The notes under the pieces: generated by a model
The model's database searches: none
The model's input: the letters and a program-made list of their open reading frames with translations, nothing else
Told to the model about the DNA's origin: nothing
Origin: Malacoraja senta
Taxonomy: Eukaryota
Direction: 5' to 3'
Assembly (NCBI GenBank): GCA_038087875.1
Contig: CM075994.1
Location: forward strand, 10,294,001-10,358,000
Length of the DNA stretch: 64,000 nt
Position numbers and translations under genes: made by a program
In this document: positions 1 to 64,000 of the stretch, piece by piece
Layout of the letters: every line of letters starts with the position of its first letter
Numbering within the stretch: the stretch's first letter is position 1

Positions 1-912
1 GACCCTGTACAACTGCAGTAGAACCTCCCTGCTCCTATACTCAAATCCTTTTGCTATGAAAGCTAACATACCATTCGCTTTCTTCACTGCCTGCTGCACC
101 TGCATGCCTACTTTCAATGACTGGTGTACCATGACACCCAGGTCTCGCTGCATCTCCCCTTTTCCTAATCGGCCACCATTTAGATAATAGTCTGCTTTCC
201 TGTTTTTGCCATCAAAGTGGATAACCTCACATTTATCCTCATTATACTGCATCTGCCAAACATTTGCCCACTCACCCAGCCTATCCAAGTCACCTTGCAG
301 TCTCCTAGCATCCTCCTCATAGCTAACACTGCCCCCAGCTTAGTTTCATCCGCAAACTTGGAGATGTTGCCTTCAATTCGCTCATCCAGTTCATTAATAT
401 AAATTGTAAATAGCTGGAGTCCCAGCACTGAGCCTTGCGGTACCCCACTAGTCACTGCCTGCCATTGTGAAAAGGACCCGTTTACTCCTACTCTTTGCTT
501 CCTGTTTGCCAGCCAGTTCTCTATCCACATCAATACTGAACCGCCAATACCGTGTGCTTTAAGTTTGTATACTAATCTCTTATGTGGGACCTTGTCGAAA
601 GCCTTCTGAAAGTCCAGATACAACACATCCACTGGTTCTCCCCTATCCACTCTACTAGTTACATCCTCGAAAAATTCTATAAGATTCGTCAGACATGATT
701 TACCTTTCGTAAATCCATGCTGACTTTGTCCAATGATTTCACCACTTTCCAAATGTGCTGCTATCCCATCTTTAATAAGTGACTCTAGCAGTTTCCCCAC
801 TACCGATGTTAGACTAACTGGTCTGTAATTCCCCGTTTTCTCTCTCCCTCCCTTCTTAAAAAGTGGGGTTACGTTTGCTACCCTCCAATCCGCAGGAACT
901 ACTCCAGAATCT
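1..912 (-). mobile_element. CR1-type LINE, RT part (3' portion continues beyond window start); interrupted by L1 at 913
   Basis: ORF 180-800 has CR1 RT motifs ([42 protein letters not shown]). Near-identical to the copy at 14368-16003. Confidence 0.95.
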
Positions 913-3900
913 TTTTATTTTATTTTTTATTTTTTATTTATTAGAAGTACATTACATTACAACCACATACATTAGTACTCGTCACTTATGTCTTCTTACA
1001 ATTAATGTACTCCGTTTGTTATTTTACACTAGTAAAAGGAAAGGATAAGATTGAAAGAAAGAAGAAAGTGAAGGAAAAAGTGAGAGTGTAGAAAATGTGA
1101 CAACAAGAAAGAACGAAGACCGTATAAGAACAACATTAAAAACAAAAGAAAAAGAGTTAAGAAATAGACCCTAGAAAAGAAGGAGAAAGAGGAAAAAGAG
1201 AGAAACAAATAGTTTTTATGAGCATTACGCAAATGGGACATACCAACTCTTCAACTATCATCCCCCATTACCTGACCTCGATTTTTTTAAGGTACCTTTG
1301 CACCCTATATTTGTAATAATTCTATAAATGCAGACCACGTCAGGTGGAAGTGATCTGGTTTACCTGCCAGGAGGAGTCTTATCTCTTCTAGGTGTAATGT
1401 TTCGAACATATTTGAAATCCACATGTTTATAGTTGGTATTGGAGCCTTCTTCCAAAATTTTAGGATTAGCTTTTTTCCAGTTATTAACCCATAGTCTATT
1501 AGTTTCTTTTGAAACACATTTAGTTCTGGACCATCTTCCGTTATTCCGAAGATAATCCATTCTGCTTTGGGTATCAGTTTTATTTTAAATAATTTTGTAA
1601 AGATTTCGAAAATTTCATTCCAAAATTTTTGAATTTTTGTACAGAAAACAAATGAGTGCGCTATAGTAGCTTCTTGGGATTGACATTTATCACAAATGGA
1701 TGATACATTTGGGAAAATTTTATGGATTTTAGTTTTGGAATAATATAATCTATGTAAAATTTTAAATTGTATTAAAGTGTGTCTTACATTAATCGAACAT
1801 TTATGCACGTTTAATAAGTGTTCAGTCCAACTTTCCTTTGAAATTTTAATAGCTAACTCTTGTTCCCAGTCTCTTCTGATACCCTCCGTAGATGGTATTT
1901 CTACATTTAAGATAATATTATACAAATATGATATTAAGTTTGCTGATTCAGCTTTTATCTGCATTGCCTCATCCAATACATCTGCTGGGTTATTATAATG
2001 ATCTTTTGTATATTTTTTCAAATAGTCGCATATTTGAAAATATTTAAAATATTGATTATTTCTGAGTTTATATTTTATTTGTAATTGTTGAAATGAAAGT
2101 AATTTTCCAGTTTCATACAAGTCACCGAACGTTTTAATTCCTAGTCTATCCCAATGTGTAAAAGATTTATCTATAATAGTGGGATTAAACGAAGGGTTAT
2201 TAACTATGGGTGATAAAAGTGGTAAATTTCTTAATTTTAAATTTTGTTTTATTTGTTTCCAAATTCGGATTGTGCTATGAATAATTGGGTTCTTATTATA
2301 ATTTATATTATTCAGTTTCATTGGAGAGAGGAGGATCGCTCCAATGTTTCCAGAGGAGCAATCCTCTTTCTCCATTACAATCCAGTCCACTTGCTGGGCG
2401 GAGTTATCCATCAGTTAAATCATATTTTTAATATTTACTGACCAATAATAATACATAAAATTAGGTAGTGCTAAACACCCTAATACTTTAGGTTTATTCT
2501 GGTGAGTTTTTTGTATTCTATGTGATTTATAGTCCCATATAAAATTAGTGATATCTGAGTCGAGTTTTAAAAAAAACCTCTTTGGTAAGTATATAGGAAT
2601 CGAATGAAATGGGTATAAAATTTGTGGTAGTAAGATCATTTTTATTGCATTTATTCGGCCTATTAAAGACATCGGGAGCGTTTTCCAGAATTTAATTAGT
2701 GTGTTTAATTTATTAAGTAGGGGATCAAAATTTGCCTTAAACATACCTTGATATGTTCTAGTAATTTCGATTCCCAAGTATTTAAATTTTTCTGTAGCTA
2801 TTTTAAAAGGGAATTTTAAAAGATGTGTTGAATCTTTCGGTTTTATTGACATAATTTCACTTTTAATCCAATTTATTCTATATCCAGAAAAAGATCCAAA
2901 GTCTTCAATTAAATTTAATATATTTGGTATAGTGATTTGAGGTTTTGTAATGTACAGTAATAAATATCATCCGTGTATAAAGATATTTTATTATATGAAT
3001 CTTTAGTATTATATCCATGGATATCAGGCTGTATTCTAATTTTTTCTGCTAGCGGTTCAATAATGAGAGCAAACAGCTGTGGTGATAATGAGCATCCTTG
3101 TCTGTTTCCCCTTGATAGTTGGAATTTCGAGGATAATATGTTATTAGTTAATATTCTAGCTGTAGGTTTATTATAATAATAATTTGATCCATAGAATAAA
3201 ATTCACTCCCAGTTGGAATTTTTGTAATACTTTATCCATATAATTCCATTCTACTTGGTCAAATGCTTTTTCAGCATCCAGCGAAATAATTGATAATTCT
3301 TGATCTTCAGATTTGTGTGAGTGCATTATGTTGAGTAAAAGTCTCATATTGTTAGATGAGTATCTCTTAGGGATAAACCCCGTCTGATCTGGGTTTATTA
3401 ATTTATTAATGTATTTACTTAATCTTCTAGCTAATGTTTTCGCTAATATTTTTTGATCTGTGTTTAACAATGCTATACCTCTATATGAACCCGGTTCTTC
3501 TAAATCTTTGTCTTTCTTAAGTATTAGTGTAATCGTTGATTCCGCTAATGTATCAGGTAGTATTTGTTTTTTAAAAGCATATTGGTACATTTTTTGTAAT
3601 CTTGGTATTATTTTATCATAAAAGCTTTTATAAAATTCATTAGTAAATCCATCAGGACCTGGTGTTTTTCCATTCTTTAGTGAGTTTATTGTATCTTCCA
3701 ATTCCTTAATTGAAATTTGTGCACCCAATTCCTCTTGTTCCTTCAGCTCTAACTTTGGAAGATTACAATTATCCAAAAACTTTGTGATATTATTGGAATC
3801 AATTGTCGTTTTAGATGTATACTAATTCTCATAAAATTGCGCAAATCTTTTATTAATATCCTTCGGTGTTGTTAATAATTCCTCTTTATCTGATTTAATC

Positions 3901-5288
3901 TTTGGGATAGTATGTTCCTTTTCTCGTTTTTTAGCTGGCGAGCCAAAAGTTTATGCGGTTTATTCCCAAATTCAAAGTGCTCTTGTTTTGTAATTTGAAA
4001 AAGTCTTATAAGTTTGGCAGATAATAATTTATTTAATTTAAATTTCAAAATTATTATTTTATTATGTTTATCTATTGATGGATCTTTAGCATTATCTATA
4101 TCCATTTGTCTAATAAGTTCTTCTAACTGTCTTTGTTCATTCTTATTATTTTTATTTTGAAAAGCTTGATATGAAATTATAATACCCCTAATGTATGCTT
4201 TAAAAGATTCCCATAATACAGTAGACGATATATTTGGAGTACCATTTATTTGAGAAAAGGCATCTATTTGTTCTTTTAAATATATACTCGCTTGTGGATC
4301 TTTTAGAATTTGAGAATTAAATCTCCAAAACGATTTATTCTTAAACATTCCTTCCAGTTTTAAAAAGAAAGTTAGTGGAGAATGGTCTGAAATCGAATTT
4401 GTATGGTATGTTGGGTTAAATGTTTGAGGGATTAATTTTGTATCAAGCAGGAAGTAATCTATACGTGAGTATGTCTTGTGTACCATTGAATAAAACGAGT
4501 ATTCCCTGCCAGTTGGATTAACAATTCTCCAAACATCTGCTATATTAGTATTGTTTATATAAGTATTGTGAAGTTCCCCGGTTTTCGATTTCATATTCCC
4601 TCTCTGTTTTTGGCTTGATTTATCTAAGTACGGATCTAAAACACAATTAAAGTATCCTCCTATTATAACATTTTGATAGTTAAACTCTGCAATTATGTTG
4701 AAAATTTTATTGAAAAAGTGGGGGTTGTCAAAGTTAGGGGCACATATATTTACCAAGGTAAGTGGAGTATCATGAATTTCTCCATTAACTATTAAGTATC
4801 TCCCTTCTATATCTGTTATGATATTCTTTGCTTTAAATGGTATACCTTTTCTTATAATGATTGGCGTACCTCTAGATTTCGAAGTGAATGAAGAATGGTA
4901 TATTTGACCTATCCATTTCGCCCTCAACCTAGCTTGATCCTGAGATTTTAAATGTGTTTCTTGTAAGAAGATAATGTCAGAGTTGTACAGTTTCAGCTGA
5001 GCTAGTATCTTACCCCTTTTAATAGGTTCGTTAATACCTCTTATATTCCAACTACAAAATGAGATTCCTCCTAGGTTCTTTTGTTTAGTGTCATGCATTT
5101 TGAATAATTATAGTACCTTAAAATCTTGTGGTGCATCCATATCCCAGGTCTTTGGGTATTGGGGGAACTTTTGAATTTCTAAGTTTTGTTGGTATATCCA
5201 TTTTACGCTTATCACTAAACACAAAACACAAACATGTGAGTTTATGTGGTAATTTAAAAAAAACTAGAAAAGTGAAAATACAGTGTCT
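913..5288 (-). mobile_element. L1-clade LINE, 5'-truncated (ORF2 only, frameshifted), with A-rich tail and 15-bp TSD
   Basis: APE endonuclease (SWNIRGIN, FLQETH, YSRIDYFL, SDHSP; 3872-5098), RT (PGPDG, SLDAEKAFD, YTDD at ~2965-2978) and C-terminal CDKC...HSFVFC (1305-2411). T-rich tail 913-940. TSD actactccagaatct at 898-912 and 5289-5303. Confidence 0.95.
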
Positions 5289-6692
5289 ACTACTCCAGAA
5301 TCTAAAGAGTTTTGAAAAATTATTAGTAATGCATCCTCTATTTCTGGAGCTACTTCCTTAAGTACTCTGGGATGCAGCCTATCTGGCCCTGGTGATTTAT
5401 CGGCCTTTAATCCATTCAATTAACCCCAAACCACTTCCCGACTAACCTGGATTTCACTCAGTTCCTCCATCTCCTTTGACCCGCGGTCCCCTGCTATTTC
5501 CGGCAGATTATTTGTCTTCCTTAGTGAAGACGGAACCAAATTAGTTATTCAATTGTTCCGCCATATCCTTGTTCCCCATGATCAATTCACCTGTTTCTGA
5601 CTGCAAGCGGCCTACATTTGTTTTAACTAATCTCTTTCTCTTCACATATCTATTAAAACTTTTGCAGTCAGTTTTTATGTTCCCTGACAGTTTTCTTTCA
5701 TAATCTATTTACCCTTTCCTAATTAAGCCCTTTGTCCTCGTCTGCTGGTCTCTGAATTTCTCCCAGTCCTCTGGTATGCTGCTTTTTCTGGCTAATTTGT
5801 ACGCATCATCTTTTGCTTTGATACTATCCCTGATTTCCCTTGTTATCCACGGATGCACTACCTTCCCTGATTTATTCTTTTGCTAAACTGGGATGAACAA
5901 TGTTTGTAGTTCATCCATGCAGTCTTTAAATGCCTTCCATTGCATATCCACCGTCAACCCTTTTAGAACTAATTGCCAGTCAATCTTGGCCAATTCACGT
6001 CTCATACCCTCAAAGTTACCTTTCTTTAAGTTCAGAACCGTTGTTTCTGAATTAACAATGTCACTGTCCATCCTAATGAAGAACTCAATCATATTATGGT
6101 CACTCTTGCCCAAGGGGGCACGCACAACAAGACTGCTAACTAACCCTTCCTCATTACTCAATACCCAGTCTAGAATAGCCTGCTCTCTCGTTGGTTCCTC
6201 TACATGTTGGTTTAGATAACTATCCCGCATACATTCCAAGAAATCCTCTTCCTCAGCACCCCTGCCAATTTGATTCACCCAATCTATATGTAGATTGAAG
6301 TCACCCATTATAACTGTTTTGCCTTTTGCATAACTGTTGCATGCATTTCTAATTTCCTGTTTGATGCCATCCCCAACTTCACTACTACTGCTAGGTGGCC
6401 TGTACACAACACCCACCAGCGTTTTCTGCCCCTTAGTGTTTCGCAGCTCTACCCATACCGATTCCACAACCTCCAAGCTAATGTCCTTCCTTTCCACTGC
6501 GTTAATCTCCTCTCTAACCAGCAACGCTACCCTACCTCCTTTTCCTTTCTCTCTATCCCTCCTGAATATTGAATATCCCTGGATGTTCAGCTCCCAGCCT
6601 TGGTCACCCTGGAGCCATGTCTCCGTGATCCCAACTATATCATAATCATTATTAGCTATCTGCACGTTCAACTCATCCACCTTATTTAAGGT
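5289..6692 (-). mobile_element. CR1-type LINE, 5' (endonuclease) part of the element split by the L1
   Basis: ORF 5883-6695 is an APE endonuclease (GITETW, VYRPP, MGDFN, SDHN). The sequence resumes exactly after the TSD, matching the uninterrupted CR1 at 15841-16000. Confidence 0.93.
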
Positions 6693-6787
6693 CATTAAAT
6701 AAGGGCGGAATGACCTGCAGGGGCGGAGGAAATGCTGCCAATTGGGCTTTCGAATCTGAGTTTTCCGTGTTCCACTCTCACTGATTC

Positions 6788-7130
6788 CACGGTGGCGCAG
6801 CGGTAGAGTTGATGCCTTGCAGCGCTTGCAGCGCCAGAGAACCGGGTTCTATCCCGACTACGGGTGCTGTCTGTACGGAGTTTGTATGTTCTCCCTGAGA
6901 CCGCGTGGGTTTTCTCCGAAATCTTCGGTTTCCTCCCACATTCTAAAGACGTACATGTGTGTAGGATAATTGGCATGGCGGATGTGGAAATGTGTTCCTA
7001 GTGTGTGCAGGATAGTGGTAATATGCGGGGATCGCTCGTCAGTACGGACTTCGCAGGTCGGTGCGGATCGGTGGGCCGAAGGGCCTGTTTTCGCGCGGTA
7101 TCTCTGCATTAAACTAAACTAAATTAAACT
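6788..7130 (+). mobile_element. tRNA-derived V-SINE (HE1-like)
   Basis: A-box TGGCGCAGCGG, B-box-like GGTTCTATCC, V-domain (gagtttgtatgttctcc...gcgtgggttttctccg...ggtttcctcccaca), CR1-like 3' end gggccgaagggcctg and (aaact)n tail. Confidence 0.85.
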
Positions 7131-7585
7131 GGTTAGCAGACAAATTGAACCTTTGCAAACTGCAATGAATGTTAGAGGGTCATATAATATCCATTAAACA
7201 ATACACACAAACATAGATTGCCCCGAAGACTGCTGCATGAGAGACAGGCGCACTTTTGTGGAATAAAATAAGGGCGGAGGGAGATCTCCGTCCATCTGAT
7301 CCCGGGTTGTGAACGGAGATGCGGGCGGAGGGCTCCGCTGCCCAACACGTACAACGCCTCCTCGGGTTGCACCCGAGGCTTCCTTAGTGCCGGGCCCCGT
7401 CCCTTTCTGTCCTGCCTTCGTCTTTCTCGTCCATATTCAGGCCACTTTAATGTCCAATCTACCCCTCCCTCGTGTGAGATGAGTTGGAAGTGGCCAGGAC
7501 ATCTTAACACTGAACACTGGCAGCCAAATGGCATTCATTGCCCGGGACGGCAGCGGGCGCAGCGACACGGTATCGAAGTGGTGGA

Positions 7586-7904
7586 GTTTAATTTAGTTGA
7601 GAGATACAGCGCGCAAACAGGGCCTTCGGCCCACCGGGTCCGCGCCGACCAGCGATCCCCGGACATTAACACTATCCTACACCCACTAGGGACATTTTTT
7701 TAACATTTACCAAGCCATTTTTAAAAACATTTACCAAAAATGGGAGTGTTTCGGGAAACCGAAGATGTCGGAGAAAACCCACGCAGATCACGGGGAGAAC
7801 GTTCAAACTCCGTACAGACAGCACCCGGAGTCAGGATCGAACCCGGGTCTCTGGGGCGCTGCATTCACTGTAAGGCAGCAACTCTACCGCTGCGCCACCG
7901 TGAC
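7586..7904 (-). mobile_element. V-SINE (HE1-like), inverted, head abutting the TRIM copy 1 proximal region
   Basis: Reverse complement of the same SINE, with A/B boxes at ~7835-7897. Confidence 0.85.
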
Positions 7905-7986
7905 GGTCACGTGACCGCCCATATTCAGCAGCTCAACGTCAGTGAAAACACTTTGAACCAGGAAGTGGCCGATTTAAAATGGCTGC
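7905..7986 (+). promoter_or_regulatory. Putative proximal promoter motifs of TRIM copy 1 (E-box palindrome, CRE half-site, ETS, YY1)
   Basis: GGTCACGTGACC 7905-7916, ACGTCA ~7936, CAGGAAGTG 7959-7967, AAAATGGCTGC overlapping the ATG. The E-box recurs at 22119, 34215 and 46726. Function is inferred from motifs only. Confidence 0.5.
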
Positions 7987-10900
7987 GAAAGATAAGGTCG
8001 AGAGTTGGACCGAGGAGGTAGTTTGTCCCATCTGCCTGGATTTCTTCACCGATCCGGTTATACTAGAGTGTGGGCACAACTTCTGCCGCTCCTGCATCAC
8101 ACAGAGTTGGGACAGGGAGGCGAGAAACCCCTGCCCGGAATGTAGAGAGGAGTTTACAGACCGCAGCCTCAGGGTGAATCGGGCCTTGGTTAGACTGCCT
8201 GAGAAAGCTCGAGCACTGAGCCTGAATCTCAAAGAGAAGGAAAGTAAACTTCACTGCGAGAAACATCAGGAAGAACTGAAGCTGTTTTGTGAAACGGACA
8301 AGAAGCTGATCTGTGTGATTTGTGCAGCTGGGCGGGAACACAAGACTCACAGCTTCATGCTGATAGATGAAGCGATTGAATTCTACAAGGTAAAACAAAA
8401 TCAATTTTGATCACTTCATTCTAATCTTTTCTTTATTTTCTGATATTTTCATTTTCTGATCTGAAACCCAATCCCAGGAACAGGTGAAATTTTCTTTCGA
8501 ATCTCTCACAGAGAAGAAATCAGTGATCGAGAAAATGGAGCAGCAACAGAAAGAGAGCATTTCGGGAGTTCAGGTGAGGCTTTGTACTATCAATTTAATT
8601 ATTTTGTGTAGATTTGATCCCGATGATGCGTGTAATAAGTGGGCACCTCTATAGAGCTCAGTAGTCGAGGACCCGAGATCTTGGGAGCGGTTTGGCAAAC
8701 AAGGACTTTACTCACTGGAGCGCAGGAGTCTGAAGAATGATCTATTGCATGTGTATAATATGATGAAACAAAATGTTAGGGTGAATACTCCGTCTTTTAC
8801 CCTGAGAAGGGCGTCGAGCATGCGAGGGCATCGGTTTAAGGTGAGAAGCAACAGATTTAATACGAACATTAGGGGCACCTTTGGTAGTGGGTATATGGAA
8901 CGAGCTGCCTGGGGAGGTAGTTGATTCAGGTGCCATTACTATATTTAAAAGCTATTTGAACAAATTCGTGGAGAGAACATTTTAGAACTGTCTGGGCCAA
9001 ATGCGGAGAGGTGGAAATAGCGCGTCTTGGTCGGAATCTAGCACCCCTTGCTGTATGACTCTATGAAGTCTGTCATTCTAAGTGGTGCTGCTGTCTGCTA
9101 GTTCTGGTGACCTGGTTCTGTCCAGTGAGGGTTAATGGACACATGAAATGCAATAGGTTGCAGGGAATTGTTCTTGGGAAATGGAAATGTTGTGATTGTA
9201 CATTACTTTCACTAAATATTTCAGAATTAACAAGATGAGCTCTTGAATTGCTAAGGTAATGAAATCTTCGGATTAAATACATGTAAATGTGATTAGTGTA
9301 GGTAGCATGGTCATGTTGGGCTGAAAGGCATATTTCTGCGCTCCAGAACTCGTCATTAATTAGCAAAATGTCACCTTCCATGTCATGATGAAACACAGCA
9401 GAGTGACACAATATATTGATTCTCATCTTTCATCTGACAGGAAGAGTCACGCAACCTTCAGTCACAGACCACATCCCAGTTTGCTGAACTGCACCAGATT
9501 CTCACTGAGAAAGAGCAGCGCATACTCGGAGTTATCCGGGAAGATGAGGCGAAGATTGTAAAAACAATGGAGAAAAATCTTCAAGAGATTCAAGTGAATT
9601 TAAATTCCATTCAGGAGGAACTCTCAAAGTTACAGGAACAGATAGACCACAAGGACGGCGTGATATTTCTGAAGGTGAGGGGTTACACTGCAGCTTGGCG
9701 AAGTGAAAGTGCACAGTCACAAAATGGTAGATTAATTTTCTGAAATAAATGCTGCATTTACCAGTAATTCAGTACTGGGTCAATGATCCGTCTGTTCCAT
9801 CTACTCACCACATCCAACAATAATGCCCCAAAATTCCAGGTGTCCTTGTGTATTTATCCCACTTCAACTTAAATTTATCTGCAATATTGTCTTCAGGCCA
9901 ACTTGTGAGTTCCACGTTCTGTTTACTGCATTTCTTGTGAAAGTTATTAAAGGCCATCTTATATTTCAACTTTGATTTTAGGTCCCCCACATGTAGTGAT
10001 AATATTTCCAACCCCACCCATTTAAATCCGCCGCTGATCTAAAAATATTCCATCCCATTATCTCTGACCTTCTCCAGATAAAATCCCATGACCTGCCCGG
10101 TCTTACTCATAAGTTGCATACTCGCAATTATTTTCATCGACATTCCTAATGCTTTCCCCCGTGTTCGATGTCTCTACGACAATATCCACTTTCTGTCTGT
10201 GTGACAGCGGCAAAGAGTTGGGAAATGGGAATTATAAGAGGGTTTTTTCTAGCAATTTGGTGAAATACCCGCTGTCGGGATCATGACGATCCATCTCAGT
10301 CTATTGAGATTTGTGTTTTACTTATTTCAGGAGGAAGCTGGTCGCAAGAGGAGGTAGGACATGCTTTTGACTTAAACAATGTATGTTTTTATAGTACAGC
10401 TAAAAAAAAGAGCTAATGTTCAGTTTCTAACCAGCTGTTAAATATTTGCAGGGTGAGTGATGAAACCAAACCAATGTTGGTTGTAGATGGTGCGCTGCCC
10501 ATTGAAAAGTATGATCGGACTTTTTTCTACAACATGGCATTGAGAGAAACATCTGATATCATCAACCGAGGTAAAACTAATACCTTTTCCATTGTTCTTT
10601 TTTAAGACATGTTTATGCAAAACCTATATGTGAAGATTCATGTTATTAATGGACTCTGTGGAAGGCATCACAGAGACAAAGGGCGAAGTTTGTTTGCACT
10701 TCAACAAATCCTTGCTTCAGGGTGAATGTGTTTGCTGTGCTGGGTGAAATTGCGTAGACTAGGCCTCTGTAGTCAAGAGTTTGGGTGTAGTAGAGGAGAT
10801 CTTAGTGAAACACAAAGTCCTTACAGGGCTCAGTGGACTGGATGCACGGAGGATGTTTCGCCTGTCTAAGGGGTCTGGAGCCAGCGTACACACTCTCAGA

Positions 10901-12728
10901 ATGTGGGCTGGACCATTCAGGACAGAGACAAGGAGACATTACTGCATGCAGAGACCGGGGAAACTTTGGAATGCCCAGCACCGGTGGCTATGAATAATCA
11001 GTCATTCAGTGCTCTTGGAGCCAGAGAGCCATGGTTGTACATTACGGAGTCAGGCCCTTCGGCCCATCTCGTCCATGTCCACCTTTTTTCCCAGCCACAC
11101 TAATCCCATTTGCACACATTCGAACCGTATTATTCTACACCTCGTTTGCTAAATCGCAATTCCTCTTACACGGAGTGATTACATCTGATTCCACCACCTC
11201 CTCTGCCAAAATATTCCATGTATTAACAACTCTTTGTGAGAAGAAAACTGCGTCCTCCATTATTGATATACCTGCATGACAATAAGGTTTCGATGATCTT
11301 GCCTATATCCTGCTGCAGACTTTGACAGACTACCTTGCTATCCATAACATAAGCCGTTCTCCACAAACTTAGTAGTCACACCTCCTACATTCACATCCAA
11401 GCCATGAAAACATAAAATAAACAGCAAATGTTGCAGCACCGATCCCTGCTGCACACCACCAGTCACAGACCTCCAGGCAGCAAAATCATCCTTCTAGCGC
11501 TACCTTCTACCTCCAACCACCAAGCCAATTGTAGGTCCAATTTACCAACTCGTCTTGGATCCCACCTGCCTTCGCTTTCTGGACCAGCCTTACATGCCAA
11601 ACATTGTCAAGTCCCTCAGTGAAGTTCATATATTGCTTCACAATGAGATCAGAATGTTCTTGGTTGTACAGACGCATCAAACCCACCCTCCACTATAGAA
11701 AGCAAGTAAACAGTAGCAGATTGCCTCGCCCGTCCAGTCCACTCCCGTTCAGTGTCATCACGGCAACCCCACCCCACATTTCTACATCCACTTTAACCAC
11801 CTCTAGTTACCACTCACATCCCTCTCCTCCTCTTCCAATCTGCCCCTCCCTCGCCATCTACTGGCAAGATATTTAAATAGCAGCCTTATTTCTCCATCTG
11901 CACCCGCAATCTCTCGTTCATCCTCACTTTCCTCATTCGTTTTCCCCGTCCACACGCCTCGCCCCCTCCCGTTCCCGAGAACCCGCGGAATTTCCCCTCT
12001 CCTGCGATACTCAGGGAAAGATGTCTGTTGTCCATCCAATGTTGTTGCAGGTGAATCCTCGGGCAAGGTGTCAGTTTTCCGCCCGCCTGTGCCTGAGGCC
12101 GAGCGGCTTCTCCCCCCGACCCCCGGGGCCGCGCTGCCCGAGTCTCCCACACACCGACCCCCGGGGACTCTCTGATTCTCTGCTTCTCGCCCCAGTCTCC
12201 GTCACCCTGGATGTGGAAACGGCGCATCCGCTGCTCGAGGTGTCTGAGGATCGGAAGAGGGTGAGATGGACCCGGACTCGGAGGAGTCTCCCTGACACCG
12301 GGAAGAGGTTTACAAACAATCCGCGTGTGCTGGGATCGGAGGGATTCACATCGGGGAGACATTACTGGGAGGTGGAGGTGGCGGAGAATCGGGGCTGGAG
12401 GCTGGGAGTCGCCGCAGAGTCTGTGGAGAGGAAGGGATGGGTCACACTAACCCCGGAGACTGGAGCCTGGAGCATCACGCGGTGGGATGGCGAGTTTGAT
12501 GCATCCATCTTCCCTCCATCCCCTCTCCCCGCCCGTCCCATCCCCGGGAGGGTGGGAGTTTATCTGAGTTACGAGTCCGGGACAGTTTCATTTTGTAACG
12601 CGCACACCAAGTCCCATCTCCACACCTTCACTGGGAATAAATTCACGGAGAAACTTTATCCTTTGATCGGTACTGTGGATGAAAATCAATGGTTGATAAT
12701 CTGCTCCGGTTCCGCTCCGGCTGTGTAA
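7979..12728 (+). CDS. TRIM E3 ligase, RING-B-box2-CC-PRY/SPRY (TRIM39/TRIM69/A33/NF7-like), copy 1, 471 aa, intact
   Basis: Exons 7979-8389, 8478-8573, 9441-9674, 10331-10353, 10452-10570, 12196-12728, all GT-AG and in phase (1416 nt). C3HC4 RING (CPIC...CGHNFCRSC...CPEC), B-box (CEKH...C..D...CVIC...H..H), B30.2 motifs [19 protein letters not shown]. Confidence 0.93.
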
Positions 12729-12865
12729 AAGGGTCGGGTCCCGGGACCGGCGTCAGGAGCGGGATCAGGGGCTGTGGGGCCGAAACCCGGTGGACAACAG
12801 GTTGGCACTGAACGGCTCCCATTTAATCCCCAAATTCCGTGTCGTGAAACCCCAGTGAGCGCGGA

Positions 12866-12908
12866 AATAAAACCAGGGGGAATGTAAATGTGGGAAGAGT
12901 GAAATAAA
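12866..12908 (+). terminator. Candidate polyadenylation signals of TRIM copy 1
   Basis: AATAAA at 12866 and 12903. Equivalents at 26739 and 26776 (copy 2) and 39112 (copy 3). Confidence 0.55.
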
Positions 12909-13604
12909 CAGCAACTGAAATCAGAGCTGTATGTCGATCCGTTCATTTTAACGCGTTATTAAACAGGGTATTAAATGTATCTGTTGTATTAATCTACTGA
13001 CCTACAATATTGTAAGTGGGTTTGATTTCAATGAACCAACCACTTTTACATTTTTCTGTCTGATTATCTGCCTCTGTTTCTTCCCTTTTTTCACCCAATC
13101 CATCAGGTGAAACTTTAATCGCCGCCCTCAGCCCAAGAGAGAGAAATAGTCATGAGTTGTCAATTGTCATCTGTACCGAGTAATGAAATTCTTACTAGTC
13201 CTTAATCTGAGCTTGCATCTATATCACTCCTCACAACTTTCCCTTCTTAAACTGCGGGACACACTTCGCTTCCTGACTCCAATGTTCGTAAATAATCCTC
13301 GCACCACTTTCAAGGAATGTTGCCATTCCATCCCCCATGTCCGTAATCTTCCAGATTTGTAATCAACATTCCCAACTCCCAACAAAGTGGGGTGCAAAAT
13401 CTCTGACTCGGACCTTTTTGCCTGAGCCCAGACCTCTGTTGTGTGGGTGGACAAAGCTGAAATAATCAAGTGGGCTTGGGATGGGTCCGCAGTTGGTCAG
13501 GCACGATCTGCGGAGAGAGGATATTAATTCGCATTCCGAGTCTCTGGTCGAAATTTTCCCTGAACCTGTCAGTCCTGTTGCACATAAAAAACATTACTGT
13601 TATT

Positions 13605-13905
13605 GATGTTGTTGGGAATACGAGTCACTGTTCCTCCAGTTTGTTTATGGCCTCACTCTGGTAACGGACGGCCCACGACAGAAAGGTCAACGTGGGAATG
13701 GGAAGAGGAGTTAAAATGTTTGGCACCCGGCAGCCCTTGGCGGACCGAGTGCAAGTGTTCAGCTAAATGGTCGGCGACTCTGGACTTTCACACGAATGTG
13801 CACCAGGCGTCACCAGGAATACAGGATGCAGTAGATGAGGTGACCGTGAACCTCTCTCTCATTTGGAAGGATGGCTGGGATCCCTGGATGGAGGTGAGGG
13901 GGAAG
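13605..13905 (-). mobile_element. Penelope-like element GIY-YIG endonuclease remnant
   Basis: The reverse strand resembles the PLE endonuclease at 53240-53820 (LIYCI.., HLAEHLHSVR, HFNSSSHSH, KLEEQ); degenerate. Confidence 0.65.
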
Positions 13906-14367
13906 GTACTATCAATGTAGTTAGTTCAGTTGTTCAGTTTAGTTTATTGTCGCGTGTACCGAGCTGCAGTTAAAAGCTCTTGGTGCATGCTATCCATTTA
14001 GCAGAAAATCCAGCCATTTCCAATGTATAGATATATGACAAGGGAAGAACGTTTAGTGCTAAGTAAAGCCAGCAAAGTCCGATCAAGTACAGTCCGAGGG
14101 TCACCAAAGAGGTTGATAGTAGTTCAGCACTGCTCATCAAGGGCCCTTCGGCCCTTCGAGCGAGCACCGCCATTTAATATGCTCATGGCTAATCATCCAA
14201 AATCAGTACCCTGTTCCTGCTTTCTCCCCATATCACTTGATTCCGTTAACCCTAAGAGCTATATCTAACTCTCTCTTGAATACACCCAGGGAATTATCCT
14301 CTACTGCCTTCTGTGGGTGAAAACCTTCTCCCTCATCTCAGTCCTATATGACCTACCCCTTATACTT

Positions 14368-16003
14368 AGATACATAGATACAGAGAAAATAGGTGCAGGA
14401 GTAGGCCATTCGGCCCTTCGAGCCTGCACCGCCATTCAATATGATCATGGCTGATCATCCAACTCAGTATCCCGTACCTGCCTTCTCTCCATGCCCCCTG
14501 ATCCCCTTAGCCACAAGGGCCACATCTAACTCCCTCTTAAAAATAGCCAATGAACTGGCCTCAACTAACCTCTGTGGCAGAGAGTTCCAGAGATTCACCA
14601 CTCTCTGTGTGAAAAAGTTTTTCCTCATCTCGGTCTTAAACGATTTCCCCCTTATCCTTAAGCTGTGACCCCTTGTCCTGGACTTCCCCAACATCGGGAA
14701 CAATCTTCCTGCATCTAGCCTGTCCAACCCCATACAAATTTTGTACATTTCTATAAGATCCCCTCTCAATCTCCTAAATTCTAGCGAGTATAAGCCAAGT
14801 CTATCCAGTCTTTCTTCATATGAAAGTCCTGACATCCCAGGAATCAGTCTGGTGAACCTTCTCTGCACTCCCTCTATGGCTATAATGTCCTTCCTCAGAT
14901 TTGGAGACCAAAACTGTACGCAATACTCCAGGTGTGGTCTCACCAAGACCCTGTACAACTGCAGTAGAACCTCCGTGCTCCTATACTCAAATCCTTTTGC
15001 TATGAAAGCTAACATACCATTCGCTTTCTTCACTGCCTGCTGCACCTGCATGCCTACTTTCAATGACTGGTGTACCATGACACCCAGGTCTCGCTGCATC
15101 TCCCCATTTCCTAATCGGCCACCATTTAGATAATAGTCTGCTTTCCTGTTTTTGCCACCAAAATGGATAACCTCACATTTATCCACATTATACTGCATCT
15201 GCCAAACATTTGCCCACTCACCCAGCCTATCCAAGTCACCTTGCAGTCTCCTAGCATCCTCCTCACAGCTAACACTGCCCCCCAGCTTAGTGTCATCCGC
15301 AAACTTGGAGAAGTTGCCTTCAATTCCCTCATCCAGTTCATTAATATAAATTGTAAATAGCTGGGGTCCTAGCACTGAGCCTTGCGGTACCCCACTAGTC
15401 ACTGCCTGCCATTGTGAAAAGGACCCGTTAACCCCTACTCTTTGCTTCCTGTTTGCCAGCCAGTTCTCTATCCACATCAATACTGAACCCCCAATACCGT
15501 GTGCTTTAAGTTTGTATACTAATCTCTTATGTGGTACCTTGTCGAAATCCTTCTGAAAGTCCAGATACAACACATCCACTGGTTCTCCCCTATCCACTCT
15601 ACTAGTTACATCCTCGAAAAATTCTATCAGATTCGTCAGACATGATTTAACTTTCGTAAATCCATGCTGACTTTGTCCAATGATTTCACCACTTTCCAAA
15701 TGTGCTGCTATCCCATCTTTAATAAGTGACTCTAGCAGTTTCCCCACTACCGATGTTAGACTAACTGGTCTGTAATTCCCCGTTTTCTCTCTCCCTCCCT
15801 TCTTAAAAAGTGGGGTTACGTTTGCTACCCTTCAATCCTCAGGAACTACTCCAGAATCTAAAGAGTTTTGAAAAATTATCACTAATGCATCCACTATTTC
15901 TGGAGCTACTTCTTTAAGTACTCTGGGATGCAGCCTATCTGGCCCTGGTGATTTATCGGCCTTTAATCCATTCAATTTACCCAACACCACTTCCCGACTA
16001 ACT
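14368..16003 (-). mobile_element. CR1-type LINE, 5'-truncated, RT ORF open to the native C-terminus
   Basis: 427-aa ORF 14464-15747 with FADD and CR1 C-terminus (RPHLEYCVQFWSP, NLWNSLP); 3' UTR hairpin and (tatgtatc)-type tail at ~14368. Confidence 0.95.
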
Positions 16004-16662
16004 GTGACCCCTGGTTCTGGTTCATCGGGAATTTTTTTCGTGCATCTTGCATGTCCAATGCACTACAATAAATATATATTTCTAGCAAATAGCCTCTCAT
16101 CCTTCTGAATTCCAGTGAATATTAGCCCAGTCGGTCCATTCTCGATAACACGTTCACTAACACTATCCTACATACAAGGGACAATTGTTTTAACCAATGT
16201 TAGTCTCATCTCAAACTGCCTAACCATTTGAACTGAGATGAGGGCAAATATTTTCACCGAGAGAGTTGAGTGAATTTGTGGAATTATCTGCCTCAGAAGG
16301 CAATGGAGGCCGATGCACTGGATAGAGCTCTCAGGGCTCGAGGATCAAGAGGTATGGAGAGAAGGCAGGAACGTGGTACTGATTGTGGATGATCAGCCAT
16401 GCTCACATTGAATGGCAGTGCTGCCTCCCAAGGGCCGAATGGCCTAATCCTGCATCTATTTTCTATATGTCTATGTACCCATGTCACCGACACACACATC
16501 AAATCGTTGACATTAAAAAAAAAAAGGTCAACAGTTGAGCCAGCACCGAGCCCTGCGGCAAACCATCTGCCGACTGTCTCCATTCTGAGGAGCAACCCTC
16601 TACCATCGCCATGGGAATCCGACCTTCAGACGAATTATGTATCCCATTGGCTTGTTGAAAGC

Positions 16663-16778
16663 GTGAAAACGCACACCTCCAGATTCAGGGACCGTTTCTT
16701 CCCAGCTGTCATCAGGCAACTGAATCATCCTACCACAACCAGAGAGCAGTGCTGAACTACTATCTACCTCATTGGTGG
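16663..16778 (+). mobile_element. Rex1/L2-like LINE 3' end fragment
   Basis: Translates as KTHTSRFRDRFFPAVIRQLN, a typical Rex1/L2-group ORF2 C-terminus. Probable related 3' UTR pieces at ~13935-14135, 20760-20930, 31397-31565, 32840-32985, 43690-43860, 45310-45460. Confidence 0.55.
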
Positions 16779-17640
16779 ATCTGCATCACACAACAGTCTG
16801 TCTGTCTTTTCGTCTTTTTTGTTATTGTCAGTGTGTTTTAAAAGTATGGGTTAATCTTCTCTGGTGTGTTTTATGTGGGGGGGGGGGGTGGGGGTCGGGG
16901 GGAACTTTTTTTCATTCTCTTACCTTGCCGGAGATGCGATTGTTTTCCGGGTCATATCTCCGGTCGCTCTGCGGCCTAACATCATGGAGCTGGATTATGA
17001 TTATGATTATGATACACTGTAATGACTCGATTGTAATCATGCATTGCCTTTCCGCTGACTGGAGTGCACGCAACCAAAGCTTTTCACTGTACCAGATTTT
17101 AAAACAAAGCTCTAAAGTCCATACAGTTTGGGGTTTATTTCAGTTAAACACTGAAAGCACCAAGGCACGAAATTTGAATAAACAAAACTTTTCTATTAGG
17201 TTCTTGTGAAGTTTACTGGCCGTGCGAATTATCCAAATTCAACAAAGGGGCATTATATGTATCTATTGCATTAATCTATTAATGTATCAATTCGTATCAA
17301 TTGAAGATCTTTACCCTCAAAGAGGGTCCGCTCATAGCTTCCACAAATGCGTCTTGATGGATTTAATTCTACCACAAGTTCACTTCTCTCTCCTGCATTG
17401 AGGGTCTCTCCACTATTCCACCTCATGCATGTGCCGTATCTGCAGACTCTCGTGTCCCAGTGAATTCTGGACATCAATAACGATGAACCAAGCACTATAA
17501 ATGATTACATTAAACACATCGCATGCTTGCAGCACGTCAAGAAGGTTCGTACAAATTTCATGCACGCAACCTCATGCAGGTCAGGAAGTTCAGTTCGCTG
17601 CAGTGCCGCTTTCAACTGATGCCGAGCTGTCTAAATGTTT

Positions 17641-17783
17641 ACGAAAGAACTGCTGATGCTGGAAAATCAAAGGTAGACAACAATGATGGAGAAACTCAGC
17701 GGATGAGCAGCATCTATGGAGCGAAGGAATAGGTGACGTTTCGGGTCGAGATATCTTCAGGCTGCCTCACCCGCTGAGTTTCT
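17641..17783 (-). mobile_element. Short Penelope-derived insertion with partial inversion, degenerate hammerhead and ~19-bp TSD
   Basis: TSD ccgagctgtctaaatgttt at 17622-17640 and 17784-17802. The reverse strand reads CTGAAGA...cccGAAACGTC. Confidence 0.75.
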
Positions 17784-18644
17784 CCGAGCTGTCTAAATGT
17801 TTGCGCGGCGCAGGGTCCCCACCTGCTGGGAAAACCCGATACTGCGGAATCGGCCGATATATTAGCCCATTGCCTGTGGGGATGGTGAATCTGGGGCAGA
17901 GAGAATGAACAGATTGCGATGCTGGAGGCCGGCATCGACGTGGGAGCAGTGGCGGTGACTGAGACACTATCCGGCATGACAAGAGAATCGAACAGGAGAG
18001 ACCTCAAGATCTTCCTGGTTGTCTAACTTGAGTAATACTGTGTGCTATTATTTGCATTGTTTTTCATCAACTTCACGAGTTAATACAATACTGTTCATAA
18101 TAAACAAAACCCAACCTTCTTATTAAGGAATTAATGTAAGTAGGTGATCCATGTCTCAGGGTGTAGATGTCGCTGCAAGACCAGCATTTACTGCACATCA
18201 CTAACTGCCCTCTGAGTAGATCGCTCGGCCAATTCCAAGGACATTTGATCTTCAACCACTTTGAACGAGTTGGATCTTAAACAAAATAAAAGTGTTGCGG
18301 TGATTGTATTTCAGACAGTTTATTTCTTACTAGCATTTGAGGTGATTAACTGTATTTATGGTGGGGGAAATATTTAAAATTGTGTCCCTGGATTGTGCCA
18401 CTGTTTACAATCAAGTCAAACTCCAGTACAATCGATAGGGGAAAGGGACAGTTACAATGTGCAGCATATAGTTCTCAGCATTGCAGCGTCACAACCCGCT
18501 AACATTTATACAATTTCCTCGCATCTCTTTTCGGAGACCACAGAGTGCTTTACTTGCGTAAATCACATTGAAATGCAGCCAGTAATGGCAACGGGAATCC
18601 AGAACCTCATCAATGAAGGCCCAGAATACAACATCAGGACATAG

Positions 18645-18940
18645 TCACAAAAAGCTGGAGTAACTCAGCGGGACAGGCAGCATCTGTCGACAGAAGGAGT
18701 GGGTGACTTTTCGGGTCGAGACCCATCTTCAGATTGTGAGTCAGGAGAAAGGGAAGCGAGAGAATCGACGATGATATAATGAGATGAAGAAAAAAATGTG
18801 TGAAAGAGTCCGAAGCAGGGTCCCGACCTGAAATGTAAGCCATTACTTCTCTCCTGAGATGCTGCCTGTCCTGTTGAGACACTCCAGCATTTTGTAACTG
18901 TCTTCGATTTAAAGCAGCATCTGCAGTTCCTTCTTACTTC
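18645..18940. mobile_element. Penelope-derived inverted pseudo-LTR pair
   Basis: Two inverted copies of the gatgctgcctgtcccgctgagttactccagcattttg unit. Paralogous copies at 30583-30870 and 42884-43170. Confidence 0.7.
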
Positions 18941-18962
18941 ATCTTACATTATGTTGAATCTG

Positions 18963-20250
18963 TACGAAAGGTAAATCATGTCTGACGAATCTTATAGACT
19001 TTTTCGAGGATGTAACTAGTAGAGTGGATAGGGGAGAACCAGTGGATGTGTTGTATCTGGACTTTCAGAAGGCTTTCGACAAGGTCCCACGTAAGAGATT
19101 AGAATACAAACTTAAAGCACACGGTATTGGGGGTTCAGTATTGATGTGGATAGAGAACTGGCTGGCAAAGAGGAAGCAAAGCGTAGGAGTAAACAGGTCC
19201 TTTTCACAATGGTAGGCAGTGACTAGTGGGGTACCGCAAGGCTCAGTGCTGGGACCCCAGCTATTTACAATTTATATTAATGAACTGGATGAGGGAATTG
19301 AAGGCAACATCTCCAAGTTTGCGGATGACACTAAGCTGGGGGGCAGTGTTAGCTGTGAGGAGGATGCTAGGAGACTGCAAGGTGACTTGGATAGGCTGGG
19401 TGAGTGGGCAAATGTTTGGCAGATGCAGTAAAATGTGGATAAATGTGAGGTTATCCACTTTGGTGGCAAAAACAGGAAAGCAGACTATTATCTAAATGGT
19501 GGCCGATTAGGAAAAGGGGAGATGCAGCGAGACCTGGGTGTCATGGTACACCAGTCATTGAAAGTAGGCATGCAGGTGCAGCAGGCAGTGAAGAAAGCGA
19601 ATTATATGTTAGCTTTCATAGCAAAAGGATTTGAGTATAGGAGCAGGGAGGTTCTACTGCAGTTGTACAGGGTCTTGGTGAGACCACACCTGGAGTATTG
19701 CGTACAGTTTTGGTCTTCAAATCTGAGGAAGGACATTATTGCCATAGTGCAGAGAAGGTTCACCAGACTGATTCCTGGGATGTCAGGACTTTCATATGAA
19801 GAAAGACTGGATAGACTCGGCATACTCGCTAGAATTTAGAAGATTGAGAGGGGATCTTATAAAAACTTACAAAATTCTTATGGGGTTGGACAGGCTAGAC
19901 GCAGGAAGAATGTTCCCGATGTTGGGGATGTCCAGGACAAGGGGTCACAGCTTAAGGATAAGGGGGAAATCCTTTAAGACCGAGATGAGAAAAACATTTT
20001 TCACACAGAGAATGGTGAATCTCTGGAACTCTCTGCCACAGAGGGTAGTTGAGGCCAGTTAATTGGCTATATTTAAGAGGGAGTTAGATGTGGCCCTTGT
20101 GGCTAAAGGGATCAAGGGGTATGGAGAGAAGGCAGGTACGGGATACTGAGTTGGATGATCAGCCATGATCATATTGAATGGCGGTGCAGGCTCGAAGGGC
20201 CGAATGGCCTACTCCTGCACCTATTTTCTATGTATCTATGTATCTATGTA
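18963..20250 (+). mobile_element. CR1-type LINE, 5'-truncated, with stops and frameshifts
   Basis: RT fragments 19024-20062 and (tatgtatc)n tail. Absent from the paralogous sites at ~30900 and ~43200. Confidence 0.92.
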
Positions 20251-21142
20251 TAAAACACAGGTTTGGACCCAACTGGTGCATCAAGCCTATTTCTTGTTAC
20301 CAAACTTAATGAATGAAGCGAGGATCATCGGGAGGGCGCAGGAGATATTCACTGGAATGGTTTCAAGGATAAGCAGATTCGGGTCGAGGTTGAGGTCGGA
20401 GAAGCGGGTGCAGGTTCTCTGTGGAGAAGGGAATTTGAAAGCTTTCACAGAGGGTTCAAGCTCGGGTCCGGTGTGGAGACGGGGAGTGGGGGGGGGGTGT
20501 TGCAGCGGGGGAGGGGGGCGGCGGTCTTTCCCATCTGTGCGAGGTTCAAATGGGCTCAGATTTGAGAGAGAGAAGCAACAAGGGGAATATGCCTCTGAGT
20601 GTAGGAAGAATTGCAGATGCTGGTTTAAACCGAACATAGACACAACATGCTGGAATAACTCCGCGGGACAGGCAGCATCATTGGAGAGAAGGAATGGGTA
20701 ACGTTTCGGGTAGAGACGGTCTCCAGCATTTTGTGCTTATCTAAAGGGAATAAGGCTTTTCAGTTTAGTTTATTGTCGCGTGTTTCTACATACAGTGAAA
20801 TACTTTTGTTGCGTGCTATCCAGTGAGCAGAAAGACAATACATGATTACAATCGAACCACTTACAGTGGACAGATACTCGATGATGGAATAACGTTTAGT
20901 GCAAGGTTAAACCAGCAAAGTCCGATCACAGTTAAAGTGAGAAATGTTGAGGTGGGAGTAGAGATTTAAGAGTGTGGGGCGATTGTAATATGTGATTGTA
21001 GATCTGCATCGCACGCAAATAGACGCCTTGGTTGGGCGCCATCTCGGAAGCATTAGCGGCAAGAATGACCTGCAGGGGCGGAGGAAATGCTGCCAATTGG
21101 GCTTTCGAATCTGAGTGTTCCGTGTTCCACACTCACTGATTC

Positions 21143-21370
21143 CAAGGTGGCGCAGCGGTAGAGTTGCTGCCTTGCAGCGCTTGCAGCGCCAGAGATCCGG
21201 GTTCGAACGTTCTCCCCGAGACCGCGTGGGTTTTCTCCGAAATGCTCCTCCCACACTCCAAAGAAGTACAGGTATGTAGGTTAATTGGCTTGCTGGATGT
21301 GTAAAATTGTCCCTAGTGTCTGCAGGATAGAGTTAATATGCGGGGATCGCTGGTCGGTGGGGACTCGGTC
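21143..21370 (+). mobile_element. V-SINE, internally deleted
   Basis: A-box TGGCGCAGCGG, GGTTCGAAC and V-domain. Confidence 0.8.
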
Positions 21371-21804
21371 AGACAAATTGAACCTTTGTAAACTGCAATG
21401 AATGTTAGACGGCCATATAATATCCTTTAAACAATACACGCAAACATAGATTGCCCCGAAGACTGCTGCATGATAGACAGGTTGAGTATTAAAATATGGG
21501 CGGAGGGAGGTCTCCGTCCATCCTGATCCCGGGCTGTGAACGGAAATGCGGGCGGCGGGTTCCACTGCCCAACAGGTGCAACGTGTCCTCAGGTTACAAC
21601 CGAGACTTCCTTCGCGCCGGGCCCGGTTCCTTTCTGTCCTGCCTTAGTCTTTCTCGTCCATATTCAGGCCAGTTTAATGTCCAATCTACCCCTCCCTCGT
21701 GTGAGATGCGTTGGAAGCGGCCAGGACATCTCTCACACTGAACACTTGCAGCCAAATAGCATTAATTGCCCGGGACGGCAGCGACACGGTACTGAAGTGG
21801 TTGA

Positions 21805-22118
21805 GTTTAATTTAGTTGAGAGATACAGCGGGCAAACAGGCCCTTCGGCCCACCGGGTCCGCGCCGACCAGCGATCCCCGGACATTAACACTATCCTACA
21901 CCCACTTGCAACATTTTTTACATTTACCAAGCCTTTTTTTAAAACATTTACCAAAAATGGGAGTGTGGGGGGAACGGAAGATCTCGGAGAAAACCCACGC
22001 AGATCACGGGGAGAACGTACAAACTCCGTACAGACGGCACCCGGAGTCAGCATCGAACCAGGGTCTTTGGGACTGCATTCGCTGCAAGGCAGATACTCTA
22101 CCGCTGCGCCACCGTGAC
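21805..22118 (-). mobile_element. V-SINE, inverted, upstream of TRIM copy 2
   Basis: Paralog of 7586-7904. Confidence 0.85.
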
Positions 22119-22194
22119 GGTCACGTGACCATGACCATTTTCAGCAGCTTTACGTCAGTGAATATATTTTGAAACAGTAAGTGGAGAATTTAAA

Positions 22195-25100
22195 ATGGCT
22201 GCGAAAGACCAGGTCGAGAGTTGGACCGAGGAAGCAGTTTGTCCCATCTGCCTGGATTTCTTCACCAATGCGGTTATACTAGAGTGCGGCCACAACTTCT
22301 GCCGCTCCTGCATCACACAGAGTTGGGACAGGGAGGCGAGTAACTCCTGCCCGGAATGTAGAGAGGAGTTTGCGGACCGCACCCTCAGGGTGAATCGGGC
22401 CTTGGTTAGACTGGCTGAGAAAGCGCGAGCACTGAGCCTGAATCTCAAAGAGAAGGAAAGTGAACTTCACTGCGAGAAACATCAGGAAGAACTGAAGCTG
22501 TTTTGTGAAATGGACAAGAAGCTGATCTGTGTGATTTGTGCAGCTGGGCGGGAACACAAGTCTCACAGCTTCATGCTGATAGAAGAAGCAATTGAATTCT
22601 ACAAGGTAAAACCAAATCACTTTAGATCACATCATTGTGTAATCTTTTCTTTATTTTCTGATATTTTCATTCTCTGATCTGAAACCCAACCCCAGGAACA
22701 GGTGAAATCTTCTTTCGAAACTCTCACAGAAAAGAAATCAGAGATGCAGGAAATGGTAGAGAAACAGAAAGAGAGCATTTCGGGAGTACAGGTGAGGCTT
22801 TGTACTATCGATTTCATTATTTTGTGTAGATTTGATCCCGATGATGTGTGTAATAAGTGGGCACCTCTATAGAGCTCAGTAGTCGAGGACAAGAGATCTT
22901 GGGAGCGGTTGAGCAGCCAAGGACTTTACTCACTGGAGCGCAGGAGTCTGAAGAATGATCTATTGCAGGTGTATAATATCATGAAAAAAATGTTAGAGTG
23001 AAAACTCAGTCTATAACACTGAGTGGGGCCTCGAGCATGCGAGGGCATAGGTTTAAGGTAAGAGGGTGCAGATTTAACACAAACATTAAGGGCAACTTTG
23101 GTAGAGGGTATATGGAATGAGCTACATGGGGGAGGTAGTTGATTCAGATACCATAACAATATTTAAAAGATATTTAAACAAATTCGTGGAGAGAAAATTT
23201 TAGAACCAGTTGGGCCAAATGCAGACAGGTGGAAATAGCGCAGATGGGACGCCTTGGTCGGTATCTAGCACCCCTTGCAGAATTACTTTATGAAGTCTGT
23301 CATTCTAAGTGGTGCTGCTGTCTGCTAGTTCTGGTGACCTGGTTCTGTCCAGTGAGGGTTAATGGACACATGAAATGGAATAGGTTGCAGGGAATTGTAC
23401 TGGGGAAATGGGAATTATGTCATTGTATGTTATTTTCACAAAATATTTCAGAATTATCAAGACGAGCTCTTGAATTGCCACGGTAATGAAATCTTCAGAT
23501 TAAATACATGTAAATGTGATTCGTGTAGATAGCATGAACATGTTGGGCCGAAAGGCATATTTCTGCACTCCAGAACTCGACATTAATTAACAAAATGTCA
23601 CCTTCCGTGTAATGAGGAAACACAGCAGAGTGACACAATATATTGATTCTCATCTTTCATCTGATAGGAAGCGTCACGCAACCTTCAGTCACAGACCACA
23701 TTCCAGTTTGCTGAACTGCACCAGATTCTCACTGTGAAAGAGCAGCGCATACTCGGAGATATCCGGGAGGATGAGGCAAAGATTGTAAAAACAATGGAGA
23801 AAAATCTTCAAGTGATACAAAATAATTTAAATTTAATTCAGAAAGAACTCTCAAAGTTACAGGAACAGATAGACCACAAGGACAGCGTGATATTTCTGAA
23901 GGTGAGGGGTTACACTACCGTTTGGTGAAGTGAAAGTGCACAGTCACAAAATGGTGGGTTACATTTCAGAAATAAATGCTGCATTTACCAGCAATTCAGT
24001 ACTGGGTCAATGTACCGTCTGTTCCATTACTCACCACATCTGACTATAATGCCCCAAATTCCAGGAATCCTCATGTATTTATCCCATTTCAACTTCACTT
24101 TATCTGCAATATTGTCTTCAGGCCACCCTGTGAGTTCCACGTTCTGTTTACTGCATTTCTTGTGAAAGTTATTAAAGGCCATCTTATATTTCAGCTTTGA
24201 ATTTTTGTCTGCCCACACGTAGTGATAATATTTCCAACCCCCACCCATTTAAATCCGCCGCTGATCTTAAAATATTCCATCCCATTATCTCTGTCATCTC
24301 CAGATAAAATCCCACGACCTGCCCGGTCTTACTCGTAAGTTGCATACTCGCAGTTATTTTCATCGACATTCCTAATGCTTTCCCCCGTGTTCGATTTCTC
24401 TACGGCAATATCCACTTTCTGTCTGTGTGACTGCGGCAAAGATTTGGGAAATGGGAATTATCGGAGGTTTTTTTTGTAGCAATTTGGTGTAATACTCGCT
24501 GTCGGGATCATGACGATCCATCTCAGTCTATTGAGATTTGTGTTTTACTTATTTCAGGAGGAAGCTGGTCGCAAGAGGAGGTAGGACTTGCTTTTGACTG
24601 AAACAATGTATGTTTTTATAGTACAGCTAAAAAAAACAGCTAATGCTTAGTTTCTAACCAACTGTTAAATATTTGCAGGGTGAGTGATGAAACCAAACCA
24701 ATGTTCGTTGCAGATAGCATGCTGCCCATTGAAAAGTATGATCAGAATTTTTTCTACAACATGGCATTGAGAGAAACATCTGATATCATCAACCGAGGTA
24801 AAACTAATATCCTTTCCATTGTTCTTTTTTAAGACATTTTTATGCAATACTTATATGTGAAGATTAATGGACTCTGGGGAAAGTATCACAGAGACAGAGA
24901 GCGAAGTTTGTTTGCAGTTGAACAAATCCTTGCTCCTGGGAGAATGGGTTTGCTGTGCTGGGTGAAATTGCATAGACTAGGCCCGTGTAGTCGAGAGTTC
25001 AGGTGTGTTAGAGGAGATCTCAGTGAAACACAATGTCCTTACAGGGCATTACACCTTACACCTTATTCCACTACCTCCGCTGGCAAAAAATCCAGGTATC

Positions 25101-26592
25101 AATAACTCTCAGGGTGAAGCAAACTTGCCACTAAGACCCACTTTAAAACTCCAACCTCTTCTGTTAAACCCGCGCCCTACAGTTTTGATATCCCTGTATG
25201 AGCATAAGGTTTGGATGATCTAGCCTCTATCTTGTTGCACACTTTGACAGACTTCCTAGCTATCCACAGTATTACCTGTTCTCCACAAACTTTGTAGCCA
25301 CACCTCCTACATTCACATCCAAGCCATGAAAATATAAGATAAAGGTTGCAGCACCGATCTCTGCTGCACACCACCAGTCCAGACCTCCAGGCAAGAAAAT
25401 CATCCTTCTACCGGTACCTTCCACCTCCAAGCACCAGGGCAATGTTGGATCTATTTACCCAGCTCGCTTGGATCCCACTTCCCTTTGGACCAGCCCTACA
25501 TGCGGAGTATTGTCAACTCCCTCGGTGAAGTTAATTTATTGTTTCACAATAAGATCAGAGTGTTCTTGGGTGTCCAGACGCAGCAAACCCACCCTCCAAT
25601 ATAGAAAGCAATTAAACAGTAGCAGATTGCCTCCACGTCCAGTCCACTCCCGTTCAGTATGATCACGGCAACTTCACCCCACATCTCTACCTCCTCTTTA
25701 ACCATCTCTAATTCCCACTCACGTCCGTCTCCTCATCTTCCAATTTACCTCACACTTGCCATGAACTGGCAAAATATTTGAATACCCGACTTATTTCTCC
25801 ATCCCCACCCGCGATCTTTCGTTCATCCTCACTTTCCGCATTCGTTTTGCCCGTCCGCACGCCTCGCCCCCTCCCGTTCCCGATAACCCGCGGAATTCCC
25901 CCTCTCCTGCTCGGTTGAGAAGCTCCGGGAAAGATATCTGTTGTCAATCCGATGTTGTTGGGGTGAAACCCTGGTCAAGGTTTCAGTTGTCCGCCCGCCG
26001 GTGCCCGAGTCTCCCACCGACCCCCGGGGACTGACTCTCTGATTCTCTGCTTCTCCCCCCAGTCTCCGTCACCCTGGATGTGGAAACAGCGCATGCGCGG
26101 CTCGAGGTGTCTGAGGATCGGAAGAGGGTGAGAAATACCGAGACCCGGAGGAGTCTCCCTGACACCGGGAAGAGGTTTACAGTGTTTGCGTGTGTGCTGG
26201 GATCGGAGGGATTCACATCGGGGAGACATTACTGGGAGGTGGCGGTGGCGGGGAGTGAGGGCTGGTGTCTGGGAGTCGCCGCAGAGTCTGTGGATAGGAA
26301 AGGAGAGGACGAGCTGATCCCGGAGACTGGAGTCTGGAGCATCTGGCGGCAGGGTGACGGGTTTGAAGCATTCACCTCCCCTCCATCCCCTCTCCCCGGC
26401 CGTCCCATCCCCAGGAGGGTGGGAGTTTACCTCAGTTACGAGTCCGGGACAGTTTCATTTTACGACGCGGACACCAAGTCCCATCTCCACACCTTCACTG
26501 GGAATAAATTCACGGAGAAACTTTATCCTTTCTTCGAGACTTATGAAGACCAGTGGCTGAGAATCTGCTCCGGTTCCGCTCCGGGTGTGTAA
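22195..26592 (+). CDS. TRIM RING-B-box2-CC-PRY/SPRY, copy 2, 470 aa, intact
   Basis: Exons 22195-22605, 22696-22791, 23668-23901, 24558-24580, 24679-24797, 26063-26592; GT-AG, in phase, 1413 nt. Confidence 0.93.
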
Positions 26593-28174
26593 AAGGGTCG
26601 GGTCCCGGGACCGGCGTCAGGAGCGGGGCTCAGGGGCTGTGGGGCAGAAACCCGGTGGGCAACAGGTCGGCGCTGAACGGCTCCCATTTAATCCCCAAAT
26701 TCCGCGTCGTGAAACAAACCCCAGTGAGTGAGCGCGGAAATAAAACCAGGGGGAATGTAAATGTGGGAAGAGTGAAATAAACAGCAACTGTCGATCAGAG
26801 CTGTCTGTCGATCCGTTCATTTTAACGCGTTAACCGCGTCCGGCAAAGGAACAGAAATTACTTTTGTGAAAATATAAAGATTGAAACAATCTCCCTTCCC
26901 GCGGGTTCAGCAGCAGCCGCGCGCGGCGGGTCCTGAGCTCCGGGCTCCCCCGGGTCCTAAGGTCCGCCCTCTAATTTAGACTATCTAATGGAATATTCCC
27001 TCCAAGATCGAGTGCGTACAGCAACAACCCACAATGTCCTCGCATCTCTTTTAGCAGACCCCAAAGTGCTTTTCAGGCGTAAATCGATTTAAAGTGCAGT
27101 CATGAATGGCAACTGAAATGCAGGAATGAATTTGCAGACAGAAACATTCACAGAGTTTAAAAGCAAGTTATACTGTCCAAATATATTTAGTTTTATTTCA
27201 GTTGCAGCATTAGAAGCACCGAGCACATAATTCGGAAAATAAATCTTTCTATTCGGTTCTTGTGAATGTGACCGGTCGTGGGATTTGTCCAAATTCAACC
27301 AGAGGATATTACATTTATCTATTGCATTAATCTATTAATATATAATATCGTCAACGGTTTTAATTTCAGTGATCCAATCCCTTTTACATTTTTTCACTCT
27401 GATTATGTGGCTCTGTGACCTTCATTTACGCAATCTACCAGGTGAATCTTTAATCACCACCCTCAGCCCAGGAGAGGGAAAGGGTCATGAGTTTTTAATT
27501 GTCATACGTACCGTGACGGAGTAATTAAATTATTTCTTGCCTTAACCTGAGCTTCCAACTATGTCACTCCTCATGAGTTTCCCTCCCTAAACTGTGGGGC
27601 ACACAACTTCTCTTCCTGACTCCAATGTTAGTAAATATTCCTTGCTCCTCACTCAAGGAATGTTGCCATTCCATCCCCATGTCCTTAATCTTCCAGACTT
27701 GTAATCAGCATTCCCAACTCCTAACTACGTGGGTTGCAAAGTCTCTGACTCAGACGTTTTTGCCTGAGCCCAGACCTATGTTGTGTGGGTGGACAAAGCT
27801 GAGATAGTCAAGTGGGCTTGGGATGGGTTCGCAGTTTATCGGGCAGGATCTGGGGAGAGAGTACCTGAATTGGCATTCCGAGTCTCTGGTCGGAATTTGC
27901 CCTGACCCTGTCACTCCCGCTGCACATTAAAACATTTTCTGTTATTGATGTTGTTGAAGTCCTGGATTCACGGAGACATGAAAGTCTGCAGATGCTGCAA
28001 TCTGCAAACCTGCATCAAGTCGTCCTGATTCTGGGTCACGGCCCTTGACACTTATTCCCCATAAATGGTTCTTTATCCTTTTAATTCTACCAGATGCTTA
28101 TTTCTCGCTGCTGCATTGAGGAGCTCTCCACTATTCCACCTCATGCAGGTCAGGAAATGTTCTTTGCATTGCCG

Positions 28175-28390
28175 CAAGTAGACAAAAAATGCTATAGAAG
28201 TTCGGCGGGTGAGGCAGCATCTACCGAGAGAAGGAATAGGTAACGTTTCGGGTCGAGACCCTTCTTCAGGGCGACGTTTAGGGCTGAGACCCTTCTTCAG
28301 GGGACACCCGCTAATGCCTCACCCGCTGAGTTCCTCCAGCGTTTTTTGTCTACTTTCGATTTTTCCAGCATCTGCAGTTGCTTCTTGGAC
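28175..28390. mobile_element. Penelope-derived inverted element with tandem hammerhead-like motifs (paralog 40513-40720)
   Basis: Reverse strand reads CTGAAGAagggtctcagcccTAAACGTC (28273-28300) then CTGAAGAagggtctcgacccGAAACGTT (28241-28269), flanked by inverted pLTR arms. Confidence 0.72.
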
Positions 28391-29587
28391 ATTGCATTAC
28401 CGCCTTCAGCCACCAGATGGTGATGCAGAGCTGTCCAAAAGTTTGTGCAATTTCGCCCAGCAGGATCCCCACCTGCTGCAGGAAACCGGTACTGCAGGAT
28501 CGGCTTGGGGACTAAGTGGAATATTTGTAACTCTTTGTATACATCACTCAGGATGCGTCCCAGCGCATCTAGAAGATGTCTATTTTTCACTCTGAAGTCT
28601 GGCTCAGCCAGTGGCACCTAGGAATATACTGGGTGACAAACAAGAATAGTTTGGTGACTACTGGAGAGACAGTTGACGCTACGGAAAGACGGCACCCGGG
28701 ACAGGCTGTGTTAGCACCCCAGTCTGTGTCTTTCGTGAGAAAGTCACCCAACAAAGCTACGGAAAGGCCTAATGAACCACCAAGACCGAGGCGAGAATGA
28801 AATGCTCGGAGAAGGAGAAAGCGGTGCAGCGCGCAGGCCTTGAACGTGGCGAGACGCTGGAGGAGCCTGCACTCAATTCTCGCACTCGTACCAACATCTC
28901 CCCTCACCCTCACCTATTCCCCCTTCCCTCCACCCCCACACCAACCTACGCTGGGGTCACATTAAGCAGCCAATTCAACGAGAGCCCCTCACGCCTTCGG
29001 GAAGTGGACGGAAACCGGAGCACCTGCGGGAAAAGCACGTGGGGACGGATTGAATGAACCAAGTACACACAGGCAGAACCCACGTCGTTGGATCTCGCTG
29101 GCGGCTGCTGTGATCACTGGAACACTTCACCAGCCACAGCAGCTTTTGTGATGGGGCAGTGCAGTGAATTTATCGACAAAATAAGATGCACGCCACCCGG
29201 ATAAATCGTTATCGATTTATATTGCAGATATATGGGGAGAAGGCAGGCATATGGGGAGAAGGCAGGCACGGGTTATTGATTGGGGACGATCAGCCATGAT
29301 CACAATGAATGGCGGTGCTGGCTCGAAAGGCCGAATGGACTCCTCCTGCACCTGTTTTCTATATGTTACTTTCTTTGCAGAATTTCCAAAAAATTCCAAA
29401 AGTCTCTGCGCGTGAGGCCACGATCAGTACTAGGTGGCCCTCCGGATCACAGACAACACGGGCGATGAACACAAACACAGGCGGGTGTGAAACACCGAGC
29501 CCGCCCCCCTTCCACCCACGGCACTCACCGCAACCACCCGGCCCCACCTGCAACAGTGTCTCCAGTCCCAAACTGGTTTAGGTCTAG

Positions 29588-30300
29588 GTTCATCATTTTC
29601 GCGTTTACAATGGTTTAAATGAAAGTAAGCATGCAGGTACAGCTGGCAGGGAAGAAAGCGAATGGCATGTTACCCTTCGTAACAAGAGGAGTTGAGTATA
29701 GGAGCAAATAGGTCCTTCTGTAGTTGTATGGGGCCCTAGTGAGACCGCACCTGGAGTGTGCAGTTTTGGTCCCCTAATTTGAGGAAGGACATTCATGCTA
29801 TTGAGGGAGTGCAGCGTAGGTTCACAAGGTTAATTCCCGGGATGGCGGGACTATCATATGCTGAGAGAATGGAGCAACTGGGCTTGTATACTCTGGAGTT
29901 TAGAAGGATGAGAGGATATCTTATTGAAACATAAGATTATTAAGGGTTTGGACACGCAAGAGGCAGGAAACATGTTCCCGATGTTGGGGGAGTCCAGAAC
30001 CAGGGGCCACAGCTTAAGAATAAGGGATAAGCCATTTAGAACGGAGATGAGGAAACACTTTTTCACACAGAGAGTCGTGAGTCTGTGGAATTCTCTGCCT
30101 CAGAGGGCGGTGGAGGCCGATTCTCTGGATATTTTCAAGAGAGAGAGCTAGATGGGGCTCTTAAAGATAGCGGGGTCAGGTGATATGGGGAGAAGGCAGG
30201 AACGAAGTACTGATTGGGGATGATCAGCCATGATCACTTTGAATGGCGGTGCTGGCTCGAAGGGCCGAACGGCCTACTCCTGCACCTATTGTCTATTGTT
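29588..30300 (+). mobile_element. CR1-type LINE 3' fragment, second subfamily (paralog 41910-42600)
   Basis: Translates [20 protein letters not shown]...FFTQRVVSLWNSLP; 3' hairpin and tattgtc tail. Confidence 0.9.
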
Positions 30301-31776
30301 TTGCATACTATCCAGTCAAATTAGATAATACCAACGATAAACACAATCAAGTCAAACTCCAGTATAATAGATAGGGGAAAGGGACAGTTACAATGTGCAG
30401 CATACAGTTCTCAGCATTGCAGCGTCACAACCCGCTAACATTTATACAATGTCCTCGCATCTCTTTTCGGAGACCACAGAGTGCTTTACCTGCGTAAATC
30501 ACATTGAAGTGCAGCCAGTAATGGCAACGGGAATCCAGAACCTCATCAATGAAGGCCCAGAGTACAACATCAGGACATAGTCACAAAAAGCTGGAGTAAC
30601 TCAGCGGGACAGGCAGCATCTCTGGACAGAAGGAGTGGGTGACGTTTCGGGTCGAGACCCTTCTTCTGACTGTGAGTCAGGGGAGAGGGAAGCGAGAGAT
30701 ATAAACGGTGATATAAAGAGATACAGAAATTGGTGAAAGAGTCCGAACAAGGGTCTCGACTCGAAATGTTACCCATTCCTTCTCTCGTGAGATGCTGCCT
30801 GTGCTGCTGAGATACTCTAGCATTTTGTGACTGTCTTCGATTTAAACCAGCATCCGCAGTTCCTTCCTACATCATTAGGAGGTTATGTTGCATTGGTGTA
30901 AACACAGGTTTGGACCCAACTGGTGCATCAAGCCTATTGCTGGTCACTAAACTTAATATATGAAGCGAGGATCATCGGGAGGGCGCAGGAGATATTCACT
31001 GGAATGGTTTCAAGGATGGGGAGATTCGGGTGGTAGGTGAGGCTGGAGAAGCGGGTGCAGGTTCTCTGTGGAGAAGGGAATATGAAAGCTTTCACAGAGG
31101 GTTCAAGCTCGGGTCCGGTGTGGAGAGGGGGATGAGGGGGCGGGGGGGGGAGGTCTTTCCCATCTGTGCGAGGTTCAAATGAGCACAGTATTGAGAGAGA
31201 GAGAGAGAAGCAACAAGGGGAATATGCCTCGGAGTGTAGGAAGAATTGCAGATGCTGGTTTAAACCGCAGATAGACACAAAATGCTGGAGTAAAGCAGCT
31301 GGACAGGCAGCATCTCTGGAGAGAAGGAATGGGTGACGTTTCGGGTAGAGACGGTCTCCGGCATTTTGTGCCTATCTAAGGGGAATAAGGCTTTGCAGTT
31401 TAGTTTATTGTCCCGTATTTCTACGTACAGTGAAATACTTTTGTTGCGTGCTCTCCAGTCAGCAGGAAGACAATACATGATTACAATCGAGCCACTTACA
31501 GTGTACAGATACTCGACGATGGAATAACGTTTAGTGCAAGGATAAGCCAGCAAAGTCCGATCATAGTTAAAGTGAGAAATGTTGAGGTGGGTGTAGAGAT
31601 TTAAGAGTGTGGGGCGATTGTAATATGTGAATGAGATCTGCATCGCACGCAAATAGACGCCTTGGTTGGGCGCCATCTCGGAAGCATTAGCGGCAAGAGT
31701 GACCTGCAGGGGCGGTGGAAATGCTGCCAATTGGGCTTTCGAATCTGAGTGTTCCGTGTTCCACACTCACTGATTC

Positions 31777-32217
31777 CACGGTGGCGCAGCGGTAGAGTTG
31801 CTGCCTTGCAGCGCTTGCAGCGCCAGAGACCCGGGTTCAATCCCGACTACGGGTGCTGTCTGTACGTTCTCCCCGCGTGGGTTTTCTCCGAGATCTTCGG
31901 TTTCCTCCCACACATCTAAAGATGTACAGGTATGTAGTTTAATTGGCTTGGTGTATGTGTACAATTGTCCCTAGTGTGTGCAGGATAGTGTTAATATTCA
32001 GCCTGACGAAAGGTCTCGACCCGAAACGTCACATATTCCATCGCTCCATAGATGCTGCCTCATCCGCTGAGTTTCTCTAGCATTTTTGTCACCCGTTAAT
32101 ATGCGGGGATCGCTGATCGCACCGGCTAGTCATCCGGACTCGGTGGGCCGAAGTGCCTGTTTTCGCGGTGTATCTCTAAAGTAAACTAAATTAAACTAAA
32201 CTAAACTAAACTAAACT
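31777..32217 (+). mobile_element. V-SINE interrupted by a short Penelope fragment (paralog 44073-44499)
   Basis: SINE head, V-domain and (aaact)n tail. Insert 31998-32094 is flanked by the 8-bp duplication gttaatat (31990-31997, 32095-32102). Confidence 0.85.
32003..32030 (+). ncRNA. Minimal type I hammerhead ribozyme core (Penelope-associated)
   Basis: CTGACGA-aaggtctcgaccc-GAAAC-GTC. Stem I pairing is poor, so activity is uncertain. Confidence 0.55.
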
Positions 32218-33199
32218 GATCAGCAGACAAATTGAATCTTTGCAAACTGCAATAAATGTTAGAGGATCATATAATATCCTTTAAACAATACAGGCATAGA
32301 TTGCCCCGTAGACTGCTGCATGAGAGACAGGTGCACTGTTGTGGAATAAAATAAACGCGGAGGGAGTTCTCCGTCCTCCCTGATCCCGGACTGTGAACGG
32401 AGATGCGGGCGTCGGGTTCCACTGCACAACAGGTGCAACGCGTCCTCAGGTTACACCCGAGGCTTCCTTTGCGCCGGGACCAGTCCATTTCTGTCCTGCC
32501 TTAGTCGTTCCCAAGTCTATATTCAGGCCAGTTTAATGTCCAATCTACCCCTTCCTTGCGTGAGATGAGTTGGAAGCGGCCAGGACATCTTCTCACTGAA
32601 CACTTGCAGCCAAATAGCATTCATTGCCCGGGACGGCAGCGGGCGCAGTGACACGGTACTGTAGGGGTTGAGTTTAATTTAGTTTAGAGATACAGCGCGC
32701 AAACAGGCCCTTCGAGTCGAGACTGTCTGAAGTAGGGTCTCGACCCGAAACGTCACCCATTCCTCCTCTCCAGAGATGCAACCTGTCCCGCTGCATTACT
32801 CCAGCATTTAGTGTCTGTCGAATGCGAAAAAGGCTTTCCAGTTTAGTTTATTGTCACGTGTATCGACGTACAGTGAAATCCAGTCTGCAGAAAAATATAT
32901 GATTACAATCGAGCCGCTTGCAGTGTACAGATACTCGATGATGGAATAACGTTTTGTGCAAGGTTAAACCAGCAAAGTCCGATCATAGTTAAAGTGAGAA
33001 ATGTTGAGGTGGGAGTAGAGATTTAAGAGTGTGGGGCGATTGTGATATGTGATTGTAGATCTGCATCGCACGCAAATAGACGCCTTGGTTGGGCGCCATC
33101 TCGGAAGCATTAGCGGCAAGAATGACCTGCAGGGGCGGAGGAAATGCTGCCAATTGGGCTTTCGAATCTGAGTGTTCCGTGTTCCACTCTCAATGATTC

Positions 33200-33490
33200 C
33201 ACGGTGGCTCAGCGGTAGAGTTGCTGCCTTGCAGCGCTTGCAGCGCCAGAGACCCGGGTTCGATCCCGACTACGGGTGCTACATTCTCCCCGCGTGGGTT
33301 TTCTCCGAGATCTTCGGTTTCCTCCCACATCTAAAGATGTACAGGTATGTAGTTTAATTGGCTTGGTAAATGTGTAAAATTGTCCCTGGTGTGTGCCGGA
33401 TAGTGTTAATATGCGGGGATCGCTGTTCGGTGCGGACTTGGTGGGCCGAAGGACCTGTTTTCGCGGTGTATCTCTAAACTAAATTAAACT
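33200..33490 (+). mobile_element. V-SINE (paralog 45673-45962)
   Basis: TGGCTCAGCGG A-box, GGTTCGATCC B-box and V-domain. Confidence 0.85.
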
Positions 33491-33937
33491 GATCAGCAGA
33501 CAAATTGAAACTTTGCAAACTGCAATGAATGTTAGACGGCCATATAATATCCTTTAAACAATACACGCAAAAATAGATTGCCCCGAAGACTGCTGCATGA
33601 GAGACAGGTGCACTGCTGAGGATTAAAATAAGGGCGGAGGGAGGTCTCCGTACATCCTGATCCCGGGCTGTGAACGGAGATGCGGGCGGCGGGTTCCACT
33701 GCCCAACAGGTGCAACGTCTCCTCAGGTTACACCCGAGACTTCCTTCGCCCCGGGCCCGGTTCCTTTCTGTCCTGCCTTAGTCTTTCTCGTCCATATTCA
33801 GGCCAGTTTAATGTCCAATCTACCCCTCCCCCGTGTGAGATGCGTTGGAAGCGGCCAGGACATCTTCACACTGAACACTTGCAGCGAAATAGCATTCATT
33901 GCCCGGGACGGCAGCGACGCGGTACAGAAGTGGTTGA

Positions 33938-34214
33938 GTTTAATTTAGTTGAGAGATACAGGACCAGCGATCCCCGGACATTAACACTATCCTACACCCA
34001 CTAGCGACATTTTTAACATTTACCAAGCCTTTTTTATAAACATTTACCAAAAATGGGAGTGTGGGGGGAACCGAAGATCTCGGAGAAAACACACGCAGAT
34101 CACGGCGAGAACCTACAAACTCCGTACAGACGGCACCCGTACTCAGCATCGAACCAGGGTCTTTGGGACTGCATTCGCTGCAAGGCAGCAACACTACCGC
34201 TGCGCCACGGTGAC
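33938..34214 (-). mobile_element. V-SINE, inverted, upstream of TRIM copy 3
   Basis: Paralog of 21805-22118. Confidence 0.82.
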
Positions 34215-34290
34215 GGTCACGTGACCATGACCATATTCAGCAGCTTCACGTCAGTGAATACATTTTGAAACAGTAAGTGGAGAATTTAAA

Positions 34291-37200
34291 ATGGAAAGAC
34301 CAGGTCGAGAGTTGGACCGAGGAGGCAGTTTGTCCCATCTGCCTGGATTTCTTCACCGATGCGGTTATACTGGAGTGTGGGCACAACTTCTGCCGCTCCT
34401 GCATCACACAGAGTTGGGACAGGGAGGCGAGAAACTCCTGCCCGGAATGTAGAGAGGAGTTTGTAGACCGCAGCCTCAGGGTGAATCGGGCCTTGGTTAG
34501 ACTGGCTGAGAAAGCTCGAACACTGACCCTGAATCTCAAAGAGAAGGAAAGTAAACTTCACTGCGAGAAACATCAGGAAGAACTGAAGCTGTTTTGTGAA
34601 ACGGACAAGAAGCTGATCTGTGTGATTTGTGCAGCTGGGCGGGAACACAAGACTCACAGCTTCATGCTGATAGAAGAAGCAATTGAATTCTACAAGGTAA
34701 AACCAAATCACTTTAGATCATTGTGTAATCTTTTCTTTATTTTCTGATATTTTCATTCTCTGATCTGAAACCCAACCCCAGGAACAGGTGAAATCTTCTT
34801 TCGAAACTCTCACAGAAAAGAAATCAGAGATGCAGGAAATGGAAGAGAAACAGAAAGAGAGCATTTCGGGAGTACAGGTGAGGCTTTGTACTATCGATGT
34901 AATTATTTTGTATAGATTTGATCCCGATGATGTGTGTAATAAGTGGGCACCTCTATAGAGCTCAGTCGTCGAGGACAAGAGATCTTGGGAGCGGTTGAGC
35001 AGCCAAGGACTTTACTCACTGGAGCGCAGGAGTCTGAAGAATGATCTATTGCAGGTGTATAATACCATGAAAAAATGTTAGAGTGAATACTCAGTCTTTT
35101 AGGTTTAAGGTAAGAGGGTGCAGATTTAACACAAACATTAAGGGCTACTTTGGTAGCGGGTATATGGAATGAGCTGCCAGGGGGAGGTAGTTGATTCAGA
35201 TACCATAACAATATTTAAAAGATATTTAAACAAATTCGTGCAGAGAAATTTTTAGAACCAGGTGGGCCAAATGCGGACAGGTGGAAATAGCGCAGATGGG
35301 ACGTCTTGGTCGGTATCTAACACCCCTTGCTGTATGACTCTATGAAGTCTGTCATTCTAAGTGGTGCTGCTGTCTGCTAGTTCTGGTGACCTGGTTCTGT
35401 CCAGTGAGGGTTAATGGACACATGAAATGGAATAGGCTGCAGGCAAATGTACTGGGGAAATGGGAATTATATCATTGTACGATATTTTCACAAAATATTT
35501 AAGAATTATCAAGACGGCTCGAATTGCCACGGTAATGAAATCTTCAGATTAAATACATGTAAATGTGATTAGTGTAGATAGCATGAACATGTGGGGCCGA
35601 AAGGCATATTTCTGCACTCCAGAACTCGACATTAATTAGCAAAATGTCACCTTCCGTGTCATGAGGAAACACAGCAGAGTGACACAATATATTGATTCTC
35701 ATCTTTCATCTGACAGGAAGCGTCACGCAACCTTCAGTCACAGACCACATCCCAGTTTGCTGAACTGCACCAGATTCTCACTGTGAAAGAGCAGCGCATA
35801 CTCGGAGATATCCGGGAGGATGAGGCGAAGATTGTAAAAACAATGGAGAAAAATCTTCAAGAGATACAAAATAATTTAAATTCAATTCAGAAAGAACTCT
35901 CAAAGTTACAGGAACAGATAGACCACAAGGATGGCGTGATATTTCTGAAGGTGAGGGGTTACACTACAGTTTGGCGAAGTGAAAGTGCACAGTCACAAAA
36001 TGGTGGGTTACATTTCAGAAATAAATGCTGCATTTACCAGTAATTCAGTACTGGGTCAATGTACCGTCTGTTCCATTACGCACCACATCTCCCTATAATG
36101 CCCCAAATTCCAGGAATCCTCATGTATTTATCCCATTTCAACTTCACTTTATCTGCAATATTGTCTTCAGGACACCCTGTGAGTTCCACGTTCTGTTTAC
36201 TGCATTTCTTGTGAAAGTTATTAAAGGCCATCTTATATTTCAGCTTTGATTTTTTGTCTGCCCACACGTAGTGATAATATTTCTAACCCCCACCCATTTA
36301 AATCCGCCGCTGATCTTAAAATATTCCATCCCATTATCTCTGTCATCTTCTCCAGATAAAATCCCACGACCTGCCCGGTCTTACTCGTAAGTTGCATACT
36401 CGCAGTTATTTTCATCGACATTCCTAATGCTTTCCCCTGTGTTCGATGTCTCTACGACAATATCCACTTTCTGTCTGTGTGACAGCGGCAAAGAGTTGGG
36501 AAATGGGAATTATCAGTGTTTTTTTGTAGCAATTTGGTGAAATACCCGCTGTCGGGATCATGACGATCCATCTCAGTCTATTGAGATTCGTGTTTTACTT
36601 ATTTCAGGAGGAAGCTGGTCGCAAGAGGAGGTAGGACATGCTTTTGACTGAACCAATGTATGTTTTTATAGTACAGCTAAAAAAACCAGCTAATGCTTAG
36701 TTTCTAACCAACTGTTAAATATTTGCAGGGTGAGTGATGAAACCAAACCAATGTTGGTTGTAGATAGCGCGCTGCCCATTGAAAAGTATGATCAGAATTT
36801 TTTCTACAACGTGGCATTGAGAGAAACATCTGATATCATCAACCGAGGTAAAACTAATACCCTTTCCATTGTTCTTTTATAAGACATTTTTATGCAATAC
36901 TTATATGTGAAGATTAATGGACTCTGGGGAAAGTATCACAGAGACAGAGAGCGAAGTTTGTTTGCAGTTGAACAAATCCTTGCTCCTGGGAGAATGGGTT
37001 TGCTGTGCTGGGTGAAATTGCGTTGACTAGGCCCGTGTAGTCGAGAGTTCAGGTGTATTAGAGGAGATCTCAGTGAAACACAATGTCCTTACAGGGCTCA
37101 GTGGGCTGGATGCAGGGAGGATGTTTCCCCTGTCTGAGGGGTCCGGAGTCAGCGGAAACCCTCTCAGTATGTGGGCTGGACCATTTAGGACAGAGACAAG

Positions 37201-38990
37201 GAGACATTACTGCACGCAGAGACTGGGCAACAATTTGGAATGCCCTGCACTGGTAGTTGTGAAGATTCAGTCATTCAGTGCTCTTGGTGCCAGAGAGCCA
37301 TGGTTGTACCTTACAGAGTCAGGCCCTTCGGCCCAACGTATCCATGTCCACCTTTTTTTCCCAGCTATACTAATCCATTTGCCCACATTAGGACCTTGTT
37401 ATTCTACACGTCATTTGTTAAACCGTAATGCCTCTTAAATGTAGTGATTACACCTTATTCCACTACCTCCTCTGGCAAAAATTCCAGATATCAATAACTC
37501 TCGGGGTGAAGTAAACTTGTCACTAAGACCCACTTTAAAACTCCAACCTCTTGTGTTAAACCCGCGCCCTCCAGTTTTGATATCCCTGTATGATCATAAG
37601 GTTTGGATGAACTAGCCTCTATCTTGTTGCAAACTTTGAGACTTCCTTGCTATCCACAGTATTACCTGTTCGCCACAAACTTAGTAGTCACACCTCCTAC
37701 ATTCACATCCAAGCCATGAAAATAGAAAATAAACAGCAAAGGTTGCAGCACCGATCTCTGCTGCACACCACCAGTCACAGACCTCCAGGCAGGAAAATCA
37801 TCCCTCTACCGGTACCTTCCACCTCCAAGCCCCAGGGCAATGTTGGATCTATTTACCCAGCTCGCTTGGATCCCACTTCCCTTTGGACCAGCGCTACATG
37901 CGGAGTATTGTCAACTCCCTCAGTGAAGTTAATTTATTGTTTCACAATAAGATCAGAGTGTTCTTGGGTGTGCAGACGCAGCAAACCTGCCCTCCAATAT
38001 AGAAAGCAATTAAACAGTAGCAGATTGCCTCCACGTCCAGTCCACTCCCGTTCAGTATGATCACGGCAACTTCACCCCACATCTCTACCTCCTCTTTAAC
38101 CATCTCTAATTCCCACTCACGTCCGTCTCCTCATCTTCCAATTTACCTCACACTTGCCATGAACTGGCAAGATATTTGAATACCCGACTTATTTCTCCAT
38201 CCCCACCCGCGATCTTTCGTTCATCCTCACTTTCCGCATTCGTTTTGCCCGTCCGCACGCCTCGCCCCCTCCCGTTCCCGATAACCCGCGGAATTCCCCC
38301 TCTCCTGCTCGGTTGAGAAGCTCCGGGAAAGATATCTGTTGTCAATCCGATGTTGTTGGGGTGAAACCCTGGTCAAGGTGTCAGTTGGCCGCCCGCCTGT
38401 GCCCGAGTCTCCCACCGACCCCCGGGGACTGACTCTCTGATTCTCTGCTTCTCCCCCCAGTCTCCGTCACCCTGGATGTGGAAACAGCGCATGCGCGGCT
38501 CGAGGTGTCTGAGGATCGGAAGAGGGTGAGAAATACCGGGACCGAGAGGAGTCTCCCTGACACCGGGAAGAGGTTTACACACTGGGAGTGTGTGCTGGGA
38601 TCGGTGGGATTCACATCGGGGAGACATTACTGGGAGATGGAGGTGGCGAGGAGTCGGGACTGGAGTCTGGGAGTCGCGGCAGAGTCTGTGGATAGGAAAG
38701 GAGAGGACGACCTGACCCCGGAGACTGGAGTCTGGAGCATCTGGCGGCAGGGTGACGTGTTTGATGCCTTCACCTCCCCTCCATCCCCTCTCCCCGGCCG
38801 TCCCATCCCCAGGAGGGTGGGAGTTTATCTCAGTTACGAGTCCGGGACAGTTTCATTTTATGACGCGGACACCAAGTCCCATCTCCACACCTTCACTGGG
38901 AATAAATTCACGGAGAAACTTTATCCTTACTTCGAGACTTATGAAGACCAGTGGCTGAGAATCTGCTCCGGTTCCGCTCCGGGTGTGTAA
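34291..38990 (+). pseudogene. TRIM copy 3, frameshifted by a 5-bp deletion after the ATG; otherwise intact
   Basis: ATGGAAAGAC versus ATGGCTGCGAAAGAC in the paralogs; exon 1 is 34291-34696 (406 vs 411 bp); stop at 34450-34452. Exons 34782-34877, 35717-35950, 36608-36630, 36729-36847 and 38461-38990 are all open with GT-AG. Confidence 0.85.
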
Positions 38991-41900
38991 AAGGGTCGGG
39001 TCCCGGGACCGGCGTCAGGAGCGGGGCTCAGGGGCTGTGGGGCAGAAACCCGGTGGACAACAGGTCGGCGGTGAACGGCTCCCATTTAATCCCCAAATGT
39101 GGGAAGAGTGAAATAAACAGCAACTGAAATCAGAGCTGTCTGTCGATCCGTTCATTTTAACGCGTTAACCGCGTCCGGCAAAGGAACAGAAATTAATGTT
39201 GTGAAAATATAAAGATTGAAACAATCGCCCTTCCCGCGGGTTCAGCAGCGGCCGCGGGCGGCGGGTCCTGAGCTCCGGGCTCCCCCGGGTCCTAAAGTCC
39301 GCCATCTAATTTAGACTATCTAATGGAATATTCCCTCCAAGATCGAGTGCGTACTGCAACAACCCACAATGTCCTCGCATCTCGTTTAGCAGACCCCAAA
39401 GTGCTTTTCAGGCGTAAATCGATTTAAAGTGCAGTCATGAATGGCAACTGAAATGCAGGAATGAATTTGCAGACAGAAACATTCACAGAGTTTAAAAGCA
39501 AGTTATACTGTCCAAATATATTTAGTTTTATTTCAGTTGCAGCATTAGAAGCACCGAGCACATAATTCGGAAAATAAATCTTTCTATTCGGTTCTTGTGA
39601 ATGTGACCGGTCGTGGGATTTGTCCAAATTCAACCAGAGGGTATTCCATTTATCTATTGCATTAATCTATTAATATATAATATCGTAAACGGTTTTAATT
39701 TCAGTGATCCAATCCCTTTTACATTTTTTCACTCTGATTATGTGGCTCTGTGACCTTCATTTACGCAATCTACCAGGTGAAACTTTAATCACCACCCTCA
39801 GCCCAGGAGAGGGAAAGGGTCATGAGTTTTTAATTGTCATACGTACCGTGACGGAGTAATTAAATTATTTCTTGCCTTAACCTGAGCTTCCATCTATGTC
39901 ACTCCTCATGAGTTTCCCTCCCTAAACTGTGGGGCACACAACTTCTCTTCCTGACTCCAATGTTAGTAAATATTCCTTGCTCCTCACTCAAGGAATGTTG
40001 CCATTCTATCCCCATGTCCTTAATCTTCCAGACTTGTAATCAACATTCCCAACTCCTAACTACGTGGGTTGCAAAGTCTCTGACTCAGACGTTTTTGCCT
40101 GAGCCCAGACCTATGTTGTGTGGGTGGACAAAGCTGAGATAGTCAAGTGGGCTTGGGATGGGTTCGCAGTTTATCGGGCAGGATCTGGGGAGAGAGAACC
40201 TGAATTGGCATTCCGAGTCTCTGGTCGGAATTTGCCCTGACCCTGTCAGTCCCGCTGCACATTAAAACATTTTCTGTTATTGATGTTGTTGAAGTCCTGA
40301 ATTCACGGAGACACGAAAGTCTGCAGATGCTGCAATCTGCAAACCTGCATCAAGTCGTCCTGATTCTGGGTCACGGCCCTTGACACTTATTCCCCATAAA
40401 TGGTTCTTTATCCTTTTAATTCTACCAGATGCTTATTTCTCGCTGCTGCATTGAGGGGCTCTCCACTGTTCCACCTCATGCAGGTCAGGAAATGTTCTTT
40501 GCATTGCCGCAAGTAGACAAAAAATGCTGGAGAAGTTCGGCGGGTGAGGCAGCATCTACCGAGAGAAGGAATAGGTAACGTTTCGGGGCGAGACCCTTCT
40601 TCAGGGCGACGTTTAGGGCTGAGACCCTTCTTCAGGGGACACCCGCTAATGCCTCACCCGCTGAGTTCCTCCAGCGTTTTTTGTCTACTTTCGATTTTTC
40701 CAGCATCTGCAGTTGCTTCTTGGACATTGCATTACCGCCTTCAGCCCCGTGATGCAGAGCTGTCCAAAAGTTTGTGCAATTTCGCCCTGCAGGATCCCCA
40801 CCTGCTGCTGGAAACCGGTACTGCAGGATCGGCTTGGGGACTAAGTGGAATATTTGTAACTCTTTGTATACATCACTCAGGATGCGTCCCAGCGCATCTA
40901 GAAGATGTCTATTTTTCACTCTGAAGTCTGGCTCAGCCAGTGGCACCTAGGAATATACTGGGTGACAAACAAGAATAGTTTGGTGACTACTGGAGAGACA
41001 GTTGACGCTACGGAAAGACGGCACCCGGGACAGGCTGTGTTAGCACCCCAGTCTGTGTCTTTCGTGAGAAAGTCACCCAACAAAGCTACGGAAAGGCCTA
41101 ATGAACCACCAAGACCGAGGCGAGAATGAAATGCTCGGAGAAGGAGAAAGAGGTGCAGCGCGCAGGCCTTGAACGTGGCGAGACGCTGGAGGAGCCTGCA
41201 CTTAATTCTCGCACTCGTACCAACATCTCCCCTCACCCTCACCTATTCCCCCTTCCCTCCACCCCCACACCAACCTACTCTGGGGTCACATTAAGCAGCC
41301 AATTCACCGAGAGCCCCTCACGCCTTCGGGAAGTGGACGGAAACCGGAGCACCCGCGGGAAAAGCACGTGGGGACGGATTGAATGAACCAAGTCCACACA
41401 GGCAGAACCCACGTCGTTGGATCTCGCTGGCGGCTGCTGTGATCACTGGAACACGTCACCAGCCACAGCAGCTTTTGTGATGGGGCAGTGCAGTGAATTT
41501 ATCGACAAAATAAGATGCACGCCACCCGGATAAATCGTTATCGATTTATATTGCAGATATATGGGGAGAAGGCTGGCATATGGGGAGAAGGCAGGCACGG
41601 GTTATTGATTGGGGACGATCAGCCATGATGACAATGAATGGCGGTGCTGGCTCGAAAGGCCGAATGGACTCCTCCTGCACCTGTTTTCTATATGTTACTT
41701 TCTTTGCAGAATTTCCAAAAAATTCCAAAAGTCTCTGCGCGTGAGGCCACGATCAGTACTAGGCGGCCCTCCGGATCACAGACAACACGGGCGATGAACA
41801 CAAACACAGGCGGGTGTGAAACACCGAACCCGCCCCCCTTCCACCCACGGCATTCACCGCAACCACCCGGCCGCACCTGCAACAGTGTCTCCAGTCCCAA

Positions 41901-44297
41901 ATGGTTTACAATGGTTTAAATGAAAGTAAGCATACAGGTACAGCAGGCATGGAAGAAAGCGAATGGCATGTTACCCTTCGTAACAAGAGGAGTTGAGTAT
42001 AGGAGCAAATAGGTCCTTCTGTAGTTGTATGGGGCCCTAGTGAGACCGCACCTGGAGTGTGCAGTTTTGGTCCCCTAATTTGAGGAAGGACATTCATGCT
42101 ATTGAGGGAGTGCAGCGTAGGTTCACAAGGTTAATTCCCTGGATGGCGGGACTATCATATGCTGAGAGAATGGAGCAACTGGGCTTGTATACTCTGGAGT
42201 TTAGAAGGGTGAGAGGATATCTTATTGAAACATAAGATTATTAAGAGTTTGGACACGCAAGAGGCAGGAAACATGTTCCCGATGTTGGGGGAGTCCAGAA
42301 CCAGGGGCCACAGTTTAAGAATAAGGGGTAAGCCATTTAGAACGGAGATGAGGAAACACTTTTTCACACAGAGTGTTGCGAGTCTGTGGAATTGTCTGCC
42401 TCAGAGGTTGGTGGAGGCTGGTTCTCTGGATACTTTCAAGAGAGTGATCTAGATAGGGCTCTTAAAGATAGCGGGGTCAGGGGATATGGGGAGAAGGCAG
42501 GAACGAAGTACTGATTGGGGATGATCAGCCATGATCACTTTGAATGGCGGTGCTGGCTCGAAGGGCCGAACGGCCTACTCCTGCACTTATTGTCTATTGT
42601 TTTGCATACTATCCAGTCAAATTAGATAATACCAACGATAAACACAATCAAGTCAAACTCCAGTATAATAGATAGGGGAAAGGGACAGTTACAATGTGCA
42701 GCATATAGTTCTCAGCATTGCAGCGTCACAACCCGCTAACATTTATACAATGTCCTCGCATCTCTTTTCGGAGACCACAGAGTGCTTTACCTGCGTAAAT
42801 CACATTGAAGTGCAGCCAGTAATGGCAACGGGAATCCAGAACCTCATCAATGAAGGCCCAGAGTACAACATCAGGACATAGTCACAAAAAGCTGGAGTAA
42901 CTCAGCGGGACAGGCAGCATCTCTGGACAGAAGGAGTGGGTGACGTTTCGGGTCGAGACCCTTCTTCTGACTGAGAGTCAGGGGAGAGGGAAGCGAGAGA
43001 TATAAACGGTGATATAAAGAGATACAGAAATTGGTGAAAGAGTCCGAACAAGGGTCTCGACTCGAAATGTTACCCATTCCTTCTCTCGTGAGATGCTGCC
43101 TGTGCTGCTGAGATACTCCAGCATTTTGTGACTGTCTTCGATTTAAACCAGCATCCGCAGTTCCTTCCTACATCATTAGGAGGTTATGTTGAATCGGTGT
43201 AAACACAGGTTTGGACCCAACTGGTGCATCATGCCTATTGCTGGTCACTAAACTTAATATATGAAGCGAGGATCATCGGGAGGGCGCAGGAGATATTCAC
43301 TGGAATGGTTTCAAGGATGAGGAGATTCGGGCCGAGGGTGAGGCTGGAGAAGCGGGTGCAGGTTCTCTGTGGAGAAGGGAATATGAAAGCTTTCACAGAG
43401 GGTTCAAGCTCGGGTCCGGTGTGGAGAGGGGGATGAGGGGGCGGGGGGGAGGTCTTTCCCATCTGTGCGAGGTTCAAATGAGCACAGTATTGAGAGAGAG
43501 AGAAGCAACAAGGGGAATATGCCTCGGAGTGTAGGAATAATTGCAGATGCTGGTTTAAACCGCAGATAGACACAAAATGCTGGAGTAAAGCAGCTGGACA
43601 GGCAGCATCTCTGGAGAGAAGGAATGTGTGACGTTTCGGGTAGAGACAGTCTCCGGCATTTTGTGCCTATCTAAGGGGAATAAGGCTTTGCAGTTTAGTT
43701 TATTGTCCCGTATTTCTACGTACAGTGAAATACTTTTGTTGCGTGCTCTCCAGTCAGCAGGAAGACAATACATGATTACAATCGAGCCACTTACAGTGTA
43801 CAGATACTCGACGATGGAATAACGTTTAGTGCAAGGATAAGCCAGCAAAGTCCGATCACAGTTAAAGTGAGAAATGTTGAGGTGGGTGTAGAGATTTAAG
43901 AGTGTGGGGCGATTGTAATATGTGAATGAGATCTGCATTGCACGCAAATAGACGCCTTGGTTGGGCGCCATCTCGGAAGCATTAGCGGCAAGAATGACCT
44001 GCAGGGGCGGAGGAAATGCTGCCAATTGGGCTTTCGAATCTGAGTGTTCCGTGTTCCACACTCACTGATTCCACGGTGGCGCAGCGGTAGAGTTGCTGCC
44101 TTGCAGAGCTTGCAGCGCCAGAGACCCGGGTTCAATCCCGACTACGGGTGCTGTCTGTACGTTCTCCCCGCGTGGGTTTTCTCCGAGAACTTCGGTTTCC
44201 TCCCGCACATCTAAAGACGTACAGGTATGTAGTTTAATTGGCTTGGTGTATGTGTACAATTGTCCCTAGTGTGTGCAGGATAGTGTTAATATTCAGC

Positions 44298-44325
44298 CTG
44301 ACGAAGGGTCTCGACCCGAAACGTC
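44298..44325 (+). ncRNA. Minimal type I hammerhead ribozyme core (Penelope-associated)
   Basis: CTGACGA-a-gggtc-tc-gaccc-GAAAC-GTC: full core, paired stem II, palindromic ACGT stem III. Stem I pairing is poor. Confidence 0.6.
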
Positions 44326-44686
44326 ACATATTCCATCGCTCCATAGATGCTGCCTCATCCGCTGAGTTTCTCTAGCATTTTTGTCTCCCGTTAATATGCG
44401 GGGATCACTGATCGCACCGGCCAGCGATCCGGACTCGGTGGGCCGAAGTGCCTTTCGCGGTGTATCTCTAAAGTAAACTAAATTAAACTAAACTAAACTG
44501 ATCAGCAGACAAATTGAATCTTTGAAAACTGCAATAAATGTTAGAGGGTCATATAATATCCTTTAAACAATACAGGCATAGATTGCCCCGAAGACTGCTG
44601 CATGAGAGACAGGTGCACTGTTGTGGAATAAAATAAGGGCGGAGGCAGGTCTCCGGCCATCCTGATCCCGGGATGTAAACGGAGAT

Positions 44687-44868
44687 ACATAGATACATAG
44701 ATACATAGAAATTAGGTGCAGGAGTAGGCCATTCGGCCCTTCGAGCCTGCACCGCCATTCAATACGATCATGGCTGATCATCCAACTCAGTATCCCGTAC
44801 CTGCCTTCTCTCCATACCCCCTGATCCCTTTAGCCACAAGAGCCACATCTAATTCCCTCTTAAATATA
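44687..44868 (-). mobile_element. CR1 3'-end insertion, post-duplication
   Basis: (gatacata)n tail plus CR1 3' UTR, flanked by gagat. The paralogous site at ~32400 is empty. Confidence 0.85.
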
Positions 44869-46408
44869 GAGATGCGGGCGTCGGGTTCCACTGCCCAACA
44901 GGTGCACAGCCTCCTCAGGTTACACCCGAGGCTTCCTTTGCGCCGGGACCAGTCCATTTCTGTCCTGCCTTAGTCGTTCCCAAGTCTATATTCAGGCCAG
45001 TTTAATGTCCAATCTACCCCCTTCCTTGCGTGAGATGAGTTGGAAGCGGTCAGGACATCTTCTCACTGAACACTTGCAACCAAATAGCATTCATTGCCCG
45101 GGACGGCAGCGGGCGCAGTGACACGGTACTGTAGGGGTTGAGTTTAATTTAGTTTAGAGATACAGCGCGCAAACAGGCCCTTCGAGTCGAGACTGTCTGA
45201 AGTAGGGTCTCGACCCGAAACGTCACCCATTCCTCCTCTCCAGAGATGCAACCTGTCCCGCTGCGTTACTCCAGCATTTAGTGTCTGTCGAATGGGAATA
45301 AGGCTTTGCAGTTTAGCTTATTGTCACGTGTATCGACATACAGTGTAATCCAGTCTGCAGAAAGACAATATATGATTACAATCGAGCCGCTTGCAGGGTA
45401 CAGATACTCGATGATGGAATAATGTTTAGTGCAAGGTTAAACCAGCAAAGTCCGATCATAGTTAAAGTGAGAAATGATGAGGTGGGAGTAGAGATTTAAG
45501 AGCATGGGGCGATTGTAATATGTGATTGTAGATCTGCATCGCACGCAAATAGACGCCTTGGTTGGGCGCCATCTCGGAAGCATTAGCGGCAAGAATGACC
45601 TGCAGAGTCGGAGGAAATGCTGCCAATTGGGCTTTCGAATCTGAGTGTTCCGTGTTCCACTCTCACTGATTCCACGGTGGCGCAGCGGTAGAGTTGCTGC
45701 CTTGCAGCGCTTGCAGCGCCAGAGACCCGGGTTCGATCCCGACTACGGGTGCTACGTTCTCCCCGCGTGGGTTTTCTCCGACATCTTCGGTTTCCTCCCA
45801 CATCTAAAGATGTACAGGTATGTAGTTTAATTGGCTTGGTAAATGTGTAAAATTGTCCCTGTGTGTGCCGGATAGTGTTAATATGCGGGGATCGCTGTTC
45901 GGTGCGGACTTGGTGGGCCGAAGGACCTGTTTTCGCGGTGTATCTCTAAACTAAACTAAACTGATCAGCAGATAAATTGAACCTTTGCAAACTGCAATGA
46001 ATGTTAGACGGCCATATAATATCCTTTAAACAATACACGCAAACATAGATTGCCCCGAAGACTGGTGCATGAGAGACAGGTGCACTGCTGAGGATTAAAA
46101 TAAGGGCGGAGGGAGGTCTCCGTACATCCTGATCCCGGGCTGTGAACGGAGATGCGGGCGGCGGGTTCCACTGCTCAACAGGTGCAACGTCTCCTCAGGT
46201 TACACCCGAGACTTTCTTCGCGCCGGGCCCGTTCCCTTTCTGCCCTGCCATAGTCTTTCTCGTCCATATTCAGGCCAGATTAATGTCCAATCTACCCCTC
46301 CCTCGTGTGAGATGCGTTGGAAGCGGCCAGGACATCTTCACACTGAACACTTGCAGCCAAATAGCATTCAACGCCCGGGACGGCAGCGACACGGTACTGA
46401 AGTGGTTG

Positions 46409-46725
46409 AGTTTAATTTAGTTGAGAGATACGGCGCGCAAACAGGCCCTTCGGCCCACCGGGTCCGCGCCGCCCAGCGATCCCCGGACATTAACACTATC
46501 CTAGCCCCACTAGCTACGTTTTTTACATTTACCAAGCGTTTTTTTTAAACATTTACCAAAAATGGGAGTGTGGTGGGGAAATCGAAGATCTCGGAGAAAA
46601 CCCACGCAGATCACGGGGAAAACGTGCAAACTCCGTACAGACAGCAGCCGGAGTCAGCATCGAACCCGGGTCTCTGGGACTGCATTCGCTGAAACGCAGC
46701 AACTCTACAGCTGCGCCATCGTGAC
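46409..46725 (-). mobile_element. V-SINE, inverted, upstream of TRIM copy 4
   Basis: Paralog of 7586-7904. Confidence 0.82.
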
Positions 46726-47135
46726 GGTCACGTGACCATGACCATGTTCAGCAGTGTCACGTCAGAGAAAACCTTTTGAACCAGGAAGTGGCGGATTTAA
46801 AATGGCTGCGAAAGACCAGGTCGAGAGTTGGACCGAGGAGGCAGTTTGTCCCATCTGCCTGGATTTCTTCACCGATGCGGTTATACTGGAGTGTGGGCAC
46901 AACTTCTGCCGCTCCTGCATCACACAGAGTTGGGACAGGGAGGCGAGAAACCCCTGCCCGGAATGTAGAGAGGAGTTTGTGGACCGCAGCCTCAGGGTGA
47001 ATCGGGCCTTGGTTAGACTGTCTAAGAAAGCGCGAGCACTGAGCCTGAATCTCAAAGAGAAGGAAAATAAACTTCACTGCGAGAAACATCAGGAAGAACT
47101 GAATCTGTTTTGTGAAACGGACAATAAACTGATCT

Positions 47136-47305
47136 GGAGAAACTCAGCGGGTGCAGCAGCATCTATGGAGCGAAGGAAATAGGTAACGTTTCGGGCCGAA
47201 ACGTTACCTATTTCCTTCGCTCCATAGATGCTGCTGCACGCGCTGAGTTTCTCCAGCATTTTTGTGTACCTTCGATTTTCCAGCATCTGCAGTTCCTTCT
47301 TTAAC
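47136..47305. mobile_element. Fold-back Penelope-derived insertion with 15-bp TSD
   Basis: TSD acaataaactgatct at 47121-47135 and 47306-47320. Palindrome 47134-47256. Confidence 0.9.
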
Positions 47306-47994
47306 ACAATAAACTGATCTGTGTGATTTGTGCAGCTGGGCGGGAACACAAGTCTCACAGCTTCATGCTGATAGATGAAGCGATTGTATTCTACAAGGTA
47401 AAACCAAACCGATTTTGTTCACTTCATTGTTTAATATTGTCTTTTTTGTCTGACATTTTTATTCACTGATTTGAAACCCAACCCCAGGAACAGGTGAAAT
47501 CTTCTTTCGAATCTCTCTCAGATATGAAATCAGAGATCGAGCAAATGGAGCAGCTACAGAAAGAGGGCATTTCTGGAGTTCAGGTGATGCTTTGTATTAT
47601 TGATGTAATTATTTTGTGTAGGATTGATGCCTGTGATGCTTGTAATAAGTGGACAAATCTATAGAGCTCAGTAGTCGAGGACACGAGATCTTGGGAGCGG
47701 TTGGGCAGCCAAGGACTTTATTCACTGGAGCGCAGGAGTCTGAAGAATGATCTATTGCATGTGTATAATATCACGAAATAAAATGTTAGGGTGATTACTC
47801 AGTCTTTTTCCCTGAGTGGGGCGTCGAGCATGCGAGAGCATTGGATTAAGGTGAGAGGGAACTTTGGTAGTGGGTATATTGAACGAGCTGCCAGGGGAGG
47901 TAGTTGATTCAGGTACCATAACAATATTTAAAAGATATTTGAAGAAATTGGTGGATAGAAAATGCGCACAGGTGGAAATAGCGCAGATGGGGCA

Positions 47995-50280
47995 ATGGAC
48001 AACAGAAAATAGAAAAAAAGGTGCAGGAGTAAGCCATTCGGCACCGCTATTCAATGCGATCATGGCTGATCATCCCTAATCAGTACCCCGTTCCTGCCTT
48101 CTCCCCATATCCCCTGATTCCGCTAACATTTAGAGCCCTATCTAGCTCTCTCTTGAAAGTATCCAGAGAACCAGCCTCCACCAACCTCTGAGGCAGAGAA
48201 TTCCACAGACTCACAACACTCTGTGTGAAAAAGTGTTTCCTTATCTGCGTTCTAAATGGCTTACCCCTTATTCTTAAACTGTGGCCTCTTGTTCTGAACT
48301 TCCCCACCATCGAGAACATGTTTCCTGCCTCTACCGTGTCCAAACCCTTAATAATCTTATATGTTTCCATAAGATCCCCTCTCAACCTTCTCAATTCCAG
48401 AGTATACAAGCTCAGCCGCTCCATTCTCTCAGTATATGACAGTCCCGCCATCCCTGGAATTAACCTTGTAAACCTACACTGCACTCCCTCAATAGCAAGA
48501 ATGTCCTTCCTCTAATTAGGGGACAAAAACTGCAGGTGTGGTCTCACTAGGGCCCTGTACAACTGCAGAAGGACCTCTTTGTTCCTACACTCAACTCCTC
48601 TTGTTAGGAAGTCCAACACGCCATTCACTTTCTTCACTCCCTGCTGTACCTGCATGCTTGATTTCATTGACTGATGAACAAGCACCCCCAGATCCCGTTG
48701 TACTTCCCATTTGCCCAACTTGACACCATTTAGATAATAATCTGACCTCATATTTGTGCTACCAATGTTGATAACCTCACATTTATCCACATTAAACTAT
48801 ATCTGTCCACTCACCAACTTGTCCTAGTCACCCTGCATTCTCATAGCATCCTCCTCAGAGTTCCCACTGCCACCCAGCTTTGTATCATTTGCAAATTTGC
48901 TAATGTTACTTTGAATTCCTTCATTCAAATCATTGATGTATATTGTAAATACCTGCGGTCCCAGCGCTGAGCCTTGCGGTACCCCACTAGTCACTGCCTG
49001 CCATTCTGAAAGGGACCCGTTAATCCCGACTCTTTGTTTCCTGCCTGCCAACCACTTCTCTATCCATGTCAGCACTCTACCCCCAAAACATGTGCCCTAA
49101 TTTTGCCCATTAATCTATGTGGGACCTTATCAAATGCTTTCTGAAAGTTCAGGTACACTGGCTCTCCCTTATCAATTTTTGTAGTTACATCCTCAAAAAA
49201 TTCCAGAAGTTTAGTCAAGCATGATATCCCCTTCGTAAATCCATGCTGACTCGGACCGATCCTGTTACTGCTATCCAAATGTGCCGCTATTTCATCTTTT
49301 ATGATTGACACCAGCATCTTCCCCACCACCGATGTCAGGCTAACTGGTCTATAATTCCTTGTTTTCTCCCTCCCGCATTTATTTAATAGTGGGATAACAT
49401 TCGCTACCCTCCAATCCACAGGAACCGATCCTGAATCTATAGAACATTGGACAATGATCACCGATGCGTCCACGAATTCTAGAGCCAGTTCCTTAAATAC
49501 CCTGGGATGCAGACCATCAGGCCCTGGGGATTTATTAGCCTTCAGTCCGTTTAGTCGACCCAACACCATTTCCTGCCTAATGTGGATTTCGTTCAGTTCC
49601 TCCGTCACCCTAGATCCTCTGGCCACAAGTACATCAGGAAGTTTGTTTGTGTCCTCCTTAGTGAAGACGGATCCAAACTACCTTTTCAACTCATCTGCCA
49701 TTTCTTTGTTCCCTATAATAAATTCACCTTTTTCGGTCTTCAAGGGTCCTGCTTTGGTCTTAACTAATTTTTCCCACTTCACATACCTAAAGAAGCTTTT
49801 ACTATCCCCTTTTATATTCTTTTCTAGCTTACCTTCGTACCTCATCTTTTCTCCCCGTATTGCCTTTTTGGTATCTTCTGTTGCTCTTTAAACATTACCA
49901 AATCCTCTTGCATCCCGCTCGTTGTACTTCTCTTTTATTTTTATACCGTCCCTGACTTTCCTTGTCAGCCACGGTCGCCCGTTATTCCCCTTGGTATCTT
50001 TCTTCCTCTTTGCAATAAACTGATCCTGCACCTTCTGTATTATTCCCAGAAATACATGCCATTGTTATTCCAATGTTATCGCTGCTATGGTATCTAACCA
50101 ATCAACATTGGCTAGCTCCTCCCACATGTCTCCATAGTCCCCTTTGTTCAACTGTAACACTGACACGATTTACCCTTCTCCCTCTCAAATTGTAGATTAA
50201 AACTTACCATATTATAGTCATTACCTCCTAATGGCTTCTTAACCTCAAGTTCCCGTTATCAAATCCAGTTCATTACATAA
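47995..50280 (-). mobile_element. CR1-type LINE, degenerate, in intron 2 of copy 4
   Basis: RT fragments in ORFs 48080-49626 (SPGPDG, QHGFTKG, GVPQGS). Confidence 0.92.
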
Positions 50281-51754
50281 GGTCTAGTCGGTTACATTAC
50301 TTTCACCAGATATTTCAAAATTATCAAGACGAGCTCTTAAATTGCCAAGGTAATGATAGCTATGGATTACATACGGGTAAATGGAATTAGTGTAGATACG
50401 TACAGAGCTCAGCATGGACATGTTGGCAAGAATGGCCTATTTCTGCACTTCAGGACTCGAGATTCACTAGCAAAATGTCACCTTCCATGTCATAAGGAAA
50501 CACAGCAGTGGCATAATATATTGATTTTAATCTTTCATCTGTCAGGAAGAGTCACAAAACCTTCAGTCACTGGTCACATCCCAGTTTGCTGAACTGCAGC
50601 AGATATTCACTGAGAAAGAGCAGCGCTTACTTGGAGATATCCAGGAGGAAGAGAAAAATATTGTAAAAAGAATGAAGAAAAATCTTCAAGAGATTCAAGA
50701 GAATTTAAATTCCATTCAAGAGGAACTCTCAAAGTTACAGGAACTCATCGATCACAAGGACGGCGTGATATTTCTCAAGGTGAGGGGTTACACTACAGTT
50801 CGGTGAAGTGAAAGTGCACAGTCACAATATGGTGGGTTAAATTTCTGAAATGCTGCATTTACCAGTAATTCAGTACTGGGTCAATGTTCCGTCTGTTCCA
50901 TCTACTCACCACAATCGACAATAACGCCCTAAATTCCCCTCTCAACATAATGGACATTCGGCCCATCCACTGCTGTCAGTTTTCCTGCTCTGCACAAGCC
51001 TCTCCCCACCCACTCACAACATCTACCAGCAGTGCCCACAGTTGCCACATCTCTCGTGGTTATTCACCTATATCCACCTCCCCATGAAATTACCACTCCT
51101 GTGGTAGAGGGTTCTATATTATCTTGACTGAATCACTAGTGGAACTTGAAAGAACACCTGATATTTCTTCTTCAATTCACTTTCTTATCATTATCTTATA
51201 TTTCAATGTTTAATCTTGCACTAAATGTTGTACCCTTTATCCTTTATCTCTACACTGTGGATGGCTTGTTTTTATTCATGTACAGCCTTTTATTTGACAG
51301 GATAGCATGTAACCAAAGGCTTTTCACCGTACCTCAGTACACGTGACTATAATAAGTTCAGAAGTTCAGAAGAGATAGGTATAGAATTTGCCCATCAAGT
51401 CTACTCCGCCATTCAATCGTGGCTGATCTACCTGTCCTAATCACATTCTCTGCCTTCTCCCCATACCCCTGACACCCGTACAAATCAAGATAATATTAAA
51501 TTCCGTTTATTTTCCTTTAATTAGCCATAAAACCTCATGAAGTGCGCAGTCTTTCCGGTAAGTTTGATCCTCAGATCAATGGCAGATTGTTCACTATCAC
51601 TCCTTACACATTCCCCGTTAGTTCTTTGTTCATTCGTGTAATACCCTCAATCCGTGTCAGCAGTGGGTCAGAGTTGGGAAATGGGAATTTTCAGCTGCTC
51701 CTAAAGTTCTATGTAATTGTAACGGTTGTGATATGAACCACGAGTAACAATAAA

Positions 51755-52330
51755 TTCTGAAAAAAAGATCAAGTGCTGGAGCAACTCAGCGGGTTAGGCA
51801 ACATCTGTGGGGGATTTGGATGGGTGACGTTTTCGGTCGGGACCCTTCTTCAGATTGTTGTTGTGAGGGGTGGGGAGCTGGAAAAGCGATGTAGTTCGAC
51901 AAAGCCTCATGACAGGCAAAGGATACAGGCGAGAGAGGTCTGCCTGGCAGTTGGATGGACATCGGCTAGAGATGAAAAGAGTAGAAAAGGGGCCAGATAA
52001 AAAAAGAAGAGAGATATGTTAAGCCAGATGGAAGATTAGAGGAGTAAACAAACTGAGGGGATGTGAAAAAGAGCGCGTTGGTGCGGAAAGTGGAAGCTCA
52101 TTAGGCTGGGCACATGGAAGAAATAGGGTAATGCGGAGAGAGATGGAGTTACCTACAATTGGAGATTTCAATGTTCATTCTGCTGTGTTGTAAACTACCC
52201 GAGCGGAATATGAGGTGCCGATCCTCCATTTTGCGTGTGACCTCACTCTGTCAATGGAGGAGGCCTTGGACTGGAAGGACAATATGGAAATGAGAAGTGG
52301 AGTTGGAATGTTGTGCAACCGGGATGTTCC
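51755..52330 (-). mobile_element. Penelope-like element 3' remnant (end of GIY-YIG, 3' UTR, hammerhead-like motif)
   Basis: Reverse strand encodes ..RKMEDRHLIFRSGSLQHSRMNIEISN and contains CTGAAGAagggtcccgaccGAAAACGTC at ~51826-51853. Confidence 0.7.
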
Positions 52331-53139
52331 GCAGATCTGGGTCGCTTAGTCTACGCTTGGTCTCGACGATGTACAGGAGGGGGCCGAACCGAAGCATCAC
52401 CAATCCACATCCTCGTGAAATGCTGCCTGCTACGCCGTGTTCCAGCATTTTGTGTCTTATATTACACGGCATTTTGCATTTCTTGTAACTCACTGAATTG
52501 AGCTTTGTGTTTTATTTATTTCAGGATGAAGCTGGTCGGGAGAGCAGGTAGGACATGCTCTTGACTGAAACACTGTGTGGATGTGTAATATAACAAAAAT
52601 TACATGCTCAATTTATCACCATGTGTTTACTATTTGCAGTGCGAGTGTTGATACTGAATCGTTCTCAGTGACAGATGCTGCCCCGGCCTTTGAATCGTTC
52701 TATCACCCCTTTGTGTTTAGCACAATGATAAGAGAAATATCTGATGCCATTAAGAGGAGTAGCTTACAAACTGATGGTATGAATATAGAATACTCTCAAT
52801 TTTATCAACAAACGTAATCTTCCCCACCCCCTCCCCCCCCCCCCCCCCCGCCCACACACACACACACCTTCTACCCCCACACGCACACCTTCTACCCCCC
52901 ACACGCCCACACACACACACACCTTCTCCCTTCTTCCCCACTACCCACCATCTTTTCCTTGTACCTACCCTGGACTCCCCTCCAGCGCAACCTCCACAGA
53001 TATCTCTTCCTCTGGCTTCACGATTCTCACCCCATCTATCCTTATCTCGCACCTTTTCTCATTTCATCTCTGGCATTAATCCAACAATTGGCCTATCAAA
53101 ACAATCCCCTCGCTGGTGTCCGCCTCTCACTGGCGTTGG

Positions 53140-54105
53140 GTGGAGATGGAATCCCACCACTAGCCACGACTTCCCATCTCCACCCCTTTCCGCAGATCGT
53201 TCCCTCTGCAACTCCGTGGTTAACTCATCACCACTCTAACCCCCCCCCCCCCCCCCCTCCAGGTACTTTCCCCTGCAACTGCAGGAGATGCAACACCTGT
53301 CCCTATACCTCCTCCCTCCGACTCCGTCCAAAGACCCCAACAGTCTTTTGAGGTGAGGCAGAGATTCATTTGCCCCTCCTCCAACCTCATCTACTGTATC
53401 CACAGAATCAGGTGTGGACTCCTGTATATTGTGGAGTACTGATTGTGGATGAACAGCCATTATTAGTTTGAATGGCGGTGCTGGCTCGAAGGGCCAAATG
53501 GCCTACTCCTGCACCTATTGTCTATTGTCTATTGTCTATTGTCTATTGTCTATTGTCTATTGTCTATATGGCGAGACCAAGTGCAAGTTCGGCGATCGAT
53601 TCGCAGAAACACGTCCGCTCAGTCCGCCTAAATACGCCTGATCTCCCGGTTTCTAAACACATTAACTCTCCCTCCTATTCCCACACTGACATTTCTGTCC
53701 TGGGCCTTCTCCATTGTCAGTGTGAGGCCAAGCGCAAATTGGTGGCACAGCAGCTCATATTTCATTTGGGCAGCTTACACCCCAGCGGTATGAATATTGA
53801 CTTCTATAACTTTAAGTAACCCTTCTTTTCACTCTCTCCACATCCCTCCCCTTCACAGTTCTCCAACCAGTTTGACTGTCTACGATTACATTTGATCTCT
53901 GTTTGCTTTATTGTTACCTTCTCCCAGCTAACAATGATCTGTGCTACATTTTACTTGATCTCCATCCCCTTTGTCTTCTTTTCACACCGAACACTTCCTA
54001 ATATCGGTATCTCCCTCTCCCCTAACGTCGGTCTGAAGAAGGGTCTCGACGCAAAACGTCAGCCATTCCTTCTCTCCAGAGATGCTGCCTGTCCCGCTGA
54101 GTTAA
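53140..54105 (+). mobile_element. Penelope-like (Neptune-type) element: Cys-rich linker, GIY-YIG endonuclease, 3' UTR with degenerate hammerhead; tail continues at 59672-59795
   Basis: PGTFPCNCRRCNTCPY, then NLIYCIH..LLYI, then EHVRSVRLNTPDLPVSKHINS...GSLHPSGMNIDFYNFK. CTGAAGA motif at 54033. Interrupted by a CR1 3' end (~53436-53565, (tattgtc)n) and by the Harbinger. Confidence 0.82.
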
Positions 54106-54621
54106 AGGCCTGTCTCACGAATCTGCGGTCATTGGCGGCGAAACGGGAAGAATCTGCCGCCATAGACCGCGCACTCGTGAGAAAGAACAATTCCCGGGCC
54201 GTGCGACGGTGTTCCCAACACCGCGCGGTGCAAAAATAAAATCGACAATGTCGAAAACACTATACTCACCGCACAACCTCCACCAGTGATGCACAAGTGC
54301 GCACGGCCGCTCGCACGGCCCGCCGCCAGTATGGCTCGAGCGCCGTGCGTCAAGCCTCCACTGCCACAGCCTCCGCCAGTGAGGCACGTGCCGCCGCCAG
54401 TGACGCACGTGTGCTGCACGGCCGCAGGCACAGCCACCGCTGCAGCACCGCGATCTGGACAGCTGCCGCCACAGCCCATCAGATTCAAAATGACATCATC
54501 GCAGTCGGCCCGCCCTTTTACTTTGCTGTTCACGTCCAAACCACGCGAGATCTGAGACTTCAACAGTGTAGCATTTTTACCGCGTTTTTCAAACGGAGTA
54601 TTTTGACAGTTGACTAGCAAC

Positions 54622-56401
54622 ATGAGGAGAACAAGGAGTGTGAAGAGATCGCTGCAGGATAAAGTACAGAATATTAGTATGGGTGCTAATAAAATTCAGG
54701 TGCTGGAGGGTCCAGCCACTGGCCCTGCCCCTGCCCCTGCCCCTGCCCCTGTCCCTGCTTCATTACCTGTCCCATCTCCTGCCCCATCTCCTGCCTCAAC
54801 TGCTTCCACATCTGCTGCCCCATCTGCTTCTCCATCTGCTGGTCCATGTCCTACTCCAGCTTATGTCCCTGCATGGGTGTGGAACAGGTCTGGCTCACAG
54901 CCATATAATTTTTCCCGAGAGCAAGAGGGGGACCTGGTGGAATGGTATCAGTCCCACCATGAGCTGTACGATAAGACCAACCGTGATTTTAGGAACAGGG
55001 GTCTCCGTAACCTCATAATTGGAGAAAAGGCGAAGGAGTTCCCTGACTGCTCTTGTAAGTACATATCTTTCAGTTTATCTACATTTCTGTGTTTGTAATT
55101 GAAGTTCAAATTCATATTATAATTTGCTCAACACTTATCTTCATTTATGCTATCTTTTCACAGATGACCAACTGTGCCAATGGCTAAAGAGTCGGAGGAC
55201 ACGGTTCGGCAAAATATCACAAGGTCTTGGCAAGTCTGGCTCTGGCAGTAGGAAACTGACTGACAGAGACCAGTGGATATATGACAAATGGGGGTTCGTC
55301 CGGGACCACATTGTAAGAGTGCACACGAAGGAAAGTTGCAGGAAGGTGAGTAACTCAGAAAATTATGTGACAATAAATATTAGTTGGGAAGTCAGTACAA
55401 AACATTTTTAACAATGATAACTTGTTCACTTTCCCTGCTACGTCCGGATGGCCTTGCACATGTATGATACGCATTCACTTTCTTCTAGTGTACTGTGGGT
55501 GCATCAACGTGCGCGGACTCGAGTGAGGGTGAGCCTGATCCGCTAGAAGGACCTTCACATGGACCATCCGGGTCATGCACTGCGGTAGAACTGCAGCAGC
55601 ATGCAAGACGGAAGCGGGTCAGCACAACTGCGTCAGATAGCGAGGTGCCTGTCCAAACTCTGCAACGGGACATGTTCAGGGATGTAAGTGCTTTTGGATT
55701 ACCCATCATCAAATCTCTTTCACTCCGCCCTACTTCCACGTTTCTCCATCTCATCCCACAATATAATTATCATGATTGTACTCTCTTGTTGCAGATCATG
55801 GAACAGGCAAAGACAACGTCGGGCATGATCACCTCTTTCTCACAGCCAAGGACGTCCCATGAGAGAGTTGTGCATGCATATGCAATGTTCCTCAGGGAGG
55901 AGATGTTCTTAATCCCTGAGGAAAATTGGCAACGTTACAGCATGGAGGGATTGTCCTTGGCAAGGGCGCACAGACTTCCGCAGCCAGTAAAATATTTAAA
56001 TCAAAGTTCATTGAAATTAAAAAAGTTTTAATTTAATGCCGTCTATGATTCATTTACTATGGTTTTCTTTGTGTTGCAGAGTCCGATAAGGCATATGCCA
56101 TTAGTGCCACTGCAACAAACGAGGATGCCACCACAATATCCCCACCAGGTACACTGTGAAACATTTTTGAGTCTTCAGCCTGACTCATGATTTTCTCTAA
56201 CACACAGCTTGTGAAAGGTTGTGATTTGTTTTATATGATTTGTTTGGCACCGATACATATTGATACGCTTATGTGTTTTGCCCACAGGCAAGGATGGAAT
56301 ACCGTCCTGTGACATACCCTTGGATGGCAGCCCCCCCCCCCACTATGTCAGTGGACACACCCCACCGCAACATAGTTCATCACGTGGCATGGATAGGCTA
56401 G
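54622..56401 (+). CDS. Harbinger Myb/SANT-like (MADF) DNA-binding protein, spliced
   Basis: Predicted exons 54622-55054, 55164-55345, 55489-55683, 55795-55986, 56080-56148, 56288-56401 (GT-AG, in phase). MADF-like LVEWYQSHHELYDK...WLKSRRTRFGK...KSGSG...WIYDKWGF. The last exon's stop depends on the C11 run (alternative stop at 56484). Confidence 0.78.
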
Positions 56402-57089
56402 GGGAAGGCGGATTCCATGTACAATTTGAGGTTCCCGAAGATGGCACAAACTCCAGCACCGAAGACGCAGACTTATATAATTAATAAGAATGACATGTGC
56501 CGTAGGAGTGACGTTGCCCCCAAAATTCACTGTTGTGCCTGCTTGTGTGTTGCACATTACCGTTCAATTCACTGTTTTCTCACGACGTTATTTGTTTGCT
56601 TTCACTAATGAACAATGTTCTGTTGAATTGTGTTGCATATTTAAAAAGAATTGCTTGTTTTTCAATATGTTAATTGTTTCCAGTAAATAAACAGTTTAAA
56701 TTTAATATAGTATTGTGGAAAAAAGTGTCTGTTAATCGCGGCGTAGATCTCATATGGAAACAACCTGAAATGATGGAATGCATCTCACATACAAAATCAT
56801 TGATTTATTAGAGAAATAAAACACAAACAGGCATAGAATAGCATTGAATTACAAAAAAATTTCATTATAAGCCATGAAAATAATACAATGGCATTTAAGC
56901 CCTTTCAAGATCAGGCAACTTTAAAATAGGTGATGTAGGTGGTACTATTAACACAGATTCAATAATTTCGCTATGTAAAACCATCCATCAACATACATAG
57001 ATCGCACTTTTGTAAGATCTGGGGCCTTCATGATCGGGTACCTCTGCCGTGAAAACACAACCCTGACATCCCCTGTTTGCTTTTGATCC

Positions 57090-58378
57090 TCAAAACACAT
57101 TGTCCTGCCAGGGTACACTGCCTCGCTCTGAGTTGTAGTACGCACAGAGATGGTCCCTCATCTCCTTTGCTCTTCTGTTGCTGGTGTTTCCTTGCAATGA
57201 CCCTAGTGCCATCATCGGTCTTGCAGCTCTCCATGAACCTGGTGTGACTTCACCTGTCTGTTTGTCCATCGTGTCACCCTCCACCAAGGCTGCAGACGCA
57301 CCTCTGGTGCGGATCAGGTTATGGAGGACACATGCCGCATAGACAATGGCCTGCACATTCTCGGGCTCCTGCTCCATTGTTGTAAGCAGGCATCTGAATC
57401 TGCTAGCAAGGATACCAAAAGCATTCTCCACTACCCTCCTAGCCCTGGACAGCCTGTAATTGAAGATCCTTTGCTCCCTTGACACCCCCCTGTGAGGGTA
57501 TGGCTTCATCATCCATGGCCTGAGTGCAAAGGCATCATCACCAACCAGTGCGTAGGGGATGTCAGGGTTGTCTTCTCCAGGCAGAGGTTCTGGATCCGGA
57601 AGGCCTGCTCTCCCTTCTTCCAATGCTTGCCCAAGGGAGGTCTCTCTCCAGATCCCTCCATCTGCGGCACTGCCAGGTGTGCCCACATTCACAAACATGA
57701 AGTTGTAGTTTGCATCTACCACAGCTAACAGCACGATGGAATGGAACTTCTTGTAGTTAAAGTACACAGAACCTCCCCCGGGTGGACACCGGATGGCCAC
57801 ATGCTTCCCGTCAACAGCCCACATGTGTGCAGGAAGTTCCATCTGCTTTGAAAGCCGTGCGCCACACTCCTCCACCCGTCTGGTGTAGTTGGGCAGTCAA
57901 TAAGCTCATCATATGTTTTGTTGATGGCATCACACGTGTCTCGGACTACACCGCTGATGGTGTTGTGAGCCACACGGAAGTTATACGACAGGCTCTTGTA
58001 GAAATCCCCTGATGCAAGGTAGCGGAGGGTGATGGCTAGGCGCAGGCCTGGTTCTAGTGACTTCCGCATGACGGTGTCCATTTTCTGCAGTAGAGGTCCG
58101 ACTCGTGTCTTGAGCTCCTGAAACAGGTCAGGCGGGATCCTGGTGAAATTTCTAAAGGCAGCATCATCTACCCGCTGCAGATCCGTCATCATGGTCTCAT
58201 ACTGGCCCAAAGTAGGTCTCATCAGGAACAAAGGCCTCATCCACACAGACCTCTTCCTGGGCTTCTTCTTCATAACCTTCTTTGTTGAACTGCTGCACGG
58301 ATGACCTGCAACCATGATGGCTGCTGCTAGGAGAAGATTATGTTGGTGTAGCAGCAATGCAATGTCAATGTCTTCCAT
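57090..58378 (-). CDS. Harbinger DDE transposase (HARBI1-like, DDE_Tnp_4) with a single 1-bp frameshift
   Basis: N-part FRNFTRI...LAITLRYLASG...HNTIS; C-part AVDGKH, YFNYKKFHSIVL, GDDAF, FNYRLSRARRVVENAFGIL. The frame break is at ccc 57818-57820 (one G missing from HTCGAVDG). Confidence 0.9.
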
Positions 58379-58671
58379 TGTGCAGTAGTTTACAGGTCCT
58401 AATCGAGTTTGCTGCAAGATTAAGAGAGAATAAGTGTGAATATTCCGAAAAATTTTACGTGTCGAGAGTTGACAGGTCTTTGTGGGCCAAAGGACCTGTT
58501 CCTGTGTTATACTGTTCTATGTTCATGGTCTCTCTAAGAAAATGGTTCTCAGATTTACAAACTCCATGCAGACAACCACGAGTGACCACTGATTTATTTT
58601 TGTATATACATCATCCTATTGTTATTACTAACTTTGTTATTGCTGGTCTACAATTGTTAGACCCTAACCCC

Positions 58672-59400
58672 CTTTATAAAATTGACTTTTATAAAACACA
58701 TTTCTATAACACATGTTGTTTTAAGAACAAAAAATAGCCAGCGACTTCTGTTTACCTGAAATAAAGATGGCGTCAGGCTCGAGCTTTCCAGACTCTGCTC
58801 CAAATGGCGTCAGGCTCGAGCTTGACTCCTCTCAAAATGGACGTCCCCCTCCCTCCTTCCCTCCAAATATGCTTATTTCCTTAAGAATGTAAACATGTTC
58901 TACTCAACTGATGAAGTAAAGATCTTTTGGGCAATTCTAAAGCTAACTATAAGGCCTGTCTCACGAGTCTGTGGTCATTTATAAAATAGACTTTTATAAA
59001 ACTCATTCCTTTACTTTTTGTTTACCTGAAATTAAGATGGCGTCAGGCTCGAGCTTTCCATACTCTGCTCCAAATGGCGTCAGGCTCGAGCTTGACTCCT
59101 CTCAAAATGGACGTCCCCCTCCCTCCTTCCCTCCAAATATGCTTATTTTCTTAAGAGTGGAAACATGTTCTACTCAACTGATGAAATAAAGATCTTTTGG
59201 GCAATTCTAAAGCTAACTATAAGGCCTGTCTCACGAGTCTGTGGTCATTTATAAAATAGACTTTTATAAAACACATTCCTTTACTTTTTGTTTACCTGAA
59301 ATAAAGATGGCGTCAGGCTCGAGATTTCCAGACTCTGCTCCAAATCGCGTCAGGCTCGAGCTTGAAAAAAAAATGGACGTTCCCCTCCCTCCGTCCCTCC
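58672..59400 (+). repeat. 270-bp tandem repeat (~2.6 copies) inside the Harbinger, with internal copies of the left TIR
   Basis: aggcctgtctcacgagtctgtggtcatt at 58952 and 59222; repeated aagatggcgtcaggctcgag. Confidence 0.88.
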
Positions 59401-59836
59401 CGTCAAAGTCCGGGATCGCATGCTCGTTCGACAGGCCGTGCGATGATCACCCGACGTACGTGCAACAAAAGCTTCTGGTAAATCAACATTTTTTTTAACC
59501 TACCGCAAGCACGTGGGACCCGCCCTATTTGATTCACTCGGCCCCCGCGCAGCATCCGCGCGATGCTCCGGTGGATAGGCTCGACGCTCTCGCCGTTGCC
59601 GCGCGGTCCTCGCTACCGTCTACACCGCGCTTCACCGCCGATGACCGCAAACAGGTAAGACACGGCCTTAACTCAAGCATTTTGTGTCAACCTTTGAAAC
59701 AAAATTTATCCATGTTCTGCAAAGATGCTGACTGAGCCTCTGTTAATAACTTCAGAACATTCTGTCTCTTTAGTAAACTAGCATCTGCAATTCATTCTGT
59801 TAAATAAAACGGACATAGATTTATTTCTCCTCATTT

Positions 59837-61700
59837 AGAAACATAGAAACATAGAAAATAGGTGCAGGAGTAGGCCATTCGGCCCTTCGAGTATGCACCG
59901 CCATTCAATATGATCATGGCTGATCATCGAACTCAGTATCCTGTACCTGCTTTCTCTCCATACCCCCTGATCCCTTTAGCCACAAGGGCCACATCTAACT
60001 CCCTCTTAAATATAGCCAATGAACTGGCCTCAACTACATTCTGTGGCAGAGAATTCCAGAGATTCACCACTCTCTGTGTAAAAAATGTTTTTCTCATCTC
60101 AGTCCTAAAAGAATTCCCCTTTATCCTTAAACTGTGACCCCTTGTTCTGGACTTCCCCAACATCGGGAACAATCTTCCTGCATCTAGCCTGTCCAACCCC
60201 TTAAGAACTTTGTAAGTTTCTATAAGTTCCCCCCTCAATCTTCTAAATTCTAGCGATAACAAGCCGAGTCTATCCAGTCTTTCTTCATATGAAAGTCCTG
60301 ACATCCCAGGAATCAGTCTGGCGAACCTTCTCTGTACTCCCTCAATGGCAAGATTGTCCTTCCTCAGATTAGGAGACCAAAACTGTACGCAATACTCCAG
60401 GTGTGGTCTCCCCAATACCCTGTACAACTGCAGTAGAACCTCCTTGCTCCTATACTCAAATCCTTTTACTATGAATGCTAACATACCATTCGCTTTCTTC
60501 ACTGCCTGCTGTACCTGCATGTCTACTTTCAATGACTGGTGTACAATGACACCCAGGTCTCGTTGCATCTCCCCTTTTCCTGATCGGCCACCATTCAGGT
60601 AATAGTCTACTTCCATGTTTTTGCCACCAAAGTGGATGACCTCACATTTATCCACATTATACTGCATCTGCCATGCATTTGCCCACTCACCCAGCCTATC
60701 CAAGTCATCTTGCAGCCTCCTAGCACCCTCCTCACAGCTAACACTGCCCCCCAGCTTCGTGTCATCCGCAAACTTGGAGATGTTGCATTCAATTCCCTCG
60801 TCCAAATCATTAATATATATTGTAAATAGCTGGGGTCCCAGCACTGAGCCTTGCGGTACCCCACTAGTCACTGCCTGCCATTCTGAAAAGGACCCGTTTG
60901 CTCCTACACTTTGTTTCCTGTCTGCCAGTCAGTTCTCTATCCACATCAATACTGAACCCCCAATACCGTGTGCTTTAAGTTTCTATATTAATCTCTTATG
61001 TGGGACCTTGTCAAAAGCCTTCTGAAAGTCCAGATATAACACATCCACTGTTTCTCCCTTATCCACTCTACTAGGTTCATCTTCGAGAAATTCTATAAGA
61101 TTCATCAGACATGATCTACCTTGCATAAATCCATGCTGACTTTGTCCAATGATTTCACCATTTTCCAAATGTGCTTCTATCCCATCTTTAATAACTGACT
61201 CTAGCAGTTCCCCACTACCGATGTTAGACTAACTGGTCTGTAATTCATCGTTTTCTCTCTCCCTCCCTTTTTAAAAAGTGGGGTTACATATGCTACCCTC
61301 CAATCCTCAGGAACTACTCCAGAATCTAAAGAGTTTTGAAAAATTTCACTAATGCATCCACTGTTTCTGGGGCTACTTCCTTAAGTACTCTGGGATGCAG
61401 CCTATCTGGCCCTGGGCATTTATCGGCCTTTAATCCATTCAATTTACCTAACACCACTTCCCGGCTAACCTGGATTTCACTCAGTTCCTCCATCTCATTT
61501 GACCCCCGGTCCCCAGCTATTTCCAGCAGATTAATTAAGTCTTCCTTAGTGAAGACAGAACCAAAGTAGTTATTCAAATGGTCTGCCATGTCCTGGTTCC
61601 CCATGAACAATTCACCTGTTTCTGACTGCAAGGGACCTACATTTGTTTTAACTAATCTTTTTCTCTTCACATATCTATAAAAACTTTGCAGTCAGTTTTT
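59837..61700 (-). mobile_element. CR1-type LINE, 5'-truncated
   Basis: ORFs 59933-60871 (FADD), 60983-61168 and 61326-61670; (tatgtttc)n tail. Confidence 0.93.
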
Positions 61701-61989
61701 ATCAGACACATCTGAGTAACATGTAGATGCAGAGCTTGTGGGTAATTATGGGCTGAGGGGGAATTGTCGTTTTATTCCAGTAGCGAATGCAGCTGCCGGG
61801 AAGGTTCACTTTCACACTGTCAGCTGGAGATGGGAGATCCCTGAACACAACCGGCAGGCACACCCCTCCCTCTGTCTCACCCGCCTCTCAAGAAAACAGG
61901 AGCACGTCACCTGGCCCCTCATGTCTGCCCTCGTTCAGTATAATCAAAGCAACTCCATCACAACTCAACCTCCTCTTTAACCACTTCTA

Positions 61990-62790
61990 GAGTCAGTTAT
62001 TAAAGATGGGATAGCAGCACATTTGGAAAGTGGTGAAATCATTGGACCAAGTCAGCATGGATTTACGAAAGGTAAATCATGTCTGACGAATCTTATAGAA
62101 TTTTTCGAGGATGTAACTAGTAGAGTGGATAAGGGAGAACCAGTGGATGTGTTATATCTAGAATTTCAGAAGGCTTTCGACAAGGTCCCACATAAGAGAT
62201 TAGTATACAAACTTAAAGCACACGGTATTGGGGGTTCAGTATTGATGTGGATAGAGAACTGGCTGGCAGACAGGAAGCAAAGCATAGGAGTAAATGGGTC
62301 CTTTTCAGAAAGGCAGGCAGTGACTAGTGGGGTACCGCAAGGCTCAGAGCTGGGACCCCAGCTATTTACATTATATATTAATGACCTGGATGAGGGAATT
62401 GAATGTAACATCTCCAAGTTTGCAGATGACACAAACCTGGGGGGCAGTGTTAGATGTGAGGTGGATGCTAGGAGGAAGACCAGGACAAGGGGTCACAGTT
62501 TAAGGATAAAGGGGAAATCCTTTGGGACCGAGATGAGAAAAACATTTTTCACACAGAGAGTGGTGAATCTCTGGAACTATCTGCCACAGAAGGTAGTTGA
62601 GGCCAGTTCATTGGCTATATTTAAGAGGGAGTTAGATGTGGGCCTTGTGGCTAAAGGGATCAGGAGGTATGGAGAGAAGGCAGGTACAGGATACTGAGGG
62701 ATGCTCAGCCATGATCATATTGAATGGCGGTGCAGGCTCGAAGGGCCGAATTGCCTGCTCCTGCACCTATTTTCTATGTTTCTATGTTTC
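61990..62790 (+). mobile_element. CR1-type LINE, 5'-truncated and internally deleted, inside copy 4 intron 5
   Basis: ORF 62023-62697 jumps from EVDARR to [12 protein letters not shown] intron-5-like sequence lies on both sides. Confidence 0.9.
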
Positions 62791-62887
62791 TAATTACCAT
62801 TCGCATCAATCTCCTCTTCCAACAATCTCCCGCCACCCCCCCCCCTCCCACCACCACCATTCGGTCCTTCGAGCCAGCACCGCCATT

Positions 62888-63117
62888 CTCACAGCGTCAT
62901 ACCGATAGAAGAAGCTGTTGAAATCTACAAGGTAAAAGCAAACCGATATTGATCATATCATTGTGTCATGTTTTGTTTATTTTCTAACATTTATCTTCTC
63001 TGATCTGAAACCCAACTCCAGGATCAGGTGAAATCTTCTTTCGAATCTCTCACAAAAAAGGAATCAGAGATCGAGAAAATAGAGCAGCAACAGAAAGAGA
63101 GCATTTCAGGAGTTCAG
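62888..63117 (+). pseudogene. TRIM copy 5 fragment: end of exon 1 plus exon 2; continues beyond window
   Basis: ..HSVIPIEEAVEIYK|gtaaaa ending at 62931; 96-bp exon 63022-63117 ([32 protein letters not shown]). RING and most of the B-box are absent. Confidence 0.85.
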
Positions 63118-63569
63118 GTGAGGCTTTGTACTATTGCTTTGATGTTTATTGTATAGATTTGATGCCTGCGATGGCTGTAATAAGTGGGCACCTCTATAGA
63201 GCTCAGTAGTCGAGGACCCGAGATCTTGGGAGCGATTGAGCAGCCAAGGACTTTACTCACTGGAGCGCGGGAGTCTGAAGAATGTTCTGTTGCAGGTGTA
63301 TAATATCACAAAACGAAATGTTAGGGTGAATACTCAGTCTTTTACCCTGAGAAAGGCGTCGAGCATGCAAGGGCATAGGTTTAAGGTGAGAGGGTACAGA
63401 TTTAATGCGAACATTAAGGGCAACTTTGGTATATGGAATGAGCTGCCAGGGGAGGTAGTTGATTCAGGAACCATAACAATAACGAAAAGATATTTGAACA
63501 AATTCGTGGAGAGAAAATTTTAGAACCAGGTGGGCCAAATGCGAACAGGTGGAAATAGCACACATGGGG

Positions 63570-63840
63570 CAATGGACAATAGACAATAGGTGCAGGATAG
63601 GCCATTTGGCCCCTCGAGCCAGCACCGCTATTCAATGTGATCATGGCTGATCTTCCCCAATCAGTACCCCGTTCCTGCCTTCTCCCCATATCCCCTGACT
63701 CCGCTATCTTTAAGAGCCCTATCTAGCTCTCTCTTGAAAGCGTCCAGAGAACCTGCCTCCACCGACGTCTGTGGCAGAGTATTCCACAGACTCACAACTT
63801 TCTGTGAGAAAAGTGTTTCCTCGTCTCCGTTCTAAATGAC
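63570..63840 (-). mobile_element. CR1 3' fragment in intron 2 of copy 5
   Basis: CR1 3' UTR and tail, at the same intron position as the CR1 in copy 4. Confidence 0.85.
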
Positions 63841-64000
63841 TAATATTGTGGCGGCGCTGTCGTACAGCAGCGGCTCGCCTGCAGACCGTCTGTTTTTACT
63901 TTTGTTGTTGTTTTCTTTTGTCCTGTTTTAGTTAAATTTTAGTTTATTGGGTTGTGTATGTGTGGGGTGGGGGGGTGAAACATGACTTTTGTCTCTTCCT

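Follow-up and report, generated by a model that had tools for sequence, protein, structure and literature searches.

The window, by which we mean the whole 64,000-nucleotide stretch analyzed here, holds five TRIM copies homologous to one another, each a gene start or a remnant (c1–c5) and all on the + strand, and repeats that span kilobases at 85–98% identity, far above chance. LINEs are dense across the locus. Features are listed below in window positions.

7979..12728, + strand: copy c1, an intact six-exon TRIM gene encoding 471 aa (RING, B-box, coiled coil, B30.2)
7979-8389, 8478-8573, 9441-9674, 10331-10353, 10452-10570, 12196-12728, + strand: exons of c1
21370..33400, + strand: repeat unit of c2 (gene and spacer), homologous to the c3 unit at 33405-45880
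22195..26592, + strand: copy c2, an intact six-exon TRIM gene encoding 470 aa
22195-22605, 22696-22791, 23668-23901, 24558-24580, 24679-24797, 26063-26592, + strand: exons of c2
26117..26392, + strand: hypervariable patch in the B30.2 exon of c2
34291..38990, + strand: copy c3, a young pseudogene, frameshifted with all six exons present
46802..52776, + strand: copy c4, a broken chimera lacking a B30.2 exon
47137..47305, no strand assigned: 169-nt hairpin repeat inserted into c4 exon 1
54107..59669, no strand assigned: near full-length PIF/Harbinger DNA transposon within c4 intron 5
61889..62842, + strand: remnant of c4 intron 5, in two parts (61889-61990 and 62789-62842)
62845..62887, no strand assigned: deletion junction with a ~30-nt repeat scrap at the joint
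62887..63117, + strand: remnant of copy c5

Copies c1–c3 share exons of 411/96/234/23/119/530–533 nt with canonical GT/AG splice sites, and the reading frames of c1 and c2 are open throughout. In c3, a 5-nt deletion after 34294 (codon 2), just past the ATG, causes a frameshift; the remaining frame and the splice sites are intact, and the next in-frame ATG lies at 34664. In a search of sequencing runs, none reached half of the query words, and no RNA run was listed among those containing them. In four runs aligned at 88% likeness the signal was dominated by repeats and paralogues, and the c3 deletion was neither confirmed nor excluded. One contig, from a run guessed to be RNA, ended at the exon 1 end, which is a weak hint at best.

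The fourth copy is more heavily damaged. Its exon 1 (46802-47397; 95–97% identity to c1–c3) is interrupted by the hairpin repeat, which we take to be Penelope-like; the insertion is flanked by a perfect 16-nt target-site duplication (47121-47136 / 47306-47321) and introduces an in-frame stop. Exons 2–4 (47488-47583, 50546-50779, 52525-52547) are followed by a 137-nt exon 5 (52640-52776) that derives from another subfamily (56–59%). The transposon in intron 5, which itself lies within a repeat, has imperfect ~30-bp TIRs and a TAA target duplication; its DDE_Tnp_4 transposase is encoded on the - strand with one frameshift, and a Pfam scan of its second ORF gave no match at E 0.001. The frameshift and the position within an intronic repeat rule out a domesticated Harbinger of the harbiTRIM kind. 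Further downstream, a LINE fragment (61983-62792) splits the intron 5 remnant, and the deletion at ~62845-62887 removed the c4 B30.2 exon, the spacer, the c5 promoter, the c5 RING and most of the c5 B-box. What the window holds of c5 is the last ~45 nt of exon 1, up to 62931, and exon 2 (63022-63117), the remainder of the copy lying beyond the window.

A preliminary description of this DNA had proposed five tandem copies with the same exon sizes, two of them intact and three broken by different mechanisms. The five starts or remnants are indeed in place, but by tblastn a B30.2 exon is found within the window in only three of them (c1–c3), that of c5 being off-window, and the common exon sizes hold for c1–c3 and fail for c4, with its foreign exon 5, c5 offering too little sequence within the window for a comparison. 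The division into two open copies (c1, c2) and three broken ones (c3 frameshifted, c4 and c5 partial) was correct. The three lesion types, namely a 5-nt deletion, a TE insertion and a large deletion, all exist; they are not, however, distributed one per gene, since c4 carries two lesions (insertion and B30.2 loss) and a single deletion truncates both c4 and c5.

Comparison of the c2 and c3 units revealed a two-tier divergence, with 3.3–4.4% difference in the 5' gene part and 1.4–1.9% in the 3' part (intron 5 and spacer), and each unit carries its own indels of 185–342 bp. The hypervariable patch differs at 23 of 276 nt (8.3%) against 1.4–1.9% in its adjoining flanks, a baseline picked after the profile was seen; the whole B30.2 exon (4.9%) is unremarkable against the 5' non-coding part (3.3–4.4%), and in one intergenic segment the count per 276 nt rises to 17. 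The low divergence of the 3' halves and spacers (1.7% over 5.4 kb) is what would be expected if c2 and c3 were alleles that the assembler had set side by side, but the more diverged 5' halves, the patch and the unit-specific indels all speak against this, and we consider it very improbable. Even if c2 and c3 were to collapse into one, the array would survive, because the other three copies are far more diverged. The graded divergence of the copies, their independent lesions and the chimeric c4 support the birth-and-death turnover suggested earlier, which would proceed through unequal crossing-over, gene conversion, TE insertion and deletion.

In a Pfam scan, RING, B-box, PRY and SPRY exceeded the curated cut-offs. 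The N-terminal C3HC4 RING scored 53 bits in c1 (PF15227, cut-off 30) and keeps eight of eight ligands in c1–c3; the B-box forms a single stretch (PF00643, 38.3 bits, cut-off 24.1); and a C-terminal PRY-SPRY is present in c1–c3 only. Exon 3 alone matched the coiled coil PF25600 with E 4e-6 at 27.2 bits, slightly below the cut-off of 30; its position and the exon sizes suit a coiled coil. By sequence, these are class IV TRIM genes with a single B-box (RING, Bbox2, probable coiled coil, B30.2) and a predicted E3 ligase role. The structure model of the B30.2 domain superposes best on TRIM21 PRYSPRY (TM 0.94, rmsd 1.1–1.2 Å), and TRIM21 is also the best PDB sequence match of the RING-B-box (E 3e-28). 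Among solved structures, the B30.2 exon finds its closest sequence matches in butyrophilins (BTNs). B30.2 identity to TRIM21 and TRIM5alpha is ~40%, and the likeness does not imply Fc or capsid binding.

The cartilaginous-fish origin proposed earlier can be narrowed to skate, as 86 of the best 120 matches come from Rhinoraja or Leucoraja. At least 75 Rhinoraja and at least 28 Leucoraja B30.2 domains occur among the matches listed; a skate genome carries dozens of such genes, and the window covers part of a large class IV TRIM cluster of skates that is duplicating and decaying. In the RBCC tree, c1–c3 cluster with three Leucoraja proteins (support 96) and all skate RBCC regions sampled fall into a single clade (99), with no subfamily predating the skate-stingray split among the sampled proteins. 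One-to-one orthology, named in the preliminary description among the outcomes that would speak against turnover, was not seen: the window copies cluster with one another and not with single genes of other skates. Skate RefSeq models named 'zinc-binding protein A33-like', 'nuclear factor 7-like' or 'TRIM39-like' (P0049, P0086, P0110, Leucoraja) belong to the same family at 78–84% full-length identity. The names are automatic, no one-to-one orthologue was present among the sampled proteins, and NCBI '-like' names are a poor guide to orthology (PMC10445537); the Atlas neighbours of P0049 include A33-like, NF7-like and TRIM35 clusters. In the literature searched we found no dedicated study of these models and none of the TRIM repertoire of cartilaginous fishes; the available parts of the whale shark paper and of the main text of PMC10751288 contain nothing on TRIM genes and no mention of TRIM or BTN, respectively.

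Membership of the finTRIMs, a family cited for comparison in the preliminary description, was rejected. The available part of the finTRIM report (PMC2657112) describes clustered, diversified RBCC-B30.2 genes whose coiled-coil exons are likewise 96 and 234 nt, but with two B-boxes, an RBB exon of 555–594 nt and middle exons of 154 and 60 nt, against one B-box, a 411-nt exon 1 and middle exons of 23 and 119 nt here.

Differences between B30.2 domains cluster at sites that are hypervariable family-wide: ~15 sites vary, the same ones across species, and 104 are nearly fixed. Site concentration and the flank test were significant. B30.2 dN/dS was 1.5–1.7, with no comparison significant alone (p=0.10–0.18), against 0.9–1.0 for the whole gene and <1 for RING/B-box. 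Site-concentrated divergence fits the earlier suggestion of target recognition through B30.2, by a predicted variable face, but dN/dS>1 falls short of significance by itself. Some of the B30.2 change is decay, c3 being a pseudogene and c1 having changed at invariant sites (seven near-invariant B30.2 positions carry replacements, e.g. Y428C, D429N).

These values bear on an alternative view, in which repeat-driven duplication and drift in an unstable region would yield mostly redundant copies of genes with a non-immune ancestral role, either nuclear or developmental, as for A33/XNF7-like proteins, or erythropoietic, as for bloodthirsty-like ones. Such a view would accommodate the three broken copies out of five, the rare replacements at conserved sites (8 in c1 and 13 in c2, skate median 6), the whole-gene dN/dS and the A33- or NF7-like NCBI names. 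Drift would not, however, make changes in different species pile up at the same 15 sites with 104 nearly fixed, nor does it suit dN/dS <1 in RING/B-box, and we regard this view as quite unlikely.

The most distinctive feature, absent from the preliminary description, is that B30.2 is shared with butyrophilins. In public relatives, B30.2 domains cluster by lineage and not by gene type, with skate TRIM and skate BTN domains in one clade (99/97). A clade of all BTN B30.2 domains was rejected by the AU test (p=0.00045, 41 rows), as was a batoid-BTN clade (34 rows); BTN ectodomains, in contrast, form one batoid clade with support 100. Seven of eight skate BTN B30.2 domains have a median identity of 81–87% to skate TRIM B30.2s and of 71–77% to those of stingray BTNs, and four diagnostic sites follow lineage and none follows class. 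TRIM and BTN models come from contigs of matching length in each of seven batoid species, which suggests that they lie on shared contigs. The lineage grouping of B30.2 together with the single ectodomain clade therefore points to exchange, and B30.2 appears to have been traded between TRIMs and butyrophilins separately in skates and stingrays. BTN monophyly was rejected neither for skates alone (p=0.38) nor for stingrays alone (p=0.18), and one transfer per lineage is therefore enough; these tests did not demonstrate repeated exchange inside one lineage. Among TRIM paralogues, B30.2 and RBCC distances gave Mantel r of 0.01–0.07, and in 20 proteins picked by RING-B-box r was 0.24–0.33 (p 0.02–0.11); complete decoupling of the two was dropped after controlling for hit selection.

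The BTN sequences come from automatic gene prediction, with some fused models (P0013, P0031, P0043), and predictors could have joined Ig-TM exons to the B30.2 exon of a neighbouring TRIM. Fused models are common in the cluster, and the same error has been reported for zebrafish B30.2 exons, as the available part of 10.1101/027151 records. Yet, of 57 BTNs newly found through their ectodomain, 40 have a B30.2 domain, full-length BTNs place it at ~residue 280–300 in skates, sawfish, stingrays and sharks, and every skate BTN B30.2 differs from all sampled TRIMs (top identity 77–92%), so that an annotation artefact seems improbable.

Precedents for B30.2 exchange are provided by squamate harbiTRIMs and zebrafish NLR-B30.2 genes. 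According to the accessible text of PMC12262214, harbiTRIMs lie in tandem, with butyrophilins and further PRY-SPRY genes next to them, and show gains and losses, PRY-SPRY recombination and a Harbinger element nearby; they differ in their demonstrated antiviral function, 0–5 paralogues and intact, transcribed Harbinger, whereas the skate array has dozens of members and a frameshifted Harbinger inserted in a broken copy. In zebrafish, the B30.2 exon is converted between otherwise divergent NLR groups under diversifying selection, but within NLR genes, most NLR B30.2s being nearer each other than TRIMs (10.1101/027151, part available); the skate exchange would span architectures that are unrelated, one a cytosolic E3 ligase and the other a membrane Ig receptor. 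Teleost btr (TRIM39-like) and trim35/hltr genes likewise make up multigene sets of class IV TRIMs that recombine and have hypervariable B30.2 loops, but represent a separate expansion in which positive selection was established by PAML (PMC3137616, part available).

TRIM21 and TRIM5 bind a target, cluster their RINGs and ubiquitylate. Like them, each skate protein would dimerise via its coiled coil, the variable B30.2 face would bind a multimeric cytosolic target, and RING clustering would ubiquitylate it. As a single exon, B30.2 would act as a cassette: exchange across the cluster, linked butyrophilin genes included, would homogenise its framework while ~15 positions diversify. The genes are probably immune sensors and pathogens most likely the selecting agent; if one kind had to be named it would be viruses, a guess about as apt to be right as wrong, and a putative antiviral role is plausible.

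Cartilaginous fishes possess interferons. Within 1.5 kb upstream of the four ATGs (c1–c4) we found no strict ISRE, and the promoter scan showed no NF-kB site upstream of these copies; isolated GAS-like 9-mers number 13 in the whole window. BTN3A1 binds phosphoantigens. The same genomic mechanism could serve non-viral targets such as retroelement particles, bacterial products, small metabolites or host proteins, in keeping with the negative ISRE scan, the LINE-dense locus, the B30.2 domain common to TRIMs and BTNs, the butyrophilins among solved structures, and the action on LINE-1 reported for TRIM5alpha in the available part of PMC10169663. Many hypervariable sites, however, would suit a changing protein target more than one fixed metabolite, zebrafish btr genes include ISGs (10.1101/693333), and a reptile harbiTRIM targets flavivirus capsid (PMC12262214, part available); we judge non-viral targets unlikely, though worth keeping in mind. 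Taken as a whole, a turning-over class IV TRIM cluster whose B30.2 cassette is exchanged with butyrophilins under pathogen selection is the explanation we favour, and probably the right one.

What is new here, as sequences of public relatives indicate, is B30.2 sharing across TRIMs and butyrophilins. It warns that orthology calls based on B30.2 mislead in this group of fishes, and the skate TRIM family supplies candidates ready for restriction-factor screens. The lineage-wise sharing suggests that the fusion that created butyrophilins did not stop exchange with TRIMs. In these fishes, butyrophilins may have a variable recognition module as their intracellular sensor domain, a point that matters for what they sensed ancestrally. 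More tentatively, and with more doubt than confidence, cartilaginous fishes may keep a pathogen-selected pool of B30.2 exons repeatedly exchanged between TRIM ligases and membrane butyrophilins. If so, a new B30.2 specificity could feed both intracellular degradation and butyrophilin signalling to T cells, in a germline recognition repertoire joining cell-intrinsic and T-cell immunity.

Self-comparison of the window revealed tandem units 12–14 kb long and 85–98% identical, with five copies or remnants of a TRIM gene (c1–c5).

TRIM copies and remnants in the window
7979–12728, + strand: c1, six GT/AG-bounded coding exons, open frame of 471 aa
22195–26592, + strand: c2, six GT/AG-bounded coding exons, open frame of 470 aa
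34291–38990, + strand: c3, every exon present, 5 nt missing after the ATG
46802–52776, + strand: c4, hairpin insertion in exon 1, no B30.2 exon by tblastn
62887–63117, + strand: c5, remnant within the window, later exons past the window end

The exons of c1 and c2 measure 411/96/234/23/119/533 or 530 nt, and the spliced frames are open. RING, a single B-box, PRY and SPRY were matched above the curated Pfam cut-offs, and the coiled coil slightly below its own. The B30.2 (PRY-SPRY) exon of c2 gave an AlphaFold model with a pLDDT of 92, which aligns with the B30.2 domains of TRIM21 and BTN3A1 at TM values of 0.93–0.94. The preliminary description of a birth-and-death array of TRIM-B30.2 genes holds for the five remnants, and requires amendment in that tblastn located three B30.2 exons in the window, not five, and in that c4 bears two lesions. 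The array is real and of a familiar kind; in related skates, such genes are already on record as gene models without a name.

A promoter scan found no strict ISRE within 1.5 kb upstream of c1–c4. In a SINE copy upstream of c1 (approximately 7748–7766), private changes generate a near-ISRE/GAS-like string, below strict patterns, that is missing from the corresponding SINE ahead of c2. An AT-rich stretch at 1308–5107 (− strand) holds mostly unbroken LINE ORF2 fragments with endonuclease and reverse transcriptase, of a family other than that of the CR1-type copies seen at other positions.

In c3, over 34291–34696, the single lesion leaves a shifted frame with a stop after 53 codons, located ahead of the sole later in-frame ATG of exon 1, at 34664. 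Judging from the sequence, initiation there could yield a coiled-coil-B30.2 product lacking RING and B-box, a possible dominant negative. In c4, exon 1 is interrupted by a 169-nt hairpin (47137–47305; inverted arm of 120 nt) with a 16-nt target-site duplication; this family of short repeats with long internal hairpins, which we take to be Penelope-like, is found at numerous positions along the window (17637–17749, 28185–28386 and 40520–40721, among others). Intron 5 of c4 holds a Harbinger element and two LINE fragments, beyond which it can be traced as far as 61889–61990; it resumes on the other side of an inserted LINE, at 62789–62842, and the exon 1 tail of c5 starts approximately 45 nt past this end. 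Since the two remnants adjoin, we conclude that one deletion across both copies took the c4 B30.2 exon, the spacer, and the c5 promoter, RING and most of the B-box. In the resulting order, exon 5 of c4 precedes exon 2 of c5, with phases of 1 versus 0, and a direct splice would therefore be out of frame. The PIF/Harbinger element (54107–59669) is near full-length; it has TIRs and is flanked by a TAA target duplication. Its transposase is a single frameshift (near 57880) short of intact, and the element also holds a multi-exon second ORF on the opposite strand and a 270-bp tandem repeat (2.4 copies) near its right end; it is probably a young insertion.

A protein search with the c2 B30.2 exon returned 1335 proteins at E<=1e-30. 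Among the best 120, 116 were chondrichthyan and 86 came from the skates Rhinoraja and Leucoraja, including single-gene models 78–86% identical to the query and named 'A33-like', 'nuclear factor 7-like' or 'TRIM39-like'; the RING-B-box exon retrieved the same family. These matches make it very likely that the host is itself a skate. In a tree of the RING-B-box-coiled coil part (RBCC; 51 rows), the 29 skate rows formed one clade (support 99) as opposed to the stingray and sawfish rows. Within it, c2 and c3 paired (99) and c1–c3 clustered with three Leucoraja proteins with no one-to-one pairing. Among the matches listed, this pattern fits a skate-specific expansion with turnover. Membership of the finTRIMs was rejected on gene anatomy, as far as passages of the finTRIM description (PMC2657112) present it. 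In the literature outside subscription journals, we found no description of an elasmobranch TRIM expansion of this kind.

Recombination is apparent within the window. Identity of c4 to c1–c3 falls from 95–97% in exon 1 to 85–89% in exon 3 and 56–59% in exon 5, and its exons 4–5 are 79–87% identical to another skate subfamily versus 34–36% to c1–c3; c4 is therefore a mosaic. Divergence between c2 and c3 is 3.3–4.4% from the promoter to mid-intron 5, versus 1.4–1.9% in late intron 5 and onward through the spacer. This suggests that a tract containing the B30.2 exon was exchanged more recently.

The top matches of the c2 B30.2 also include skate butyrophilins (BTNs; Ig-Ig-TM-B30.2 proteins). To guard against selection bias, BTNs were searched by ectodomain only, giving 62 matches, of which 57 were new and 40 had a usable B30.2; all TRIM and BTN relatives compared are automatic gene models. 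Seven of eight skate BTN B30.2s showed median identities of 81–87% to skate TRIM B30.2s versus 71–77% to stingray BTN B30.2s (73% and 69% for the eighth), and each of the 18 stingray BTN B30.2s had a closer best match among stingray TRIMs (80–89%) than among skate BTNs (73–79%). In a balanced B30.2 tree, with skate TRIMs chosen through the RING-B-box search, three doubtful rows removed ahead of sampling, two long-branch rows of 43 dropped and just one shark TRIM included, skate TRIMs, skate BTNs and the window copies fell on one side (99/97), and an all-BTN clade was rejected (p-AU 0.00045). Because of the single shark TRIM, a batoid-only tree was also run, and the BTN clade was again rejected, with a log-likelihood 107 lower. 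At four B30.2 sites, skate and stingray differ in TRIMs and BTNs alike, and no site divides the two gene types in both lineages. By ectodomain, these BTNs group as one batoid clade (100), subdivided into skates and stingrays. Identity between two Rhinoraja BTNs is 97% outside B30.2 versus 86% inside. TRIM and BTN models come from contigs of matching length in each of seven batoid species, implying linkage. BTN monophyly was not rejected inside skates (p=0.38) or inside stingrays (p=0.18), so that, as a minimum reading of these sequences, a single TRIM-BTN B30.2 exchange in each of these two lineages would suffice. The window holds no BTN gene, and this result applies to the family rather than to c1–c5.

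Over the full set of TRIM paralogues, distances in B30.2 and in RBCC showed no correlation; in 20 proteins picked without B30.2, the two were weakly correlated. Two carpet-shark BTNs have sister ectodomains (76%) and B30.2s just 49% identical; the shark gene-model pairs P0158/P0162 and P0147/P0127, with ectodomains 75–76% alike and B30.2 types 49–55%, suggest that domain swaps may have occurred in sharks also. In a second, deeper BTN lineage (P0013, first domain, versus P0031, P0038 and P0041), B30.2 identity to c2 is 73% for the skate member P0013 and 46–53% for sawfish and carpet-shark members, and the ectodomain tree does not show direct orthology.

The nearest precedent, in the passages available of PMC12262214, is a reptile locus of TRIMs and butyrophilins with recombination among PRY-SPRY domains. 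Extracts of other sources describe B30.2 conversion spanning NLR groups (10.1101/027151), ISGs among some btr genes (10.1101/693333) and butyrophilin as a domain fusion of gnathostomes (PMC11788884). No report of TRIM-BTN B30.2 exchange in cartilaginous fish was found in the literature outside subscription journals.

Nei-Gojobori dN/dS between window copies was 0.39–0.89 for RING/B-box, 0.41–0.61 for the coiled coil and 1.54–1.66 for B30.2, the three B30.2 values each falling short of significance alone (p=0.10, 0.10 and 0.18). Inside the c2-c3 low-divergence tract, the 5' half of the B30.2 exon differs at 23/276 nt, a level approached by one intergenic window (17/276). Nonsynonymous changes in this exon exceed the flanks (21/396 versus 100/5918, p=1.6e-5, with a flank baseline picked after the profile was seen), and synonymous changes (4–5/132) show no clear excess (p=0.08–0.29). 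In 70 full-length skate TRIMs, variability over 176 B30.2 sites is bimodal, with 104 near-invariant and 15 hypervariable; differences of the window copies fall on 13, 14 and 6 of the latter. On the c2 model, nine of these lie in loops and six in strands, mostly at strand ends, and by analogy with known B30.2 structures they would make one predicted binding face. On the other side, both c3 and c1 are also altered at otherwise invariant sites, suggesting a degree of decay. We regard diversifying selection on B30.2 as likely.

TRIM21 and TRIM5 form coiled-coil dimers that display two B30.2 domains, and engagement of a repetitive target brings the RINGs together and leads to ubiquitylation. By analogy, the c1 and c2 proteins may work in the same manner; new copies would arise by duplication, B30.2 variants would be spread and recombined by exchange, and copies would be lost through TEs and deletions. 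We regard this model as a whole, with pathogen pressure as the likely driver, as reasonably probable, and give viruses specifically roughly even chances of being that driver. What is new beyond an otherwise familiar array is the putative exchange of B30.2 across gene families.

What the first reader, a model, noticed from the sequence alone, without database searches (positions are those of the whole stretch)
26063..38990. PRY/SPRY hypervariability between near-identical duplicates
Seen: copies 2 and 3 differ at about 17 of 170 B30.2 residues with only about 4 synonymous changes (manual count). Changes are clustered: [56 protein letters not shown]. Copy 1 differs at the same sites (WTRTR, TNNPR, ENRGWR, WVTL). 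The rest of the domain and the intergenic DNA are almost identical, and some codons differ at 2-3 bases (GTG TTT GCG vs CAC TGG GAG). Known: B30.2 variable loops determine target specificity in TRIM5. Inference: diversifying selection and/or patchwise gene conversion from paralogs.
Basis: partly seen in the sequence, partly recalled or inferred. Interest (0 to 1): 0.72.

Follow-up and report, generated by a model that had tools for sequence, protein, structure and literature searches.

The report
Skate TRIM binding-pocket variant library
Two neighbouring, nearly identical skate immune-type genes differ mostly at the residues that line the predicted target-binding pocket, and across more than 80 sister copies these residues were likely diversified by selection and reshuffled by short gene-conversion swaps, a pattern already known from bony-fish TRIM and NLR genes.

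Summary
Observation confirmed: the B30.2 exons of copies 2 and 3 differ at 17 non-synonymous and 4 synonymous codons of 176. The pair alone does not show selection (dN/dS 1.6, p=0.18; the RBCC part shows 18:7). The family does. This skate genome holds at least 150 B30.2 exons 77-100% identical. In 85 of them, 28 of 174 codons have omega about 9 (M2a vs M1a LRT 1041), and 12 of the 17 differences fall on 25 family-wide hypervariable sites (p=2e-8). These sites include all six positions aligned to the BTN3A1 ligand pocket. Gene conversion is supported: exon 4-fold sites diverge 2.4% against 15-17% in introns, and linkage decays within about 15 bp. No exact donor was found for 2 of 3 patches searched. 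Copy 3's start codon is out of frame in this assembly. A butyrophilin-type gene appears to share the exon. The mechanism is known from zebrafish finTRIM, btr and NLR-B30.2; I found no paper on skates, but this scan noted it in another skate genome (e1-10275040).

The parts
7979..12728 (+). TRIM copy 1, six exons (7979-8389, 8478-8573, 9441-9674, 10331-10353, 10452-10570, 12196-12728), open 471-aa RING-B-box-CC-B30.2 frame
   Evidence: all 5 introns GT-AG
22195..26592 (+). TRIM copy 2, six exons (22195-22605, 22696-22791, 23668-23901, 24558-24580, 24679-24797, 26063-26592), open 470-aa frame
   Evidence: Pfam RING, B-box, weak TRIM_CC, PRY, SPRY
26063..26592 (+). B30.2 (PRY/SPRY) exon of copy 2
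   Evidence: model pLDDT 95.1, TM 0.94 to TRIM21 PRYSPRY 2iwg_B
26134..26148 (+). Variable patch, codons 24-28 (NTETR), start of the loop after strand 21-24
26182..26190 (+). Variable patch, codons 40-42 (VFA vs HWE); codon 41 aligns with BTN3 pocket residue 351
26239..26268 (+). Variable patch, codons 59-68; codon 68 aligns with BTN3 H378; a 23-nt stretch (GSEGWC) is shared exactly with two paralogs on other contigs
26305..26319 (+). Variable patch, codons 81-85; codon 83 aligns with BTN3 K393
26338..26373 (+). Alternating variable sites 92, 94, 96, 97, 99, 101, 103 on the strand 90-96 / 99-102 hairpin; codon 101 aligns with BTN3 R412
26530..26547 (+). Variable patch, codons 156-161; codon 158 aligns with BTN3 R469
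25960..26840 (.). Approximate homogenised island: exon plus about 100 bp of intron and about 250 bp of 3' flank, 3-7% divergent between paralogs against about 19-22% further out
   Evidence: 250 random paralog pairs; edges approximate
34291..38990 (+). TRIM copy 3, six exons; frame open from 34295 but the ATG at 34291 is out of frame
   Evidence: splice joints 34694/34780, 36628/36727, 36845/38459 seen in RNA-guess contigs of relatives
34291..34297 (+). Site of the 5-bp deletion after the start codon of copy 3; absent from its closest sister (L097)
   Evidence: not confirmed by reads
38461..38990 (+). B30.2 exon of copy 3
38757..38768 (+). Codons 99-102 of copy 3: three changes in 11 nt (one silent) where the sister L003 matches copy 2 instead; candidate conversion patch
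   Evidence: no exact donor
46802..52800 (+). TRIM copy 4, broken: insertion in exon 1 (about 47135-47310) and no B30.2 exon found in the window

Best explanation
These are tandem RING-B-box-coiled-coil-B30.2 (TRIM) genes of a skate, members of a family with at least 150 related B30.2 exons, whose predicted ligand-binding face has likely been diversified by positive selection while short germline gene-conversion events likely keep the rest of the exon uniform and re-deal the variable patches among copies. Shown: the differences, their position on family-wide hypervariable codons, omega well above 1 at 28 codons, low silent divergence of the exon relative to its introns, and short-range linkage. 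Inferred: new pocket residues arise by point mutation, are favoured because they give a new target specificity, and spread as tracts of tens of bases between paralogs, so a fresh duplicate gains a new pocket before its introns have diverged 3%. Inferred from TRIM5/TRIM21-type biology and untested here: the proteins dimerise by the coiled coil, bind cytosolic pathogen-derived targets with B30.2 and ubiquitinate them with the RING.
For: Pair: hypervariable codons pN 0.272 vs pS 0.035; other codons pN 0.015 vs pS 0.034. Family (85 exons): M2a vs M1a LRT 1041, omega2 9.2 on 17% of sites, 28 sites with posterior >0.95. Grid with free synonymous rate: mean beta 9.8 vs alpha 2.2 at the 25 sites. Three segments with their own trees: LRT 91, 146, 51; omega2 7.8-8.9. 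Five simulations with neutral variable sites, four of them with conversion: LRT at most 16.4 against 401 for the matching 33-gene set. Structure: model pLDDT 95.1, TM 0.94 to 2iwg_B; sites 41, 68, 83, 101, 107, 158 align by my hand count with pocket residues H351, H378, K393, R412, R418, R469 (alignment; residues from PMC4303140); 6 of 6 are among the 28 selected sites and copies 2 and 3 differ at 4 of 6. Conversion: in 33 genes 4-fold divergence is 2.4% in the B30.2 framework, 8.6% in the RING exon, 14.7-17.1% in introns; B30.2 silent divergence stays near 2% whatever the adjacent intron shows (rho -0.10); AU rejects the RING tree on B30.2 data (p=4e-45; framework only 2e-6). r2 falls from 0.068 (3-15 bp) to 0.023 (>240 bp); near/far ratio 2.64 against at most 1.23 in 60 of 60 no-recombination simulations. 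At 11 of the 12 differing hypervariable codons... both alleles or the rarer one recur in other paralogs for 10 of 12 (all but codons 40 and 41).
Against: Pair dN/dS not significant (p=0.18) and the RBCC part of the pair has a similar ratio (18:7). The RING-B-box exon also rejects M1a (LRT 71-75, omega2 3.6), so part of the signal may be recombination or relaxed constraint in dead copies. PHI was significant in only 1 of 7 settings (hypervariable sites, 30 bp, p=0.001; others p=0.08-0.84). Exact whole-patch donors: 0 other matches for the copy-3 99-102 patch, 0 for the copy-2 40-42 patch, 2 for the copy-2 63-68 patch. Synonymous rate is itself about 2.5-3 times higher at the variable codons. 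The exons were picked by similarity to copy 2, which inflates the homogenisation estimate. Copy 3 may not be translated. No binding or antiviral data.
Confidence: 0.8

Rival explanations
1. Positive selection on recurrent point mutations alone, with no meaningful gene conversion; shared codons are convergent and low silent divergence reflects constraint on codons or splicing.
For: No exact donor for 2 of 3 patches; PHI mostly not significant; neighbouring pocket residues could be co-selected and give short-range linkage; the RING exon is also below intron divergence (8.6% vs 15%).
Against: Seven-fold lower 4-fold divergence than the adjacent intron, extending into about 100 bp of intron and the 3' flank; long-range r2 less than half that of tree-like simulations; fewer distinct codons per variable site than simulated (9.7 vs 13.9); a three-site topology switch among copies 2, 3 and L003 that includes a silent change.
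Confidence: 0.1
2. No positive selection: the variable codons are merely unconstrained or mutation hot spots, and conversion lowers dS in the framework and so inflates omega.
For: Synonymous rate is raised at variable codons (4-fold 7.7% vs 2.6%); many copies are broken (stops listed); recombination is known to inflate site tests (PMC2657112, passages).
Against: beta exceeds alpha at 25 of 25 sites with free alpha. In five neutral simulations, variable-site amino-acid difference of 0.57-0.76 came only with 4-fold divergence of 0.38-0.52, whereas the data show about 0.6-0.7 with 0.024. Variable and invariant codons alternate one by one, which tracts cannot produce without selection.
Confidence: 0.06
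3. Copies 2 and 3 are two alleles of one locus placed in tandem by the assembler, or differences are consensus errors among collapsed paralogs.
For: Many family members sit on short unplaced contigs and 3 of 88 intact exons had an identical twin; no reads of this individual could be laid.
Against: Copies differ by 2-3% and by indels across 10 kb; a third close copy lies 113 kb upstream (L003); differences are in frame and fall on family-wide variable codons, also seen in annotated proteins of two other skates.
Confidence: 0.04

Closest known systems
Zebrafish btr (TRIM39-like), trim35/hltr and finTRIM multigene families (PMC3137616: section 7 and passages read; PMC2657112: passages)
   Same: Large RBCC-B30.2 families; hypervariable B30.2 sites under positive selection (omega 3.3-5.7 under M2a for btr and trim35); recombination breakpoints in btr and finTRIM; weaker selection signal in RING-B-box.
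   Different: Cartilaginous fish lineage; far more similar copies (77-100% identity, at least 150 exons); higher omega (about 9); exon-limited homogenisation measured against introns. Orthology to btr was not tested; PMC2657112 found no finTRIM in elephant shark.
Zebrafish NLR-B30.2 family (PMC4852459, passages read)
   Same: Proposes positive selection plus conversion tracts shorter than the B30.2 exon, spreading and recombining variants across groups.
   Different: Carrier is NACHT-LRR rather than RBCC; here the second carrier appears to be a butyrophilin-type receptor.
TRIM5alpha / TRIM21 PRYSPRY and BTN3A1 B30.2 (2iwg, 6j0g; PMC4303140 passage)
   Same: Same fold (TM 0.93-0.94); variable positions coincide with the sheet-A ligand pocket.
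   Different: Those are single or few genes diversified mainly between species; 41-45% identity only; ligand here unknown, and the basic phosphoantigen residues are not conserved.
Reptile harbiTRIM cluster (PMC12262214, part 1 of 4 read)
   Same: Clustered non-mammalian TRIM paralogs with distinct antiviral profiles; gives a functional precedent.
   Different: Function shown there, not here; relationship to the skate family not tested.
RefSeq 'zinc-binding protein A33-like' / 'TRIM39-like' / 'nuclear factor 7-like' models of Leucoraja erinacea and Rhinoraja longicauda
   Same: 79-86% identical B30.2, same architecture, about 470 aa, same framework and variable positions.
   Different: Automatic names only; no analysis found in the papers searched.

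Membership tests
Class IV TRIM (RBCC-B30.2) | N-terminal RING | tested here: met
   Pfam zf-RING_UBOX E=4.5e-13 and zf-C3HC4 in copy 2
Class IV TRIM (RBCC-B30.2) | B-box | tested here: met
   PF00643 E=8.6e-9
Class IV TRIM (RBCC-B30.2) | Coiled coil | tested here: inconclusive
   TRIM_CC E=4.4e-5 on exon 3 alone, 23.8 bits, below the 30-bit cut-off; 50% identity to the same region of annotated skate TRIM P0040
Class IV TRIM (RBCC-B30.2) | Single-exon C-terminal PRY+SPRY | tested here: met
   PRY and SPRY above cut-off; one exon; TM 0.94 to TRIM21
Class IV TRIM (RBCC-B30.2) | Intact reading frame | tested here: inconclusive
   Met for copies 1 and 2; copy 3 start out of frame; copy 4 broken
Positively selected B30.2 multigene families (finTRIM/btr/hltr type) | Multigene expansion | tested here: met
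   150 of 150 scored matches at 77-100% identity, 828 first-look candidates; matches are not copy numbers
Positively selected B30.2 multigene families (finTRIM/btr/hltr type) | omega>1 at sites on the ligand face | tested here: met
   mapping by alignment, not by 3-D distances
Positively selected B30.2 multigene families (finTRIM/btr/hltr type) | Recombination or conversion among B30.2 exons | tested here: met
   PHI mostly negative
Teleost finTRIM or btr proper | Orthology (monophyly with teleost ftr or btr) | not tested
   No cross-vertebrate tree built
Antiviral restriction TRIMs (TRIM5alpha-like) | Interferon induction, target binding, E3-dependent restriction | not testable with these tools
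   Only spliced contigs of family members in RNA-guess runs of relatives

The most novel reading that the evidence does not exclude
Skates keep a germline, combinatorial library of hundreds of B30.2 pockets: one exon cassette, held uniform by conversion that stops about 100 bp outside it, with five or six variable patches dealt almost independently among copies, and drawn on by two unrelated carriers, cytosolic TRIM ligases and membrane butyrophilin-type receptors. A butyrophilin-type locus in this genome (IgV and TM exons, no RING exon found in the 30 kb examined) ends in an exon nested among the TRIM ones, 5.3% divergent at framework 4-fold sites and sharing the same short flanks, and annotated butyrophilins of two other skates carry the same framework. 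That would link intracellular restriction and gamma-delta T-cell-type sensing to one evolving recognition pool.
Probability: 0.35. Interest if true: 0.68.

Novelty: new member of a known kind. Interest (0 to 1): 0.44.

Why it matters
It extends the selection-plus-conversion mode of B30.2 evolution from teleosts to cartilaginous fish, in an unusually clean case where copies are close enough to see pocket residues change faster than introns. It gives a ready set of natural pocket variants on one scaffold for studying how B30.2 specificity is encoded, and raises a testable link between TRIM and butyrophilin recognition modules. The mechanism itself is not new.

Tried and rejected
Single-sequence fold failed (pLDDT 38.4); refolded with a 74-sequence alignment. 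Pairwise dN/dS as proof of selection: rejected (p=0.18). PHI on all sites and on non-variable sites: not significant; no-recombination simulations showed the all-site version is biased by rate clustering. Donor searches: none for two patches. Multiple alignment of flanks gave inflated distances; replaced by anchored pairwise alignments. Sequencing runs: no RNA holder listed and no run holds half the words; no laid contig spanned the copy-3 deletion, which proves nothing either way. Literature: 10 searches listed no paper on a skate or shark TRIM-B30.2 expansion; PMC8455134 and PMC6795676 had no relevant passage (term finds only); PMC12841164 (passages) notes butyrophilins in cartilaginous fish, with 0 occurrences of TRIM. 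A 2022 Immunogenetics paper on recurrent expansions of B30.2-associated receptor families in fish (recalled, not read, not listed) may cover this. No supplements were read.
Full report
Setting. The window is G000:C18:10,294,001-10,358,000 of a 1.94-Gb assembly. The closest named homologs of the B30.2 exon are 79-86% identical models from two skates, named A33-like, TRIM39-like or nuclear factor 7-like, so the organism is a skate. The window holds a tandem array with a 12-14 kb unit: copy 1 (7979-12728) and copy 2 (22195-26592) give open six-exon frames of 471 and 470 aa; copy 3 (34291-38990) is open from 34295 but its ATG is out of frame; copy 4 (from 46802) has an insertion in exon 1 and no B30.2 exon in the window.

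Observation. Flanking DNA differs at 1.9-3.4%. The pair ratio alone is not significant (dN/dS 1.61, p=0.18), although non-synonymous divergence exceeds pooled flank divergence (5.5% vs 2.5%, p=7e-4). The RBCC part of the pair has 18 non-synonymous and 7 synonymous codons in 292, so an excess of replacements is not confined to B30.2.

Family data set. A six-frame search gave 150 matches of 150 scored, from 828 candidates. I took 91 exons: the top 85, five more on C18, and copy 1. Three broken ones (L011, L055, L087) and three identical twins were dropped, leaving 85. The set is biased towards similarity to copy 2, and unplaced contigs may include haplotigs. With copies 2, 3 and their sister L003 left out, 25 of 174 columns have entropy of 1.3 bits or more; 12 of the 17 pair differences fall there (p=2e-8). 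In the pair these codons have pN 0.272 and pS 0.035, the rest pN 0.015 and pS 0.034. Of the other five differences (48, 59, 60, 63, 85), four involve an allele seen in 0 of 82 other paralogs and look like ordinary point mutations.

Selection. My own GY94-type code gives M2a over M1a by LRT 1041, omega2 9.2 on 17% of sites, 28 sites with posterior >0.95. A grid with free synonymous rates keeps all 25 hypervariable sites at P>0.99 (30 sites >0.95 overall), while showing alpha about 2.5 times higher there. On 33 genes with both exons (33 of 34 intended pairs, paired by position and strand), B30.2 gives LRT 401, omega2 9.2, and the RING-B-box exon LRT 71, omega2 3.6. Three B30.2 segments with separate trees each stay significant (91, 146, 51), and five single simulations with neutral variable codons, four with conversion, gave LRT at most 16.4. 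The RING result warns that some inflation is present, but not of this size.

Structure. The model (pLDDT 95.1) matches TRIM21 PRYSPRY at TM 0.94 and BTN3 B30.2 at 0.93. Variable sites lie in the loops after strands 21-24, 54-60, 66-73 and 153-159 and alternate along strands (66, 68; 92, 94, 96; 99, 101; 156, 158), as expected for one sheet face. Counting by hand along the alignment to 6j0g, a BTN3A3 mutant, positions 41, 68, 83, 101, 107 and 158 correspond to H351, H378, K393, R412, R418 and R469, the pocket residues named in PMC4303140 (one passage read). All six are among the 28 selected sites (about 1e-5 by hand under a lenient null that ignores burial), and copies 2 and 3 differ at four. 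No 3-D distances were computed.

Conversion. Over 250 random paralog pairs, divergence is 3-7% within 100 bp upstream of the exon and 3-7% for 250 bp after the stop, rising to 17-21% and 22% beyond. In the 33 paired genes 4-fold divergence is 2.4% in the B30.2 framework, 8.6% in the RING exon and 14.7-17.1% in introns; B30.2 silent divergence is 1.8-2.6% in all four bins where the adjacent intron is 3-50% diverged; AU tests reject each exon's tree on the other's data. Linkage falls from r2 0.068 at 3-15 bp to 0.023 beyond 240 bp, flat in 60 of 60 tree-like simulations (ratio 2.64 vs at most 1.23). Silent divergence is graded 7.7%, 5.7%, 2.6% at, beside and away from variable codons, as expected if selection protects variants from homogenisation. 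Locally, L003 is copy 3's sister (about 1% flank divergence) and shares 14 of the 17 replacements, but at codons 99, 101 and 102 it matches copy 2: three switches in 11 nt, one silent, with all three copy-3 alleles present in other paralogs (10, 45 and 5 of 82). Against: PHI was significant in 1 of 7 settings; exact donors were absent for this patch and for copy 2's 40-42 patch and present (2 paralogs) for copy 2's 63-68 patch. The direction of any single event is not established.

Copy 3. It is the only one of 50 RING exons with the 5-bp loss after ATG (L122 has a different, 1-base shift). The sister L097 is intact, so the loss is recent and postdates the 14 shared replacements. Reads of this individual were not available; contigs of four other runs showed only intact starts and none spanned the site. 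It is a young pseudogene, a RING-less product from a later ATG, or an assembly error. Contigs from two RNA-guess runs of relatives show GT-AG joints at three of the five predicted introns, which supports the gene model and expression of the family in relatives, not of these copies.

Shared exon. Annotated skate butyrophilin-like proteins (IgV, Ig-C, TM, B30.2 in P0054) carry the same B30.2 framework (5 of 6 candidates printed). In this genome four full-length IgV exons are 75-82% identical to P0054. For one, C4250, I read 30 kb: IgV, TM and B30.2 exons lie in order on one strand, with no RING exon and no Ig-C hit; its B30.2 is 5.3% divergent at framework 4-fold sites from the 85 exons, nests among them and shares their short flanks. 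It is more divergent in protein than typical paralogs (19.6 vs 10.6 framework differences), and the splice link is not shown.

Comparison and verdict. Positive selection and recombination in B30.2 are published for zebrafish btr, trim35/hltr and finTRIM (PMC3137616, PMC2657112), sub-exon conversion across groups for NLR-B30.2 (PMC4852459), and B30.2 sharing between finTRIM and NLR (PMC2657112). Ten searches of an open-access library listed nothing on skates; subscription papers are largely missing, and no supplements were read. Function against pathogens is inferred, not shown.

Noticed in passing
G000:C4250:96,460-123,867 (L146-L148), minus strand: Butyrophilin-type IgV and TM exons followed by a B30.2 exon of the TRIM-type family, no RING exon found in between; near-identical copies of the IgV exon on C2668 and C4250:271,371.
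   Followed up: partly
window 34291-34297: 5-bp loss after the start codon of copy 3 puts the ATG out of frame; unique among 50 RING exons; unverified by reads.
   Followed up: partly
window 54098-59675: PIF/Harbinger-type transposon: DDE_Tnp_4 transposase frame on the minus strand (57090-57896, E=7.7e-35), a second plus-strand ORF set (54607-56031) and 48-nt, 77% terminal inverted repeats; it lies where copy 4's last exon would be expected. Proximity to a TRIM cluster recalls reptile harbiTRIM but is probably coincidence.
   Followed up: partly
window 46802-52800: Copy 4 has an insertion of about 175 bp in its B-box exon and LINE fragments in intron 2; a further orphan exon-2 fragment lies at 63019-63117.
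   Followed up: partly
window 1305-5107, minus strand: Broken L1-like element (endonuclease and reverse-transcriptase frames, AT-rich), distinct from the many CR1/L2-type fragments at 1-914, 14360-16006, 18963-20253, 48041-49800 and 59835-62700; family names are recalled, not tested.
   Followed up: no
RING-B-box exon family (L096-L145): Six sites with posterior >0.95 for omega>1 (positions 14, 28, 60, 74, 123, 129); may be real, as reported for finTRIM RBB, or a recombination artefact.
   Followed up: no
window 31454-33412 and 43749-45884: A 545-bp segment is duplicated inside each intergenic unit (93% identity).
   Followed up: no
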